Of a DNA stretch of 64,000 bases, positions 1-64,000 are shown piece after piece. How positions within the stretch are numbered: the first letter of the stretch is position 1; every line of letters starts with the position of its first letter. Location of the stretch: the IMG/VR virus record IMGVR_UViG_3300046171_000193, positions 32,001 through 96,000 of that record; one strand, written 5' to 3'. Origin of the DNA: a virus. A program made the translations under genes and the position numbers. A model generated the notes under the pieces. The model saw nothing but the letters and a program-made list of their open reading frames with translations. It had not been told where the DNA came from and did not search any database.

Positions 1-336
1 GGCCTAGAAGGTGGACCTTGCGTATGGAAAGAAATGTTACATCATTTTTCAGCACATTATTTTGTGCACGCTACAAACGCTCGTCGAGGGCATAATAGAT
101 TTCAAGATGAAGTATTTTCAGAATATCATAACGCATGGATGAGGATGTTAGCTTTAGATTATGATTTGCTTACAGTTGATAACGCAATCAAAATGGAAGG
201 TGATCCTTATTACGGAGAAACCGCTAGTCAATCTGGAATTTTAAGGGATGGATATTGGGTAGAAAAACCGCCGCGGAATGGAGTGGCGTATTTTGCTAAC
301 ACTATGGGATCACCATATGAAAAGAAATCTAATTAG
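1..336 (+). CDS. C-terminal part of a protein truncated by the window edge; possibly carbon-nitrogen hydrolase-like
   Basis: Frame 1 is open from base 1 (GLEGGPCVWKEMLHH...); family guess rests only on weak resemblance of HATN and TASQSGIL motifs. Confidence 0.3.
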   Translation, partial: GLEGGPCVWKEMLHHFSAHYFVHATNARRGHNRFQDEVFSEYHNAWMRMLALDYDLLTVDNAIKMEGDPYYGETASQSGILRDGYWVEKPPRNGVAYFANTMGSPYEKKSN

Positions 337-347
337 AGGAGTATAAT

Positions 348-848
348 ATGAAACTTTTATCAACAGTAGCGCTAGCTGCAATAATCGGATGTTCGCCAGC
401 AATGGCGGAAACATTTAGGGCAACTATTACAAAGGTAGAACCAAACTGGGCATACAGAGATGTATCTGTTCCAACTACGCATTGTCAAAATATAGAAGTT
501 CCTGTATACGGAAATGTACAAGGTGGTGCAACAGGCGGTGATGTGCTTGGTGGAATGATACTTGGCGCATTGCTAGGTAAAGGTATCACGAATAAAGATA
601 ACGGAGCTGCAGCTGGTGCAGTTCTTGGCGGCGTAATCGCTGCGGATAAGAATAACTCAAGACAACGAATTGTTGGATATAAGACAGAAAGACAGTGTCA
701 ACAAGTTGTGTCATATGAGACAGAACGTTATCTTAAGAATAATAAAATCTATTTTACATGGAATGGCATTAACGGTTCTGCATACACATATAACAATTAT
801 AACGTAGGTACACAGATACCAATCACAATTAGTATACAGGCAAAGTAA
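348..848 (+). CDS. Secreted glycine-zipper 2TM protein (YcfJ-like)
   Basis: Signal peptide; GGMILGALLG...GAAAGAVLGGVIA glycine zipper; Cys pair flanking it; GAGGA RBS. Confidence 0.75.
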   Translation: MKLLSTVALAAIIGCSPAMAETFRATITKVEPNWAYRDVSVPTTHCQNIEVPVYGNVQGGATGGDVLGGMILGALLGKGITNKDNGAAAGAVLGGVIAADKNNSRQRIVGYKTERQCQQVVSYETERYLKNNKIYFTWNGINGSAYTYNNYNVGTQIPITISIQAK

Positions 849-1087
849 TGTCAGATATGTTTGATTTTGGCTTTACCGCCGTAAATGAAGAAGAGTTAGA
901 AGCCGTACAGAAAGTATCTGTAGAGGCTTCTTCTACCGAGGAAAGGCTGCATAACTTATATAATGCAATTATACCTTTGCTTAATAATTTAAAACAAAAT
1001 CCTGAAAAGGATTATATCTTGTGGCCAAACCGATTAGAAAAAGTGGAACAGTTTGAAAGTCATTTGCAATCCATTTATAAAGGATAG
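848..1087 (+). CDS. Hypothetical phage protein
   Basis: TAATG coupling to upstream gene; FDFGFTAV and PEKDYILWPNR motifs. Confidence 0.7.
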   Translation: MSDMFDFGFTAVNEEELEAVQKVSVEASSTEERLHNLYNAIIPLLNNLKQNPEKDYILWPNRLEKVEQFESHLQSIYKG

Positions 1088-1090
1088 AAT

Positions 1091-1312
1091 ATGAATACAT
1101 TATTTACTGCACTTTTACTCGTATGCGATCCAAGCTCTGCAGTACCAGACTGCAAAAGCATGGCAAATCCTGCACTTTATGATAATGTACAGATATGCCT
1201 ACAAAGCGTTGCTGAAGGAATACAGGCGTTTGAGGTAAATGGTTTTAAAGTTGTCCGCTATACATGTTATGAATGGACTACTGATCGAGATTTAAAATCT
1301 CTGGGTCTATAA
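1091..1312 (+). CDS. Small secreted/membrane protein with 4 Cys
   Basis: AGGA RBS, hydrophobic N-terminus, 4 Cys. Confidence 0.55.
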   Translation: MNTLFTALLLVCDPSSAVPDCKSMANPALYDNVQICLQSVAEGIQAFEVNGFKVVRYTCYEWTTDRDLKSLGL

Positions 1313-1748
1313 CTTTAGCATCAATTAATCTTTGACGGTTCGCAAGGTGCGCTTCTTTGAGCTCCTCTTTTGATTGTCCGTGGTATGGTACTCCATAACC
1401 CTCTTCAATGAGAATCTGAGTACAGCCAACCTCCGCATCTTTAATATCATAGTATACGTGGAAGTCCCCAAGGATTCTTCCAAATTTGCCCTTCGCATCT
1501 TCTCCGCTTTTATCAATTTCTGTTTTAAGGCGCGCTGTCGATCCAATAGGCAAGAGATCTTTGAGTCGTTCTTTTGCTGCGAGTCCAAATGCTTTCTCCG
1601 TTAAATCACGAGTACGAGATTCTGGTGTGTCAATACCCATCATTCGTACACGTTCTCGGTTTAAGGAGATGCCAAATCCTAAATCTATATCCACGTCAAC
1701 AGTATCACCGTCAACGATTCTTAATATCTTTGCTTTATATTCATACAT
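1278..1748 (-). CDS. Thermonuclease (SNase-like) nuclease
   Basis: RIVDGDTVDV, RVRMMGIDTPE, GKFGRILG motifs. Confidence 0.9.
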   Translation of the reverse strand: MYEYKAKILRIVDGDTVDVDIDLGFGISLNRERVRMMGIDTPESRTRDLTEKAFGLAAKERLKDLLPIGSTARLKTEIDKSGEDAKGKFGRILGDFHVYYDIKDAEVGCTQILIEEGYGVPYHGQSKEELKEAHLANRQRLIDAKVIDPEILNLDQ

Positions 1749-1944
1749 TGTTTCTACCCGTTACGTAACCTGCTACAATACCAACAACACCTACTAATGC
1801 GTTATTCAATAAAGCAAGTATGCCTTGATCAAATTCTCCGCCATGTTCTGATGCTATCATAAATTCATCTATTACAATAATTCCTAATAAAGTCATAAGT
1901 CCTACTGCTAATATTAACACGGTAATATCTTTAATATATTTCAT
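1741..1944 (-). CDS. Small two-TM membrane protein
   Basis: Two hydrophobic segments; overlaps both neighbours. Confidence 0.6.
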   Translation of the reverse strand: MKYIKDITVLILAVGLMTLLGIIVIDEFMIASEHGGEFDQGILALLNNALVGVVGIVAGYVTGRNNV

Positions 1945-2300
1945 TAAAATTCCTCTACTACAAATTCACCCCACGCTTGGCCGAATATCCATATAAAAAT
2001 TAGTATGAGTGCAGTTGCAATTAATAATGATGGTATGACAATAACCTGCACCCAGCGTGGCTTGCCTTTTACCCAATGAATTATTTTCTTTACTTTTGTT
2101 TTTAGTCCATCTAATATGTATGTGCCCACTGTCCAGCGAATCATTCTCATTATTATTAAAATAGGTGAAGTGATTACATCAAAGAGTACTAGAAAAAGAT
2201 CTACACAAGCATCGACAATATTGTCAAGGCTAAATACTTTTTTTAGTTTTTCTTTATTAAACGCCAAAGCTCTCTCCGCATCCACAACTTGCTGTTGCAT
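1944..2300 (-). CDS. Membrane protein (true start probably slightly downstream)
   Basis: Two hydrophobic stretches; operon position. Confidence 0.55.
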   Translation of the reverse strand: MQQQVVDAERALAFNKEKLKKVFSLDNIVDACVDLFLVLFDVITSPILIIMRMIRWTVGTYILDGLKTKVKKIIHWVKGKPRWVQVIVIPSLLIATALILIFIWIFGQAWGEFVVEEF

Positions 2301-2544
2301 TAGGATTAACCACTTTTAAGAATGATCCTCCCAATTCTTCAACATAATCAATTGTGCATCCGAAGATAAACATTTCAGCCATAGGATCTAACCATAGGTT
2401 TTCTATTGTGGGCTCAGCATCTGTTACGCCCCACTCATATTGAAAGCCTGCGCATCCCCCGCCTTTAACGGCAAGAGACACATTTGGTTTACCGACAGTT
2501 TTTAAATATTCTTTTGCGCTGTCAGTGACCTGAATATTCGTCAT
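2257..2544 (-). CDS. iscA: A-type Fe-S cluster carrier (IscA/SufA/ErpA, HesB family)
   Basis: VKGGGCAGFQY and NPNATASCGCGESF: all three conserved Cys present. Confidence 0.92.
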   Translation of the reverse strand: MTNIQVTDSAKEYLKTVGKPNVSLAVKGGGCAGFQYEWGVTDAEPTIENLWLDPMAEMFIFGCTIDYVEELGGSFLKVVNPNATASCGCGESFGV

Positions 2545-2843
2545 TTTTTGTATACCGTTGCTTTTAAATATTCTAATTCAAGTCTTAACAGTTCTATTTC
2601 TGTCTTTAACTTTTGAACATCTTTTGTGGTTTGTTGAACACTTGGTGGCGGTGACCATTCATCAATCCATGTATCATTTTCTTCAATCTCTACTAACATC
2701 AGATCTTGAGTGTGCTCAATAAAGGTAAGCCGTTCTGTAATACCAAAATATCCCCAAACACCAATAGCAGTAAAAGCAATGAGTGCTATTAGGTTCTTTA
2801 GCGGTATTGTGAATTCGCTACCTTCGTTCAGTTTATTTGCCAT
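2541..2843 (-). CDS. Membrane-anchored coiled-coil protein
   Basis: N-terminal TM, C-terminal heptads. Confidence 0.6.
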   Translation of the reverse strand: MANKLNEGSEFTIPLKNLIALIAFTAIGVWGYFGITERLTFIEHTQDLMLVEIEENDTWIDEWSPPPSVQQTTKDVQKLKTEIELLRLELEYLKATVYKK

Positions 2844-3033
2844 TTCGACTCTCTAACACTTTCTTACATTGATCACTAGCATATGTAGTGAACCAACGAG
2901 GAGCAAAGGCATGGAGAAAGACAGCGTATGCTGCCTTCTCTAATTGCCATGAAACCCACATCGCATGTTTAAAATGCTGCCAACGGGTTTCGCCTACTTC
3001 CTCTAAATGTAATTTACATTTTTTACTAAACAT
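2833..3033 (-). CDS. DUF6356-like small protein
   Basis: HLEEVGETRWQHFKHA...HAFAPRWFTTYAS pattern. Confidence 0.6.
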   Translation of the reverse strand: MFSKKCKLHLEEVGETRWQHFKHAMWVSWQLEKAAYAVFLHAFAPRWFTTYASDQCKKVLESRNGK

Positions 3034-3431
3034 TATCTGTTATCTACCACTGTTTTCTTTTGTACTGCTGTTACACTGTTTTTCTTTTGTGCAGTAATAG
3101 CTTCCTTACCATAGAAGGCTGCGACTATCGCTGCGACTGACACAAAGTAAACCGCTGCCATATCACCAAGGATTTCACCAGCCTGTGTAAGTTTTAACCA
3201 TATTGCTAATACGACTGAGAAAGGATATAGCAGCATTCCGAATAATGCAAACCATGCCATGTTTCTCTGTGCGTCTTGCTTCTTGTCTTCATTTTCCATA
3301 TCACTTCGCATATCTGCGAGTTCAATCATTCTTTCTTCCATTGCAATCTCTTCATCAGTTATAATTCCATCACCGTCACGATCTAAATGAGCCCATTGAC
3401 TCTCTGGTTCTAATTTCTTGGCAGCTGCCAT
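3033..3431 (-). CDS. Two-TM membrane protein with EF-hand-like loop (holin candidate)
   Basis: DRDGDGIITDEE loop followed by two TM helices and a basic C-tail; GGAG RBS. Confidence 0.6.
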   Translation of the reverse strand: MAAAKKLEPESQWAHLDRDGDGIITDEEIAMEERMIELADMRSDMENEDKKQDAQRNMAWFALFGMLLYPFSVVLAIWLKLTQAGEILGDMAAVYFVSVAAIVAAFYGKEAITAQKKNSVTAVQKKTVVDNR

Positions 3432-3441
3432 TTAACTCTCC

Positions 3442-3924
3442 TTACCACGCTCCGTTTGATTTGCCTAAAAGGTAAACTATGAATCCTATTACACCAGACA
3501 TTGCAAGTGCTAAAGCGATACCCACAAGCCATTCAATAATTAATTGTTTACGCTCTTCAGCTTTATATATCGCTTCTTTTCGTTCTTTTCTCATTTGCGC
3601 TTCTATGTGCACAATCTCTTTCCAAGCTGATGGTCCATAAAATAAACTGATATGAGATCGTAATTCTTCTCTCATCTCTTTTGCTTTTTGTTTATGTCCC
3701 CAAGTCTCTAAAGCCTTTTGTTCAACTTGACTTGCACCAAATAGTTTTTTAAACATAGGCGGGTTTTCAGCCTGCTTATGAGAAAAGTCTAAGTCTGACA
3801 TAGCACCTGCCCACTGATTTAGGGTAGATCCCATATCATGCAAGTCCTTGCCAACAGCAATAGCCTTTTTCAGACCTTTGTATGCAGCTGTAGCCCCAGC
3901 TATAGCCGTTACTGGATCGATCAT
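3442..3924 (-). CDS. Hypothetical protein with C-terminal TM helix
   Basis: MIDPVTAIAGATAA N-terminus, coiled coil, C-terminal TM. Confidence 0.7.
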   Translation of the reverse strand: MIDPVTAIAGATAAYKGLKKAIAVGKDLHDMGSTLNQWAGAMSDLDFSHKQAENPPMFKKLFGASQVEQKALETWGHKQKAKEMREELRSHISLFYGPSAWKEIVHIEAQMRKERKEAIYKAEERKQLIIEWLVGIALALAMSGVIGFIVYLLGKSNGAW

Positions 3925-3954
3925 CTCGAGCCCTCGTTACTTTGTTCCTGAAGG

Positions 3955-3966
3955 TATTTATAAATA
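3955..3966. promoter_or_regulatory. Overlapping divergent T4-type late promoters (TATTTATAAATA)
   Basis: TATAAATA on + (3959-3966) and on - (3955-3962), between divergent operons. Confidence 0.8.
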
Positions 3967-3989
3967 AAACGTAATTTAGAGGAATAATT

Positions 3990-4934
3990 ATGTCATCAGG
4001 TCTATCACGATTTAATAAAAAACCTATTATTATTTCAGCTGGCTGTTCTTTTACAGATCCAGATTTTATTTCTAGTTTAGAAGATCTGCCTAGTGAGAGG
4101 CGTGGAGGCTGGCCGATATGGTCAGATAGATTTTGGTGGAAGCTAGAAAAGTTTCATGACAAAAAATATAGAATTATACACACCGGAAAGTCAGGTGGTA
4201 GTATGGACTATGCCTATGAACAGATAATTAAAAACATTTCAGTTTTTGGAAAAAAAATTGACTACGTTTTATGGGGAGGAACTACATGGGAAAGATGGAA
4301 CGATACTCATTCATCTTTTTGTATCAATCCAATGCAATATTTTGCTGATCGAAAACCTATAAAAATAGATGAAAAAGTTGAACGTTACCCTCTTGAGGAA
4401 TGGGAAATGTTTGGAGATATATCTATTGCATTAATGTCAAAATATTATGGCACAAAAGATGGAAAAATCAGAATAATGAACGAAGGTCTCCGTAAAATGT
4501 GGACTATACTTAAATTATGTGAACAATATAATATTACTCTTTTATATTATCAAATACTCGCACCTATAGCAGGTAGTAACTATATTAAAAAATGTATACA
4601 AAGACATTATAATATAAGTGATGATTCTCCTCATATGGATTGGCGTACCCCGATTTCAGTAAGATGCGAACTAGATGCAGATTATGAATGGGAAATGTCA
4701 GAATCTCAAAAGTCTCCTTATTTTAGAGATTTACTACAATACAATAAGCATTTTCTTGGTGTATATTATTTAGAACCAGATAGCAGACCGTGGAATTGGG
4801 ACAATACAACTGATGAAAATGTAATTGATAATACTAAAAATTCGCACGGCGTTAGAGATGGACATCCAAATATGTATGGCCATAAAAATATAGCAAACTG
4901 CTTATGGAGACATTATGAAGCTAATTTTACATAG
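3990..4934 (+). CDS. SGNH/GDSL hydrolase-like protein
   Basis: AGCSFT block I, GKSGGS block II, C-terminal DGHPNMYGH. Confidence 0.6.
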   Translation: MSSGLSRFNKKPIIISAGCSFTDPDFISSLEDLPSERRGGWPIWSDRFWWKLEKFHDKKYRIIHTGKSGGSMDYAYEQIIKNISVFGKKIDYVLWGGTTWERWNDTHSSFCINPMQYFADRKPIKIDEKVERYPLEEWEMFGDISIALMSKYYGTKDGKIRIMNEGLRKMWTILKLCEQYNITLLYYQILAPIAGSNYIKKCIQRHYNISDDSPHMDWRTPISVRCELDADYEWEMSESQKSPYFRDLLQYNKHFLGVYYLEPDSRPWNWDNTTDENVIDNTKNSHGVRDGHPNMYGHKNIANCLWRHYEANFT

Positions 4935-5019
4935 AATAAAAATATTTTTAATGCGATTTAAAAAACGTAAAAGACCTGAAGATCAAATATTTGTATACGA
5001 AGAAGATAACGATAATTAA
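4915..5019 (+). CDS. 34-aa basic peptide MKLILHRIKIFLMRFKKRKRPEDQIFVYEEDNDN (not in ORF track)
   Basis: GGAGA RBS just upstream; stop overlaps next ATG (TAATG); paralog at 58634-58735. Confidence 0.7.
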   Translation: MKLILHRIKIFLMRFKKRKRPEDQIFVYEEDNDN

Positions 5020-5633
5020 TGTATAACTTTCATCTTGATATTAGTAACACATGTACGTTAAAGTGTGGTGAGTGTATAAGGCAGATCTTACCAGGTAAAA
5101 TGGATAAGCCATCAATGGGTGGTAAAAATTTGCCATTAGAAGATTTTAAAAAAATTGCAGACGCTTGTGATTGGTTATCTTTTAATGGTCAAGTATCTGA
5201 TCCTATTTTTAATCCAAATTTTATCGATATGCTAAGATACTTAAACGATCACACTGATCCGAAATGGCATAGATATAATACTATCTACACATCTGCTACT
5301 ACTAAAAAACGCAGCAGAGATTGGTACAAAGAAGCGTTCGAAGTTAATAAAGATTTTAAGTGGTTCTTTGGCATTGACGGTTTACCTCATCAGAGTCATC
5401 AATATAGGCAGGGTCAAGATGGAGTCTTCTTATTTGAAATGATGTGCATAGCTGCAGAAATGGGTAATAATACTTGCTGGCAATATATAATATTTAACTA
5501 TAATGAAGATTCTATCGAAGATGCAAAAATTCTAGCTGACACTTTTGATTTAAATTTGCAGCTAGTTAAATCAAATCGTTGGGATCATGTTCCACATTTA
5601 AAACCATCTAAGGGTAATTATAGAGATGACTAA
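5019..5633 (+). CDS. Radical SAM protein (core only)
   Basis: CTLKCGEC (CxxxCxxC), GQVSDP, FGIDG motifs. Confidence 0.9.
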   Translation: MYNFHLDISNTCTLKCGECIRQILPGKMDKPSMGGKNLPLEDFKKIADACDWLSFNGQVSDPIFNPNFIDMLRYLNDHTDPKWHRYNTIYTSATTKKRSRDWYKEAFEVNKDFKWFFGIDGLPHQSHQYRQGQDGVFLFEMMCIAAEMGNNTCWQYIIFNYNEDSIEDAKILADTFDLNLQLVKSNRWDHVPHLKPSKGNYRDD

Positions 5634-5967
5634 ATTATCTCCTCTATGTTTACATAATAATACCGGTCGAGCTTTAGTCAACAGTGGTTGGATTTTACCC
5701 TGTTGTTTTATTGATTATGATTTTAGATATTATCTAGATACACTACCAAAAGAATTTCAAAATTTAGTAGATGAAGAATTAAAGCTTTCTAATGTCGAAA
5801 GTGTAGAAAAGCTTTTTGAAAGTAAACAATGGAAACAATTCTTGCAGTATATGCAAGATGCACATGATGGTAAAATTGTGTGTAAAGTAAAAACGTGTAA
5901 TGAGTTTTGCACAAAGAATTTTGATCAAGATCCAACCGCACATAGAGAGCGCGCCAATGTTTTGTAA
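5626..5967 (+). CDS. Stand-alone SPASM/twitch Fe-S domain
   Basis: C..VNSGWILPCC...CNEFC. Confidence 0.8.
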   Translation: MTKLSPLCLHNNTGRALVNSGWILPCCFIDYDFRYYLDTLPKEFQNLVDEELKLSNVESVEKLFESKQWKQFLQYMQDAHDGKIVCKVKTCNEFCTKNFDQDPTAHRERANVL

Positions 5968-7072
5968 AGCCTTTAATAAGTCTCTTGTTGTAGAACCCGG
6001 AAAAACACTAGCAGTGTGTTGTTCTGATGGAAGTAGAATGTTAAAGTCATCTTTAGCAGATATAACAAGTCTTAGTGATTTTTTCTATAATAGTAAAAGA
6101 TATAATGATATAAGAGAAGAAGTTAAAAACTTAACTAGCCCTACTCAGTATGATAATTGTCTGTCCTGTCAACGAGCTGACCAAGGATATGATACTGAAA
6201 TGAAGGTAATGAATGAAATTAAGTTTCCAAGCTGGAAAGGATATAATAATTCAATCGATTTAAAATTCCTTGAAGTTACTACAAGTAATATATGCAAACA
6301 ATCATGCGTTATGTGTGGAGCAAAGTACAGTAGTACTCATGCCAAATTACAAGGTGAGCTTGGACATATTAGTTTTATGGACGAACGTGAAATGGAAATG
6401 ATATATCAAGTTTTACCTGATATTGACTATCTCTGTCTAAAAGGTGGAGAACCATTCGCAGATCAAAACAATCTAAAGATTTTAACTAGGTTATACGAGT
6501 GCAATCCTGACATAAAAGAAATAGTAATTGTGAGCAATGGTCAAAATATATCACTTCCATTTATACGCATCTTAAATAAATTTTCACCTCAGCAATTAAC
6601 ACTAGGGTTTAGCTTAGATGGTGTTGATGAGGTGTATAACTGGCAAAGAGGATCAGAGTACAGTAAAACTGTCGATACATTAAATCAGCTAACTAAAGAC
6701 ACGGATTTAGTATATTCCATATTAAATACTGTAACGGTATATTCTTTACCGTCGTTGCTTGATACATTTGAAATGCATTGTAGTGATTTAAGAGGTGTTA
6801 ACCATGTCACAAGCTCAAACATAGTTTGGACTCCTGCCTATACAAGTTGTGCCTTATATACACAATCACAAATAGATGATATGATTGGGCCAATAATGGA
6901 ATTTAAAGATACGCCTGAAGTTACCTGGAATAGAAATGGCGTAGATAAAATAAAGTCATTTGGCAATAATAATTTAGTTGAGGCTTTTAGTCGCCACACT
7001 GAAAAATGGAATAATATTCGTAAATTAAATATATACGATCATGTACCCGAACTTTCGTGGATTGGAAAATAA
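5957..7072 (+). CDS. Radical SAM protein with N-terminal SPASM/twitch domain
   Basis: FCKAF...AVCC...CLSC then CKQSCVMC and KGGEPF; start reassigned to ATG 5957. Confidence 0.9.
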   Translation: MFCKAFNKSLVVEPGKTLAVCCSDGSRMLKSSLADITSLSDFFYNSKRYNDIREEVKNLTSPTQYDNCLSCQRADQGYDTEMKVMNEIKFPSWKGYNNSIDLKFLEVTTSNICKQSCVMCGAKYSSTHAKLQGELGHISFMDEREMEMIYQVLPDIDYLCLKGGEPFADQNNLKILTRLYECNPDIKEIVIVSNGQNISLPFIRILNKFSPQQLTLGFSLDGVDEVYNWQRGSEYSKTVDTLNQLTKDTDLVYSILNTVTVYSLPSLLDTFEMHCSDLRGVNHVTSSNIVWTPAYTSCALYTQSQIDDMIGPIMEFKDTPEVTWNRNGVDKIKSFGNNNLVEAFSRHTEKWNNIRKLNIYDHVPELSWIGK

Positions 7073-7073
7073 A

Positions 7074-7661
7074 ATGATAATTGATATGCAAGACAGCATA
7101 ATAATGAATAAAACTAAAATCGTAGTAAAAAACGGTGATTATGTAGATGTTAAATTTTTAATTAACACACCAGATCAACTTAAAAAACTTCAACATCAAC
7201 CGAAATATTGTTGGAGTAGAAAAGACCCTCAGTTTGTAGAAGCTAATTTGATATGGGAAAAAGTTCATCCTGATTTAATAGTTGAGCAAGGTTGGAATGA
7301 AGAAAAAAATGTTTACACTGTTAGAACAAATTACATAGAACCACTTTTAGTAGATAAAAAATCTTGGGAAAAAGATGCAAAATTATATCTTGACCTAATA
7401 GACGTAATGGGATTTGAAAAAACAAAAGACGATCAAGCTTATTGGAATGTTTATCATGGCCTAAAAGACGGAGAGGAAGTATCTTATATCATAGACTGGG
7501 ACGAATTAATTCAACTAGGTTCAGAAGAGAAGGCATATAATTTTTATAAAGAAGAATTATGTAGGTACCAACATAGTAGAGTATATTTTAAAGATGCTCA
7601 AGCATCTATGCCAGAAATAGAAGAGATGTTCGATAAGTTGTGGAAAGCAAAAGTCGGATAA
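7074..7661 (+). CDS. Protein-kinase-like fold (APH/choline-kinase type) candidate
   Basis: VDVK (beta3 Lys), DDQAYWNV (DxxxxN), IIDWD (metal loop). Confidence 0.45.
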   Translation: MIIDMQDSIIMNKTKIVVKNGDYVDVKFLINTPDQLKKLQHQPKYCWSRKDPQFVEANLIWEKVHPDLIVEQGWNEEKNVYTVRTNYIEPLLVDKKSWEKDAKLYLDLIDVMGFEKTKDDQAYWNVYHGLKDGEEVSYIIDWDELIQLGSEEKAYNFYKEELCRYQHSRVYFKDAQASMPEIEEMFDKLWKAKVG

Positions 7662-8665
7662 TGATCTGCAAAGCCCCATCTAATAACATGTATTTTAATG
7701 TATCAGGCCAGGTATCTCCTTGTTGGAAATTACCGGGATACGTTGACAATTGGTCTCATGAAAGAAGTATTAAAGATATATGGTTTGGAGAACATTTTAA
7801 AAAATATCGAGATGCATTATCAAAAAATATATTTCTAGATAGATGTAAGGAATGTGAGAAAGAGATAAAGTCTGGCGTCTGGCCATTAGCTAAGGCATAC
7901 GAAGAGTTTCCTGTTCAAAAATATCCTAGCCTTCTTGAATTAGAGTTAAGCAATCGTTGTAATTTAGAATGTGTTATGTGCTCGCCTAAATTAAGCAGTG
8001 GTCTTGCTAAAAAGATGGGTTTACCTTTACTTGAACCATACGATGATACATTCAGAGAACAACTTAAAGAGTTTTATCCGCATCTAACTGAGCTGAGATT
8101 TAACGGAGGAGAACCATTTGCACAACAAATCGTATTAGACATATGTGAAGATATTGCAAAGATTGCACCCGACCTGCCTATTAGTATTGCAACTAACGGA
8201 ACTGTTATGAATAAGGTTGTACGTCACTTAATGGACGTGTGTAATTTAAAAATAAATATTAGTATAGACAGCCTTATACCAGAACGATATGCAAAGATAC
8301 GTGTAAATGGAAATCTAAATAAAGTCTTAAAAAACTTTGAAGTATTTAAAGAATACTGTACAAAATATAATAGAAACCTATGTATTATGGTAAATCCCAT
8401 GAGAAATAACTGGGAAGAAATGCCACACTTTGTAGACTTCTGTCAAGAAAATAACGTAAACTTATGGTATAATACCGTACTCTATCCAGCAGCATATGCA
8501 ATACATAATTTGCCAAAAGAAGAATTAAGTCACATATACGATTCTCTTAGACTACAAGTACAAAAGAGAAAAAACCTGGGACAAATAGAGTGGTATAAAT
8601 TAGAACATCTTGTAGAAGATCAAATAAAGAATTGGGTGCTAGACAGCTATGAAAAAGACATTTAA
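7661..8665 (+). CDS. Radical SAM protein with N-terminal SPASM/twitch domain
   Basis: CKAP..GQVSPCW..CKEC then CNLECVMC, NGGEPF, ATNGT, ISIDS. Confidence 0.92.
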   Translation: MICKAPSNNMYFNVSGQVSPCWKLPGYVDNWSHERSIKDIWFGEHFKKYRDALSKNIFLDRCKECEKEIKSGVWPLAKAYEEFPVQKYPSLLELELSNRCNLECVMCSPKLSSGLAKKMGLPLLEPYDDTFREQLKEFYPHLTELRFNGGEPFAQQIVLDICEDIAKIAPDLPISIATNGTVMNKVVRHLMDVCNLKINISIDSLIPERYAKIRVNGNLNKVLKNFEVFKEYCTKYNRNLCIMVNPMRNNWEEMPHFVDFCQENNVNLWYNTVLYPAAYAIHNLPKEELSHIYDSLRLQVQKRKNLGQIEWYKLEHLVEDQIKNWVLDSYEKDI

Positions 8666-9443
8666 AGGTCTAGTGAATAAACAAAGATTAGTTATCTCTT
8701 TGGATCTCTCTACTTATTGCAATGCAGCGTGCCCTCAATGCCATAGAACAGATCCTAATGGCTTGGATAAAGTTGACTGGTTACCGCTTATCAAATGGTC
8801 GTTAGAAGATTTTAAACGCCAATTTCCTATAGGTTCCATGAACTCCATAAAATCATTTAACATATGTGGTACATGGGGTGATCCGATTATGAGTAAGGAT
8901 ATCGGTAAAATATGTAAATATATTATTGATAATTCACACGCGTACATACAGATCAATACAAATGGAGGCATGAGAACTCCAGCATTTTATGAGGATCTTG
9001 GAAATTATTGCAAAAATAGATTAACTGTATATTTTGATGTAGATGGAATTACTAATGAGATGCATCAAAAATATCGCAGAGGTGTAGATCTACAAACTGT
9101 TCTAGATAATATGGAAGCGCTATCTTCTACGCCGGCTGATACACGAGCATTTATAATTCTATTTAAACATAATGAAAGCTATGTGTATGATATAAAAAAT
9201 ATGTGTACGATGTATGGCGCAAAAAGTATTCATGTAATTAAGTCAGACAGGTTTTTAGTAAACAATAAATTCGAGTTTATTAACGAAAACGGGAATACAG
9301 AAGTCTTAGAAGAAATAACAAAAAATCTAAATCATATTATTGAAAATCCTTGGATTGATAATGCGTCAGATAATTTGTTAGAAGAAATAGGTAAAAAAGA
9401 TAAAACTGTAATGTCAGACTATGTAGGTGCAAATGACAGATAA
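8649..9443 (+). CDS. Radical SAM protein (core only)
   Basis: CNAACPQC, CGTWGDP, NTNGG, FDVDG. Confidence 0.9.
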   Translation: MKKTFKGLVNKQRLVISLDLSTYCNAACPQCHRTDPNGLDKVDWLPLIKWSLEDFKRQFPIGSMNSIKSFNICGTWGDPIMSKDIGKICKYIIDNSHAYIQINTNGGMRTPAFYEDLGNYCKNRLTVYFDVDGITNEMHQKYRRGVDLQTVLDNMEALSSTPADTRAFIILFKHNESYVYDIKNMCTMYGAKSIHVIKSDRFLVNNKFEFINENGNTEVLEEITKNLNHIIENPWIDNASDNLLEEIGKKDKTVMSDYVGANDR

Positions 9444-9762
9444 ACCACGCATAACGTGTAAATGGCTAGAAGACGATAATATTCTTATCAATCCAGACGG
9501 TCAAGTTCTTCCATGTTGCTACTTAGGAAACACTAACTTTTTAAACGATTTAGACAGCAGTGAAGGTAGATCATGGAACAACCATGAAGTATTAATTAAA
9601 TATAAGGAAAATAAAAAACTATTTAATTTAAATCATAAAACATTAGATGAAATATTAATGTCAGAATGGTTCAATGTTGATCTTCCAAAATCTTGGGAAA
9701 GCTATGATACGCTGGCTTTACCTTGTAAAACGTTTTGTGATGGCTTTGAAAAAAAATTATAA
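9433..9762 (+). CDS. Stand-alone SPASM/twitch Fe-S domain
   Basis: ITCKW..INPDGQVLPCCY...CKTFC; AGGTG RBS. Confidence 0.85.
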   Translation: MTDKPRITCKWLEDDNILINPDGQVLPCCYLGNTNFLNDLDSSEGRSWNNHEVLIKYKENKKLFNLNHKTLDEILMSEWFNVDLPKSWESYDTLALPCKTFCDGFEKKL

Positions 9763-9772
9763 GTGATTGATT
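9760..9772 (-). promoter_or_regulatory. IHF-consensus site
   Basis: Reverse complement AATCAATCACTTA matches WATCAANNNNTTR, about 40 bp upstream of an early promoter. Confidence 0.35.
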
Positions 9773-9810
9773 TTCAACAAAACTATTTTTCAAAAAACCG
9801 CAATTAACTG

Positions 9811-9839
9811 TGTACAAATGCTTCTGAATAGTGTAGGAT
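9811..9839 (+). promoter_or_regulatory. Early (sigma70-like) promoter
   Basis: TGTACA-N17-TAGGAT; one of five copies with identical spacing. Confidence 0.75.
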
Positions 9840-9864
9840 GGTTACATCAAATGAGGAGATAACC

Positions 9865-10194
9865 ATGAAAGTTACAGTTTATCATAAAGATTTCGATACA
9901 AGCAGCTTCACAAAAGTTGCCATTGTTAATGTTCCAAAAGAACATGCTAGCATAAAGAAAGCTGCTCTTGAGTATGCTTATCGTTGGACTCAGAATATTG
10001 CTGATAGCTGGAGCCATCCTCAAGGCGTTACCGATAAGAACGAGAACGTTGAGATTGTTGCCGATCTTCCTGTACATAATGGACGTACTATGGGTCTTCG
10101 TTCTTCTATGATGTTTGACCGCATGGATTTTGGCGGTGATGATGTATATGAAGTTGCAATGTGTGGCTTCGATAGAGTAAAGGAGGCAGCGTAA
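9865..10194 (+). CDS. Hypothetical early protein
   Basis: GAGGAG RBS before ATG 9865. Confidence 0.7.
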   Translation: MKVTVYHKDFDTSSFTKVAIVNVPKEHASIKKAALEYAYRWTQNIADSWSHPQGVTDKNENVEIVADLPVHNGRTMGLRSSMMFDRMDFGGDDVYEVAMCGFDRVKEAA

Positions 10195-10589
10195 TGTATA
10201 CTTTTGAAGATAACCTTTTTTCTGATCTGCACAAAGAAGTGTATGGTTTTCGTCCTCGCTATCACCGTTATTATGAATCTTCTAATGATGAAAAGCAAAA
10301 GATCTGGGATGATCTTGTAGACGAGATGGATCAGGCTGTAGCTGATGCTCGTCAAATAGTCAAAGAAGCAATTGGCAGATTTGAAGATCGTATCGCAGAT
10401 GTTATCAAGATTGGTGCTGGTGATCGTAAGACAGCTCTTCGTTGGATCACAGCTAACGAGAAGTTTTTTCACGAACAGAGTGTTGAGCATTTTGTTTGGG
10501 AACAAGGGCTCTTAAACTCTGACTATGGTAAGGCTCTTATAAAAGAGCTTGTAAACTTAGTTGAATACGAAGACATGGAATGGGCATAA
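10194..10589 (+). CDS. Hypothetical early protein
   Basis: AGGAGG RBS; SDLHKEVYGFRPR motif. Confidence 0.7.
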   Translation: MYTFEDNLFSDLHKEVYGFRPRYHRYYESSNDEKQKIWDDLVDEMDQAVADARQIVKEAIGRFEDRIADVIKIGAGDRKTALRWITANEKFFHEQSVEHFVWEQGLLNSDYGKALIKELVNLVEYEDMEWA

Positions 10590-10819
10590 TGGAAGGAATT
10601 GAATTTGATGGAAAAGTTTACGACGATAGGCACGGAGGCCCTTTTGATCGTGGAGCGGCTGATTCGTATTACCGTAGGGGTTCTAATCCTCATTATTATA
10701 TCGGTTCAACTTATCAATCTCCTATCATAAAAGAAGATGAGATGACTAATGAGCAATTGGATGCATATCAAGCAGGCTATAGATATAATCAAGAGCAAGG
10801 CGATTTTAAAGAGTGGTGA
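10589..10819 (+). CDS. Hypothetical early protein
   Basis: TAATG coupling; HGGPFDRGAADSYY motif. Confidence 0.7.
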   Translation: MEGIEFDGKVYDDRHGGPFDRGAADSYYRRGSNPHYYIGSTYQSPIIKEDEMTNEQLDAYQAGYRYNQEQGDFKEW

Positions 10820-10820
10820 T

Positions 10821-11054
10821 ATGTTTACAAATGAAATTGATTGGGATGAAACCGTAACAACAGTTATGGACGAAACAGGAAGAGAAGAGGATGTAGTCTT
10901 ATTTGTCGGAGACACTGGTGTCTACATTCGTCAGTGGAATGAGAGGAATAATAACCATGATCTTATTTCGATGAATCACAAAATGTTTACCGAGTTGTTA
11001 CAAGCGGTAAAACACGAAGAAGGATTCTTTCGTACTGTTGTAAAAAGGGTGTGA
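10821..11054 (+). CDS. Hypothetical protein
   Basis: Likely start ATG 10821 immediately after upstream stop. Confidence 0.6.
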   Translation: MFTNEIDWDETVTTVMDETGREEDVVLFVGDTGVYIRQWNERNNNHDLISMNHKMFTELLQAVKHEEGFFRTVVKRV

Positions 11055-11092
11055 TAAAAATATTACACCTAAAAACTAAATATATTTAACTG

Positions 11093-11121
11093 TGTACATT
11101 CGTGTATTTTCAGTGTAGTAT
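11093..11121 (+). promoter_or_regulatory. Early promoter
   Basis: TGTACA-N17-TAGTAT. Confidence 0.75.
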
Positions 11122-11146
11122 AGGATTATAACATGAGGAGAAATGT

Positions 11147-11416
11147 ATGACTAATCAAGAAAAAGCTGACCGTTTAGCAACTATTACTAAAATCGCTGAA
11201 AGACAAAAGCGTGAAAAAGCAACTGCGTTGCGTATGGCTAAGCTCAAAGCTAGTTCTAAAACTTTTACAAAAAGAGCGCCAAAGAAAAAGCGCGACTTCA
11301 TGGAGATTCCAAAAGAGTCTAACATGTACCAGTGGACTGATGCTAGTAAGTACGCTAAAGAATACTATGGAGAAACCATGTATGAAACAACCAGATACGA
11401 CAATGACTGGGATTAA
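11147..11416 (+). CDS. Hypothetical basic protein
   Basis: GAGGAG RBS directly after promoter. Confidence 0.7.
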   Translation: MTNQEKADRLATITKIAERQKREKATALRMAKLKASSKTFTKRAPKKKRDFMEIPKESNMYQWTDASKYAKEYYGETMYETTRYDNDWD

Positions 11417-11741
11417 TGGAATAGAAGTCGAGTTAATGCTGAATCCATTAAAGGCTCAGCTTGACAAACTCGAGCAAACCACGACAAACATCAGTATCAA
11501 GTTAGATTCCTTGATACATGTTACTCTTGCGTGGAATGAAAGTATCGACAATATTAATGAGCATTTAAAAGAAAGCATGGGCGTAATTAAGGATCATGTT
11601 GGTCTCATAGAAGACGATAATATGCAAATTGATATTGAAGAGTTTATTTTAAAAAGTTCTTATGAAAAAGACGAAGAGGATGATAAGGTAATACACCTGA
11701 GTCCTGATTTATTTAATGGAGGCGAAAGCAGTGATAAGTGA
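11403..11741 (+). CDS. Hypothetical acidic coiled-coil protein
   Basis: Likely start ATG 11403; fills gap in operon. Confidence 0.5.
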   Translation: MTGINGIEVELMLNPLKAQLDKLEQTTTNISIKLDSLIHVTLAWNESIDNINEHLKESMGVIKDHVGLIEDDNMQIDIEEFILKSSYEKDEEDDKVIHLSPDLFNGGESSDK

Positions 11742-11760
11742 AATTGAAATGGAGATTACG

Positions 11761-11997
11761 GTGGACCGTAGTGAGATGATGCAAGAGTTACGTGATCGTA
11801 ACTGTGAAGTTATCTTTCGTAAAGTTGATGGTACTGAACGTACTATGATTTGTACTCTGAATGAGAGTGCGATTGATAATGGAGATACAGCAAAACGTGA
11901 AGTCAAATCGCGTAACGATAATGTTCTTGCTGTATGGGATGTAGAAAATAAAGGATGGCGATCTTTCCGGATCGACTCTGTCATATCTTTTACATAG
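11761..11997 (+). CDS. WYL_2/SH3 beta-barrel protein (DUF2693-like)
   Basis: FRKVDGTERTMICTL...VWDVENKGWRSFRIDSV; GGAG RBS before GTG 11761 (start uncertain). Confidence 0.8.
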   Translation: MDRSEMMQELRDRNCEVIFRKVDGTERTMICTLNESAIDNGDTAKREVKSRNDNVLAVWDVENKGWRSFRIDSVISFT

Positions 11998-12005
11998 TAT
12001 AAATA
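11998..12005 (+). promoter_or_regulatory. T4-type late promoter
   Basis: TATAAATA. Confidence 0.6.
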
Positions 12006-12010
12006 GATAA

Positions 12011-12214
12011 ATGTTTATACCGTTAGAATACCTTTTTGCTATTACTACAACAGTTGTAGCATACTTGACTTATCGTCTTGGCAAAAAAGATGATGCTGAC
12101 TTTAGAGACGATGTAGTTAACTCAACTATAGATTATCTTATTCAAGAAAATATGGTAAAATGGAAACGTCACAGTGACGGCGAGATAGAATTATTTCCTC
12201 TCGACGAAAAATAA
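12011..12214 (+). CDS. Small membrane-anchored protein
   Basis: N-terminal TM. Confidence 0.55.
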   Translation: MFIPLEYLFAITTTVVAYLTYRLGKKDDADFRDDVVNSTIDYLIQENMVKWKRHSDGEIELFPLDEK

Positions 12215-12217
12215 CTG

Positions 12218-12246
12218 TGTACATTTCTGTTTTTTCGTGTTAGAAT
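12218..12246 (+). promoter_or_regulatory. Early promoter
   Basis: TGTACA-N17-TAGAAT. Confidence 0.75.
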
Positions 12247-12271
12247 AGTATTATATTATGAGGAGTATATT

Positions 12272-12754
12272 ATGGAACAAGTGAAAAAGATTCGTAAGAA
12301 ACGTAAGCCAATGTCAGAAGAGCAGCGAGCAGCTGCAGCTGAACGACTTAAGGTAGCACGAGAAAAACGTATGAAAGCAAATCCGCCTACGTACAAGAAT
12401 ATACATCCTGACGTATTAGCTGTACCAGAAAATCAGCCTATGTCTTTAAAGAGTGTACGACAGTGGATTAAAACACAAAAGGATCTGATGTCAGCCGAGC
12501 GTAAAGCTATGCGAGCTGATACAAATAATAAAACTGGTGCCTATAGTAGATTTCATAATCATCAATCATACATTAGAAACCTAGAACGCTATTTACGTGA
12601 TGGCGTATATGCTGATGATTTCTATGGTGAGTATGGTACATCTAAAATTAAATGGCATTGCTTAGTACCTGCCTATGATAAAGACGGTGAAATCAAACGT
12701 ACGCATGGCGTGTTCTATGATGATATAGGTACTGTATGGAGCGATTATGATTGA
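12272..12754 (+). CDS. Hypothetical T4-like phage protein
   Basis: GAGGAG RBS; basic N-terminus. Confidence 0.7.
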   Translation: MEQVKKIRKKRKPMSEEQRAAAAERLKVAREKRMKANPPTYKNIHPDVLAVPENQPMSLKSVRQWIKTQKDLMSAERKAMRADTNNKTGAYSRFHNHQSYIRNLERYLRDGVYADDFYGEYGTSKIKWHCLVPAYDKDGEIKRTHGVFYDDIGTVWSDYD

Positions 12755-12977
12755 ATCAAAGTTTTTAACTAAATCTAAGTTCAGCATTCTTATCGAGAAT
12801 GCTGTCCTTAAAAAGAAAATGTCATACATGGATGCTGTTCTCGACGTCTGTGATAGGAATGACATTGACCCTGAGGATGTAAAGAAGTTTATATCCACAC
12901 CAATTCGAGACAAAATCGAAGCCGAAGCAATGAGGCTTAACTTTCTTCCGAAAGGAAACACACTACTTTTTGAATAG
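12747..12977 (+). CDS. 33: Late promoter transcription co-activator gp33
   Basis: SYMDAVLDVCDRNDIDPE...KIEAEAMRLNFL; synteny with gp32. Confidence 0.88.
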   Translation: MIESKFLTKSKFSILIENAVLKKKMSYMDAVLDVCDRNDIDPEDVKKFISTPIRDKIEAEAMRLNFLPKGNTLLFE

Positions 12978-12986
12978 GAGAATAAA

Positions 12987-13136
12987 ATGACTACGACTCG
13001 TGACGAACGTATGGCAAAATCTGCAGCAGCCCGAATCAAACGTAGAGGACTGAAGCAAACCTTACTATCAAAGACCGACAGGTTTTTTACGAGAATGAGA
13101 AAACTCCGAAGAAAGAAACAAAAGAGTGTACACTAA
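12987..13136 (+). CDS. 49-aa Arg/Lys-rich peptide (not in ORF track)
   Basis: GGAG RBS; MTTTRDERMAKSAAARIKRRGLKQTLLSKTDRFFTRMRKLRRKKQKSVH. Confidence 0.6.
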   Translation: MTTTRDERMAKSAAARIKRRGLKQTLLSKTDRFFTRMRKLRRKKQKSVH

Positions 13137-13155
13137 CGCATGTATAGTGTATAAT
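13127..13155 (+). promoter_or_regulatory. Early promoter for gp32
   Basis: TGTACA-N17-TATAAT. Confidence 0.8.
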
Positions 13156-13192
13156 AATACAGTAATATTTCAGCAAATACAAGGAAAAATAT

Positions 13193-14095
13193 ATGTCTTT
13201 TGCAAATCTAAAACGTAACAAAGATAACATCTCTAAACTCATCAAAGCAGCCGAAGCAACTGGCGGCGGCGGTGAAAAGAAATCTTATGCAGATGATCGA
13301 ATCTGGAAACCAACAGTCGATCAAGCTGGTAACGGTTACGCTATTCTACGATTCCTTCCTGCCCGTGAAGGAGCCGAACTACCTTGGGCAAGATACTGGG
13401 ACCACGGTTTTAAAGGACCAACAGGTCAATGGTATATCGAAAAATCCCTCACATCAATCGGTCAGAACGATCCAGTCGGTGAACTCAATTCTAGACTATG
13501 GAATACTGGTATCGAAGAAGACAAAGAGGCTGCACGTCGGCAGAAGCGTCGGTTGCATTATGTAACTAACGTCTATGTTGTATCTGATCCTGCTAATCCT
13601 GAACGTGAAGGCAAAGTCTTCTTGTATCAGTTTGGTAAGAAAATCCATGATAAGATTATGGATATGATGCAACCAGAATTTGCAGACGAAGATGCAATTA
13701 ATCCATTTGATATGTGGGAAGGTGCGGACTTTAAATTAAAGATCCGTAACGTTGAAGGCTATCGTAACTATGATAAGTCTGAGTTCGCAAAACAAAAACC
13801 TCTTTTAGATGGTGATGATGCGCAACTCGAAACGGTTTATGATCAGATGTATGATCTATCTGAATGGACAGATCCTACTAGCTATAAAACATATGATGAG
13901 TTAAAAACAAAACTAATGACAATTCTAGGCGAATTTGCAAATGCAGGTGAACCGACTATTGCTCAGACTCGCCAGATGAATGATCCTGAACCAGCACCTG
14001 AACCTCAGCGTGCACCAGTGACTGCTGAGAATGTCAAAGTCGAAGACGATGACGATACTCTAAGCTATTTTGCAAAGCTTGCAGAAGCCGACTAA
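13193..14095 (+). CDS. 32: Single-stranded DNA-binding protein gp32
   Basis: GNGYAILRFLP, HGFKGPTGQWYIE, EGKVFLYQFGKKI, GADFKLKI, acidic tail. Confidence 0.97.
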   Translation: MSFANLKRNKDNISKLIKAAEATGGGGEKKSYADDRIWKPTVDQAGNGYAILRFLPAREGAELPWARYWDHGFKGPTGQWYIEKSLTSIGQNDPVGELNSRLWNTGIEEDKEAARRQKRRLHYVTNVYVVSDPANPEREGKVFLYQFGKKIHDKIMDMMQPEFADEDAINPFDMWEGADFKLKIRNVEGYRNYDKSEFAKQKPLLDGDDAQLETVYDQMYDLSEWTDPTSYKTYDELKTKLMTILGEFANAGEPTIAQTRQMNDPEPAPEPQRAPVTAENVKVEDDDDTLSYFAKLAEAD

Positions 14096-16114
14096 TTAAG
14101 GTTGAACAGGTTGATTTAAATTAAAGCCATCGGTGGCACCACCGGTGGCTACATACGTTCTACGGTCTGTAGTAGCGTTGGTATTTGTTGAACGATTATC
14201 TTGATTAATAATTATTGGTTGCAGGCCTTCCATTAAATTAGCTCGAGCTGCTTCGGCTTCAGCTAGCGCGTCTGCGGTTTGGCTATTACGATTTCTAATC
14301 CTATTATGCATTTTTGCATTACGACTATCAACTCTATTTGCGGCAGCTGATCTGGTCTCTGCATTACCTAAGCCTAAACTAAATGCCGGCATAATTTGTA
14401 CTGGAAAGTCTATACCAAGCTTGTCTAAAGCTTTACCTGTTAATCCAGCAGGTTGTTGTAATGTTACTCCTGGAAAATTAAATTGTAATGCCTCGGACAT
14501 CATAATATAGAGATTATCGCCAAGGTTACGAATAAACGTAGCTACTCTATCAAAGGCGTTTTTAAAGCCATTAATAACTGCTTTAATTTCAAATTCTACT
14601 TGTGTGGCTATCACATCTCCCATGCCACTGAATATATGACTTATATTTGAAAACAAGGTTGATACAGCAGTTAGAATACCATCTAACTTATTTGTTACAC
14701 TATCAGCCATATTTTTAACAAATTCTATTGGCCCATCAAAAAGACTTGCCACGGAAAACCCTTTACTTTCTTGTGATGGATCTTCTTTGAATATTCCTGT
14801 AATCCAATTCCATGCCGGCATTACTAAGTTATCAAAAATATATTCTCCAAATTTAAAAAGACCTGGAGCAATACCAGTTAAGTTTGTCCAAAGATTCTTA
14901 AATGCTTCTTTCGGATTTGTAAATAAATCTTTTACAAACAAATATGCAGCTTCTATTACTTTAAATGGTGCAGCAACTAAATTTCCAATAGTTTCTTCAA
15001 AACTAAATTCTGACATTTTAGTAGATGCCCAGCTTGCCCATCCTTCAGTAGTTACTTTTCCATTTTCATCTCTTTTCACGCCAAATATTTTGTCAAAGAT
15101 CCAATTAATTCCTGATTTCAAAAGATCGAATGGTGCACCGATAAAGTCACCAACAAAGCCGCCGATGCCTTCACCTAATTTACCAATTACAGTTTGCGCA
15201 TCGCTTTCCATATAAGCTTTTATACCATCAAATGCAGCAAACACCAGGCCGATTGGGTAGAATACTTTTTTGAATACAGCAAGAATTAATCTACCGCCTG
15301 CACCAACAAATTTTGAGATGCCTTTAAATATGTCGCCTTTAAAGAAACCACCGATTGCACTAGTAAAAGATCGTATCGGCCTAAACAAACTGTTTAGTTG
15401 TATTCCAACTCTACCAATTACTCTTGCTATAGGTGATGCATCTTCAGCAGCGTCTCCTGTTAATTTAAGCATTTTACCGGTTGCTGGATCAATACCAAAT
15501 TTTGTCAAGATGCTTGATCTAAATAAATCAAAGGCTTCACCTATTATTTGAGTAAAACCTTTTGGATATGCCACCTTAGGAATAAATCCTTTTGGCCCAA
15601 CTCTAGAACCATTTGCTAAAAGTTTTCCATTCATTGGATCTATGCCAAAAAATCTAGCAACGCTTACTCTTAGAAGATCCATAGCATCGCCGATTCTTGT
15701 AGCAATAGCTCCAGGAAATAATCCTCTTAATCTTGTCCCTACAGATTTTATGTTTTTAATAGCGTCAAGTTCCCATCCTCTAATTCCTTCAAAGGCAAGA
15801 AGAACTCCTGCAACAGCAGCAGTAAGTCCGGCAACCATTTTAGCAAGGTTCCCGGCCATCATAACCAGCGAATTGACACCACTAGTTAAGTCATCTAATC
15901 CTGGAAATGCCATTATCTTGCTTAGATCAAATTCACCAGAGCCTGCTTTTTTGGCTTCACGTTCAGCTTCCATTCTATCTGGAGCTCCGCGTTCGTCTTT
16001 TAGAAATTGTTTCTTAAAAACACGTCCTAAGTCGTTAATAGCAGAAGTTGTATCATCCTGCTTTTGCTCTTGCGAGAGCATGACTCGCATGACGTCATCT
16101 AATGTTGCTGACAT
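14096..16114 (-). CDS. 29: Tape measure / baseplate hub protein (gp29-like)
   Basis: Long amphipathic G/A/F-rich helical protein; synteny downstream of gp26-gp51. Confidence 0.65.
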   Translation of the reverse strand: MSATLDDVMRVMLSQEQKQDDTTSAINDLGRVFKKQFLKDERGAPDRMEAEREAKKAGSGEFDLSKIMAFPGLDDLTSGVNSLVMMAGNLAKMVAGLTAAVAGVLLAFEGIRGWELDAIKNIKSVGTRLRGLFPGAIATRIGDAMDLLRVSVARFFGIDPMNGKLLANGSRVGPKGFIPKVAYPKGFTQIIGEAFDLFRSSILTKFGIDPATGKMLKLTGDAAEDASPIARVIGRVGIQLNSLFRPIRSFTSAIGGFFKGDIFKGISKFVGAGGRLILAVFKKVFYPIGLVFAAFDGIKAYMESDAQTVIGKLGEGIGGFVGDFIGAPFDLLKSGINWIFDKIFGVKRDENGKVTTEGWASWASTKMSEFSFEETIGNLVAAPFKVIEAAYLFVKDLFTNPKEAFKNLWTNLTGIAPGLFKFGEYIFDNLVMPAWNWITGIFKEDPSQESKGFSVASLFDGPIEFVKNMADSVTNKLDGILTAVSTLFSNISHIFSGMGDVIATQVEFEIKAVINGFKNAFDRVATFIRNLGDNLYIMMSEALQFNFPGVTLQQPAGLTGKALDKLGIDFPVQIMPAFSLGLGNAETRSAAANRVDSRNAKMHNRIRNRNSQTADALAEAEAARANLMEGLQPIIINQDNRSTNTNATTDRRTYVATGGATDGFNLNQPVQP
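14125..14150. terminator. GC-rich hairpin at the convergence of gp32 and gp29
   Basis: AGCCATCGGTG-GCAC-CACCGGTGGCT, 11-bp stem with one G-U; no clear U-tract on +. Confidence 0.3.
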
Positions 16115-16124
16115 TACGTTCTAC

Positions 16125-16313
16125 CTAATTTCGTTTTTGTTGTTTAGCTTTATCGTTTTCTTCTCTGATATGTTCTATCAATAATGTTAAGTAAATCTCC
16201 CTTTCCCACGGCATCATGTTTTCTATTTCACTTAACGAATAATGATGATGTTGCATCAAACTAAAATTCGTTTTATAGTGTCCAACCAAGGACTCGTGAG
16301 AAAGGCATACTAC
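16125..16313 (-). CDS. 51: gp51-like baseplate hub assembly segment, probably a -1 frameshift extension of gp26 (not in ORF track)
   Basis: VVCLSHESLVGHYKTNFSLMQHHHYSLSEIENMMPWEREIYLTLL...; internal ATG at 16256 has no RBS. Confidence 0.8.
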   Translation of the reverse strand, partial: VVCLSHESLVGHYKTNFSLMQHHHYSLSEIENMMPWEREIYLTLLIEHIREENDKAKQQKRN

Positions 16314-17011
16314 AAAAAATCCTGCATACCTTGTAATTCAACATTATTATCATGGCCACATTTTCCACACTTAAATTCTAATGTATGTTTCATTTGTGGC
16401 ATTGCTTCCATAAATTCTCTTAGCTTTGTAAATTGATCACCAGATAGTGATTCAATGAAAGCTTGTCTATCAGCTGCAGATTCATCCTTAAACATAATCT
16501 TTTCTTCTGCGGTTTCAACTGATTCAATACATCGTTCTATCATAGCAAATGTCATTTCGGTTTGACTTTTAAAATCACTTAAATCTGTAATATCATTATA
16601 TCTTGGCCATCTCATAACTAAATTGATATTATCAGCAATCTCTAATTTATTATCAATATCCGGAACATCTATTGTAACCTCTTCAATCGGAATCACCATT
16701 TCATTTGGATGTTCACAACTTTCACATTTTAAACCGGCCTTTACTGTTTCACCAACCGACTTAGCTCTAATTCTTGTAAAAAGATATTCTACGTCAAATG
16801 TTGTTAATTTATTTTTTTCAATTGGATCCGACACACAAGCTTCTATAGTATCAACTACCGCAGCCATTGCTTGCTTTTGGTCTTGTGTTTCCATTGCCAT
16901 CATTAAAACCTTTTCTTCCTTTACGAGATAAGGTCTAAATCTCACTGTTTGTTTCGTCGACGGAACTACCGCTTCATATTTGGGTGCCGTGTTTATTTTT
17001 GGTAAAGCCAT
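16310..17011 (-). CDS. 26: Baseplate hub assembly chaperone gp26
   Basis: MALPK, FRPYLVKEEKVL, FDVEYLFTRIRAKSVGE, two CxxC, ends GMQDFL. Confidence 0.93.
   Translation of the reverse strand: MALPKINTAPKYEAVVPSTKQTVRFRPYLVKEEKVLMMAMETQDQKQAMAAVVDTIEACVSDPIEKNKLTTFDVEYLFTRIRAKSVGETVKAGLKCESCEHPNEMVIPIEEVTIDVPDIDNKLEIADNINLVMRWPRYNDITDLSDFKSQTEMTFAMIERCIESVETAEEKIMFKDESAADRQAFIESLSGDQFTKLREFMEAMPQMKHTLEFKCGKCGHDNNVELQGMQDFL
16313..16319 (-). other. Slippery heptamer T TTT TTG (-1 frameshift site)
   Basis: Last two codons of gp26 before TAG; the -1 frame is open into the gp51 segment. Confidence 0.7.
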
Positions 17012-17028
17012 TATATAACCTCATAAGC

Positions 17029-17628
17029 TTAAATTTCAAACCAGTCTTTATACGATAACTGGACATTCAGTTCAACTAATCCGTTCGGATCATTGTTTAA
17101 TTGTATTGCATTCATAGTAGTGCAAAATGCATCTACTAGTTTACAACTATATATCTTCTGTTCGTCAGAATACACATCAGCATCAAGGCTAATGTTAAAA
17201 GGACCAAAAGAAAATGATTGATCAAAAAACCCTGGTATATCATATGCTAAGCCGTGCTTTAACTGATGTATAGTTACGTCACGCGTATATGTAGTCGGGT
17301 AATTCAATTCTTTTGTAATATGATTTGCAGCAAGTTCTTGCCAGTGTTCAAAATACGTCTTTACGCCATAATCATTTGTGACTAAGAATGTCATTGAAAC
17401 ATCTTCAGCAGCATAACCATATGCTACTTTGATTTGTTTCATTCCGATTACGCGTTCGTTTGATAGTACTTGTCTACCAGGTAATTGTATATCTCTACAC
17501 AGAAGGTTAAGACCTCGAGTATCTGCCTGAGCCAGTCCAGGCAACGCCGGCAGGTTAACCTGAAACATATTACTTCTGGCTGGACCGCTGCGTACTGCAC
17601 CTTTTAAGTCATCAACTGATAATGGCAT
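17029..17628 (-). CDS. 54: Baseplate tail-tube initiator gp54 (gp19-like fold)
   Basis: GPARSNMFQV, LLCRDIQLPGR, YFEHWQ, LNVQLSYKDW. Confidence 0.75.
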   Translation of the reverse strand: MPLSVDDLKGAVRSGPARSNMFQVNLPALPGLAQADTRGLNLLCRDIQLPGRQVLSNERVIGMKQIKVAYGYAAEDVSMTFLVTNDYGVKTYFEHWQELAANHITKELNYPTTYTRDVTIHQLKHGLAYDIPGFFDQSFSFGPFNISLDADVYSDEQKIYSCKLVDAFCTTMNAIQLNNDPNGLVELNVQLSYKDWFEI

Positions 17629-18212
17629 TAAATCATACTCCTAGAATCTTTGTATACTTTAGATCTACCAGCTTTCTGAAAATCAGCGGTTGGTAAAAAC
17701 GTTGCGATCTCCCACTCAGGTGGAGGTACATATGCAAATCTACTTCGTACGTTAGAATTTAAATAGTGTTTGTAACACGGCTTAAAATGTTTTAACGAAG
17801 ATGTTTGTTTTAGAGTATTATATGTCACTTGAAATTTTGTTGTTTCATCAAACTTTTTATTGCTTGCAATATCCATTAGTGCATCAAGTAATTTTGCACG
17901 AAGTGTTGCAGGAAGATAATGTAGATTTAAACCGTAAAATCCACCTGGCGCAGGACCTACAACAACTGTTAATGGAAAGCTATCATAGTACGGTAGCTTT
18001 TCTTTTGTCTTAGGATCGTAGAAATACATGTACATGTTTCCTGCAATACCACGGCTTTTTAATTCAACCGGTTCTTCTTTCATCAGCGCATTACGATTTA
18101 CTCTGCCCATAGCCTGAGCCTTCTGGCGAAACCAGTTCATTGACTCTTTACTACGTGGCGTGATACCTGCTCGAAATGCTTCGAACTCTAGCTTTTGAAA
18201 TATATTACTCAT
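17628..18212 (-). CDS. 2: DNA end protector gp2
   Basis: YFYDPKTKEKLPYYDSFPL, GFYGLNLHYLP. Confidence 0.93.
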   Translation of the reverse strand: MSNIFQKLEFEAFRAGITPRSKESMNWFRQKAQAMGRVNRNALMKEEPVELKSRGIAGNMYMYFYDPKTKEKLPYYDSFPLTVVVGPAPGGFYGLNLHYLPATLRAKLLDALMDIASNKKFDETTKFQVTYNTLKQTSSLKHFKPCYKHYLNSNVRSRFAYVPPPEWEIATFLPTADFQKAGRSKVYKDSRSMI

Positions 18213-18217
18213 AGCAC

Positions 18218-18225
18218 TATTTATA
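18218..18225 (-). promoter_or_regulatory. Late promoter for gp2 operon
   Basis: TATAAATA on - strand. Confidence 0.75.
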
Positions 18226-18227
18226 TA

Positions 18228-18710
18228 CTATTTTTTCTTTTTTCTCACGGGCCCGAGAGGTTTTAGCGGCTTAATATATTTTGGCATGATCTTCATTTCC
18301 TGCAAAGTCTTTTCAGTCCATATCTGAAACTGCCAGCCACGATCCACAGAATACTTTTGTGCAGCTTCCCACTTATTCATATTCTTTACATAAGTAAAAG
18401 CTTCGTTAATATATTTCTTTGTACGCTTCTGTCCCTTTGGAGGTCTAGTCTCTTTATCAGGTTTAATCTCAACCAATAGAGTTTGATTCTCCATTACAAT
18501 TTTAAGGTCTGGAAAGTACCTATGATACCGCTTATCACCATCGTAATAGTATGGAACCACGACCTCTTCACTCGACCAAGACTTTACTTTTGGATTTTCA
18601 TCACACCATTTAAAGCAATGTCTTTCCCACATTGATCTAAATATAACACCGGTATGATCTCCAGCGTACTTCTTTGGGTTTTTAACTTTGTATTTTCCTG
18701 AATAAGCCAT
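18228..18710 (-). CDS. 4: Head completion nuclease gp4
   Basis: YSGKYKVKNPKKY, RSMWER, WSSEE, HRYFPD, EIKP, NMNKWEAA. Confidence 0.95.
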   Translation of the reverse strand: MAYSGKYKVKNPKKYAGDHTGVIFRSMWERHCFKWCDENPKVKSWSSEEVVVPYYYDGDKRYHRYFPDLKIVMENQTLLVEIKPDKETRPPKGQKRTKKYINEAFTYVKNMNKWEAAQKYSVDRGWQFQIWTEKTLQEMKIMPKYIKPLKPLGPVRKKKK

Positions 18711-18717
18711 ATAAATA
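18710..18717 (+). promoter_or_regulatory. Late promoter for baseplate operon
   Basis: TATAAATA; opposing AATAAATA variant at 18734-18741. Confidence 0.75.
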
Positions 18718-18750
18718 GTTCTAACTTTCTTTGTATTTATTGGAAAAAAT

Positions 18751-20001
18751 ATGTCACTATCACAGCCAAAATATAAATATCCGATCGAAGATCAAAACGA
18801 TTATAAGGCCAGGGTATATTTTACAACTATTATCGAAGAACCTCCCACAATAGATCCATCAGCATTCGAGAATGAAGGTAATGATATTGGTTTAATTAGC
18901 GCAGCACAATTTTTAGGTAATGCTGTCACTGCAGGTATCCGTGCAGGTAAGAGTACTAAAGGTGAAACAGTTAAACTTTATTTGCCTCCTGCTATTCAGG
19001 TACAAGATGGTGTAAATTTTGAAGGAGCCGAATTAGGTGTGCGTGGTGGTGCTGCTCTTTCAGCTGCACAAGGCGGAGATGAAACGACTTTGGCCGAGAT
19101 TGCATCAAATACTTTAGGCTTAGGTACAGTTGATAAATTGATGACTGCAATCAAAGATCCAGAAGTTGCTAGGGCAGTAATATCAGGTGTTGCGGGCGTG
19201 AGTGGTAGAGGTCAAAACGTTGTTAATTCAGCAACACAAACCACATTAAATCCTAATATACGAGCTGTCTTTAAATCGGTTAATTTAAGAGAACATAGTT
19301 TTGCATTTAAATTTATACCACGATCTCAAGAAGAAGCTCAAGAGGTAAGAGCAATTATTGATTGGTTTAGAATGGAGCTTTATCCAGAACCAACTGCAGA
19401 TATTGGTGGTCTAAAAGTAGCATATAAGTTTCCAAACAAATTCTTAATTCGTATGAGATATGGTGCAAATACTCCTATCGTAACACAATACATACGGTCT
19501 CATTTAATTAATATGACAACTAACTATAACCCTTCTAATATGTCTTTTTATTATGATGGAGAATTTCAAGAGATCGATCTTACATTAAACTTTAGAGAAT
19601 ATAGAACATTAAGTAAGGAAGACATTCGAGCAGGATACGACGATCTTGATGATCCAGATAAAGTTATAGCTCAAAACTATGACTTTACTAATTTTCCAAC
19701 ATATGCTCCTCCTGGTTCGTCGCCATCTCCAGCATCTTCTGCTTCGCAAGGCTATCCACAGTATACAGCGCCTGCAACACGGGACTTTATTAATAGTTAT
19801 TCAAAGGGTGCACCGGCCTGGAATCAAGCTCAATACGAAGAAGCATCGGGCATTCGTAATGCTACTTGGGGAACTACAAATCCACCAGCATTTGCAGGTG
19901 AACCTGGAGGACCACCTTTAGGAGACCCACTTAATAGAGGTTATAGTCCTTATTATGGTGGACCTTACAATAACTACGATAAGAAAACAGGACCGTTCTA
20001 A
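18751..20001 (+). CDS. 48: Baseplate tail-tube cap gp48 with low-complexity C-terminal extension
   Basis: LYLPP, NPNIRAVFKSVNLREHSFAFKFIPRSQEEA, LTLNFRE. Confidence 0.88.
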   Translation: MSLSQPKYKYPIEDQNDYKARVYFTTIIEEPPTIDPSAFENEGNDIGLISAAQFLGNAVTAGIRAGKSTKGETVKLYLPPAIQVQDGVNFEGAELGVRGGAALSAAQGGDETTLAEIASNTLGLGTVDKLMTAIKDPEVARAVISGVAGVSGRGQNVVNSATQTTLNPNIRAVFKSVNLREHSFAFKFIPRSQEEAQEVRAIIDWFRMELYPEPTADIGGLKVAYKFPNKFLIRMRYGANTPIVTQYIRSHLINMTTNYNPSNMSFYYDGEFQEIDLTLNFREYRTLSKEDIRAGYDDLDDPDKVIAQNYDFTNFPTYAPPGSSPSPASSASQGYPQYTAPATRDFINSYSKGAPAWNQAQYEEASGIRNATWGTTNPPAFAGEPGGPPLGDPLNRGYSPYYGGPYNNYDKKTGPF

Positions 20002-20729
20002 TGAGTAATTATTTCAGAAATTTTCCGGTTCAAGCTTATTCATTTGGCTCTAGCTTACCTGCTGTTGCTTTTCAAAATTTAACTGCATACGTTGATGTAA
20101 TCGACCACATAAAAGATAATTCTTCTTTTTATGGTTATTACTACATTCAAGAAGGCGATAGAGCAGATCAAGTATCTCAGTACATGTATGGTGATATGAA
20201 ATACTATTGGACGTTCTACTTGTTAAATGATCATATTCGTGAACAAGGTTGGCCTTTATCTTATCCAGAACTTATAAAGATGATTCAAAAACTGCATCCA
20301 AATACTGTTCTAGAAACAAAAGATGTTTTAACTGGAATATTTAAAGTAGGTCAAACTGTACAAGGATCGTCGTCAGGTGCAACTGGAACAATCGCACACA
20401 GAAATCTTGATCTTGGTCAAATCGTGATTGAAGGTACGCATTCTTTTAATTCAACAGAAACTATTACATCTCAAGTTGGTGATGTTGTACAGTCAGTACA
20501 GTTAATTAGTGCAGTTGACGAACCTAACTCTACAAGATATTATATTGACGGCGACTCAAAACATTGGGATATAAATCCATATGATGATAGACCTGCTCTA
20601 TACACGCCTGTTACTCATTACGAATATTATGCTCAACAAAATGATGGATTAAAAAGAATAAAAATGTTTAAACCCAGTCAGGTAGAAAACATTGCAAGAG
20701 AGTTTCAGGAAATAATCAGAAATGTCTAG
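20001..20729 (+). CDS. 53: Baseplate wedge gp53
   Basis: YFRNFP, YIQEGDRADQVS..YG..YYWTFYLLN..WP. Confidence 0.9.
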   Translation: MSNYFRNFPVQAYSFGSSLPAVAFQNLTAYVDVIDHIKDNSSFYGYYYIQEGDRADQVSQYMYGDMKYYWTFYLLNDHIREQGWPLSYPELIKMIQKLHPNTVLETKDVLTGIFKVGQTVQGSSSGATGTIAHRNLDLGQIVIEGTHSFNSTETITSQVGDVVQSVQLISAVDEPNSTRYYIDGDSKHWDINPYDDRPALYTPVTHYEYYAQQNDGLKRIKMFKPSQVENIAREFQEIIRNV

Positions 20730-22170
20730 CTATACTCCTAAGGATCCTAGGGAATATAAGTTATATTCTATATTCTTATTAAATCCGAGAACTACTCATC
20801 AGGTTAATATTACCCAGGGATTAATAAGCTTTAATATATTTGAGCATTTAGATAAGCCTTATCTGACTGGTGTTCTTACCTTTGCAGATACAAGTCGAAT
20901 ATTAGAGATGACAGACTTTAAAGGCACTGAACGTATTATTATAAAAATGGGTTTACACCAAAGTGACAAAATATTAGAAAAACAGTTTATTGTTAGAAAT
21001 GTAAAAGAAGCGATTCCGTCAACAGATACTGATAATGTTATTACTATTAATCTTATTGAGTATGATGGATTTGTTGGTACCTTACGAATATTAAATAAAG
21101 CATATGATGGTAAGCCTGGTGTTATTATTAATGATATGCTTAGAGACGTATATGGAAATAAGAAAATTGCTGTTCGAGGTGAAGGCGCAGAAATACTACA
21201 AGAAGAAAACTGGAATGTTGCAAATGATGTTCCAACAGAAGTATTAAGCGCAATAACAGAAGCAAACTCTAACGAACTACAAGCTGCGATTCGATATATA
21301 GCTCCGAATGTAAATATATTTGAAGCAATAGAATTTATTACAGCAAGAGTAACAGGCCTAACTGGTACACCATTTTATTGTTATGCATGTTTAGCCGATG
21401 AGAATTTGAGATTTTATGATTTATTTAATTTGATCCGTCGTCCAAGTGTAAATTATCAAACACCATTTTTATATTCTGGTAATATTACACAGAACGCTAA
21501 TATCAATACTGATGTCACACGATTAGCTTCAGAATTAACAATGTCAGAAAATGACAATACGCTTGAGATGATTTTAGCCGGTAATTTAGGATCTACATAT
21601 GAATTTGTAGATCCGACTCATGGATTAGAATACACTTTTAATTTTGATTTAGATGAGGTTTTTAAAAATATATTAGGACCAACATCACATCCAGTAGCAG
21701 ACACGCGTGCATATTTTGGTGACAGACCATTAAGTAAATATCAAAGCAAAAGAATTAATTTAATGGCTCCATCATTATTATACTATGATCAAAAGAATCC
21801 TTACGAAGAATATAACACTGCAGCACATACCTCTAAAGCAGTACAAAAGGTAGTAAGAGGATTATTAGGTCAAGAGGCAATTACGATAACTGTACCGGGT
21901 GTACACACTATGCCTCAAGGAAATAACGGTAATAAAACAATCGGTCGTGTTATTACATTTGTATCACTAGGTGATATGCAACAGCACGATCAACCTTTAG
22001 ATAGACGAAGATCAGGTGACTATTTGGTATATGCGGCATGCCATTCTTTTACTAATGATGCTTACAACTGTAAAATGGATTTAGTGAAGCTATCGAATTA
22101 TGAAGGCAATACAAAAGTATACGATGAACCGCCAGCTATGAGCGAAAATGCAGGAGCTGGCCCACAATGA
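20722..22170 (+). CDS. Baseplate hub protein (gp27-like)
   Basis: Position between gp53 and gp5; IFEHLDKPYLTG and SGDYLVYAACHSF motifs. Confidence 0.6.
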   Translation: MSSYTPKDPREYKLYSIFLLNPRTTHQVNITQGLISFNIFEHLDKPYLTGVLTFADTSRILEMTDFKGTERIIIKMGLHQSDKILEKQFIVRNVKEAIPSTDTDNVITINLIEYDGFVGTLRILNKAYDGKPGVIINDMLRDVYGNKKIAVRGEGAEILQEENWNVANDVPTEVLSAITEANSNELQAAIRYIAPNVNIFEAIEFITARVTGLTGTPFYCYACLADENLRFYDLFNLIRRPSVNYQTPFLYSGNITQNANINTDVTRLASELTMSENDNTLEMILAGNLGSTYEFVDPTHGLEYTFNFDLDEVFKNILGPTSHPVADTRAYFGDRPLSKYQSKRINLMAPSLLYYDQKNPYEEYNTAAHTSKAVQKVVRGLLGQEAITITVPGVHTMPQGNNGNKTIGRVITFVSLGDMQQHDQPLDRRRSGDYLVYAACHSFTNDAYNCKMDLVKLSNYEGNTKVYDEPPAMSENAGAGPQ

Positions 22171-23063
22171 TGGAATTTTACGGAGATAATGTTAGATGGT
22201 GGATTGGCATTGTTGTTAATGTATTAGATCCTTTACAACTTGGTCGTGCACAAGTGAGAATCTTTGGTATACATTCTAGGGACAATCAGCAAATTCCTAC
22301 CGGAGCATTACCATGGGCCACTGTATTGACGCCTAATGTAGGCGGTGTATCTGGCATAGGGTTTACACCACAATTACTTCCTGGTGCACAAGTATTTGGA
22401 ATATTTTTAGATGGTAAATCATCGCAAGCTCCTTGTGTGATTGGAGCCATGCCACGTATTGAAATACCATCAGAACAACAACTTGCTTCTGAGCAGTGGA
22501 AAGCCGGTGCACAAGGGCAAGAGTCAATGGCGGATCCTGGTAATAGAACAGATGGTGGTGTAGATTATCAGCCATTACCGGTATTAGGATCTAATCAAGA
22601 TAGAATTACACAAGCCTATGATTATTTTAGAAATCAAGGCTACACAAAAGAACAGGCAGCTGGAATTGTTGGCAATCTTATGGTAGAATCACGATTCAAC
22701 GGTCAAGAATTAAACATTAACGCGGTTAATTATAATGATCAAGGACAAGGACAGCACTCTCGTGGCCTTGCACAATGGGGTCCAGGTCGCAGAACTATTT
22801 TTGAACAGTGGTCTGGTAAGGGATGGAATACTGCAACATTTGAAGATCAATTGGGGTTTGTTGTACATGAGTTAAATAACGCTGATAATTATAATGGAGC
22901 GTTAAATGTAAAAGCAAATACGAATCTAAAATCTGCTAAAACCATAGATCAAGCTGCTACTATATTTGATCAACAATATGAAAGAAGTTCAGGAGAGCAT
23001 ACCGATAAGCGAATACGAGAAGGGTATCGAGTACTGCAACTGGCTGAAGGAACTGCAATTTAA
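22167..23063 (+). CDS. 5: gp5 N-terminal OB domain fused to phage tail lysozyme (Phage_lysozyme2-like)
   Basis: WWIGIV..DPLQLGRAQVRIFGIH..LPWA; AAGIVGNLMVES, GLAQW, YERS. Confidence 0.88.
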   Translation: MMEFYGDNVRWWIGIVVNVLDPLQLGRAQVRIFGIHSRDNQQIPTGALPWATVLTPNVGGVSGIGFTPQLLPGAQVFGIFLDGKSSQAPCVIGAMPRIEIPSEQQLASEQWKAGAQGQESMADPGNRTDGGVDYQPLPVLGSNQDRITQAYDYFRNQGYTKEQAAGIVGNLMVESRFNGQELNINAVNYNDQGQGQHSRGLAQWGPGRRTIFEQWSGKGWNTATFEDQLGFVVHELNNADNYNGALNVKANTNLKSAKTIDQAATIFDQQYERSSGEHTDKRIREGYRVLQLAEGTAI

Positions 23064-24616
23064 TGGTAACATTTACAAAAACAAATAGCTATCTTTCTAC
23101 ATTAAATCAAAGGTTGTCGTCAGACGAGTTTGTACGTAACAGACCTGCTATTGCAGGTGAGTATGATGCATATAACTCATCACCTCTTGGTCAGTCTGCA
23201 GGCCAAATATTAAATGGATTTTTAGGTCTCAACGCATTGGTTGATTATCCAGGCCAGGGTGGAAATGCACTTTTTGGAATTGGAATGGCAAAACTTACTG
23301 AGACTGTTGCCGGGTTTGCAGCAGATTTAGTAGAAGAAATTGATGGTGCATTTGATGGAGTTGCTTCGGGGAACGCTAATTTTACTGATGTGCTGACTGT
23401 TTTAGGTACTCTTGGAGTTTTAACTGGAGAAAATACGGTCGCAAAAGGGTTTCTTTTAAGTTATTATGGAGCAAGCTCAGCAAATGGTATGCAAGGTTTA
23501 TTAGGTACAGCAACAAATAAACCTTCAGCTCAAATTGTAAATGCGGTACGTGTGGCACAAGATACTAGTTTGCAATCGTTTATGACTCAGGCATTTACTC
23601 GTTCAATATCTCAGGTTCTTGGACCTATTATTACAGAGTTTAATAAAAAGGTAGATTTAACATTAGGTACTGCAATATCTCCTATTATGCAGGCCGTAGT
23701 TGATATTATCGATACTCCTATTGGATTAACAATAGATGCATTAACTGGCGGCAATTTATCAGCAGCAGCAAGAAGTGGGATTATAACTCTTTTAGCAAAT
23801 GGACAATATGCGCAAGCGATTGCAGTAGTAGCTGCAAATTCAAATCAACCAATCGGTGCAATTGAAAGTCAACTCTATGGAGTTGATACTCGGTTTACTA
23901 CACGGGTGACGTATTCTGCATCTGTAACACTTCCTAATTTTCAGATAGGTTCTAACGCTGTTGGATGGGAAGGACAATTTACTCCGTCGAATAGATATGG
24001 AGGATCTGGTGGTGGAGCTGGAAATGTTCCATATAAATTTACAACAGTAGGTGGAGCAGAAGAATTAGAAGCCGACTTTGCTTCAGCGACAAGAGATATA
24101 ACTGAGACAGTCGTGCACTGGACAGGAACTTATACAGATCAAGATATTGGTGTTGAAGAGATACATCAGTGGCATCAGGCACAAGGATGGTCAGGTATTG
24201 GTTATCACTATGTGATTAGACGTGACGGTTCTATTGAACGTGGTCGACCAATAAACTATGTAGGAGCACACGCCAAAACAAATGGCCATAACGAAAATAG
24301 TATTGGAGTGTCATTTGTCGGTGGTTACACTACGCCAAGTACAGGAGTTACAGGCGGAGGCGCCTCGACAGGTCCAGAATCATTTACTGCTGCACAACAC
24401 ACTAGTTTTAAAATGTTTATGAAAACCTTTTATGATGTATTCCCAGGCGGGCAAGCATTCGGGCATATGGATACTGATCCACTCAATAAGATAGATCCAG
24501 GATTTAGTGTGACTGATTATGTACTTACTAATTTTAATAAGAGCAATGTTACAGAACCAACAGCTTCACCTTTAACTGTAGCACAACTACAAGCTTATAC
24601 GGAACCAACAGCATGA
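23063..24616 (+). CDS. Helical virion protein with C-terminal N-acetylmuramoyl-L-alanine amidase (Amidase_2)
   Basis: VVHWT, GWSGIGYHYVIRRDGSIERGRP, GAH, SIGVSFVGG, GH..KIDPGF. Confidence 0.88.
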   Translation: MVTFTKTNSYLSTLNQRLSSDEFVRNRPAIAGEYDAYNSSPLGQSAGQILNGFLGLNALVDYPGQGGNALFGIGMAKLTETVAGFAADLVEEIDGAFDGVASGNANFTDVLTVLGTLGVLTGENTVAKGFLLSYYGASSANGMQGLLGTATNKPSAQIVNAVRVAQDTSLQSFMTQAFTRSISQVLGPIITEFNKKVDLTLGTAISPIMQAVVDIIDTPIGLTIDALTGGNLSAAARSGIITLLANGQYAQAIAVVAANSNQPIGAIESQLYGVDTRFTTRVTYSASVTLPNFQIGSNAVGWEGQFTPSNRYGGSGGGAGNVPYKFTTVGGAEELEADFASATRDITETVVHWTGTYTDQDIGVEEIHQWHQAQGWSGIGYHYVIRRDGSIERGRPINYVGAHAKTNGHNENSIGVSFVGGYTTPSTGVTGGGASTGPESFTAAQHTSFKMFMKTFYDVFPGGQAFGHMDTDPLNKIDPGFSVTDYVLTNFNKSNVTEPTASPLTVAQLQAYTEPTA

Positions 24617-26106
24617 CAACAGATAATGATGAATTACCAGACCGCGCTTTAATATTCGGCAAACAAATCTACACCCAAGGTGTATTTCCAGTAGGATTTC
24701 AGGATCCTAGTGGAACATTTCCAAAAGTTGAATACGCATATAAATCAACTGTGAACAGAGCCGCTAGAAACCAAAAGCGTAATGATATTCTCACAAACGG
24801 TGGTATACCGACGTTGCCACAAAATGCTACGCCAACGCAAAAAAAGCTTCCACTATATCCATACAACCAAGTATTTGAAACTGCTGGTGGTCACATCTTA
24901 GAATTAGATGACACGATGGGTAATGAAAGAATATTAATTCGCCATCAGACCGGTGCAGGTATTGAGATTTCGCCAGACGGTACAGTAAAGATTAGTTCGG
25001 GTGGTGATACACATATCATGACTGGAGCAGATCAACACGTAGTCGTTGAAGGTAATGCACATATGACATATCAAGGTGATCTCAACGTTGATGTAGCAGG
25101 AGATTATAATCTAACGTGTGGTAATTTTAATCAATTAATTAACGGTGATAAGATACAACAGGTTGATGGTGCAAAGAGAGTTACAGTTGAAAAGAACTTT
25201 GGTGAAACTGTCAAAGGTGAATACTCTACTACTATTACTAAATCAAAAGCCGAAATGGTTCTTGGTGGAAGTACACAAGCTGTTAAAGGCGATATGGAGA
25301 TTGCATGCGAAGGCAACCAAGGAATTTTTGCATCAGGAACTCAGCGTATTACTGCAGAAGTAGGACAACAACTTACATCAGATAATACAAATATTGTAGC
25401 TAATGATATATCGGTCTTTGGACATAAAGGAACGATCGGCGGAGAAGAGATGGTTATGTATGCTCATAATCTTCATGCAGGCCATACCCTTTGGGTTGGC
25501 GATGGTGAAGGCGGAGCTGGTACAATTAACGTTGATACAATAAGAGCATTACGGATTGATGTAACGGGTGATATAACAGCGACAAATAGTATGACTGCTC
25601 CAACATTTCATGGAGATTTAAATGGCACTGCAGCAACAGCGTTAAGCTCAAACGAAGCAGGCTTACACAGCGCTTCTTCTGGTGGATTTATTCCACACCC
25701 GGGTGCAAGCTTAGGATATACGACTAATATTCAAGATATTAATACCGAACCGCTTGCAGATGACTTAAAAGCTACGGCTTTGCCTACCGCAAGTGTGGCA
25801 AGTACATATACAAAAGGTAATTTTGGTATTCAGAAAGTCAAGATCGATCCGAATGATGCCATGCTAGAAGGATTAAACCGAGAGACTGCGACCGGTGGAG
25901 TTACTAAAAGAAAATTGACTGCCGAAGAAGTAAGATCAAAAATGAGAGAGAATCGAACTTTAAATAATACTGACTTCACTGCTACGCAGATTGCTGAAGG
26001 TAAATTAAGTGAAAAGTATTCATCGCCAAATCCAAGTAAGATAGGACGATCCGCAAGTAGTAGTCCTACTGTTGGAGAAAATTCTATTCCGTTTGATGGT
26101 AGCTAA
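24613..26106 (+). CDS. 5: gp5 C-terminal part (beta-helix spike)
   Basis: YPYNQVFETAGGHILELDDTMGNERILIRH followed by VxG beta-helix repeats. Confidence 0.85.
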   Translation: MTTDNDELPDRALIFGKQIYTQGVFPVGFQDPSGTFPKVEYAYKSTVNRAARNQKRNDILTNGGIPTLPQNATPTQKKLPLYPYNQVFETAGGHILELDDTMGNERILIRHQTGAGIEISPDGTVKISSGGDTHIMTGADQHVVVEGNAHMTYQGDLNVDVAGDYNLTCGNFNQLINGDKIQQVDGAKRVTVEKNFGETVKGEYSTTITKSKAEMVLGGSTQAVKGDMEIACEGNQGIFASGTQRITAEVGQQLTSDNTNIVANDISVFGHKGTIGGEEMVMYAHNLHAGHTLWVGDGEGGAGTINVDTIRALRIDVTGDITATNSMTAPTFHGDLNGTAATALSSNEAGLHSASSGGFIPHPGASLGYTTNIQDINTEPLADDLKATALPTASVASTYTKGNFGIQKVKIDPNDAMLEGLNRETATGGVTKRKLTAEEVRSKMRENRTLNNTDFTATQIAEGKLSEKYSSPNPSKIGRSASSSPTVGENSIPFDGS

Positions 26107-26108
26107 CT

Positions 26109-26738
26109 ATGAGAAACGATTATTTTACTCCTAACCCTGGCCAAAAACAAATTATACCGGATTCTTTATTTAATCCGAACAATGCAAGAGTCATAACTGC
26201 AGGTACTAAACTTGCAAAAGGTATAACGATTGGAAAGTTTTTAGGCGGAACTGGTGAAAAAACAAACTTAAATCATATTCAATCTCAATCAGAAAGATTA
26301 CAAATAGCTCGCAACTTATATCCTCAAGCCGTTGCTATGAACCGTATTAATACTTCTCTAGGTAAATTTGTAAACCATCGGCTTATCGTAATCGAGGGAC
26401 TATATACAAAAGGGGCTAATGAACAGCTTACAGAGAACGGTTTAAACGACTTAGCAACAAAAGGTCGGGCTGTTGTATATCAGCTGATTGATGAAACCGG
26501 TACGCCTGATCATGCAATGATGTTTGACTTAGCAGTGTATTGGAAAGATACAATACTTTATGATAAACTAATATTAGATTATGATAGGTTTTCTCCTGAT
26601 GGGCATTTAGAATGTCATGTGATTCTAACTATGCCACAAATACCACAAAATTTTAAAACAACATATAAAAAAGAATTATCAACGACGTTCAACGGTAATG
26701 TGCAAACAAACGGCGAACTTCTGGAAATTCTTGCGTGA
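26109..26738 (+). CDS. Baseplate-associated protein, possibly degenerate peptidase M15 fold
   Basis: Position between gp5 and gp25; EGLY..KGRAV..YDKLILDY..CHVIL pattern. Confidence 0.4.
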   Translation: MRNDYFTPNPGQKQIIPDSLFNPNNARVITAGTKLAKGITIGKFLGGTGEKTNLNHIQSQSERLQIARNLYPQAVAMNRINTSLGKFVNHRLIVIEGLYTKGANEQLTENGLNDLATKGRAVVYQLIDETGTPDHAMMFDLAVYWKDTILYDKLILDYDRFSPDGHLECHVILTMPQIPQNFKTTYKKELSTTFNGNVQTNGELLEILA

Positions 26739-26743
26739 TAACA

Positions 26744-26751
26744 TATAAATA
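26744..26751 (+). promoter_or_regulatory. Late promoter
   Basis: TATAAATA upstream of gp25. Confidence 0.75.
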
Positions 26752-26772
26752 GATTAAAATATTGGATCGACT

Positions 26773-27216
26773 ATGGCACTTAGAGCTTTTGCACTTGAAG
26801 ACGGTAATTTATCTACTGGAAGTTTAAACGCTTCCCGTGAAAGAAATTATTCTGATATCGATCTTACATTTAGTGCAAATCCTACGGGTGATGTATATAA
26901 GAAGACTGACGCAGCTGCGGTTAAGCAGTCTATTAAAAATCTTCTAATGACAGGATTTCACGAGAAACCATTTAACTCTGGTTTTGGCGGAGGTCTAGGC
27001 ACATTATTATTTGAGCCAATTAATGAAGACACAGAGCCTGAAATAGAGCTAGCAATTAAACTGGCTGTACAAACATATGAACCACGTGCAATTATTAGAA
27101 AAGTAAATGTAACAGTTGATGAGCAGCAAAATGGAATACACGTCACGACTCGCTTCGCCATTCGTAATACTGGTGAAGACGTGGTAGTAGAAACGAACTT
27201 ATCGAGGTTAAGATAA
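26773..27216 (+). CDS. 25: Baseplate wedge gp25
   Basis: YSDIDLTF, AVKQSIKNLLMT..EKPF..FG, YEPR. Confidence 0.93.
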   Translation: MALRAFALEDGNLSTGSLNASRERNYSDIDLTFSANPTGDVYKKTDAAAVKQSIKNLLMTGFHEKPFNSGFGGGLGTLLFEPINEDTEPEIELAIKLAVQTYEPRAIIRKVNVTVDEQQNGIHVTTRFAIRNTGEDVVVETNLSRLR

Positions 27217-27217
27217 T

Positions 27218-29131
27218 ATGGCTACAACAGTACAAAATACTCAACTTGATTTTGACGCAGTTAAAAATAGTCTCAAAACCTTTTTTCAAGAAAAAGGTGA
27301 ATTTGCAGATTTTGATTTTGAAGCCTCTGGTCTTTCTAATGTTCTTGATGTTCTTGCTTATAATACTCATTACAATGCACTAACTGCTAACTTTGCTTTG
27401 AACGAAGCATTCCTTACAACGGCACAATTAAGAAGTTCAGTAGTATCTCATGCCGCAACATTAGGTTATGTACCAAGATCTCGTATTGCATCACGAGCCA
27501 CTGTGAATTTAAGTGTAAACCTATCAGGTGCTATCAATAGACCTTCGGCCGTCGTTCTCGAAGCAGGTAGTATTTTCACAGCTCCTGTTGGCGAAACAAC
27601 ATATACGTTTAGAACACTATCTGATATTACAGCAACAGATAACGGCGTTGGAGTATATAACTTTTTAAACAGTGATGGTACACGTGATATTTTAATATAC
27701 GAAGGCTCTATGACAAGAAAAAGATTTATTGTCGGCGAGAAAGGTGAACGTCAGCTTTATGTAATTCAAGATAATTCTATTGATACAACGACTGCAGACG
27801 TACGAGTATATGATACGCCAAGCAGTTCAAATTATGTTAACTATGCTCCTGTTACAAATGCTGTTACAGTTAACTCAAATTCTCGTTACTTTCAAATATC
27901 AGAAGCACCAAATGGTTTTTACGAATTAAACTTTGGTGATGGCATATCTTTTGGTAAGGCCCCTGAATCAGGTCAAATGATTCAAGTGCAATATTTGAGT
28001 TGTCTTGGCGCTGCTGCTAATGGTGCTGCCGTGTTTTCCCCAGGAGACACTGTAACAGTTAATGGCATTCAATACCTACTACAAGTAACTACTATTTCTT
28101 CGGCTGGTGTCGGTGGTCCTAGACAATCTTTAGAATCAATACGATTAAATGCGCCAATTGCTTTTGCTGCACAACAAAGACTTGTTACTGCCGATGACTA
28201 TAAAGCTGTGATACAAAGAAACTATCCAACAGTAACTGACTCTATTGCATGGGGTGGAGAGGATAACGTACCTGCAGATTACGGTAAAGTTTATTTGTCT
28301 CTTGTGTTTGAAAATGGTACAACCGAAAATCAAAAACAGGCTGTAAAAGATGCTATTGTTAGTGATGTGGCTTCTAATCTTTCCATTCTATCAATCGATA
28401 CTGCATTTCAAGATCCAGTTACTACATTTTTAGAAATTATTTTGACATTTAACTTTGATCCAAGTTTGACAGGACAAACAATTAAAGCGACAGAGGGAAA
28501 TGTATTTAACTCACTTGTAACTTATATTAATGAAGAATTAAAACAGTTTGGTGGTGTGTTTAGACGATCTGAGCTTTTAACTCGAATTGATGATATTAGT
28601 GAAGCAATTCTAAACTCTAAAGCTACTGTAAAGATGCAACAAAGATTTATACCTGATATGACTCAAAGCGCGACATATAACATGTACTTTCCTGTTGAAA
28701 TTTCTTCGCCATCTACAACTGATAATATTATTACATCATCTACGTTTATTTTTAATAATAAAGTTTGTTCTATCAAGAATGCTTTGTCGTTAACTAAACT
28801 ACAAATTGTAGATAATGTTGGTACAGTTGAAGTTGATAATATAGGATCTTATGATGCATTAAAAGGCACTGTAACATTAACCGGATTTAATCCATTCAGT
28901 ATTACAGCAGGAGTTAACTTTCTGAAAATTTCTTGTACGCCTGCAAACCAAGCAACTATTCGACCCTTACGTAGTTATATTTTAGATATTGACGAAGGTC
29001 CATCGTTTGCTTCAGCACAAGTTGATAGACAAGATACTGATGTTGTTTTAGGCGGATCAGGTAATACAGGAACTGGTATTACTGTTAGTTATGGTACCGG
29101 CAGTGGCGGTGGAGCTGGCGGAGGCTATTAA
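27218..29131 (+). CDS. 6: Baseplate wedge gp6
   Basis: LDFDAVKNSLK, DFDFEASGLS..LDVLAYNTHYNA, FGDG, QQRLVTADDY, YGKVY. Confidence 0.95.
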   Translation: MATTVQNTQLDFDAVKNSLKTFFQEKGEFADFDFEASGLSNVLDVLAYNTHYNALTANFALNEAFLTTAQLRSSVVSHAATLGYVPRSRIASRATVNLSVNLSGAINRPSAVVLEAGSIFTAPVGETTYTFRTLSDITATDNGVGVYNFLNSDGTRDILIYEGSMTRKRFIVGEKGERQLYVIQDNSIDTTTADVRVYDTPSSSNYVNYAPVTNAVTVNSNSRYFQISEAPNGFYELNFGDGISFGKAPESGQMIQVQYLSCLGAAANGAAVFSPGDTVTVNGIQYLLQVTTISSAGVGGPRQSLESIRLNAPIAFAAQQRLVTADDYKAVIQRNYPTVTDSIAWGGEDNVPADYGKVYLSLVFENGTTENQKQAVKDAIVSDVASNLSILSIDTAFQDPVTTFLEIILTFNFDPSLTGQTIKATEGNVFNSLVTYINEELKQFGGVFRRSELLTRIDDISEAILNSKATVKMQQRFIPDMTQSATYNMYFPVEISSPSTTDNIITSSTFIFNNKVCSIKNALSLTKLQIVDNVGTVEVDNIGSYDALKGTVTLTGFNPFSITAGVNFLKISCTPANQATIRPLRSYILDIDEGPSFASAQVDRQDTDVVLGGSGNTGTGITVSYGTGSGGGAGGGY

Positions 29132-30141
29132 TGTCACATATCGCTGATTATAATCGGATAGTTCCTAACTTCAGAAACTATAGCGTTGCAGAAGTTTTAC
29201 CGCAATACTTTAGAGAAGAATATCCTAATCTCATTGCTTTTATGGAAGCGTATTACGAATACGTAGACTCTGATGAATCAATTAGTGCAATACAAGATTT
29301 GTTTAGTGTATATGATATTGAAAGTACATCATTAGCCAATTTAGAATATATCTTTGGTACAATTGCTGATGGAGCTAACTCAACGTATTTTAGCGAACCG
29401 CGTGAAGTACTTCGCAACTTTGCTAATTTTTATAGAGTTAAAGGTACAAAGTATTCTGCCGAAGGTTTCTTTCGTGCATTCTTTGGTATTGATGTTGAGG
29501 TAGATTATCCGAAACAAAGAATATTTAAACTCAATCAGTCTCAGTCAACAATCGGTACTGAGTCATTGCATTTTATACAAGACGGTGCATTATATCAAAT
29601 ATTCTCAGTACTTGTTAAATCGGCTATTCCGCTCAATACGTGGAGAGATCTATATAAAAAGTTTGTACATCCGGCTGGATTCTTTTTAGGCGGTGAGGTT
29701 GTTCTAGAACTACCGTCTACAAACTCTGAACTCTTGGTTATGCCAGATAATATTGATGAACCGCCACCACCATTATTTGTTGAGGGTACGGCAAATTATG
29801 ATATACCATTTGGATTAGTAGAGCCTATTGGTTATCTACCTGACGATGCAGATTCTGATAGCGTTATTGAACGTATTAGCTTAAAAGCAACAGTTGATCG
29901 GTTTAAAGATATGCCTGCTGATGTATTTGCTGCATCATATGGTAGAATTGACCAGGCAAAAGATATTAACTCGCCGACGATGGATGACTCGGCAAAAGAC
30001 GCTGTATATGCATACGGTGTGAGAATGAGCAACGACATCGAAAGAATGGATAGAAATAGATGGTTCTATGATTCCGACGCTGGTAACCCAAGATATATGG
30101 CTCTTGGATATGTCGACTCAAATTACGTAGAACTTACTTAG
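29131..30141 (+). CDS. 7: Baseplate wedge gp7-like protein
   Basis: LPQYFREEYP..FMEAYYEY, FYRVKGT, FVHPAGF; follows gp6. Confidence 0.7.
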   Translation: MSHIADYNRIVPNFRNYSVAEVLPQYFREEYPNLIAFMEAYYEYVDSDESISAIQDLFSVYDIESTSLANLEYIFGTIADGANSTYFSEPREVLRNFANFYRVKGTKYSAEGFFRAFFGIDVEVDYPKQRIFKLNQSQSTIGTESLHFIQDGALYQIFSVLVKSAIPLNTWRDLYKKFVHPAGFFLGGEVVLELPSTNSELLVMPDNIDEPPPPLFVEGTANYDIPFGLVEPIGYLPDDADSDSVIERISLKATVDRFKDMPADVFAASYGRIDQAKDINSPTMDDSAKDAVYAYGVRMSNDIERMDRNRWFYDSDAGNPRYMALGYVDSNYVELT

Positions 30142-30150
30142 AGGTAAAAC

Positions 30151-31734
30151 ATGGCAATCACATTAAGAAATTCTAAAGGGACGGCATTGACCCACGTCGA
30201 ACTCGATGCCAACTTTACCACACTGCAAAATGCTGACTTAGATTCGGCAGCGGTTACGTCTATTGCGCAAGCTTTAGATAATGCGCAGGTTATTCCTTCA
30301 CATATCAATACACTTGCTGGCGATTCAGATGTAGATTTTGGGTCTAAAAAAATCTATTATGCCAATATGTGGGATTCTGAAGGAGCTCTTCCAAATGCTA
30401 CGACGTATCATGGTATGTTTGCTCACGTTCATGCAACCGGAGCAGGATACTTTGCTCATGGCGGAGCCTGGGTAAAGCTTGCTAATAACGCAGATCTTGG
30501 AACCGGTATTGACTCGGCCAAGACTATTGCGCTCATTGATAGTGCATACGTACAAGCAAGAGAAGGCATTGACAGTATCGGTGAATTATCTAACGTTAAC
30601 ATGTCTGGTATTGCAAACAACAAAATCCTTAAATGGGATTCAGGAACTCAACACTTTATTGTTGCTTCTGATGTAAGTGGCGGTGGAGGCGGTGGAGGTC
30701 TAGCATATGCAGACTTTAGTGTATCAGTCGCTGCAGCAGGTTCTGCTAACTTGGCATATAATAACGCAACAGGTGTGACTACTTACACTCCACCAGACTT
30801 ATCAAGCTATTTACAAAGCTATACTGTAACTGAAAACGATGTAACGAACCATCAAGCTGCATTGTCAATTACTGAATCTCAAATAAGTAACTTACAGGCT
30901 TATCTAACAAGTGAAACATCTCATGCTGATGTACTTGTAGATGGAGACTTTGCAAGTGCAGGATTTATGAAAACTAATGGATCCGGAACATATTCGATAG
31001 ACAATAGTACATACATTTCTCAGGGTCAATCGATTGATATGAACGGTACTGAGTTAATACTAGATCAAAATGGTAATACAAGTTTTCATGCAAGTACTGA
31101 TGATCAGATCGATATTAAAATAGGTGGTACAGATGTAGGATATTTTAATTCTACCGGACTTGTTGTTGATAATATTACATCTCAGGCAACAGGTACTCCT
31201 ACTCTCACTGCATCAACTGATATTAATATGGTCACAGGTGGCTCTGTTACAGTAAGTCAAAACAGTGGTGCAGGCGGTGGATTCAGGGTTGGTAGTATGA
31301 CAACGTCACAGCGTAATGCATTGTCAGCATCTAATGGTGAAATCATTTATAATACTACTAACAGTCAAATGGAAATTTATGAGCATAGCGCATGGCATCC
31401 GATGACAAAAGGTTCTAATGTATTTAATGTCACAAGTAGCGGTTCTAGCGATTATGTTTTTAATGATCCAGAGAGTCATTGGTTTACTTCATCAACAAAT
31501 GATCCTGTTCTCTATTTGCGTAGAGGCGAAACATATTACTTTGTTGTTAATGCTTCTGGCCATCCATTTCAAATTCGTGTAAGTAATGGTGGGTCTGCAT
31601 ATGCTGATGGTATAACAGGAAATACACAGGCCGTAGGAACGGTCGTATTTAAAGTTCCGATGGGTGCACCATCTACATTGTACTATCAATGTACTGCACA
31701 CTCGGGTATGGGTAACACAATAAACATAGTGTGA
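30151..31734 (+). CDS. Tail fibre-like virion protein with C-terminal cupredoxin-like domain
   Basis: ITLRNSKGTALTHVELDANF N-terminus; GHPF...LYYQCTAHSGM C-terminus. Confidence 0.7.
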   Translation: MAITLRNSKGTALTHVELDANFTTLQNADLDSAAVTSIAQALDNAQVIPSHINTLAGDSDVDFGSKKIYYANMWDSEGALPNATTYHGMFAHVHATGAGYFAHGGAWVKLANNADLGTGIDSAKTIALIDSAYVQAREGIDSIGELSNVNMSGIANNKILKWDSGTQHFIVASDVSGGGGGGGLAYADFSVSVAAAGSANLAYNNATGVTTYTPPDLSSYLQSYTVTENDVTNHQAALSITESQISNLQAYLTSETSHADVLVDGDFASAGFMKTNGSGTYSIDNSTYISQGQSIDMNGTELILDQNGNTSFHASTDDQIDIKIGGTDVGYFNSTGLVVDNITSQATGTPTLTASTDINMVTGGSVTVSQNSGAGGGFRVGSMTTSQRNALSASNGEIIYNTTNSQMEIYEHSAWHPMTKGSNVFNVTSSGSSDYVFNDPESHWFTSSTNDPVLYLRRGETYYFVVNASGHPFQIRVSNGGSAYADGITGNTQAVGTVVFKVPMGAPSTLYYQCTAHSGMGNTINIV

Positions 31735-31738
31735 TAAA

Positions 31739-33787
31739 ATGAGCGAAAAGTATTACGTACTAACAACATATACAAAGGAACAATTTGATGAAATAAGCGC
31801 AGAGCTTATAACATCTGATTCAACTCCGGAGACAATACCCGATCGATCAGTTGATTGTACTGATACGAAAGAACACAGCGATGTACGTGGTGAATTTTCA
31901 TTAACAGAAGAAGAGTCAGCCGCTTTACAATCCGATGATCGTGTTAAAATAATTAATGAAAGTCCAAACAGATACCCTGAAACATATATGCCACCTCCTG
32001 ATGAATTAAAAAATCAAATATGGGGAACGGCAAAAGATCGATGGGATACTGCATATAATAATTACCAAATGTGGACAGTAGGAAGTTCGTCTATTCAAGG
32101 TAATTTTAGTGGAGCTGAACCGACAGTTAATAGGACTACCGCGCTATACCGAATGCAAACAAAACAAAATCCGTGGAAGACTGCATCAACTAATGAAAAC
32201 GTGGCTATAAGCTCTAAAGTACAACAACAAGGCGCAGGTGAAAATGTTGATGTCATATGTGCTGATAACGGTACATGGATCGCACATACAGAATTTATTA
32301 ATAAAGGCGTAAACAATGCAGTAAATCCGGTTGATTATAAGTCAGGTAACGTTTTAAATCGAGCAGGATATTGTGACGTATTAGATGTTGTTCTTGACGG
32401 TCCATACTATATTGATCCTGACTGGTTCAATGCAGATACAAGTAGATTAGAAACACGATGGGATGGTACGGTTGTACCGACCGAAGCTGCAGCTCAAAGC
32501 TGGTGGAGAGATTCAACTCAGCGCAGTGCATCGTTTGCCGCATTTGGAAATATTCTTGTATCTACTGCTTATACTCGAGACAATGTACACGGGAGTCCGA
32601 CAACGTTAGCATACGATGCAGATCATGGTACACAATGTGCTAGTTTAATATACGGTCGTACACACGGGTGGGCATACAACGCAAATAAGTGGCATCTAAA
32701 CTTATATGGTAGTGGTTATAATGTAGGTAGTTTTGAAATCGGATTTGACGTACAAAAAATATTTCACACATATAAACCTAATAATCCTATCTTTGGCACA
32801 AAAGATCCTACCATTAGCTCAAACAGTTGGGGATTTAGATCATCTTCTAAAGGTGGATCTTATTACTACTTTAGAACAGATGGAGCTGCCTCTTATGGTG
32901 GAACATCAAACGAACCAAACTATATTAGTTGGTTAGGCGCAATGGGCGATGGCGGTCGTTGGAAAAGCGAGCATTACGATAACAGTACGACACAGGCTGG
33001 AGACGAATTAACTCAATCAGGTGTCATTATGGTAACTGCAGCTGGAAATAGCAATCAGCCACAATATAATCCTGATCATCCGAACTATGATAATCGTATA
33101 TCAAATAACAATACAAACACTTTTTATCAAGATACGTTCAGTGAATTTGGTTATAACGTAACAGGATCAACTAATCGTAGAGGGTTTCCACAGCATATAG
33201 GAAAAACTGTAAGTGAAACATCATATGGAAATACTACGGTTAAATTTCCTGCAATCAACGTTGGTTGTTTAGATGATGATATGACAAATAGCTATGATCA
33301 AGATAGAAAAGTAAATTATAGTGATTGTGGAAATGCAATTGACTTTTTTGCTCCTGGAGATGGAACGTTAGCCGCATGTCCAGATGCATCTTATGGAGTT
33401 GATACAAGCAGAAGCGATGGAGAATACGCTGATTTAACTGCTATCTCTGCATGTAGAGATACAAGGTTTAGTGGTACAAGCGCTGCATGTCCTGTAGGCG
33501 CAGGTCTAATGGCCGTGGTTATGCAATTCAATAGAAGTTGGACATACGAGAATCTTCGTAATTGGATTGAGACAACCGTAGATGAACAACCGTCTTCTGA
33601 TATGTACGAAGGAACTGAAGTTACAACAGCCGGTGGTAGTTGGTCAAGTGATTATAATGCATTACAAGGCGCTGATCGCAGAGTATTGTATGCTGCCACG
33701 ATACCTATAAATACTCCATATCCTGCAGATTTTAAAATGGAAGGTCCTTTAGCGATAACCGCTGGACACTTCGATAAAGTAGTATAA
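31739..33787 (+). CDS. Subtilisin-like (S8) serine protease with prodomain
   Basis: VDVICADNG (Asp), HGTQCAS (His), AAGNS (oxyanion Asn), FSGTSAACP (Ser). Confidence 0.88.
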   Translation: MSEKYYVLTTYTKEQFDEISAELITSDSTPETIPDRSVDCTDTKEHSDVRGEFSLTEEESAALQSDDRVKIINESPNRYPETYMPPPDELKNQIWGTAKDRWDTAYNNYQMWTVGSSSIQGNFSGAEPTVNRTTALYRMQTKQNPWKTASTNENVAISSKVQQQGAGENVDVICADNGTWIAHTEFINKGVNNAVNPVDYKSGNVLNRAGYCDVLDVVLDGPYYIDPDWFNADTSRLETRWDGTVVPTEAAAQSWWRDSTQRSASFAAFGNILVSTAYTRDNVHGSPTTLAYDADHGTQCASLIYGRTHGWAYNANKWHLNLYGSGYNVGSFEIGFDVQKIFHTYKPNNPIFGTKDPTISSNSWGFRSSSKGGSYYYFRTDGAASYGGTSNEPNYISWLGAMGDGGRWKSEHYDNSTTQAGDELTQSGVIMVTAAGNSNQPQYNPDHPNYDNRISNNNTNTFYQDTFSEFGYNVTGSTNRRGFPQHIGKTVSETSYGNTTVKFPAINVGCLDDDMTNSYDQDRKVNYSDCGNAIDFFAPGDGTLAACPDASYGVDTSRSDGEYADLTAISACRDTRFSGTSAACPVGAGLMAVVMQFNRSWTYENLRNWIETTVDEQPSSDMYEGTEVTTAGGSWSSDYNALQGADRRVLYAATIPINTPYPADFKMEGPLAITAGHFDKVV

Positions 33788-33790
33788 ATA
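33783..33790 (+). promoter_or_regulatory. Late promoter
   Basis: TATAAATA upstream of gp9-like gene. Confidence 0.7.
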
Positions 33791-33813
33791 GATAAAACGA
33801 ATTAGAGGTAATA

Positions 33814-34800
33814 ATGACTCGTCAGAACATAGCAAATGGTACGTATGCCAATGACGGAAGTGGTGATACATTACGTCAAGCGAGCCAGAAAATTAATGAA
33901 AATTTTGTCGAGCTTTATCAAAAACTCGGTGGAGATAGTAATACTTTAGTTGGAGCAATTGCTGTTGCAGCGGGTGGTTTACAGTTTGAAGGAACTACGG
34001 CAGATCTAAACGAAACAGTTTTAAGAGCTGTTGATCCTACGGCCGATCATGTTATTCATTTACCAAATGCCTCTGGTGAAATTTTACTTGATTCTGCCAC
34101 ACAAACATTATTGAATAAAACACTTACCAGCCCAACAGTAAGCGGAATAAAAGTTCAAGATAATGATGCATCGCACACATATAATTTTATAGCGGGTTCA
34201 TTGACTGCGAATCATAATCTTAATATACCAACACTATCAGATAGTGATACACTTACTTTACTTGGTGCATCTCAAACATTAACAAATAAAACTCTTACAG
34301 CTCCTACAATGTCTCAACCTAAAGTTAGTGGTTATATTGGAGACGCTAACGGAGCTGAAATTTTTAGTATTACTGCAACAGGAAGTGCAGTTAATCATGT
34401 TGATGTACAAAACGCCGGTACTGGTTCAAATCCTGTTATGAGTGCAAGTGGAGACGATGCTGATGTTAATCTTAATTTAAGTGGTAAAGGAACAGGATCA
34501 GTAGAAATTGAAAAAGCAGCTTATTCTTCTGATGTGATTACGGCCACAGGAGCTGCTGATACTTCTAAATCATATATTGTCGGAAACTCTGGAACACCAA
34601 TTTCGGTATCAGTGGCTAATGGTACGACAGTAGGAGAATATAAACTATTTACAAATAAGAACGCTGGTACTGCTACTATTACACCAGCCACCTTTGGACC
34701 AGGAACCAGCATTGCTTTAGCAAATAATCAAGGATGCACAATGATATGGGATGGAACAAGTTGGCAGTTGGTCAGTAACTTCGGCGGAACCGTGAGCTAG
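33814..34800 (+). CDS. 9: Baseplate-tail fibre connector (gp9/gp10 N-terminal family)
   Basis: ANDGSGDTLRQASQKINENFVELY; QTL(T/L)NKTLT repeats. Confidence 0.75.
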   Translation: MTRQNIANGTYANDGSGDTLRQASQKINENFVELYQKLGGDSNTLVGAIAVAAGGLQFEGTTADLNETVLRAVDPTADHVIHLPNASGEILLDSATQTLLNKTLTSPTVSGIKVQDNDASHTYNFIAGSLTANHNLNIPTLSDSDTLTLLGASQTLTNKTLTAPTMSQPKVSGYIGDANGAEIFSITATGSAVNHVDVQNAGTGSNPVMSASGDDADVNLNLSGKGTGSVEIEKAAYSSDVITATGAADTSKSYIVGNSGTPISVSVANGTTVGEYKLFTNKNAGTATITPATFGPGTSIALANNQGCTMIWDGTSWQLVSNFGGTVS

Positions 34801-34810
34801 GGAATCTAAA

Positions 34811-36187
34811 ATGGTTGCAATTATTACAGATAAATTTAAAAGACAAGTTCTTAACGATATTTTTACAAACGTTACAGATTCTGCGGCTACGTACTATATT
34901 GGTATTGGTAGATCACAAGACTGGAATGCTACGGACGCAGCTCCCACTCCTTTGAATACTGCAAAAGAAGAACGTGACTTTCGTTTAAATTTACAGGCTA
35001 TGAAAAAAGGTGAAGATGTTTCATATGTGATTCCTAGATATAACTGGTCTTCTGGTACAATTTATGCTTCGTATGATGATCATGTTCAAGGTTATCCAAC
35101 AAATGCATATTATGTTATGACAGATGAGTTAGCTGTTTACATGTGTTTACAGCAAGGTAAAGATGCTACAGGATCTTCTGTGACATCTACGGTTAAACCG
35201 ACAGGCACTTCTTTAGATCCTATTTCAACAGCAGACGGTTACGTATGGAAATACCTATATGGACAAACTGCTTTGCGTTCGGTAAAGTTTACATCAGCTA
35301 ATTATATTCCCGTACAGTTCGTTGACTCTGCCGGCGCTTCTGATCCTGCATTAGAGCAAGAACAAAAAACAATTCAGGATGCAGCCGTCAAAGGACAGAT
35401 TACTAGTATTAAGGTAGATAACGGTGGAACAGGATATACGTCTGCTCCAACTATTACATTTACCGGTAACGGAACAAAAACTCCTGGCGCAACAGCTACT
35501 GTATATAACGGAACTATTGTAAAAGTTGAGATGAATGATTCTGGTACAGGAAAAGCTTATGGCGCTGGATACGATTATGCATCAGTTCTATTTTCTGGTG
35601 GCGGTGGAACAGGAGCACATGCTCGTGCTGTAGTATCAACACCGTTAGGAATAGGTGGAGATGCAAGAGACGATCTTCGCTCAAGCGCTATTATGTTTAA
35701 TTCGAAGCTAATTGGCGACGAAACAAATGCGATGATTACAAGTAATGATTATAGGCAAGTAGGAATAATTAGAGATCCTAAAGTTGGTCCAGATTCTGCA
35801 GATTCAGATTTTGAAGGTCCTGCAGCAAACGTCTTAAATAAATTAAAGTTTGGTTCTATTGCTCAAAACTTTACCGAAGACAAAACAATTCTAGGATCCA
35901 CATCTGCTGCAAAAGCATATATCGATAACGCAGATTCAAGCTATGTATGGTATCATCAGACTGATTCTACTGGCTTTGCTACATTTATCGAAGGCGAAAC
36001 GATTACGGAGACTGATGGTAATGGTGAAGGCATCTTAGATTCAGCTTCGGTTGACGGTGATACATTGGCATATATAAAAGGTACAGTCGATCGATTGTCT
36101 GGTACAATATTGTACATCGATAATCGAGCTGCGATTGAAAGAGATCCCGCACAAACTGAAGACATAAAAGTAATAATTCAACTGTAG
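34811..36187 (+). CDS. 8: Baseplate wedge gp8
   Basis: IPRYNWSSG, YYVMTDE..VYMCL, DGYVWKYLY, SGTILYIDNR..QTEDIKVIIQL. Confidence 0.9.
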   Translation: MVAIITDKFKRQVLNDIFTNVTDSAATYYIGIGRSQDWNATDAAPTPLNTAKEERDFRLNLQAMKKGEDVSYVIPRYNWSSGTIYASYDDHVQGYPTNAYYVMTDELAVYMCLQQGKDATGSSVTSTVKPTGTSLDPISTADGYVWKYLYGQTALRSVKFTSANYIPVQFVDSAGASDPALEQEQKTIQDAAVKGQITSIKVDNGGTGYTSAPTITFTGNGTKTPGATATVYNGTIVKVEMNDSGTGKAYGAGYDYASVLFSGGGGTGAHARAVVSTPLGIGGDARDDLRSSAIMFNSKLIGDETNAMITSNDYRQVGIIRDPKVGPDSADSDFEGPAANVLNKLKFGSIAQNFTEDKTILGSTSAAKAYIDNADSSYVWYHQTDSTGFATFIEGETITETDGNGEGILDSASVDGDTLAYIKGTVDRLSGTILYIDNRAAIERDPAQTEDIKVIIQL

Positions 36188-36196
36188 AGTGATTTA

Positions 36197-39100
36197 ATGG
36201 CGACAAAATTTACGGAAAAAGTCTTTGCTGATACGTATAAAGACGATTATAGAGACAGTAATAACTATCATAGGATACTGTTTAATTCTGGCCGTGCTTT
36301 GCAGGCAAGAGAGCTAACTCAGTCTCAAACGATACAACAAAAAGAAATTGAAAGATTTGCCCGCAATATCTTTAAAGAAGGTGCATCAGTTAATCCTGGT
36401 GGACCAAGCCTTAATACTCGATATGAATTTATCAAGCTTGATACAACTACGAATAACTTGCCAACAGATACTTCTACTATTGTTGGAGATGAATTTACCG
36501 GGCAAAACTCTGCATTTAAAGCAAAAATTTTAGAAGTCGTTGCTGCGACTGCAAGTGATCCTGCAACAATATACGTTGCATATATCGATACCTTATCAGC
36601 TTCTTCATTTGCTTCTCCAAACACTATGGATCCAGGCGAAGACATTGTTGGTACGAATTCAGGTGTTACGTTAACTGTTCAAACCACAAGTACAACGGCA
36701 AATCCTGCTACCGGATTTGGTACAAGATTTTCGGTAGAAAAAGGTGATTTCTTTACACAAGGGCATTTTGTATTTTGTGAAAAACAATCTATCATACTAA
36801 GCAAATACGGTCAACAACCAGATGCAACTGTAGGATTTTTAGTAACACAAGACGTTGTTACTGCTGCAGACTCTGAGCTTCTGTATGATAACCAAGGCGC
36901 TACTCCAAATACTTCTGCTCCAGGTGCTGATCGTTATAGAATTACAATGACGCTTACCACTCAGGATGATATAGATTCAGATCAAAACTTTGTTTACTAC
37001 GCAAGAATAAGAAACGGCGTTGTATTTGATGTTGTAACTGGCGATGATGCATATGCGCGCGTTGAAGATAGAATGGCTAAGCGTACAGCAGATATTCAAG
37101 GTGATTTCTTTATCAATCCGTTTATTGTAAATTATGAAGACGATTCGAATGACGCAAATCTTATTGCAACAGTATCTGAAGGATTAGCATACGTATCAGG
37201 ATATAGAATAGAAAAAACCTTTCCAACACGTTTACGTATTCCAAAAGCAAGAGATACTCAAACTAATAACAACGAAGTGGTAGCTGCATCTTACGGTAAC
37301 TATATTACAGTTACAGATCTTAAAGGTTTGCCAAACGTTAACGTGTTTCAAAATAGAAACTTACGTTCTGCAGTAACCCACGGTGGTTCAACCATTGGTA
37401 CATGTCGTATTCGTGCAGTAGAAGAAGACGGAGCATATTATAGATTTTATATCTTTGATGTCGTAATGAACGCAGGCCAATCGTTCGCGAATGTAAAATC
37501 TATTGGCGGTAGTTCTTTTGATTATGCCAACTTAGTTTTAGATAATGGTAGTGCGATACTAAGAGACGTTGGTAATAATAACTTATTCTTTAACTTGCCA
37601 TTTGAACGACCAAAAACCTTATCTGATATATCATTAGAAGTATATCGTGCTTTTAATGCTTCACTCGATCCTTCTGGTGCTGCTACACTGACATTGACTG
37701 CTACCGGAGAAACGTTCGGTAGTGTCAATGACTGGATAGTTTCAGTTGATTCATCTGGTTCTGTCATTTCCCCAACAATTACAGGTGCTGGTACCCAGGC
37801 TGCGACAATTAGTGGTGGTCCAACAAGTTCTAACATTGAAATTATTGCAAAGGTAAACAAAGCTGCTGGTAGTGTACGTACAAAAACTCTTGTTGAAACC
37901 ACGGTTGTACGAGCTATAGAATCTGATGGAACCGGTACTGCTTTTATAAGTTTACAAAAACCAGATTTATTTAAGTTAGATCGTCTGCGTGATTCGGATT
38001 CTGATGGTGCAGATTTAATTAATAATTTTATTGTTGATAACGGTCAGAGAGATAACTGGTATTCTCCTGCAAGATTAATTTTAAAAGGTGATAAACCAGC
38101 TCCAGGTGGACAAGTATTTGCAAGATTTAGATATTTCACACATGGTGCATCTGGTGAATTCTTTGCAGTTAACTCATATACTGGTCAGGTGGATTACAAA
38201 GACATTCCGGCTCATACATTAAACGACGGAAGTAAAGTATTCTTACACGACGTATTAGATTTTAGACCACGTAAAACCGATGGAGACTCAGACTTTACTG
38301 GTGGTACTGCTCGTATTAACGAACTACCAACCAATACTGATTTGATTACAACTGACGTTGAGTACTATCTTCCGCGGTACGATAAAATCGTACTCGATAA
38401 AGATGGTAACATTAAAGTGCTTCTTGGTACATCTGCTCTTGAACCACAGTTTCCGGTCAAGCCAGACGGGGATCTTTTACTTACAGATGTAAAATTACAA
38501 AGTTTTACAAAAAGTGACTCTGATGCGAACTTAGCACCATATGAAACAAAATTGTTTACAATGGACGATATCGGTAGTATATCTCAAAAAGTAGATAATC
38601 TATTTGAACTTACTGCATTATCGTTAATTGAAACAGGTTTATCTAATTTTAGTGTATTTGATTCTACAGGAGTTGATAGAACAAAGGCTGGCTTTTTAGT
38701 AGATGGATTTAAAGATCAATTAGGATCTAGTGTATTTAATAATGAATATAGAGCTGCTATAGATCCACAAGCGCAATTACTGCGACCATCATTTTCAGAA
38801 GAAGCTATAAGACTTATATATGACTCAGATCTTTCTACGAATACAATTCTAAAGGGAGATAACATATATAAGAAATTTACACACGTAGAATATATCGATC
38901 AGCCTCAGGTTTCAGGCGTCATGAATATTAATCCATTCTCAGTTATTACAAACATGGGTGCAATGGAATTATCTCCAGCATCTGATGAGTGGAGAGAAAC
39001 AAGACAGGCTGCTGACGTCATTGTTGGTGGAGGAACACAAAATCAATTTAGTGGAAATCAATCACAATTATTTAATAACTCACAGTGGAACTGGGCAGGA

Positions 39101-41449
39101 TCAACAGTTGGCGCAACTAGATCTCAAAGTCTAGGAAGCTCTTCTAATACTAATACTAGCACTAATAATGTAAACAGTGGTGGCAATGTTGTAGGTGGCC
39201 AGGCATTTGGAGCAGGGTGGAGAGGCTCATGGGATCGTACAGATACTGTTACTACAACTACAACTACGTCCACTACGGCAACAGCAAGAGTTGCATCGTT
39301 CTCTACGATTCGAAGCGTTGTAGGTAATAGAGTCATAGACGTAGCGATGATTCCATTCATGAGATCGCGACGTGTAAGTTTTAAATGTCAAGGTATGAAA
39401 CCAAATACTAGAGTATTTCCATTCTTTGACGGTACTGCTGTAGATAACTGGGTTAAGTCAGACACATTTACTAGAATTGCTACAACTGATAACGAAGCTG
39501 GAAACAGGTATGACAGAAATAGCGGACATCCGGATGGAGCAACTTCTCTCTTTACAAATGCCGAAGGCGTTGTAGAAGGCGAATTCTTTATTCCGAGCGG
39601 AAGTACATTAAGATTTAGAACTGGTACAAGAGAATTAAAACTTTTAGATATTAGTAGCGATAATGAAGATGCTGCAACTTCTATTGGTGTAGCATCGTTT
39701 ACTTCAAGCGGTGCACTCGAAACCAGACAAAGAACTATTCAATCTACTCGAGTTAGAAATATTGTAACTGGTACAACTTCTTCGTCTTCTGCTTCATCTA
39801 GAACGTCTAGAGGTACAGCTAACATTAATACTTGGAACGTAGTAACCGGTGAAAGACGTGTTAACAATGTTGTTACCACTCCTCCACGTACGGTACGACA
39901 GAGAGATCCATTAGCTCAATCGTTCTTTATTCCAGATCAAGATGGTGTTTTCTTAAGTAAGGTTGATATATTCTTTCAAACAAAAGATGACACTATTCCA
40001 GTATCATTAGAATTAAGGCCAATGGTAAATGGTAGTCCTTCTGCAACTGAAACTATACCAGGTTCTCGTGTGTTTAAATCGCCATCAGGTGTAAATACTT
40101 CGGTTAATGCGACAGCTGCAACAACATTTGAATTTGAAGAGCCAGTATATCTAATGGCATATGAAGAATATTGTGTGGTTCTTGTTGCTGAGACAGATAA
40201 CTATAATGTTTACATTGCAGAAACTGAACAATTTATTTTAGGTTCTACAGAGAGACGTATTACATCTCAGCCGACATTAGGCTCATTGTTTAAATCACAA
40301 AATACAACAACATGGTCTCCCGATCAAACAAAAGACCTAATGTTTAAATTGTATAGAGCAAACTTTAGTACTGCGACGTCAAATGCTATACTTCGAAACG
40401 CAAGCGTACCTACAAGATTGCTTGATGCAGATCCCATTACTACAACAAATAGCGCTACTCGTATGGTAATGAAACACGCCGATCATGGTTTTGTTGCTGG
40501 CGATAACGTTTTCATTGGAGGATTTGATTCATCAACCTCATACGCTGGTGTTAAAGGAACATCTATTATTGGTAACCGTACAATCGATAGCGCCGATAAT
40601 GATACAATTACATTTGATGCAGATTCTGCAGCATCAAGTTCAATTTCAATAGGTGGATTTACGGTTACAAATTCTCAAAACTATGCATTCGAAAGCGTAT
40701 TTCCATACATTGAAACTAATTTACCACAATCAACAACTATAGAAGTTAATGGTAAGTTTCTTTCTGGTAAATCAAATGCTGGTTCTGAAACTCCATATAG
40801 TCAGGATGGAACATTTGAATCTCTAGTGTTAAGAGAAAATAATTTCTTCTTTGCTCCAAGAGTTGTAGCTAATGATGCAATTCAAACATTAAATTTACCG
40901 GCAGGTGAAAGGTCAGCAAGCATTCGAGTTGATATGAGTAGTACTTCTGCTTATGTTTCTCCGGTACTTGATATGCAAAGAGCTTCATTGTGGTTAACAC
41001 ATAATAGAATTGATAACCAAGATTCAAACGGATCTAGTTTAAGTAATATTAATACTCCAATAAATTTTGTCGCAGAAACAGATAAGACTGGTGGTACTCA
41101 TCTATCTAAACATATTACAAGACCTGTAACACTAGCTACAAGTGCAGTTGGATTAAAAATTATTCTTGCTGCCAATAGACCTTCTGTTGCAGACTTTGAG
41201 GTTTATTATAAAGCGATTAGTGACGATGCTACATTTGATGAAACAAATTGGATAGAAGTTCCTAAAGAACGAATCTTACCATCGGATGAAAACCCAGGAA
41301 TATTTAGAGACTATGAATATATAGTTGGTGGACCAGGTGGTTTATCAGTACCTTTTAACAGATTCATACTTAAATTTATAATGAAAAGTTCAAATAATGC
41401 TAGAGTACCACAATTTAAAGATTTACGTGTAATAGCATTGGCTTTATAA
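36197..41449 (+). CDS. Large virion structural protein (VrlC/DUF4815-like)
   Basis: YHRILFNSGRALQARELTQSQ, APGADR, DFRP, GFLVDGF, DPLAQSFF, DLRVIAL. Confidence 0.88.
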   Translation: MATKFTEKVFADTYKDDYRDSNNYHRILFNSGRALQARELTQSQTIQQKEIERFARNIFKEGASVNPGGPSLNTRYEFIKLDTTTNNLPTDTSTIVGDEFTGQNSAFKAKILEVVAATASDPATIYVAYIDTLSASSFASPNTMDPGEDIVGTNSGVTLTVQTTSTTANPATGFGTRFSVEKGDFFTQGHFVFCEKQSIILSKYGQQPDATVGFLVTQDVVTAADSELLYDNQGATPNTSAPGADRYRITMTLTTQDDIDSDQNFVYYARIRNGVVFDVVTGDDAYARVEDRMAKRTADIQGDFFINPFIVNYEDDSNDANLIATVSEGLAYVSGYRIEKTFPTRLRIPKARDTQTNNNEVVAASYGNYITVTDLKGLPNVNVFQNRNLRSAVTHGGSTIGTCRIRAVEEDGAYYRFYIFDVVMNAGQSFANVKSIGGSSFDYANLVLDNGSAILRDVGNNNLFFNLPFERPKTLSDISLEVYRAFNASLDPSGAATLTLTATGETFGSVNDWIVSVDSSGSVISPTITGAGTQAATISGGPTSSNIEIIAKVNKAAGSVRTKTLVETTVVRAIESDGTGTAFISLQKPDLFKLDRLRDSDSDGADLINNFIVDNGQRDNWYSPARLILKGDKPAPGGQVFARFRYFTHGASGEFFAVNSYTGQVDYKDIPAHTLNDGSKVFLHDVLDFRPRKTDGDSDFTGGTARINELPTNTDLITTDVEYYLPRYDKIVLDKDGNIKVLLGTSALEPQFPVKPDGDLLLTDVKLQSFTKSDSDANLAPYETKLFTMDDIGSISQKVDNLFELTALSLIETGLSNFSVFDSTGVDRTKAGFLVDGFKDQLGSSVFNNEYRAAIDPQAQLLRPSFSEEAIRLIYDSDLSTNTILKGDNIYKKFTHVEYIDQPQVSGVMNINPFSVITNMGAMELSPASDEWRETRQAADVIVGGGTQNQFSGNQSQLFNNSQWNWAGSTVGATRSQSLGSSSNTNTSTNNVNSGGNVVGGQAFGAGWRGSWDRTDTVTTTTTTSTTATARVASFSTIRSVVGNRVIDVAMIPFMRSRRVSFKCQGMKPNTRVFPFFDGTAVDNWVKSDTFTRIATTDNEAGNRYDRNSGHPDGATSLFTNAEGVVEGEFFIPSGSTLRFRTGTRELKLLDISSDNEDAATSIGVASFTSSGALETRQRTIQSTRVRNIVTGTTSSSSASSRTSRGTANINTWNVVTGERRVNNVVTTPPRTVRQRDPLAQSFFIPDQDGVFLSKVDIFFQTKDDTIPVSLELRPMVNGSPSATETIPGSRVFKSPSGVNTSVNATAATTFEFEEPVYLMAYEEYCVVLVAETDNYNVYIAETEQFILGSTERRITSQPTLGSLFKSQNTTTWSPDQTKDLMFKLYRANFSTATSNAILRNASVPTRLLDADPITTTNSATRMVMKHADHGFVAGDNVFIGGFDSSTSYAGVKGTSIIGNRTIDSADNDTITFDADSAASSSISIGGFTVTNSQNYAFESVFPYIETNLPQSTTIEVNGKFLSGKSNAGSETPYSQDGTFESLVLRENNFFFAPRVVANDAIQTLNLPAGERSASIRVDMSSTSAYVSPVLDMQRASLWLTHNRIDNQDSNGSSLSNINTPINFVAETDKTGGTHLSKHITRPVTLATSAVGLKIILAANRPSVADFEVYYKAISDDATFDETNWIEVPKERILPSDENPGIFRDYEYIVGGPGGLSVPFNRFILKFIMKSSNNARVPQFKDLRVIALAL

Positions 41450-41682
41450 TGGAAAGAAATTTTAAGAAGGTAGAGGGATCTCAAAATTTATTCAGAGATC
41501 CTAATACAAATGCGATACTAAATACTGATATTGCTGGAATACAAAAGGCAAGAGAATTAAAGGCTGAAAGAAAAAAACGAGCTTTAGAATTTGAAAGAGT
41601 AAAAGACGACGTACAAGAAATGAAGGAAGATATGTCTGACATAAAATCCTTATTAAAACAATTGGTGGAAAAAAATGGCTAG
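41449..41682 (+). CDS. Small coiled-coil protein
   Basis: KVEGSQNLFRDPNTNAILN...DMSDIKSLL. Confidence 0.7.
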   Translation: MERNFKKVEGSQNLFRDPNTNAILNTDIAGIQKARELKAERKKRALEFERVKDDVQEMKEDMSDIKSLLKQLVEKNG

Positions 41683-42061
41683 AACCTTTGTAGATCTAAA
41701 TGATTTAGTTAATACATGGCGGGAAAAAACAAACGAGATCAGTTACAAAGTAGGTGACTTAGCTAACCTTGCCACCGGTGGGGACTCAGATCTTGTACAA
41801 GCGATTAACGAATTACATACTGAAGTTAGTAGTAATACTACTACATTAGGTAGTTTAAATCTATTAGATTCGGCCGGAGTTATAGCGCTTATTGGTGGTC
41901 AATTTCCAGTAGACACATCAGATCTTGCGGACTCTTCTATTACAGGAAGTCAAATAGCTAACGATGCTATTGGTCAAGAGCAATTATTATCAGTTGAAAG
42001 CCTTTCAATTTACGATTCAGCAGGAACTCTCTTGAAGCAGTTGTATGGCGCAGGAGCTTAA
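41675..42061 (+). CDS. Small virion/fibre protein
   Basis: TWREKTN, DLVQAINEL motifs; DS-rich. Confidence 0.6.
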   Translation: MARTFVDLNDLVNTWREKTNEISYKVGDLANLATGGDSDLVQAINELHTEVSSNTTTLGSLNLLDSAGVIALIGGQFPVDTSDLADSSITGSQIANDAIGQEQLLSVESLSIYDSAGTLLKQLYGAGA

Positions 42062-42063
42062 GT

Positions 42064-43083
42064 ATGGCTGTTATAAGGCCCCTAAAAATTAACGAACCTG
42101 GTGGGGATCTGCAGGAAATGACTTCTGCAGAAGTTCAGTTACTTATTAACGAAGTGATAAGATTATATGCTAATAATCCAGGAATAGAATTATCCGTAAC
42201 ATCTGGATTAGATGATGGCACAGGCTGGCAATATAAACTTTCTTCTCTAGTTGATAATCGATTGCAAGCAAGTCCAGCTGCTAGCTCCGGTGCACCATGG
42301 CCAACGCCTGATGCTGTTTCATATAAGTCGGTTGCATATACCGAAACGTTATTAGATATGATATGGCGTTATCCCTTTCCATATAAAGATAGAGCCGGCA
42401 GTGAATATGTAAATCATTCATATCCTATTTTTTATAACGATCCAAGCGGATATATTAAAGCTGCAGGCTGGCAAGATATGGTTGATACATTTATTGAACC
42501 AGCATTACAATCATTAGCTGGCAATACATTAACACCAGAAGCAGCTGGTGGAACGTATTTTATTTCTACAAATACTTCTGAAACAGATGCGACTTTAGTT
42601 GGCACCGGTCTTATTGCAAAAGATACAGTTGCAGATGTTAATGCGTTTCAAACTGGTAGTTTGCCAGAAGATGTAGATCAACCCTTAAACTCGTTTACCG
42701 TAGATTATTATCTACACAAAATTAATGCTCCAGCTGAATTCTCATTTACTCTTCCTGCAGTAATGATGGCTGATGAAAGTTTTAAAGCTATTCCTAAATC
42801 TGTTCTTAGACCAATGTTATTACATTTAGTTCAATATTGGGCCGTGCAAGGCGCATCGCAAGGTATTGCATTACGTTATCAATATGGATCGTCTGCATTT
42901 TTAACCGGACAAGGAATGGTTGCAAGAGGAACCGGTATAGGTGATACATATACAAGTGCATCTATTCTTAGAAGAGAACAAGATTTTCCGGATCCTAACG
43001 GTACTGTATATTATGCACAACATGTACCTGATGGTAGTCCATCATTACAGACAACTACATATTTAGGAGTTGGATTAATTTAG
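42064..43083 (+). CDS. Putative virion structural protein
   Basis: RPLK..GDLQEM N-terminus; operon position. Confidence 0.55.
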   Translation: MAVIRPLKINEPGGDLQEMTSAEVQLLINEVIRLYANNPGIELSVTSGLDDGTGWQYKLSSLVDNRLQASPAASSGAPWPTPDAVSYKSVAYTETLLDMIWRYPFPYKDRAGSEYVNHSYPIFYNDPSGYIKAAGWQDMVDTFIEPALQSLAGNTLTPEAAGGTYFISTNTSETDATLVGTGLIAKDTVADVNAFQTGSLPEDVDQPLNSFTVDYYLHKINAPAEFSFTLPAVMMADESFKAIPKSVLRPMLLHLVQYWAVQGASQGIALRYQYGSSAFLTGQGMVARGTGIGDTYTSASILRREQDFPDPNGTVYYAQHVPDGSPSLQTTTYLGVGLI

Positions 43084-43096
43084 TGAAAGGTTTATT

Positions 43097-44173
43097 ATGG
43101 CACTATTTTCAAACAAAATAGAAACTGCAAAATTTGTAGATAGAAAAGAAAAAACGATTGAGGTGTTGTATAAACAAACTCCTGAATCAGAAACACTTTC
43201 CACGTATATTTTAGAATTAGACTATAGTAATCAAGATTTTTTAGATCTCTTGGATGAACTTACTATCGAAGAGATTCAAGACAATACAAAAAATTACTAT
43301 GATAATATGCGTAATGCTATGAACTTAAGTGTAGAAGAAAAGGCAAAAGTTTATTTTGCTGAATGGGTAAAAGTTGCACAAAAGGAATTAGATAAACAAG
43401 ATCAAGAACGATACGCTATATTTGAAAAATATAAAGAAGAGCAGCTTGCTATTTTACAAGGAGAAGTAGATGAACAAGTAGAGCGTAGAGTTCAAGAAGG
43501 ATATGACGGTGTTCAAGCTGTTATCGATCAACAATACGAAAAAGTTGAGGTATATAAAGAAGAACAAGTGCGCATATGGCAATCTGAAATTGATGTACAA
43601 GTTGAAGAACGTTATAAAGAAGTTGAAACATATAAAGAAGAACAATTAAAAATATTACAGGCTGAAGTTGACGAACAAGTAGAACGACGTGTTTCTGAAG
43701 GATTTGCTGATGTTGATGCATATAGAGAAAAACAATTATCAGTTTTACAAGCGGAACTCGATCAACAAGTAGAGCAAAGATACAAAGACGCTGACAAATA
43801 TAAAGAAGAACAATTAGAGACTTTACAAGTTGAAGTAGATGCACAAATTGAAAATCGATACAAACAAGCTGATCAATATTTAGAAGAACAAAAAGATTAT
43901 CAACAAACTCAAATGGAAGAAATAAAAGACGATCTTTTAAGTAAATATAGACTTGCTCCTAAAAACCTTAAAATTACTCCGGATAAAGTTGCAGACTATA
44001 TGGTAAATAATTTTAAAGATGAAGATCTAGTGTTTAAAACTAAGTTAGCTATATTTAATCTTCCAGAAGTGAAAAATAATAAAGATAGAGAAGTAAAAAT
44101 GAAAGTACGGAAAGCAAAAACTATTCCGGAATTATTTAAAGTATATGATGATATACAATGTAATCACAGTTAA
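43097..44173 (+). CDS. Coiled-coil protein with internal ~26-aa repeats
   Basis: Repeated YKEEQLxxLQxEVDxQVExR. Confidence 0.7.
   Translation: MALFSNKIETAKFVDRKEKTIEVLYKQTPESETLSTYILELDYSNQDFLDLLDELTIEEIQDNTKNYYDNMRNAMNLSVEEKAKVYFAEWVKVAQKELDKQDQERYAIFEKYKEEQLAILQGEVDEQVERRVQEGYDGVQAVIDQQYEKVEVYKEEQVRIWQSEIDVQVEERYKEVETYKEEQLKILQAEVDEQVERRVSEGFADVDAYREKQLSVLQAELDQQVEQRYKDADKYKEEQLETLQVEVDAQIENRYKQADQYLEEQKDYQQTQMEEIKDDLLSKYRLAPKNLKITPDKVADYMVNNFKDEDLVFKTKLAIFNLPEVKNNKDREVKMKVRKAKTIPELFKVYDDIQCNHS
43408..43890 (+). repeat. Five to six degenerate ~26-codon tandem repeats
   Basis: Y(K/R)E(E/K)Q....Q.E(V/I/L)D.Q(V/I)E.R units. Confidence 0.8.
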
Positions 44174-44852
44174 GTTCGGTAACAAATACGATTCTGAATT
44201 TGTTAATAGACTTTTTAGAGAAATTTGTTATTTTAGCAGAGGCTATTATGTAAACGGCTGGTTTAAGTTTTATTGCTATACAGATAATCCAGAAGGATTA
44301 ATGCATGGTATTAATGTTATCCCTGCTAAAACAGATCCAACACTAAAAGGCGTATGGAATAAGTTACGTCTCTTTGATCCTTCTATGCCATATGTAAGAG
44401 AAGGCCATTACAATATTTACTTAGATTTAGATACGTTTGTACAAGATTGTATCTTTACACGTTTCAGTCACTTTGGTGAAAAGGACTGGAATACACTTCA
44501 CGTGTGTGGCGCGCCATGGAAAAATGATAAGAAAAGATACGGCAGATTATCGAACTATGATGTGACTATACATAGTTCAGTAATGGCATGGAAAGCACTT
44601 AGTCATTTTGAAGTATGGAATCATTTTAGTAATCACGGTTTACGAGATTATTATATGAGAAAGTATTCAGGAGGTATGGATAGATTCTTAGCACACGAAG
44701 ATGTAAACATGAAAACATTCAAGCGTGACTTTGTAAGATCTATGAAATACGATAAAAATATAAAAGATGCAGCTATTGTATCATTTGAGGAACTAGATGT
44801 ACAATTCGGAGATCTTATACCGAACTATAAAACTAAGCGAGAAAGTGTATAA
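44145..44852 (+). CDS. GT-A fold glycosyltransferase-like protein
   Basis: VKFGNKY, YCYTD, WNKLRLF, IYLDLD (DxD). Confidence 0.75.
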   Translation: MMIYNVITVKFGNKYDSEFVNRLFREICYFSRGYYVNGWFKFYCYTDNPEGLMHGINVIPAKTDPTLKGVWNKLRLFDPSMPYVREGHYNIYLDLDTFVQDCIFTRFSHFGEKDWNTLHVCGAPWKNDKKRYGRLSNYDVTIHSSVMAWKALSHFEVWNHFSNHGLRDYYMRKYSGGMDRFLAHEDVNMKTFKRDFVRSMKYDKNIKDAAIVSFEELDVQFGDLIPNYKTKRESV

Positions 44853-45420
44853 TGAATCTATGTATGGAATAGATGATCTTTATCGTATAAAAGATTTATC
44901 TCATTCTATGGATCATAAACACTGGGTCGGAAAAGAACATCTTGCAAAAAAGTTTTTTGAATTATATAATCACGACGCCGGGAAATTATTAGTACTCGGT
45001 GGATGGTATGGCATGATGGCTTATCAATTACGTGAGCAATGGCCTGATTCACATATGAATATAGAATCTACCGATATGGATCCTATGTGTGAAGAATTCG
45101 GATATGAATTATTTGGTGATAAAGATATTGCATTCTCCACCCTCAACATAAGTGACTCTTTTATTATAACACAATATACAGGGATTGTAAACACCTCTTG
45201 TGAGCATATGGAGCAAAAAGATTTAATTAATATAGTTAAATCAAAAGACCCAGATTGTTGGGTTGCATTTCAATCGAACAATTATACAGATTTAGATTCT
45301 CATATTAACTGTTATCCTTCGGCCGAGATATTTGCAGAGAGTTTAGAATTAGATTGGTATGCTGACATAGATACCCTAGATCTAGGTGATTTTCAAAGGT
45401 TTACAGTCATTGGAAAATAA
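44797..45420 (+). CDS. Class I SAM-dependent methyltransferase-like protein
   Basis: LVLGGWYG motif I, STDMD, VNTSCEHM, FQSNNY. Confidence 0.75.
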   Translation: MYNSEILYRTIKLSEKVYNESMYGIDDLYRIKDLSHSMDHKHWVGKEHLAKKFFELYNHDAGKLLVLGGWYGMMAYQLREQWPDSHMNIESTDMDPMCEEFGYELFGDKDIAFSTLNISDSFIITQYTGIVNTSCEHMEQKDLINIVKSKDPDCWVAFQSNNYTDLDSHINCYPSAEIFAESLELDWYADIDTLDLGDFQRFTVIGK

Positions 45421-46303
45421 AGTTGTATTTAGCGTATTCATTGATATTCCTGAAGATCGTTTAGATAATCCTGGATGGTATGATCAAGGTAAACAAGTCA
45501 TAACCGATAAAAGCAAAGTCACTAAACTTGCTTTACTGAATAATGCAGAGCTTGTCACACAAAGGCAAAAGCAATACGCTAATGATATTGGTGCAGACTA
45601 TATACTATTTAAATACGATAGTACATATAAAAAATTCTTTGATGATATAAAAAATAGGTTTACAGAGATCTCGGAATATGATATAGTTAACTTTTACAAA
45701 CACCGGGTGATGAGGGATTTAGCAGATGAATACGATTATGTATGTTATCTCGATTTTGATGTTATACCAAATACTACTGACTGTGTATTTCAAGTACATA
45801 ATGTAGATAAAGCTTTAGCAGTCGCTGAATCTAATAGATTGGCGATTCGTGGTAAGGTTATAAAATCAAAATATTACAATTTTTGTATTCGTAATCCTGC
45901 TACTAAATATTGGAATACTCATGCGCTTCTTACGGAAGAAGGATACGATCCAGAAAATGATGTATTTAATACTGGAATTATGGCAGCATCATCTAAGATA
46001 ATAAAGCAATTAGATTATTTTAAAGACTTTGAATATGTTATTAAACTTATGTCTGATGTAAAGCATGATGAGTTTTCGCTTTATCCAGAGAATATACAAA
46101 GAGTATTTAATTATGATAATGAGACTGTATTTTCTTTTTTAATTCAAACTAGAAATATACAAATAAATTATATGAAAAAAGAATGGCATTGGCTAGTAGA
46201 TGAGCTTATGTCAGAACCAAAGCACGTAGATCCTAAAGCAAAATTATATCATTTTATAAACAAGAAAATGGAGTGGATTAAAGATATAAATAAGAACAAA
46301 TAA
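45410..46303 (+). CDS. Nucleotide-diphospho-sugar transferase-like protein
   Basis: FYKH, CYLDFDV (DxD), FNTGIM, YDNET, LYHFINK; TTG start inferred. Confidence 0.7.
   Translation: MENKVVFSVFIDIPEDRLDNPGWYDQGKQVITDKSKVTKLALLNNAELVTQRQKQYANDIGADYILFKYDSTYKKFFDDIKNRFTEISEYDIVNFYKHRVMRDLADEYDYVCYLDFDVIPNTTDCVFQVHNVDKALAVAESNRLAIRGKVIKSKYYNFCIRNPATKYWNTHALLTEEGYDPENDVFNTGIMAASSKIIKQLDYFKDFEYVIKLMSDVKHDEFSLYPENIQRVFNYDNETVFSFLIQTRNIQINYMKKEWHWLVDELMSEPKHVDPKAKLYHFINKKMEWIKDINKNK
46285..46292 (+). promoter_or_regulatory. Late promoter
   Basis: TATAAATA. Confidence 0.7.
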
Positions 46304-46319
46304 CCTTAGAGTGTTGCAC

Positions 46320-46670
46320 ATGGCCCAGTACGAAGAATTATCAATAGATAAAGGTACCGATATTACTCTCCAATTAGAATTGGAAGATACTAGTGGTAAT
46401 CCGAAAAATCTTACAAATTACACAGTTGCAGGTAAAGTTAAGAAAACTTACAACACATCAGATAGTGATGCGACTGCATTTACGGCCGAGGTAAAAGCTC
46501 CAGCTACAGGCGGAGTTGTAAACCTTTCATTAACAAATACTCAAACAGGCGCATTTAAAGCCGGGCGATACGTATATGATGTAGAAATTTCTTTCGTAGA
46601 TAGCGATGCACAAACAGTGATAGAAAGAGTTCTTGAAGGCACAATCACAGTCACACCATCCGTGACATAG
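46320..46670 (+). CDS. Fibre adaptor / BppU-like Ig-fold virion protein
   Basis: IDKGTD, NLTNYT, GRYVYDVEI, RVLEGTITVTPSVT. Confidence 0.7.
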   Translation: MAQYEELSIDKGTDITLQLELEDTSGNPKNLTNYTVAGKVKKTYNTSDSDATAFTAEVKAPATGGVVNLSLTNTQTGAFKAGRYVYDVEISFVDSDAQTVIERVLEGTITVTPSVT

Positions 46671-46686
46671 CTTTAAGGAATTCCAT

Positions 46687-49600
46687 ATGAAGGTTGTTGT
46701 TGGTCAAAACACGATCGTAAAAAAGATTACTGTTGGAACTCCACTGCGGGTGGGTTCGGCAGCAAATGGTTCATTAACAGGTTTAGACGATGTCAACGGT
46801 TCTATCAACCTTAGTGATGGAACAATACTTCAATATGACAGCGCTACCGGAAAATTTAACCATGTAACTCCTGCAGGAATAACAGGAAGTGGATTAACAG
46901 TAAATGATGCATCTGGATTAGGTTCAGTTGTATATGATTCAAGTTCAGCAGTTCTAACTTATGCTGGACCTTCTAGCGACAGCGTCCATTCGTTATTTAA
47001 TTCTACATACGATTCTAATTCCCTTGGTACATTATCATATACAAATGGAACTGTAAGACTTGTCGGTCCTACATCTGCTCAGATACGTGCACTCTTTAGT
47101 GCAGGAAATAGTTTAAATTATAATGAAACTACTGGAGAATTTTCAGTAACTGTACCAGATACAAGCGCGTCTTTTGATTCTGATTTTGGCACAAAAACTA
47201 CTGACGATTTAGCTGAAGGTTCAAATTTATATTTTACGGATTCTCGTGGTCGAGCTGCGATTGGTGTTACAGATAACGGAGTCGGCTTTGGATCTCTTGC
47301 ATACAATAGCGCATCAGGTCAAATAACATATACCGGTACTTCTGTTGCTAACATGCGAAGTGTTATCAACGTTGGATCAAATCTTGCATATGATTCTACT
47401 ACTGGTAAAATTACATTTACTGGTAGTCTAGGCGGAGACTTTGATGCCGGTGACGCTCAACAATCTATATCAGTAGTCAATGATAATGGTGACTACGGAT
47501 CACTAGCATATGATAATGCTAGTGGCGTATTTACATTTACAAAAGTTACAGATTCTGATATAAGAGGATCTATATCTGCCGGTGGTGATTTAGTTTACGA
47601 TCAAACTACTGGCCAAATAAGTTATTCAAAAAGAACAGATGCTGATATTAGATCGCTCTTTAGCGCTGCAGGAGATCTAACATATAATAATACTACTGGT
47701 AATTTTAGTATTACGACAGGAGCTCACTATGCAGACAGCGACGCTCGCGCAGCTTTTTCTGTTAATTTTGTTGGTGATACTGCTTTCGATAGTAGCCCAT
47801 ATGGAGGGGCTTCTTATAATTCTAGCACCGGTCTACTTACTATTAACGGTACTACTGATTCGAACATACGTAATTCCTTAACTGTACAGGACTCTGGCGG
47901 TTTAGGATCTCTTACATATAACGTAAAACAAGGTAGGATAGTATACACTGGCCCGGGCGTCAGTGATGTTTCAAGTCTTTTATCAGCTAATGTTGATTCT
48001 CTTTCAATGGGTAAACTTACCCTTGATTCGAGCAAAGGTCAATTTACTCTTAAATTAGAAGATGATAGTGTACGTGCTCTCTTTAGTGTGGTATCAGATC
48101 AAGAAGGTGGAGCAAATCTTACATACGACCAAGCAACCGGTGTATTTACTCATAGCGGTCCAAGTGACTTAGATCTTCGCGGTAAAGTTAGTGCTAGTGA
48201 TTTAGGCGGCGACGGCTCATTTACTTATTTTGAATCTGGCGGAGTCTTTACATATACAGGTCCAAGTCCTGCCGAAGCAAGAGCACACTTTGAAGGTGGA
48301 CTTGGTATTGATTATATCGAATCAACCGGCACATTTAGGCTTGATAGTTCTGCAAATATTGTAACAGGAAGTATTGTTACCGGCAAGTTAACTACAGATT
48401 CAGCTACAATTAATAGAGCCACAATCGAAAGTAGATTACGCCTTGATACTATTAGATCGTTAACCGATAGTGGTGATATTGATATTATAGCTGGTGATGA
48501 TGTTGAGATCACCGCTGGTGATAAAATTAATTTGCTTACATCTAATTTACGAACTTCAGCAGATAAACTTCGTCTTTTATCTGACGATAGTAATATTAAT
48601 AATATTTCTGGTGGTGGACTTATACTCGGCGCTGGATCTAATGAAAAAAGTATTTTACATCAGCAATACTTTGGCTATGACCAGTTTGTAATAGGCGCAA
48701 ATACAGGACTACATGTTCCTGGCTTTATGACCGGCCGAACTGTCGATTCTATTAATAAACGCATAGATGAGTTACCTGATTCTGCTCAGATGAAAGGTAT
48801 TCTATCTGCTGGTCCTGGTCTATCTTATGATAATATTAATGGTATATACAGAATCACATCTTCAGGTGTTGTTGCTGGAACTTACGGTGATGCAACAAAT
48901 GTTCCAAGATTTTCCGTAGATTCTCTTGGGCAAATTGATAGCATTAGTAATGTACCAATATCAACAGTTAATAACTTCGTATATGATTCTGCCACTGGCA
49001 ATCTTAAGATTACAACTGCGACAGATAGTTATAATGTCGGACTTACATTAGATCCTTTTACAACTAATAATCTTGTAGAAGGTCCTAACAATCTATATTA
49101 TACTCGAGCACGATTTGATAGTGCATTAGATGATAGTACTTCTGAAACAAGAATACGTCAATATTTTAGAACAGATCTTGCATCTGATTCGTCTCGTCAA
49201 CAAATAAGAAAATATATTAATGTTGGCGCAAGTTTAACATACGACTCAGCAACTGGTAAGTTAACAACTAATCAAGCTCTAGATTCTAACAGCGACGTAA
49301 GATTCCAAAATATCACACAGTCTGGGCAGTTACGTGGTCCGGCAGAGTTCATAATCGATCCGGCGGCTATTGGTGACAATACTGGTACAGTTAAGATCCT
49401 TGGTAACCTTCAGGTTGAAGGTACGCAAACGATTATTAATTCTACAACTGTTTCTGTCAATGATAAAAATTTAGTATTAGGTGATTCGGCTGCAGATTCT
49501 TCTGCCTTACACGGCGCTGGAATTACTTTAGGCGGAACTAACATTGTAGACAAACCATCGTTTACATATTCTCATGCCGATAAACGATTTGTATTTAATC

Positions 49601-50352
49601 GCAATATTCAAGCCGATAGTTTCTACGGCGATGTTACAGGTAACGTAACAGGCGACGTCGTTGGTAATCTTACTGGTAACGTAACAGGTCAAGTATCTGA
49701 TATATCAAATCACAATACAGATAGTCTTGCTGAAGGTTCTACTAATCTTTATTTTACGATACCAAGAGTAAGAAGTTCACTTTCCGTTGTTGATGCAGGT
49801 GGAGATGGTAGTTTTGTTTATGATTCATCAGCTGGACAGTTTACATATACTGGACCTAGCCCAGCAGAAACAAGGCAGCATTTAAATGTTCTTGACGCTG
49901 GCGGAGATGGAAGTTTAACATACGACAGCTCGCTTGGTAAATTTACATATACCGGTCCTTCGCCAACAGAAGCAAGAGCTCACTTTCAAGTAAATGATAC
50001 TGGTGGAGATGGTTCATTATCATATGATTCAGCAACTGGTACATTCACTTACGTCGGTGCATCTGAAGCCGATTTTTATCAGCATTTAAAAAATAATCAT
50101 GATAGCCTTGGCGATCTTACTTTTGATTCGACATATGGAAGTAAAGGCGGATTTGCTTTACATACTAGACATATACTAAGACAAAGAGAAGTTTATGCTG
50201 ACTCTTTTATTAATTCACAAGAGTATTTTTTAATGTATAGCGGAACAACAGGTGGAACACTTGTAAAAGTTAGGGCTGATACACTTGCTTCTAAAATGGG
50301 TGGCGGTGGCGGTGGTGCCGGCGGTGGATTGCTTGGTTATATTAACTTGTAA
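46687..50352 (+). CDS. Long tail fibre protein, DS-rich, repeat-built
   Basis: Repeated GSLxYDSxxGxFTYTGP units, LAEGSNLYFT motifs, GNLQVEGTQTIINST motif. Confidence 0.8.
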   Translation: MKVVVGQNTIVKKITVGTPLRVGSAANGSLTGLDDVNGSINLSDGTILQYDSATGKFNHVTPAGITGSGLTVNDASGLGSVVYDSSSAVLTYAGPSSDSVHSLFNSTYDSNSLGTLSYTNGTVRLVGPTSAQIRALFSAGNSLNYNETTGEFSVTVPDTSASFDSDFGTKTTDDLAEGSNLYFTDSRGRAAIGVTDNGVGFGSLAYNSASGQITYTGTSVANMRSVINVGSNLAYDSTTGKITFTGSLGGDFDAGDAQQSISVVNDNGDYGSLAYDNASGVFTFTKVTDSDIRGSISAGGDLVYDQTTGQISYSKRTDADIRSLFSAAGDLTYNNTTGNFSITTGAHYADSDARAAFSVNFVGDTAFDSSPYGGASYNSSTGLLTINGTTDSNIRNSLTVQDSGGLGSLTYNVKQGRIVYTGPGVSDVSSLLSANVDSLSMGKLTLDSSKGQFTLKLEDDSVRALFSVVSDQEGGANLTYDQATGVFTHSGPSDLDLRGKVSASDLGGDGSFTYFESGGVFTYTGPSPAEARAHFEGGLGIDYIESTGTFRLDSSANIVTGSIVTGKLTTDSATINRATIESRLRLDTIRSLTDSGDIDIIAGDDVEITAGDKINLLTSNLRTSADKLRLLSDDSNINNISGGGLILGAGSNEKSILHQQYFGYDQFVIGANTGLHVPGFMTGRTVDSINKRIDELPDSAQMKGILSAGPGLSYDNINGIYRITSSGVVAGTYGDATNVPRFSVDSLGQIDSISNVPISTVNNFVYDSATGNLKITTATDSYNVGLTLDPFTTNNLVEGPNNLYYTRARFDSALDDSTSETRIRQYFRTDLASDSSRQQIRKYINVGASLTYDSATGKLTTNQALDSNSDVRFQNITQSGQLRGPAEFIIDPAAIGDNTGTVKILGNLQVEGTQTIINSTTVSVNDKNLVLGDSAADSSALHGAGITLGGTNIVDKPSFTYSHADKRFVFNRNIQADSFYGDVTGNVTGDVVGNLTGNVTGQVSDISNHNTDSLAEGSTNLYFTIPRVRSSLSVVDAGGDGSFVYDSSAGQFTYTGPSPAETRQHLNVLDAGGDGSLTYDSSLGKFTYTGPSPTEARAHFQVNDTGGDGSLSYDSATGTFTYVGASEADFYQHLKNNHDSLGDLTFDSTYGSKGGFALHTRHILRQREVYADSFINSQEYFLMYSGTTGGTLVKVRADTLASKMGGGGGGAGGGLLGYINL
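49786..50070 (+). repeat. Three tandem 102-bp (34-aa) repeats DAGGDGSxxYDSxxGxFTYTGPSPxExRxH
   Basis: Asp codons at 49792, 49894, 49996; a further copy near 48199. Confidence 0.85.
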
Positions 50353-50369
50353 CTTAAATGTGAATTTTG

Positions 50370-50377
50370 TATAAATA
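50370..50377 (+). promoter_or_regulatory. Late promoter
   Basis: TATAAATA. Confidence 0.75.
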
Positions 50378-50397
50378 AGAGTAAAGAAGTAGGAATT

Positions 50398-50736
50398 ATG
50401 GCAGCAGTATTTTCAACGAGCTACGTTAAAAACGTAGGAAGCACAGAGGCCACTCTGTATACCGCACCGGCTGGCCTAACCGGTAGGCACCTAGTTGTAA
50501 GTTTAGTTGCTACAAATATATTTGGATCTGCAATACCGATAAGCGCCAAGCTAGTACAAGGCGCAGATTCGGTTTTTATTGCATATAATAAAAGAGTTTT
50601 AGCAAATGATACTGTAGATTTGCTTATAAATAACTCAAAGATAATGATACAAAATGGCGATGTAATAAAAGTTTCTGCGCCAGTAGACGATGCGTTTAGT
50701 ATAATTATGACGGTAGTAGAGGAAGTTGAAACATGA
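50398..50736 (+). CDS. Small beta-sandwich virion protein
   Basis: TLYTAPAG, KIMIQNGDVIKV motifs; AGGA RBS. Confidence 0.65.
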   Translation: MAAVFSTSYVKNVGSTEATLYTAPAGLTGRHLVVSLVATNIFGSAIPISAKLVQGADSVFIAYNKRVLANDTVDLLINNSKIMIQNGDVIKVSAPVDDAFSIIMTVVEEVET

Positions 50737-51035
50737 GTTACGGACACGATAATGAGGGCGGTATCTATACTGGAACCTCTTATAGTGACAAGACTTTCTA
50801 CGGGTTTAAGCTCGATAGCATCGGCGATCTAACTTGTACTGTTATAAGATCAGATGATAGTGATGTTGTTGAACTTCCTTCAGAAGTTTCTGCATCTTAC
50901 TTTGATTCAACGGTCGATTCTTTAGGAGTTACATTTGCTGACCCTGACGGATACCGTGCACACTTTTGGTCCATGGACGCAGTAACATTTAGGTTTAATC
51001 AAAATAACGGCCACCTTGAAATGGTTGTATTCTAA
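50733..51035 (+). CDS. Small virion-associated protein
   Basis: TFYGFKLD..GDL, GHLEM; ATGA overlap; GAGG RBS. Confidence 0.6.
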   Translation: MSYGHDNEGGIYTGTSYSDKTFYGFKLDSIGDLTCTVIRSDDSDVVELPSEVSASYFDSTVDSLGVTFADPDGYRAHFWSMDAVTFRFNQNNGHLEMVVF

Positions 51036-51055
51036 TGATTCGGAGTAATTAATCT

Positions 51056-52651
51056 ATGGCAACAATTATAGATCTCGGTAAACTAAGATTTGAGTATCGT
51101 GGTGAGTGGTCAAATTCCACTACTTACGAGGCTAATGATGTTGTCAAGTATGGTGGCAACCTTTACGTATACAAATATGGTTTAAAAACTTCAGGTAATA
51201 TTCCACAGACAGCTTCCCTGTATTGGGACTTGATGGTAGAAGGCTTTAAGTTTGAAGGAGCATACGATTCTGACGCAACATATAACATTGGCGATGGATT
51301 TTCATATGGTGGTATTGTTTATATCACAACAGCAAATAGTATAAGCGGAACACGTCCACCAAATGCTGGATATTCTACATTTACTGATGGTATTCAATAT
51401 GAAGGCACGTGGATTAATTCAAATCAATACCAAAAGTCAGATATTGTTAAGTATGGTCCAAAGTCATACATTGCTACACAAGATCCTCCAATCGGGGCGG
51501 TCCCATTACAATCTGCGTATTGGCAAGTATTTTCTGACGGAATATCCTTTGACGATGCCTACGACAGCAATTTAACATATAAGCCTGGCCAAGTAGTTAA
51601 ATGGGGTCCAAACTCTTATATAGCTCAGGCAGACGTTATAGCAGGGGATTCTCCTAATGTTGCCGGCAATTGGAATTCCATCATGGAAGGCCAAGAATGG
51701 AGAGATTCATACGCTTCTTCTACAAAATATTATAAAAATGAAATTGTAAAATGGGGTGCTCAAGGTTATCGTGCTAAACGTGATAATATTTTTAACTCTC
51801 AACCAGATAATAATCCAACAGACTGGCAACTAATTAGTGAGGGTTTTTTACCAAAAGGTGCATGGAACAGCGGAACTCAATATTATAAAAATGATGCTGT
51901 ACAATATGGTAATAATTTTTATAGAGCAAAACAATCTTCTTTAAATCAACTTCCTGATACAGCTACTACTTATTGGGAAGAATTAACTTCCGGTGTGAAT
52001 ACCCGTGGTTCTTGGGCATCCACCACAGTTTATTATGAAGGTGATGTTGTTATAGACGGTAATAAATCGTATATTAAGAATGGAACAACACACACTTCTG
52101 CTGCAGATTTTGCAACTGATGCGTCAAACTGGACACAGCTTACAAACGGAATTAATTATAGAGCAGGCGGTTACGATAGTTCTGCTAACTATTTAATAAA
52201 TGATGTTGTACAATATAGTACAAGCTCTTATATAGCACTAGAAAATTTTGCTGCTTCTGGTAATTTTGGTAGTGAGCTTTCGGGTGGTAAATGGGAACTA
52301 TTAGCTGCAGGCGGTGGTTCTGTTTTACCATCAATAACTAATGCTGACAGAGGTAAATTTTTAGGATCGACAGATGGTGTTGCTTATAGTTGGCAATATC
52401 CAGGTAAAGCTGATAAGGTTTATTATGTTGCTAAAGGCGGTAATGCAGATTCTGGTCTTGGTCAAACAATTGATACGGCTTGGGGATCAGTTAAATTTGC
52501 GTTAGATAACGTAACAGGTCCAGCTACTATCTACGTAAAAGAAGGTTCTTACCAAGAAAGCTTACCTATGACTATAGGTAACGACATAACACTTAGAGGT
52601 GATGGCCAAAGAAACACTGAAATTAGGCCAGCTGCTGGTGATTCGAAATAA
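51056..52651 (+). CDS. Tail fibre/spike N-terminal part with eight ~50-aa CBM5/12-like repeats
   Basis: IDLGKLRF start; GxW/YxSxTxYxxxDxVxYG repeats; ends within a beta-helix start (IYVKEGSYQE..LRGDGQRNTEIRP). Confidence 0.8.
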   Translation: MATIIDLGKLRFEYRGEWSNSTTYEANDVVKYGGNLYVYKYGLKTSGNIPQTASLYWDLMVEGFKFEGAYDSDATYNIGDGFSYGGIVYITTANSISGTRPPNAGYSTFTDGIQYEGTWINSNQYQKSDIVKYGPKSYIATQDPPIGAVPLQSAYWQVFSDGISFDDAYDSNLTYKPGQVVKWGPNSYIAQADVIAGDSPNVAGNWNSIMEGQEWRDSYASSTKYYKNEIVKWGAQGYRAKRDNIFNSQPDNNPTDWQLISEGFLPKGAWNSGTQYYKNDAVQYGNNFYRAKQSSLNQLPDTATTYWEELTSGVNTRGSWASTTVYYEGDVVIDGNKSYIKNGTTHTSAADFATDASNWTQLTNGINYRAGGYDSSANYLINDVVQYSTSSYIALENFAASGNFGSELSGGKWELLAAGGGSVLPSITNADRGKFLGSTDGVAYSWQYPGKADKVYYVAKGGNADSGLGQTIDTAWGSVKFALDNVTGPATIYVKEGSYQESLPMTIGNDITLRGDGQRNTEIRPAAGDSK

Positions 52652-55247
52652 AACAATGTTCTTTGTTAACAGTGGAACACTTGTCGAAGAATTTAAGTTT
52701 AGTGGATTGACTGGCTTTGCTTTAGATTCTGCAGGTGGCCAGCCACACGACATTGAATACGCAACTATCGGTGGTGTATATTTTAGATTAGATCCAAATG
52801 CGGTCATTTATAAATCTCCATATATTAAAGAATCAACTGCTTTTTCAAGTGGTGGTATAGGCGCTGTTATCGATGGTGGCTTGAATAGCAATGCTGCAAA
52901 CCAAGGTTCTATGGTTTTCCATACATTTACTCAGGTGCACAATGGTGGTGCAGGTTTCTGGGTACGAAGAAATGGTAAATCTGAGATCGTTTCTTGCTTT
53001 ACTTACTATAACGATTTCGGTCTTGTAACGACCGGTGGTGGTAAGATTAGAGCGCTAAACTGTAACAACTCGTACGGTACATATGGTGCTGTTGCTGAAG
53101 GATTTGATTCTGGTGAAGTTGCTATTACAGGTAAAATTAGGGGTCAATCACTTCATTATGATGGTAATACAATTACTGGTGGTACTGAATTCAGTGTAGG
53201 ATCACTAATTACTGGTTTAGCTAACGACAACAACGTCAATAGAGCAACACGTGCTGCTAATGTTTCTTTCCATTCACCAAATCACGGTTTGTTAACCGGT
53301 GAAAAAATTGCTATCTCAGGAATGACACCTTCAACATGGGCGTCACTATTTACAGCAGATAGTTATTGGGTAACAGTTACAGACTCGTCTAACTTTATTC
53401 CATATATAGACTCAGCTAGATCAACAGGTATTGATACACAATTAGCTGGTGGAAGAAATACAGTTTCTTCAACTATTACGGACATTGCTCGTCAAAATCC
53501 GGTTCGACTGACTGTTACAACATCTGCTAATACAGATTCATATGCTCCACACTATATTCAAAGTGTTGGTGGCATGACGCAAATGAATAACATTTGGGTT
53601 ACATTTGATAGTGGAGCCGCAACAGCAGGTACCACCTTGTATGCAAGACAAGCTGAAAATACTCAGATTCGAGTTAGTCAGCCTAATCCGGCATCTGAAG
53701 GTACTCAAACAAAAGGAACAACTGGCGGATCAACATATGATTTTGGTTCTAATAACCAAACAATAACACTTTATAGAGGTTCAAGATATAGATTCCTTGG
53801 TGACTCTGCAGCCGCTGTAACAAAATCGGTTGCTGGTGGGCGTTTCTATCTTTCTACATCAACGAGCTGGGATTCTAGTAACTTTACTGATGAATATACA
53901 ACTGGAGTTCTAAATAGCAGAAATACATTAGATGGCGATTCGACTCTTGATAGTACCGTAGACGGACTGATTATTGAAGTTGGACCTACAACTCCATCAA
54001 CATTGTATTATAATTGGGATAGTGCTTCATCTGCTTCTACAATGAGAGGACAAATTAACATTGTTAATCCTCCATTCATCGACGCTCAGTCATATAACGT
54101 TTATACGTCTGGTGGTCAAATCAGATTGATGGACTCAGGCGATTATTTTGACTCTGCTCATTGGAACGCTGAAGCACCAACTGCTAGTGTAATTAATACG
54201 CAGCCATCAGAAGACAAAATCTATATTGAGAACATGACGTTCCCTGGATTTACCGGTGGTGAGACAATTACACAAGGCGCAGTATCTGCTAGCATTGTTA
54301 ATAGTAACTTCATTAGAGGACAATATGGCTATATTGTAGCACTAGATACTTTGACAGGACAACCAAAACCTGGCCAATCTATCTCATTTGCTGATGATCA
54401 GGATAGTGCTGGATACGGAAGAGCATATGTTGTTTCTAGTGTAACCGGATACGACTCATCGACGGCTCAAGCAACACTAACATTATCACAGCAAAAACTT
54501 GAGACAAACGCTTCGGCTGATGACGCTGTCGCAACAATTAGAACTAATTATTCTCAGGTACGATTAACAGGTCACGATTTCTTGAGCGTGGGTACTGGTG
54601 GAGTAACTACAACAAATTATCCTGGAACTCCAACTCAACCTGCTTCTCAAGGTAACGAAGTTATTGAGACTGCTCCAGGTCGAGTTTACTTTATTTCGAC
54701 CGACCAAGATGGTAACTTTAGAGTTGGTAATTATTTCCGAATCGATCAGGCTACTGGACGAGCAACATTGGATGCATCTGCATTTGATCTTTCTGGTTTG
54801 ACGTCATTGAGACTTGGTTCAATTGGTGCACAAATTGGTGAATCAATTAACGAGTTCTCATCAGATGCAACGTTATCTGGTAACTCAAACCTTGCTGTTC
54901 CAACGGAGAAAGCAACTAAAGGTTATGTAGATGAAGCACTTAATTCTTTGGTTGATGCAATAGGTGCTGGAAATTATGACTCTGCTAATACTACATGGGC
55001 GACTGGTGCAAATACAGGAAATCCATTCCTTGACTCTGATCGTGGAGACTCTGGCGGAAGAAGAGCATTAGGATATACTATTGGACCGATAACTGTTTCT
55101 GAGATAGATTACGATTCGTATACCGATGAAGTTAAATCTTATAAAGAAAAAATGGTTTTAGGATTTGGATTTACAGAAGAAAAAAGCGTTTCTATTACAT
55201 ATAATAGCGACGGATCAATAGAACGAATACAAACGACCGTGTTATAA
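52647..55247 (+). CDS. Tail fibre/spike C-terminal part (beta-helix); probably the +1 continuation of the upstream gene
   Basis: NKTMFFVNSG.., KSPYI, SEIVSCFTYY, RLTGHDFLSVGTG, STDQDGNFRVG, INEFSSD. Confidence 0.75.
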   Translation, partial: NKTMFFVNSGTLVEEFKFSGLTGFALDSAGGQPHDIEYATIGGVYFRLDPNAVIYKSPYIKESTAFSSGGIGAVIDGGLNSNAANQGSMVFHTFTQVHNGGAGFWVRRNGKSEIVSCFTYYNDFGLVTTGGGKIRALNCNNSYGTYGAVAEGFDSGEVAITGKIRGQSLHYDGNTITGGTEFSVGSLITGLANDNNVNRATRAANVSFHSPNHGLLTGEKIAISGMTPSTWASLFTADSYWVTVTDSSNFIPYIDSARSTGIDTQLAGGRNTVSSTITDIARQNPVRLTVTTSANTDSYAPHYIQSVGGMTQMNNIWVTFDSGAATAGTTLYARQAENTQIRVSQPNPASEGTQTKGTTGGSTYDFGSNNQTITLYRGSRYRFLGDSAAAVTKSVAGGRFYLSTSTSWDSSNFTDEYTTGVLNSRNTLDGDSTLDSTVDGLIIEVGPTTPSTLYYNWDSASSASTMRGQINIVNPPFIDAQSYNVYTSGGQIRLMDSGDYFDSAHWNAEAPTASVINTQPSEDKIYIENMTFPGFTGGETITQGAVSASIVNSNFIRGQYGYIVALDTLTGQPKPGQSISFADDQDSAGYGRAYVVSSVTGYDSSTAQATLTLSQQKLETNASADDAVATIRTNYSQVRLTGHDFLSVGTGGVTTTNYPGTPTQPASQGNEVIETAPGRVYFISTDQDGNFRVGNYFRIDQATGRATLDASAFDLSGLTSLRLGSIGAQIGESINEFSSDATLSGNSNLAVPTEKATKGYVDEALNSLVDAIGAGNYDSANTTWATGANTGNPFLDSDRGDSGGRRALGYTIGPITVSEIDYDSYTDEVKSYKEKMVLGFGFTEEKSVSITYNSDGSIERIQTTVL

Positions 55248-55262
55248 TGGTAGAGGTAAAAA

Positions 55263-56510
55263 ATGGCAATTAATGTTTTACAATATAATCAGCTGATAAA
55301 ATCTGTTAATGCTAAGAGCGATCAGATTGCGACTCAACGGCGTATAAGAGACTCAGCAGATTCTGCGATAGGAACTCTTCCTGCTCAAATAACGGCATTA
55401 GCAGATTCTATTGCAAATTACGATAGTTTAATTGACAGTGCTCAGCAGTATGTAGCCAACTTTGGAGGAGATTTAAGCCTACTTGGGCTATGCGACTGCC
55501 ATTTTATGTTTTATTCTAGTCCTGTAGAATGCGTATGCACGTGGCAATATATTGTAGATTTATGCGATTATGCTGGATATTCGAGTGTAGGATGTCTGTG
55601 TCTTGATGGAGTTACTACTAACTGCTGTCATGGGCAATGTGGATTTAATTGTAACTGGACAGTTCCAGCTGGTACTAATAGAGTACAATTTGAAATCTGG
55701 GGACCGGGTGCTTCTACTACTTGGGGATCTTGTTGCGCATTTAGCCCCAATGGTATAACTGGTGCATACTTGTCTCAAATTATTTGTGTCTCTCCAGGTG
55801 ATACATTTTGTCTTCAATCAGGATGTGCTATTTGCTGTTATGCAAAAGGCTGTGAAGGTGGTTATCCAGCTAGTAATATAGGAACTCATAGTGCGGTATA
55901 CGGTTGTACTACTGCAACAGGCTCGGCTGTTTGTATGTGTATGTGTGCAATGAGCGGATATTCTAATCTGGCATGTGAAATGGTAGAACGTGATGGTTGT
56001 TGTGGTGCTTGGACTCAAGGATACTGCAGAGGCTATTGGAATTCTGGTAATTGTCTATGCACTCAAGGTCACTGGATGTGCTTTGAGAACAGCCGAGGAA
56101 TGTTCGGTTATGAAGGCCACCAAGGACAAGGTGGCTACTGTCAATGTACAATGCCCTATATGCCTTCTAGATGTACAGTTGCATATACATCAATTAACAC
56201 CGGTTCTTGGAATGACATTAGAGTGCCTAACACTTGTTTTACAGTTCCTGGTATCCTTTCAAAAGGATTTTTTAGTAACGACAACTACGGAAATGCGTGT
56301 TCTCAAGGTACTCCTAAATTCCCATGTATTCAATGTGATTGCTTTACTTCACAAACATGTTGGGGTGGACAGGCCTGCCAAAACTGTTGTGGCTATAGGC
56401 GAATTCCAGGTGCAGGTGGGGCGGTGAACCACGCAATGGGTGGTGGTACTGCTTGGTGTGGTGATATTGGCCGCGGCGGCGCAGTATACTTACGATGGGG
56501 TTGCATATAA
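55263..56510 (+). CDS. Cys-rich glycine-rich-domain fibre tip protein 1
   Basis: WTVPAGTNRVQFEIWGPG motif; about 44 Cys in 415 aa. Confidence 0.7.
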   Translation: MAINVLQYNQLIKSVNAKSDQIATQRRIRDSADSAIGTLPAQITALADSIANYDSLIDSAQQYVANFGGDLSLLGLCDCHFMFYSSPVECVCTWQYIVDLCDYAGYSSVGCLCLDGVTTNCCHGQCGFNCNWTVPAGTNRVQFEIWGPGASTTWGSCCAFSPNGITGAYLSQIICVSPGDTFCLQSGCAICCYAKGCEGGYPASNIGTHSAVYGCTTATGSAVCMCMCAMSGYSNLACEMVERDGCCGAWTQGYCRGYWNSGNCLCTQGHWMCFENSRGMFGYEGHQGQGGYCQCTMPYMPSRCTVAYTSINTGSWNDIRVPNTCFTVPGILSKGFFSNDNYGNACSQGTPKFPCIQCDCFTSQTCWGGQACQNCCGYRRIPGAGGAVNHAMGGGTAWCGDIGRGGAVYLRWGCI

Positions 56511-56516
56511 TATGAG

Positions 56517-56524
56517 TATAAATA
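56517..56524 (+). promoter_or_regulatory. Late promoter
   Basis: TATAAATA. Confidence 0.75.
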
Positions 56525-56566
56525 AACAAAACAAACAAATTCTTAATTCTCTAAGAGGGATATAAA

Positions 56567-57409
56567 ATGCCAATTACTATTACATATCCAATTCCTGATG
56601 AGCCATATGTCAACTCTTGGGATGCAGGTAAAACAACAACTACAGTATATAATGGACCAAACGATGTTACATTGTATGCTAATCAAGACGGTTCAGTATT
56701 TGCAACTTCGTTCGATATGGATAGCGATGCAGCTCACGCTTTTAATAGCGATCCTGTAGCGGGAGATGGAGCTCCTACTTTAAATATTAGACTAGATGCT
56801 ACTTCAGGAAATAAACATGCGGCTGCGTGTTGGATATTAAGACATTTCCATTCACAAGATAGTGAGAATGCTGAGTGTATGAATATGCCTCATGACGAGA
56901 TAGAAGAAGATGCGACTCTTGCAGCAGATAATTCTGTAACATATAAAAGAGTGACAAATCCAAATCTTCATAAAGTATATGAGCTTTTTGTAAGCAAAGA
57001 CGTCGATTCTAATGGAGATAAATTTGATAATATTCTATTTAGACAGATAACAAGATCTGCAGAATCTCATAACGCTTTCTTAGCTAAACAGCGATTGCAT
57101 AATGTTAGGCATTATTATGAAACCTACGATCTTGGTCCAGCAGGTGAATCAGACGCAGCTTCCTATATAACAAGATTAAATACTTATATAGCCGGAGAAG
57201 AAGGTAAATGGCCATGGGCATATACAACTCATCCTTCAAGAACTGAAGTTCCTAAAGTTCCGCTAACTGTGGCTACAGCAATTACTACTGTAAAACAAAA
57301 TGAGCTTTTAGACAATTCAGGCGGTGAACTTAATCAATATCCTGGGAATTCACCTTATGAGTTACCTACACCAGCTAATTCACCAGAAGTTTTCAAAGAT
57401 TTTAATTAA
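56567..57409 (+). CDS. Hypothetical protein, possibly fibre assembly chaperone
   Basis: Lies between the two Cys-rich genes; TYPIPDEPY..YNGP N-terminus; GAGG RBS. Confidence 0.5.
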   Translation: MPITITYPIPDEPYVNSWDAGKTTTTVYNGPNDVTLYANQDGSVFATSFDMDSDAAHAFNSDPVAGDGAPTLNIRLDATSGNKHAAACWILRHFHSQDSENAECMNMPHDEIEEDATLAADNSVTYKRVTNPNLHKVYELFVSKDVDSNGDKFDNILFRQITRSAESHNAFLAKQRLHNVRHYYETYDLGPAGESDAASYITRLNTYIAGEEGKWPWAYTTHPSRTEVPKVPLTVATAITTVKQNELLDNSGGELNQYPGNSPYELPTPANSPEVFKDFN

Positions 57410-57420
57410 AGGAATAGAGT

Positions 57421-58617
57421 ATGGCAGACGTATTATATTACGCAGCATTAGATAAGTACTTGTATGCCGATACTCAGTTGGCCGCGGCGCAAGATCAGGC
57501 AACTAGAGCAGTAAATAGATTTAACACTGCTAATAACCAAGTCACCGCTTGCCAAACATGTTTAAACTGCTGCAAATGCTGTTATTGTTGCGAAGAATAC
57601 AATAAAGTAAACGCCTCTCAAGGATTAGAGGACTTAACTACTTTAAACACGTGTCTTCGAACTGACTCAATGATAGGTCGAACCCAGTATTGTAGAGCTT
57701 GGAATTGTATTCCAGATCCTTATGTAGAAGGAGCTAGTGGAATCACAACAATTTGGGTAGCAGATCAAACGGTGGCTAATCCAGGATGTTGTTGCTGTAG
57801 TGGATATTGGAGATGCGGTTTTTGTTGTCAATTTACTGTACCATCTGGCGTGTCAAAAGTTCAGTTTACAGGTTGGGGTCCAGGTAATAGTAGTGGAGGC
57901 ATATCCGGTTGCGGCGGTTCTCCATACGGTGGTACTGGTGCATTCTTCACAGTAAATCTACCAGTGACTGCTGGAGAACAATATACAGTTTGTGCTGGAT
58001 GTGCTTATTGCTGCTATGTAGGCCAAAACGACACCTATTACACAAACGGCGGTCCTACGTATATACAGGGCCCTGGCATGTGTAACGTTTGTGCTAACCC
58101 TGGCAGACACAGTTTTATGCAAATTGTTTCATTTCAAGGAGGCACGTCTTGCTGTTGTAGAGCTGCTGCACCTTGGTGTTGGGATTCAGGTGGATGCTGG
58201 TGTCAGTGTTCAACATACTATTGCTTTGATAACTCTTGTGCGTCATGCGGAATGGTTGGTAACGTTTCAAATAGAATGTATGCTTATGGATGTTCACCAA
58301 GATCGGTTATATATAAAGTTCCTGGACACTGGGGCGGTTGGTGCTATGATACAAACCACTACGGATATACCTTTGAGCCAGGAGTTCCATTCATGTGTAA
58401 CTCAAATTATAATGGAACATGTTGCGTAGGATGTTGTTTTGGTTGGTCAAGCGGAACATGTTATGGAAAATGTTGTGCTGCATGTTGTACCAACGGATCC
58501 GGCTGGAGACGCTGGCCAGGATTAGGTGGAACAATGACTCATACCATGGGTGGTAACGGTAACTGCGGAGACTCTGGAAGAATGGGAGCGGTAAGAATCA
58601 CTTATCAAACCCCTTAA
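57421..58617 (+). CDS. Cys-rich glycine-rich-domain fibre tip protein 2
   Basis: FTVPSGVSKVQFTGWGPG motif; about 48 Cys in 398 aa including CCCC. Confidence 0.7.
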   Translation: MADVLYYAALDKYLYADTQLAAAQDQATRAVNRFNTANNQVTACQTCLNCCKCCYCCEEYNKVNASQGLEDLTTLNTCLRTDSMIGRTQYCRAWNCIPDPYVEGASGITTIWVADQTVANPGCCCCSGYWRCGFCCQFTVPSGVSKVQFTGWGPGNSSGGISGCGGSPYGGTGAFFTVNLPVTAGEQYTVCAGCAYCCYVGQNDTYYTNGGPTYIQGPGMCNVCANPGRHSFMQIVSFQGGTSCCCRAAAPWCWDSGGCWCQCSTYYCFDNSCASCGMVGNVSNRMYAYGCSPRSVIYKVPGHWGGWCYDTNHYGYTFEPGVPFMCNSNYNGTCCVGCCFGWSSGTCYGKCCAACCTNGSGWRRWPGLGGTMTHTMGGNGNCGDSGRMGAVRITYQTP

Positions 58618-58625
58618 TAAATAGG

Positions 58626-58654
58626 TGTACAATATGAAATTATTATGGTATAAT
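58626..58654 (+). promoter_or_regulatory. Early-type promoter
   Basis: TGTACA-N17-TATAAT with TG extended -10; late-like AATAAATA at 58616-58623. Confidence 0.65.
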
Positions 58655-58735
58655 ATTAAAAATTACTTTAAAAGAAGAAGTAAATTGAAAAAAATGAAAG
58701 CGAAAGACCCATTTATTTATGAGTACTACAAATAA
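58634..58735 (+). CDS. 33-aa basic peptide MKLLWYNIKNYFKRRSKLKKMKAKDPFIYEYYK (not in ORF track)
   Basis: AGGTG RBS; similar to the 4915-5019 peptide; overlaps start of next gene. Confidence 0.65.
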   Translation: MKLLWYNIKNYFKRRSKLKKMKAKDPFIYEYYK

Positions 58736-59615
58736 CAATAATTTTTGGTTGTTCGGTGATAGTTTTACGGCCGGACAACCAGAAGATCCTCCTGCAGCTA
58801 GTTTAAGCTGGTTTAGGCAAGTTCACGCTAAAATTAATGAAACTACAAGAAAAGATATTGATCTTCATAACTTTTCGGCAACTGGCTCTTCTATAGAATA
58901 TACTTTCAAAAACATATTACAGGCAGTTCCTCATATGCAACCAGGGGATTTTGCTGTTTTTCAATTGACTCAATCCTCGCGAAGATGGTTTGTAAAAGAT
59001 CGTCCTGATTGGGGAAACATTCATATGCGTGAAGGATACAATCTTCATGATATAAAACCAATAGTGACAGCAATTGATATGTATAAAGAGCATCTACAAG
59101 ATGATCTTAATGATCAAGCTCTTTATCAAAGTTTTATTGGGTTTTGTAATTATATAGCGTCAATAAAACGCTTAAGATATGTTGTAATTCCTGGATTTCC
59201 TGAAGCTCATATTGAAGGAATCCCTGTAATGCCTCATGTAGAAGTTTCCGGAAATCTGACCAAAATATCTACTGAAGAATTTGGAAGTGATCAAGACGAG
59301 CATACCAATTTGTGGAAACAAATTATGATAGAGAAATGGCAAGGATGTGACCAAAGATTAAACCATTTAAGCCCAGAAAATCATGAACTAGTTGCATACA
59401 GAGTATACGAAACATTAATGACTGGAAAAAGGCTAGATTTAATTTCTGACTTTAAGAAAGATTGCGTAAACTTAGATAACTGGAAAGAAGTAAATAAGGG
59501 TAATATATATAGTCATGTATTATCGATAGACGAAGATGGAAATGTAAGAGATCCTGATGGAGATATCGTAAATACAATGCAAGCCTCTCATTGGTGGGAT
59601 GCAATGAAAAAATGA
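58719..59615 (+). CDS. SGNH/GDSL hydrolase-like protein
   Basis: FGDSFT block I, NFSATGSS block II, RLNHLSPENH block V-like. Confidence 0.6.
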   Translation: MSTTNNNNFWLFGDSFTAGQPEDPPAASLSWFRQVHAKINETTRKDIDLHNFSATGSSIEYTFKNILQAVPHMQPGDFAVFQLTQSSRRWFVKDRPDWGNIHMREGYNLHDIKPIVTAIDMYKEHLQDDLNDQALYQSFIGFCNYIASIKRLRYVVIPGFPEAHIEGIPVMPHVEVSGNLTKISTEEFGSDQDEHTNLWKQIMIEKWQGCDQRLNHLSPENHELVAYRVYETLMTGKRLDLISDFKKDCVNLDNWKEVNKGNIYSHVLSIDEDGNVRDPDGDIVNTMQASHWWDAMKK

Positions 59616-59646
59616 ATGAACAAGTAACTACTTTATGGAGTATACA

Positions 59647-60555
59647 ATGGATAAAGCCTTCTTCGTTAACGGCGGGGCCGGAAGAGTTCTATGTGCAATT
59701 CCTGCACTAGAAAAACATATCAAAGAAAATCCAGATGCTATTATTATAGCTGAAGCCTGGCCAGAACTTTATCTAATGAGTCCTACTCTTAGAGATAAAT
59801 CGTATGTTCCTACAACAAAAAATCTATTTGAAACTTTCTTAGCTAATCGAGAATGTATTAGCCCTGAGCCGTATAGGCTTAATGCATATTATACTCAAAA
59901 ATGTAGTATGTCTCAGGCCTTTGATATACTAATTAACGAACATGATGATATTCCAGAACCTATGGACTTAAATTTAGAGCTATCTAAAAGAGATCAGGTA
60001 TTCGGTTATAATTTTGTTGAAGATGCTAAAAACAATATGCGTAAGAAAAAGTCTATTGTTTTTCAGCCTTTTGGTTCAGGTGCTACACTTGAGGGAAGAT
60101 TTATAATTGATTCTACAGGAAGAAGCTTTGAGTTATCTGATGTTCTTTGGTTCATTGATAAACTTAAAGAAGAATATGCTATTATTATGATGAGCTCTTT
60201 TCCTATTCCAACTGATAAAGATCTAGGAATTATGATGCCTAAAGATTTGGGGCTTATTCAATGGGCAGCAATTGTAAATGCTACTGATGGATTTTTTGGT
60301 TGTGATTCTGTAGGACAACACTTTGCAAATGCTTTAAATAAGCCAGCAACCGTTGTAATTGGAGGAACTAATCCAGAAAGTATTAGTTATCCTAATAATA
60401 AAGATTTTAATATATTTGATCTTGGTGAAGGAAAAAGAAAATTCTCTCCTATGAGAGTATCTTTTGATCCATCATATGATTTAAACAATGAAGGTTTAAT
60501 GATAATGGATGATAAGAAAAAAAATGAAATACTTAATGTAGTGAAGGAATATTAA
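59647..60555 (+). CDS. GT9-family (ADP-heptose heptosyltransferase-like) glycosyltransferase
   Basis: GGAGRVLCAIPAL, IVFQPFG, FFGCDSVGQHFANALNKPATVVIGGT matching the GT9 DSxxxHxAxAxxxP motif. Confidence 0.75.
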   Translation: MDKAFFVNGGAGRVLCAIPALEKHIKENPDAIIIAEAWPELYLMSPTLRDKSYVPTTKNLFETFLANRECISPEPYRLNAYYTQKCSMSQAFDILINEHDDIPEPMDLNLELSKRDQVFGYNFVEDAKNNMRKKKSIVFQPFGSGATLEGRFIIDSTGRSFELSDVLWFIDKLKEEYAIIMMSSFPIPTDKDLGIMMPKDLGLIQWAAIVNATDGFFGCDSVGQHFANALNKPATVVIGGTNPESISYPNNKDFNIFDLGEGKRKFSPMRVSFDPSYDLNNEGLMIMDDKKKNEILNVVKEY

Positions 60556-60556
60556 G

Positions 60557-62389
60557 ATGAGTACAGGATATATTTTATCTGTTACAAGAGGACATAATGG
60601 AGGAGCTTGTCTTTTAAAAGATGGAGAAATTGTTTTTCACATAGAAGAAGAAAGGTTAACCCGTCACAAATATGATGGTGGTCCTTATGCATCTTTAATT
60701 AAAACCTTAGAATATACAAATAAGATTGATTATCTTGTTATTGCTCATACTCAGCCATTAGATCAATCTGCTTCAGTAGACTTTTCTGGTGATGACGTCT
60801 ATACAGGATTAGCAAGAAAATTAGGATTAATTGAACGACGGAGAGATACTCGCAATCACCCACAAGTGCTAGACTATTCTCACATACACCACAAGCTTCA
60901 TGCCGCTGCTGCTTTTTATAGATCGGGATGGACTGATGCAGTTGCCGTAATCGTAGATGGGGCAGGTACATTTGCAAATATGGAATTTCAAAGCGGTATG
61001 GGTCCTAGAGCAGAAATAACATATGAAATTGAAAGCATTATTGATTGTGGATATCCACATAAGTTTGCAAACTTATATAAGCATCATGGCCATGCTGCTG
61101 ATATTCCTCCAATGCTGACTCGTAATTTTCAATCTCAAGATGAGCTAGGAACTGACTCTTTTGATATGTTAGTATCTGATCGTGCAGGTATTACAAAAAC
61201 ATATGAGAGTGTTACGGAATATTGTGGATTTTCGGCGATTGAGGCTGGTAAAACTATGGGCTTAGCTCCGTATGGTAAGCCTAATCCAGATCTTCCTCCT
61301 ATGTTTGAACCTGCATATATCGACGGAGAGAATTTTTTCTTAGCAAATCGTGGTAAATTTATACCAACATATCCTAATTCTGCTATTTATGTTGGTGGAA
61401 CTAATAGGGTATCAGGTCATAATTTGCATAGACAACAAGGGCAGGATCTTACTACTTTAGAAAATAGAAGAGATGTTGCGTATCAAGTTCAGCATGAAAC
61501 ACAGGCTCAAGTGCTTAGATTAATTAAAAAAGCAGTTGATATGTCTGGAAAAACTCAAGTTGTTTTATCTGGAGGATACGGATTAAACTGTGTAGCTAAT
61601 TATGAATATTTAAAAGATTTACAAGAAAAAGGCATTGAATTATATGTTGAACCTATTTCTAGTGATGCTGGTACGTGTATTGGAGGAGCTCTTCTTTGTT
61701 ATCATTTAAATACTGCTATTACTGGAGAAGGTCGATATAAATTAACTAGAAGTTGCTATTTAGGTCCAGAACAAAAATATAACTTAGATGATGTTAAATC
61801 TCTTGTTCCTCAAGATTCAGAGATAAAAGAAAATGTTAAATATTCTGATGTAGTTGATATTATTAAAGATAATACTATTGTGACTATTTTTCAAGGAAGA
61901 TCTGAATCTGGTCCAAGGGCATTAGGTAATAGAAGTATATTATATAATCCTGCAGATCCTAATGGCAAAGATCATGTAAATCAAGTAAAACGAAGAGAAT
62001 ATTTTAGACCGTTTGCCGGTACAATTCTTGAAGAAGACGTTCATGATTGGTTTGATTTGCGAGGCATGGAATCTAGTCCACATATGATGTATGCCGTAGA
62101 TTGTAAAGAAGGTGTGGGAGAAAAAATTCCTTCAATTATCCACGTCGACGGAACTTGTAGAATTCAAACTGTAAACGAAGAACAAAATCCTCACTATTAT
62201 AATTTGATAAAAGAGTTTAAAAAACAAACTGGAATTCCAGTAATTTTTAATACATCGTTTAATTTAGGTGGAGAACCTCTTGTGGAAACATTAGAAGATG
62301 CAGTTAATACTCTGGTAAATTCAGCGATTGAACACTTATATTTACCAGAGTTAAATGTTCTAGTTACTATTGCCAATTCAGAGGATTAG
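60557..62389 (+). CDS. Carbamoyltransferase (CmcH/NodU/TobZ family)
   Basis: EEERLTRHK, HHKLHA, GKTMGLAPYG, GGYGLNCVAN, GPRALGNRS, KRREYFRPFA, HVDGTCRIQTV, NTSFN. Confidence 0.95.
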   Translation: MSTGYILSVTRGHNGGACLLKDGEIVFHIEEERLTRHKYDGGPYASLIKTLEYTNKIDYLVIAHTQPLDQSASVDFSGDDVYTGLARKLGLIERRRDTRNHPQVLDYSHIHHKLHAAAAFYRSGWTDAVAVIVDGAGTFANMEFQSGMGPRAEITYEIESIIDCGYPHKFANLYKHHGHAADIPPMLTRNFQSQDELGTDSFDMLVSDRAGITKTYESVTEYCGFSAIEAGKTMGLAPYGKPNPDLPPMFEPAYIDGENFFLANRGKFIPTYPNSAIYVGGTNRVSGHNLHRQQGQDLTTLENRRDVAYQVQHETQAQVLRLIKKAVDMSGKTQVVLSGGYGLNCVANYEYLKDLQEKGIELYVEPISSDAGTCIGGALLCYHLNTAITGEGRYKLTRSCYLGPEQKYNLDDVKSLVPQDSEIKENVKYSDVVDIIKDNTIVTIFQGRSESGPRALGNRSILYNPADPNGKDHVNQVKRREYFRPFAGTILEEDVHDWFDLRGMESSPHMMYAVDCKEGVGEKIPSIIHVDGTCRIQTVNEEQNPHYYNLIKEFKKQTGIPVIFNTSFNLGGEPLVETLEDAVNTLVNSAIEHLYLPELNVLVTIANSED

Positions 62390-63314
62390 GATCATCCATA
62401 TCTAAGTCAGATAAAAATTGAATGATTTCTGTCCAATCAAAATCACCACCTAAGGCTGCCTCTAACATTTTAGGGTTGGCCTTAGTGTAGTATTGATAAT
62501 GCGCTTTAAGATTTTCTGGCATTTCTTTTTTATATACACTAAACCCCTTATATTTTGTCATGATATTAGCTAAATGTTCAAAGCTATAGCATATTCCTGT
62601 TCCTACATTATAAATTCCAGAATATGGAAGATCTAACATTCTCCTATGTATTTCACATATATCTTTTACGTGAACAAAATCCCTAAACATTGATTTGCTA
62701 TCTTCAAATATTTCCGCTTTATTATCTCTTATCCATTTACTAACGACACTAGCTTGTTCACCCTTATGTTCTTCATGCGGGCCATACACATTAAAATATC
62801 TAAAGCCTTTAATATGGATAGGTATATTAACCCTTAACGTATCTTTTACTAATCTATCAAACATGTATTTAGACCAGGCGTATGCATTCTGAGGGTCTGG
62901 TAAACCTTCTTCATGCGTACCATCATGATCCATTGGATCAAGTATAGGGTTTCCGCCAGTTTCATAAAGTTCGTCTTGCCTTGATTTAATTTCATCTAAA
63001 GTAAAACCATTCTTTTTTCCATATACCGAAGCTGAAGATGCATATTGAAAATCTACTTTATGTTCTAGACATTGCATCAGAAGTTTATAACTAAAATTAT
63101 AATTGTGATCTAATATTAGATCGACATCAGTTTCCGTTGTACTCGAGATAGCTCCTAGATGTATAACTTCATCTATTGAATCCATAATTGTTGCATCAGG
63201 AATTGCATATGGAGTATTCCATTCTATAGTTTCTATATTATTATTATTAAAGTACTCTACTAGATTTTTTCCAATAAATCCTTCTGTACCAGTTATTAAC
63301 ACTCTTTTTTTCAT
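62367..63314 (-). CDS. hldD: ADP-L-glycero-D-manno-heptose 6-epimerase
   Basis: ITGTEGFIG, HLGAISSTTE, YASSASVYG, YAWSK, FRYFNVYGPHEEHKG.QASV, RDFVHV. Confidence 0.9.
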   Translation of the reverse strand: MKKRVLITGTEGFIGKNLVEYFNNNNIETIEWNTPYAIPDATIMDSIDEVIHLGAISSTTETDVDLILDHNYNFSYKLLMQCLEHKVDFQYASSASVYGKKNGFTLDEIKSRQDELYETGGNPILDPMDHDGTHEEGLPDPQNAYAWSKYMFDRLVKDTLRVNIPIHIKGFRYFNVYGPHEEHKGEQASVVSKWIRDNKAEIFEDSKSMFRDFVHVKDICEIHRRMLDLPYSGIYNVGTGICYSFEHLANIMTKYKGFSVYKKEMPENLKAHYQYYTKANPKMLEAALGGDFDWTEIIQFLSDLDMDDPNPLNWQ

Positions 63315-64000
63315 TGTAATACCTTTATTGATTCTATCCAGTCTTCGCCTGTAATAGTATAAGTTCCGTTATGTGATACTGCTATACCAGCTAATTTATT
63401 TGCGGTTCTTGTTGAGGCTGATATAGACATGCCAGCCTCTGTACCTAAAGCTAATCCTGCCATAAATGTATCTCCTGCACCAGTCACATCAAATACTTCT
63501 TCAACTTCTGATTCATAGTGCTCTATAGTATCTCCGACCAATAACACTCCGTCTTCTCCTAATGTAACAACTAAATGTTCTAATTCTAAATGATCTCTTG
63601 TTAGTTGCGCTTTAGCCATTAACTCCTTTGGTGTCTTACAGACTCCTACATAATCTTCAAATTCTTTTTGGTTTGGCTTTAAAAGATATGCGCCTTTATA
63701 ATTATCTAATGATAACTTAGGATCTACTAACACTTTAGCTTTAGCATTTTTTATAAATTCTAAAGGATTTTTTATAGTTCCTTTATTATAATCTGATAAT
63801 ACAATAAGTCCACTTTCTGCATTCCATAGTTTTAGTATTTTATCTTCTAATTCAGAATTTTGTATATACTCTTCATCATCTATCCGAGACATATATCGAT
63901 TATTTGACATAATTCTAGTTTTTAGAGGTATTTTATTTGTATCAAAAAATGCATGGTAAGGATTAATTGGAAACATGTCTAAATTAGAATTATCTTTATA
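63311..64000 (-). CDS. hldE: Heptose-7-phosphate kinase (HldE/RfaE domain I, PfkB family); N-terminus beyond window
   Basis: LSDYNKG, LVDPK, YKGAYLLKPNQKEF, VTLGEDG, DVTGAGDT; frame open to base 64000. Confidence 0.9.
   Translation of the reverse strand, partial: YKDNSNLDMFPINPYHAFFDTNKIPLKTRIMSNNRYMSRIDDEEYIQNSELEDKILKLWNAESGLIVLSDYNKGTIKNPLEFIKNAKAKVLVDPKLSLDNYKGAYLLKPNQKEFEDYVGVCKTPKELMAKAQLTRDHLELEHLVVTLGEDGVLLVGDTIEHYESEVEEVFDVTGAGDTFMAGLALGTEAGMSISASTRTANKLAGIAVSHNGTYTITGEDWIESIKVLQ

Follow-up and report, generated by a model that had tools for sequence, protein, structure and literature searches.

In pelagimyophages and cyanomyophages, the hypervariable block that follows a VrlC-like gene has been described as a host recognition cluster, in which GT8 glycosyltransferases, rfaE-type heptose genes and radical-SAM cassettes are interspersed with tail fibres (Zaragoza-Solas et al. 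2020, PMC7029224). In the excerpted text of that paper, the glycosyltransferases of the pelagimyophage cluster are read as modifying the host O-chain, and no dipeptide bias is reported. We analysed a window of 64,000 nucleotides, to which positions refer unless stated otherwise, from the 151.7-kb genome of an uncultured marine T4-like phage, focusing on the region 29131-56510. The gene order in this window (gp8, a large protein in the VrlC position, fibres) is that of HTVC008M, and the arrangement from 41675 onward, with a GT8-like gene, an epimerase and a PfkB kinase, matches the cluster. Radical-SAM genes are located elsewhere in the window. The Asp-Ser (DS) signature described below is, unlike the cluster, confined to one clade.

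Phage-encoded glycosylation of virions has been reported for mycobacteriophages (Freeman et al. 2023, as cited in an excerpt of PMC12582341). Judging from that excerpt, both cases involve glycosyltransferases encoded by the phage and share the notion of virion proteins coated with glycans, but the phage type differs and in the present phage the glycan is hypothetical. We know of no DS sequon in mycobacteriophage virion glycosylation. General O-glycosylation in Bacteroidetes acts on exported proteins and uses the sequon D-(S/T)-(A/I/L/V/M/T), Aah and TibC heptosylate autotransporter adhesins, and SdgA and SdgB glycosylate staphylococcal Ser-Asp repeats; in tailed phages, assembly of the virion proteins takes place in the cytoplasm. 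Helix N-capping with a hydrophobic staple and tight beta-hairpin turns are general motifs of protein structure, which normally accept S, T, D, N or G.

In this phage, DS pairs are two to three times too frequent in the tail-fibre and outer baseplate proteins. Across the ORFs of the region 29131-56510, 129 DS were counted against 61.6 expected (z 8.6; counts are hereafter written observed/expected), the strongest over-representation among all 400 dipeptides, with the second-ranked one reaching a z of only 3.6. The reverse pair, SD, is neutral (64/61.6), and DT is depleted (37/59.7). The rest of the genome is below expectation (117/152), and the inner baseplate and tail genes at 14096-29131 are low in DS (7/17.2). 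The near-absence of the pair from gp32 (0), gp6 (1/3.4) and gp25 (0), pointed out in the preliminary description of this locus, was borne out, and all hand counts given there proved to be exact on recounting. Since TCN and AGY serine codons are both used in roughly the same way as elsewhere, the excess is a property of the proteins and not a DNA motif. No earlier description of such a signature was found in the literature searched.

All carriers are encoded on the plus strand. The baseplate wedge protein (PF23786; 29131..30141) has 6/2.4 DS, and its orthologues 18/9.4 in the clade versus 1/2.0 in the outgroup. In the gp10-like baseplate-fibre connector (30151..31734), all seven DS lie in the N-terminal 163 amino acids, within residues 31-163, including the 9-residue repeats GIDSAKTIALIDSAYVQAREGIDS; this segment is an insertion relative to the cyanophage homologues, with which only the HGMFAHVH domain is shared, and all seven sites are retained in the relative G001. 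The gp8 baseplate wedge (PF09215; 34811..36187; 8/3.1) shows the excess in every clade member (38/16.9 in clade orthologues versus 12/10.2 in outgroups), with its DS sites partly shared and partly turned over, a pattern that resembles selection acting on the dipeptide as such. The 128-aa fibre-module protein (41675..42061) has 4/1.2. A 119-aa protein (PHROG 1084/3304; 46311..46670), of a family annotated as tail-fibre assembly and with a late-promoter motif, has its gene adjacent to that of the DS-rich fibre in every clade genome. That fibre, of 1221 aa (46687..50352), has 40/12.9 (shuffle z 8.3; 13 SD, 5 DT), with enrichment in each of its thirds. It is followed by a 100-aa protein (50733..51035; 4/1.4), whose four DS are retained in relatives, and by the spike/tail-fibre gene (PHROG 9851; 51056..55247), which is a single gene in relatives and is broken here by a 1-nt insertion near 52645 into ORFs 51056-52651 (7/3.4) and 52599-55247 (20/5.6, shuffle z 6.7). 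The first of these contains the three YDS repeats noted previously; in the second, 12 of the 20 DS fall in the central residues 208-527, a region without a cyanophage counterpart, and none of the homologues from S-CAM3, Mosig and S-SSM7 is rich in DS. Finally, the Cys-rich protein (55263..56510; 5/1.3) is DS-rich in its N-terminal 62 aa, with the pairs within residues 30-58.

The excess is real, directional, Ser-specific and conserved, is limited to outer baseplate and fibre proteins, and extends across several of them. Asp and Ser are both abundant in fibre proteins, and chance, amino-acid composition or recent tandem repeat expansion might have generated the pairs; we find such an origin hardly credible, as the composition-preserving shuffles of fibre and spike ORF refute it, SD is not enriched, self-BLAST of the 1221-aa fibre detected no internal repeats at E<1e-3, and DS sites are kept at 66-83% identity. 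With fibre and spike set aside, the 12 other structural ORFs of the region still have 64/36.4 (Poisson p 2e-5). The suggestion that repeat expansion alone would be insufficient was correct to the extent that BLAST-detectable repeats do not account for the excess.

Nineteen of the 40 fibre sites are invariant in eight relatives (66-83% identity), and lost sites are replaced by DP, GP, DA, NA, SS and similar pairs. In G001, which has a near-identical backbone, DS is in excess in the fibre (33/11.4), the gp10-like protein (10/4.4) and a 132-aa protein (5/1.3), and the giant fibres of G006, G018 and G019 reach 123/38.5, 116/31.5 and 102/37.0, respectively. All DS-rich genomes, which come from aquatic metagenome collections, form a single clade with 100% support. 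The nearest named relative is Phage C48C1, and tree tests do not separate its placement within the clade from that of a sister (AU p 0.43); there is therefore only one safe phylogenetic contrast. The signature was not found in HTVC008M, Mosig or Melnitz.

In 15 DS-rich proteins drawn from five genomes, DS reaches 647/198.8 (3.26x), and every other D-X or X-S pair stays at or below 1.14x (DT 0.51x, DA 0.80x, DG 0.73x). Large hydrophobic residues occupy position -1 with a frequency of 0.59 and +4 with 0.61 (background 0.315); they are nearly missing at +2 (0.07), where a small residue is found, and reappear at +7/+8, and the spacing between DS pairs has modes at 9 and 15 residues. No comparable context was found around DS in other proteins of the same five genomes, and DS in the C48C1 fibres lacks the hydrophobics at -1/+4. 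The sequences thus contain the arrangement of a helix N-cap with hydrophobic staple, with hydrophobics at N' and N4 around Asp, and share with it the small residue after Ser and the helical periodicity, but differ from general caps and turns in that Ser follows Asp almost exclusively and Thr is avoided. The parallel with the Bacteroidetes sequon drawn in the preliminary description holds for Asp directly ahead of Ser, Ala being the commonest next residue (31 of the 129 sites in the region). It fails for Thr as acceptor, since DT is depleted both in the region and in the 15 proteins, and for the following position, where A, I, L, V, M or T occurs at 44% of the 129 sites versus 37% in the background and D, S, N and G are common. 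Moreover, the Bacteroidetes substrates are exported, whereas phage virions are assembled in the cytoplasm.

An AF2 model of the 128-aa protein (pLDDT 75) places D65 at a helix N-cap, D37/S38 just ahead of a helix and D114 at the start of a hairpin turn, so that one of the four DS is a clear cap and one a near-cap. In the model of the 1221-aa fibre, 17 of the 40 DS are at helix starts (6) or at the ends of first hairpin strands (11), compared with 3.8 at random and with 7 of 65 other Asp; as this model is unreliable (pLDDT 34), these figures are based solely on local secondary structure. The fibre is predicted to be an array of diverged modules, each a hairpin plus a short helix. Paralogous modules carry YNS, YDN, YDQ, TDAD or SPxE in place of DS, distant homologues have DA, DG or DD alongside DS, and in the DS-rich genomes the excess is located in proteins bearing these module types. 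A search of Pfam and of solved structures found no family or structure covering these repeats.

Most likely, the DS excess reflects small building blocks of the fibres, whose starts the pairs would mark. In this clade, outer baseplate and fibre proteins would be put together from numerous short repeat units that have diverged (hairpin-plus-helix modules of ~34 residues, 9-residue units h-D-S-x-x-h-x-x-h, and 25-residue units such as NLVxAINELDSDIG), each of which would start or turn at Asp plus a small polar residue. Asp would N-cap a short helix, and a hydrophobic staple would join the preceding residue to the fourth one after Asp; alternatively, Asp would end the initial strand of a tight hairpin, with Ser at the exposed next position. 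Dozens of units per protein would then yield dozens of DS pairs, and the bias would be common to several unrelated proteins because the units have been shuffled among fibre genes. We give about an even chance to the excess being a structural signature of modular fibre units; as no confident trimer structure was obtained, we infer the capping or turn role of DS from models and sequence context. The avoidance of Thr and the near-exclusive use of Ser over Ala or Gly are left unexplained by this structural reading. Two further observations speak against it: gp8 has a conserved globular fold and is DS-enriched in all clade members, and the excess co-distributes with a clade-specific glycosyltransferase operon.

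The preliminary description had attributed the DS sites to either of two gene sets sited among the fibre genes. One is the cassette at 58719..63976 (SGNH-like, GT9-like, carbamoyltransferase, hldD-like NAD-epimerase and PfkB kinase genes), in which ADP-heptose from hldD/hldE would be used by the GT9-like enzyme to heptosylate serines; the other is the GT-MT-GT block at 42064..46303 (plus strand) within the host recognition cluster, with five genes, none DS-rich (an unknown 339-aa protein, a 358-aa coiled-coil protein, and 235-aa NDP-sugar-transferase-like, 207-aa methyltransferase-like and 305-aa GT8-like proteins; homologues carry PF01501), which would glycosylate and methylate them. Both proposals appear very improbable, and the expected co-occurrence is contradicted by relatives that lack the transferases and keep the excess, an outcome that the preliminary description had itself named as refuting. 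The cassette and the DS-rich spike do occur together in four contigs and are jointly replaced in three others, but this association is a physical linkage inside one swapped segment. The whole cassette was not found in G001, which keeps its DS-rich fibre, gp10-like and 132-aa proteins. Dense serine modification of repetitive surface adhesins and the ADP-heptose genes of the window recall Aah/TibC and SdgA/SdgB; however, the GT9-like gene was not found in DS-rich G001, G006, G018 and G019, so that transferase and substrate do not co-occur as they do for Aah/TibC, and, unlike the SdgA/SdgB substrates, the proteins here are not enriched in SD and have their DS pairs 9-15 residues apart and not in tandem. 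The ORF itself (59635-60555) scores 15.3 bits against PF01075, under the cut-off of 22, and in its nearest Atlas clusters only 11% of members have this domain. The GT-MT-GT block, like the cassette, was not found in G006 (complete), G018 and G019 (near-complete), despite their strong fibre excess; it is present in G030 and G032 (complete), which have no DS-rich protein, and in about 60 of the 80 loci that carry the GT8-like gene, no neighbour is DS-rich. The DS excess is independent of both gene sets.

A better candidate for a modifying system is an operon of seven overlapping genes that lies immediately upstream of the window (genome positions 24545-29224, window -7455 to -2776) and includes GT8-like 266-aa and 216-aa genes, two GT25 genes and a weakly MptE/Maf-like 199-aa gene. 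DS, often as D-S-A/D at a helix or turn start, might be the recognition element by which this operon modifies exposed virion proteins, a possibility that we regard as real, if doubtful; that the operon would specifically decorate these serines with a motif-directed glycan coat is rather unlikely. Such a role would fit the Ser specificity, the DT depletion, the restriction to the outer virion and the clade-wide enrichment of gp8. Homologues (44-67% identity) are present in all eight sufficiently complete DS-rich genomes (G000, G001, G006, G009, G013, G018, G019, G029), and the operon is essentially missing from five DS-poor ones: C48C1 has the 199-aa gene alone, no operon genes were found in G030, G032 has one weak GT25b match (24% identity), and the 199-aa gene was not found in 50,697 cultured phage records, including Melnitz and HTVC008M. 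GT25 has weak partial matches in only three cyanophages among these records. Nine of 205 ORFs are common to G006, G018 and G019 and missing from C48C1, and three of the nine are glycosyltransferases. The GT25 assignments (42.7 and 33.8 bits) exceed the Pfam cut-off of 24, but those to MptE/Maf and GT8 are below threshold, and the TATAAATA late-promoter motif was not found directly upstream of the operon. Judged from the genomes compared, the operon co-distributes with the excess within one clade only, which supplies a single safe contrast; the modification itself was not observed, and such phage glycosyltransferases are interpreted in the excerpt of PMC7029224 as acting on the host O-chain. 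Alternatively, the fibres might be stiffened by Ca2+ or Mg2+ from sea water, bound by Asp and Ser at repeat boundaries in the hairpin loops or along the fibre axis. The C-terminal fibre modules D-A-G-G-D-G-S-h-x-Y-D-S do match calmodulin EF-hand pairs weakly and repeatedly (E ~0.01), and all signature genomes are of aquatic origin, but the matches are of marginal significance, no ligand residue stands at EF-loop positions 3 and 12, the fibre model gives a hairpin at the EF-like site and not a helix-loop-helix, and further acidic neighbours are missing at most DS sites; metal binding thus seems quite improbable.

The signature is strong and clade-wide. If the motif is structural, it points to new fibre repeat families outside every Pfam model and solved structure, and receptor-binding proteins in marine viromes could be recognised by a simple sequence marker. 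As a modification tag, it would represent the first case of motif-directed virion glycosylation in T4-like phages, with particles of Gram-negative phages from an abundant uncultured marine clade bearing a virus-encoded coat of glycans. This would matter for host recognition, for the evasion of adsorption traps and for the interpretation of the many glycosyltransferase genes of marine myophages, which are now assumed to modify the host surface. IMG/VR contains over 580 loci homologous to the 199-aa operon gene, and the IDSAY[VI]xAR unit by itself is present in at least 120 of its stretches.

The source contig (151,681 bp in IMG/VR, completeness estimated at 83%) derives from a marine T4-like myophage. 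The gp6 of this phage shares 42% identity with its counterpart in the nearest named relative, Phage C48C1, and 31-34% with the gp6 proteins of Methylophilales phage Melnitz, Pelagibacter phage HTVC008M and cyanomyophages. Tail and baseplate genes (14096-36187), including those for gp6, gp25, the gp7-like wedge, the gp10-like connector and gp8, are followed by the gene for a 1750-aa protein at the position of VrlC. From 41675 on, fibre genes are interspersed with enzyme genes, which fits the arrangement of the pelagimyophage ‘host recognition cluster’ as published (PMC7029224). The DS-rich giant fibre is directly preceded, here and in five of the IMG/VR genomes compared (G006, G018, G019, G013 and G029), by a gene for a 119-aa protein (46311-46670 in the window) that has a late-promoter motif; in HTVC008M a gene of this type adjoins a DS-poor fibre. 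The spike gene is broken by one additional base within 52630-52655 (GATTCGAAATAA here, GATTCAAATAAA in relatives), and its halves occupy 51056-52651 and 52599-55247, as compared with a single ORF of 1381-1399 aa in the relatives at loci L011 and L018. The extra base could have arisen in assembly, or it could be genuine and mark a frameshift or pseudogene.

The excess of the Asp-Ser (DS) dipeptide in the outer virion proteins is real and selected. Every hand count of the preliminary description was reproduced exactly. In the ORFs of 29131-56510, DS occurs 129 times against 61.6 expected and ranks first among the 400 dipeptides (z 8.6; runner-up 3.6), with SD neutral (64/61.6, observed/expected) and DT depleted (37/59.7); in the remainder of the genome 117 DS are found against 152 expected. 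The 1221-aa fibre (46687-50352; 40/12.9) and the spike (20/5.6) are the main contributors, and without them the 12 other structural ORFs of the region still hold 64/36.4 (p 2e-5). Inner baseplate and tail genes have 7/17.2. Ser codons from both families encode DS, and the signal therefore resides at the protein level; a DNA-level motif as its source was rejected, all Ser codons being in use. In line with the argument of the preliminary description against repeat expansion alone, no internal repeats are detectable by BLAST in the fibre, and the enrichment extends to each third of its length. Across eight IMG/VR relatives (66-83% identity) the fibre carries 33-45 DS, with 19 of the 40 sites invariant. 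The conserved fold of gp8 has 38/16.9 across the clade, every member being enriched and the sites turning over partially, versus 12/10.2 in outgroups. Clade-wide, gp6 (27218-29131) is strongly DS-depleted (7 versus 23.9 expected over six genomes; outgroups 9 versus 12.1). A search of 50,697 cultured phage records yielded no clade member that is DS-rich. At L111:7000-7138 (minus strand), a DS-rich fibre of 1921 aa (66 DS versus 17 expected) shows, over its first 53 residues, 50-56% identity to the N-terminal end of T4-type gp37 proteins (distal long tail fibre) from coliphages.

Over 15 DS-rich proteins totalling 22,073 aa, DS reaches 3.26 times its expected count, while all other D-X and X-S pairs reach at most 1.14-fold. 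Large hydrophobic residues are stereotyped around it, with frequencies of 0.59 at -1 and 0.61 at +4, nearly none at +2 (0.07), and a recurrence at +7/+8; DS-DS spacings have their modes at 9 and 15 residues. Representative units are IDSAYINAR/VDSDAVINI, NLVAAINELDSDIG, YYTxxRxDSD and GSLTYDSxxGxFTYTGPS. In paralogous modules and distant homologues the Ser position is taken by N, Q, A, G, D or P, the stretch that bears DS in the gp10-like connector encoded from 30151 is an insert missing in cyanophage homologues, and no DS richness is seen in the spike homologues of S-CAM3, Mosig and S-SSM7; from these observations and the stereotyped context we infer that the excess travels with particular repeat modules. 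No Pfam family covers the DS repeats, searches of PDB sequences with them gave nothing or marginal calmodulin matches, with no solved structure covering the modules, a pure 9-mer repeat segment had no tblastn match in cultured phages, and a literature search on DS motif strings found none. Three C-terminal modules of the fibre (residues about 1020-1125, window 49740-50060) give weak alignments with pairs of calmodulin EF hands (E about 0.01). In C48C1 fibres, DS occurs without the -1/+4 hydrophobic context, and so do DA and DG. The use of Ala or Gly at equivalent cap positions was accordingly rejected, and the missing context of DS suggests that these fibres lack the DS modules rather than carrying other residues in them.

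The preliminary description had read DS as an acceptor sequon for a phage-encoded glycan coat and had named two sets of transferases. One is the GT9 cassette (58719-63976), with a weakly GT9-like ORF (59635-60555) beside carbamoyltransferase, NAD-epimerase and PfkB kinase genes; the other is the GT-MT-GT block (42064-46303), which includes an ORF that resembles NDP-sugar transferases (44145-44852), one with a methyltransferase-like motif (44797-45420) and one that is GT8-like by its homologues (45386-46303). Neither set follows the DS excess. G001, a contig of 135 kb that is collinear with the present genome and 85-100% identical to it in most genes, lacks everything between 55263 and about 64700, hence the GT9 cassette, and is still DS-rich (fibre 33/11.4, gp10-like protein 10/4.4, 132-aa protein 5/1.3). 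No homologue of any gene of the block or the cassette was found in G006 (100% complete), G018 (89%) or G019 (86%), whose giant fibres hold 123/38.5, 116/31.5 and 102/37.0 DS, with DT depleted there too. Conversely, G030 (78% complete) and G032 (100%) possess the GT-MT-GT block and no DS-rich protein, and of 80 loci retrieved via the GT8-like gene, the majority have no DS-rich protein nearby. Given this double dissociation, an outcome that the preliminary description itself had named as speaking against the idea, it is highly improbable that these specific enzymes act on DS. The generic Pfam models PF00535, PF00534 and PF01501 are insensitive here (PF01501 misses the GT8-like gene of the window itself), and their negatives weigh little.

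Just upstream of the window, an operon of seven overlapping genes (genome 24545-29224, window -7455 to -2776, L003:4545-9224) encodes two GT25 proteins that score above the Pfam cut-off, two proteins with weak GT8 likeness and one weakly MptE/Maf-like protein. All contigs examined for the Maf-like gene belong to this one T4-like clade, with no second, unrelated phage family among them. It was found in all eight DS-rich genomes complete enough to judge. The complete, DS-poor C48C1 (224/252.6 genome-wide, 8/14.8 in the giant fibre) possesses the 199-aa gene and no other gene of the operon, G030 has none of its genes, and G032 shows one weak GT25b match (24% identity). In the set of 50,697 cultured phage records, C48C1 alone carries the 199-aa gene, and matches to the GT25 query are limited to weak, partial ones in three cyanophages. 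The DS-rich genomes form one clade with full support; nested and sister placements of C48C1 are 1 log-likelihood unit apart (AU p 0.43), and C48C1 was therefore rejected as a second independent contrast, so that the co-distribution of operon and DS amounts to one evolutionary contrast.

A structural explanation is the best supported reading, and we give it about half of the total weight. In an AlphaFold2 model of the 128-aa protein encoded at 41675-42061 (pLDDT 75), one DS forms a helix N-cap and another opens a hairpin turn; in the unreliable whole-fibre model (nine sequences, pLDDT 34), 17 of 40 DS lie at helix starts or first-hairpin-strand ends, versus 3.8 expected. A live but less probable alternative is that DS instead tags these proteins for modification by enzymes of the GT25 operon. 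The distribution of the operon fits it, as does gp8, enriched throughout the clade and not in outgroups, with partial turnover of sites; however, the case from co-distribution is still weak, coming from a single clade and a single contrast, no late-promoter motif lies directly upstream of the operon, and the DS modules themselves appear to be missing from the C48C1 fibres. In the passages retrieved from it, a marine phage proteomics paper does not report phage glycosylation. Metal binding by the DS sites is unlikely, chance or composition can practically be dismissed, and the remaining weight falls to explanations not listed here.

Several other features of the window were recorded. A radical-SAM/SPASM enzyme cluster lies at 5900-9762; such enzymes were rejected as partners of DS, being missing from G019 and G013. 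Two very Cys-rich proteins of 415 and 398 aa, encoded after the spike (55263-58617) and missing from G001, could be the substrates of this cluster. The protein encoded from 30151 has a C-terminal domain (31600-31734) that ends in STLYYQCTAHSGMGNTINIV, which resembles the Cys-His-Met ligand motif of type-1 copper proteins (cupredoxins), and the spike holds a degenerate copy of it, STLYYNWDSASSASTMRGQINIV. Residues 75-110 of the same protein (30370-30480) form a conserved TYHGMFAHVHxTGxGYFAH domain that recurs in fibre or baseplate proteins from many cyanomyophages and from Mosig, C48C1 and Microcystis phage Ma-LMM01.
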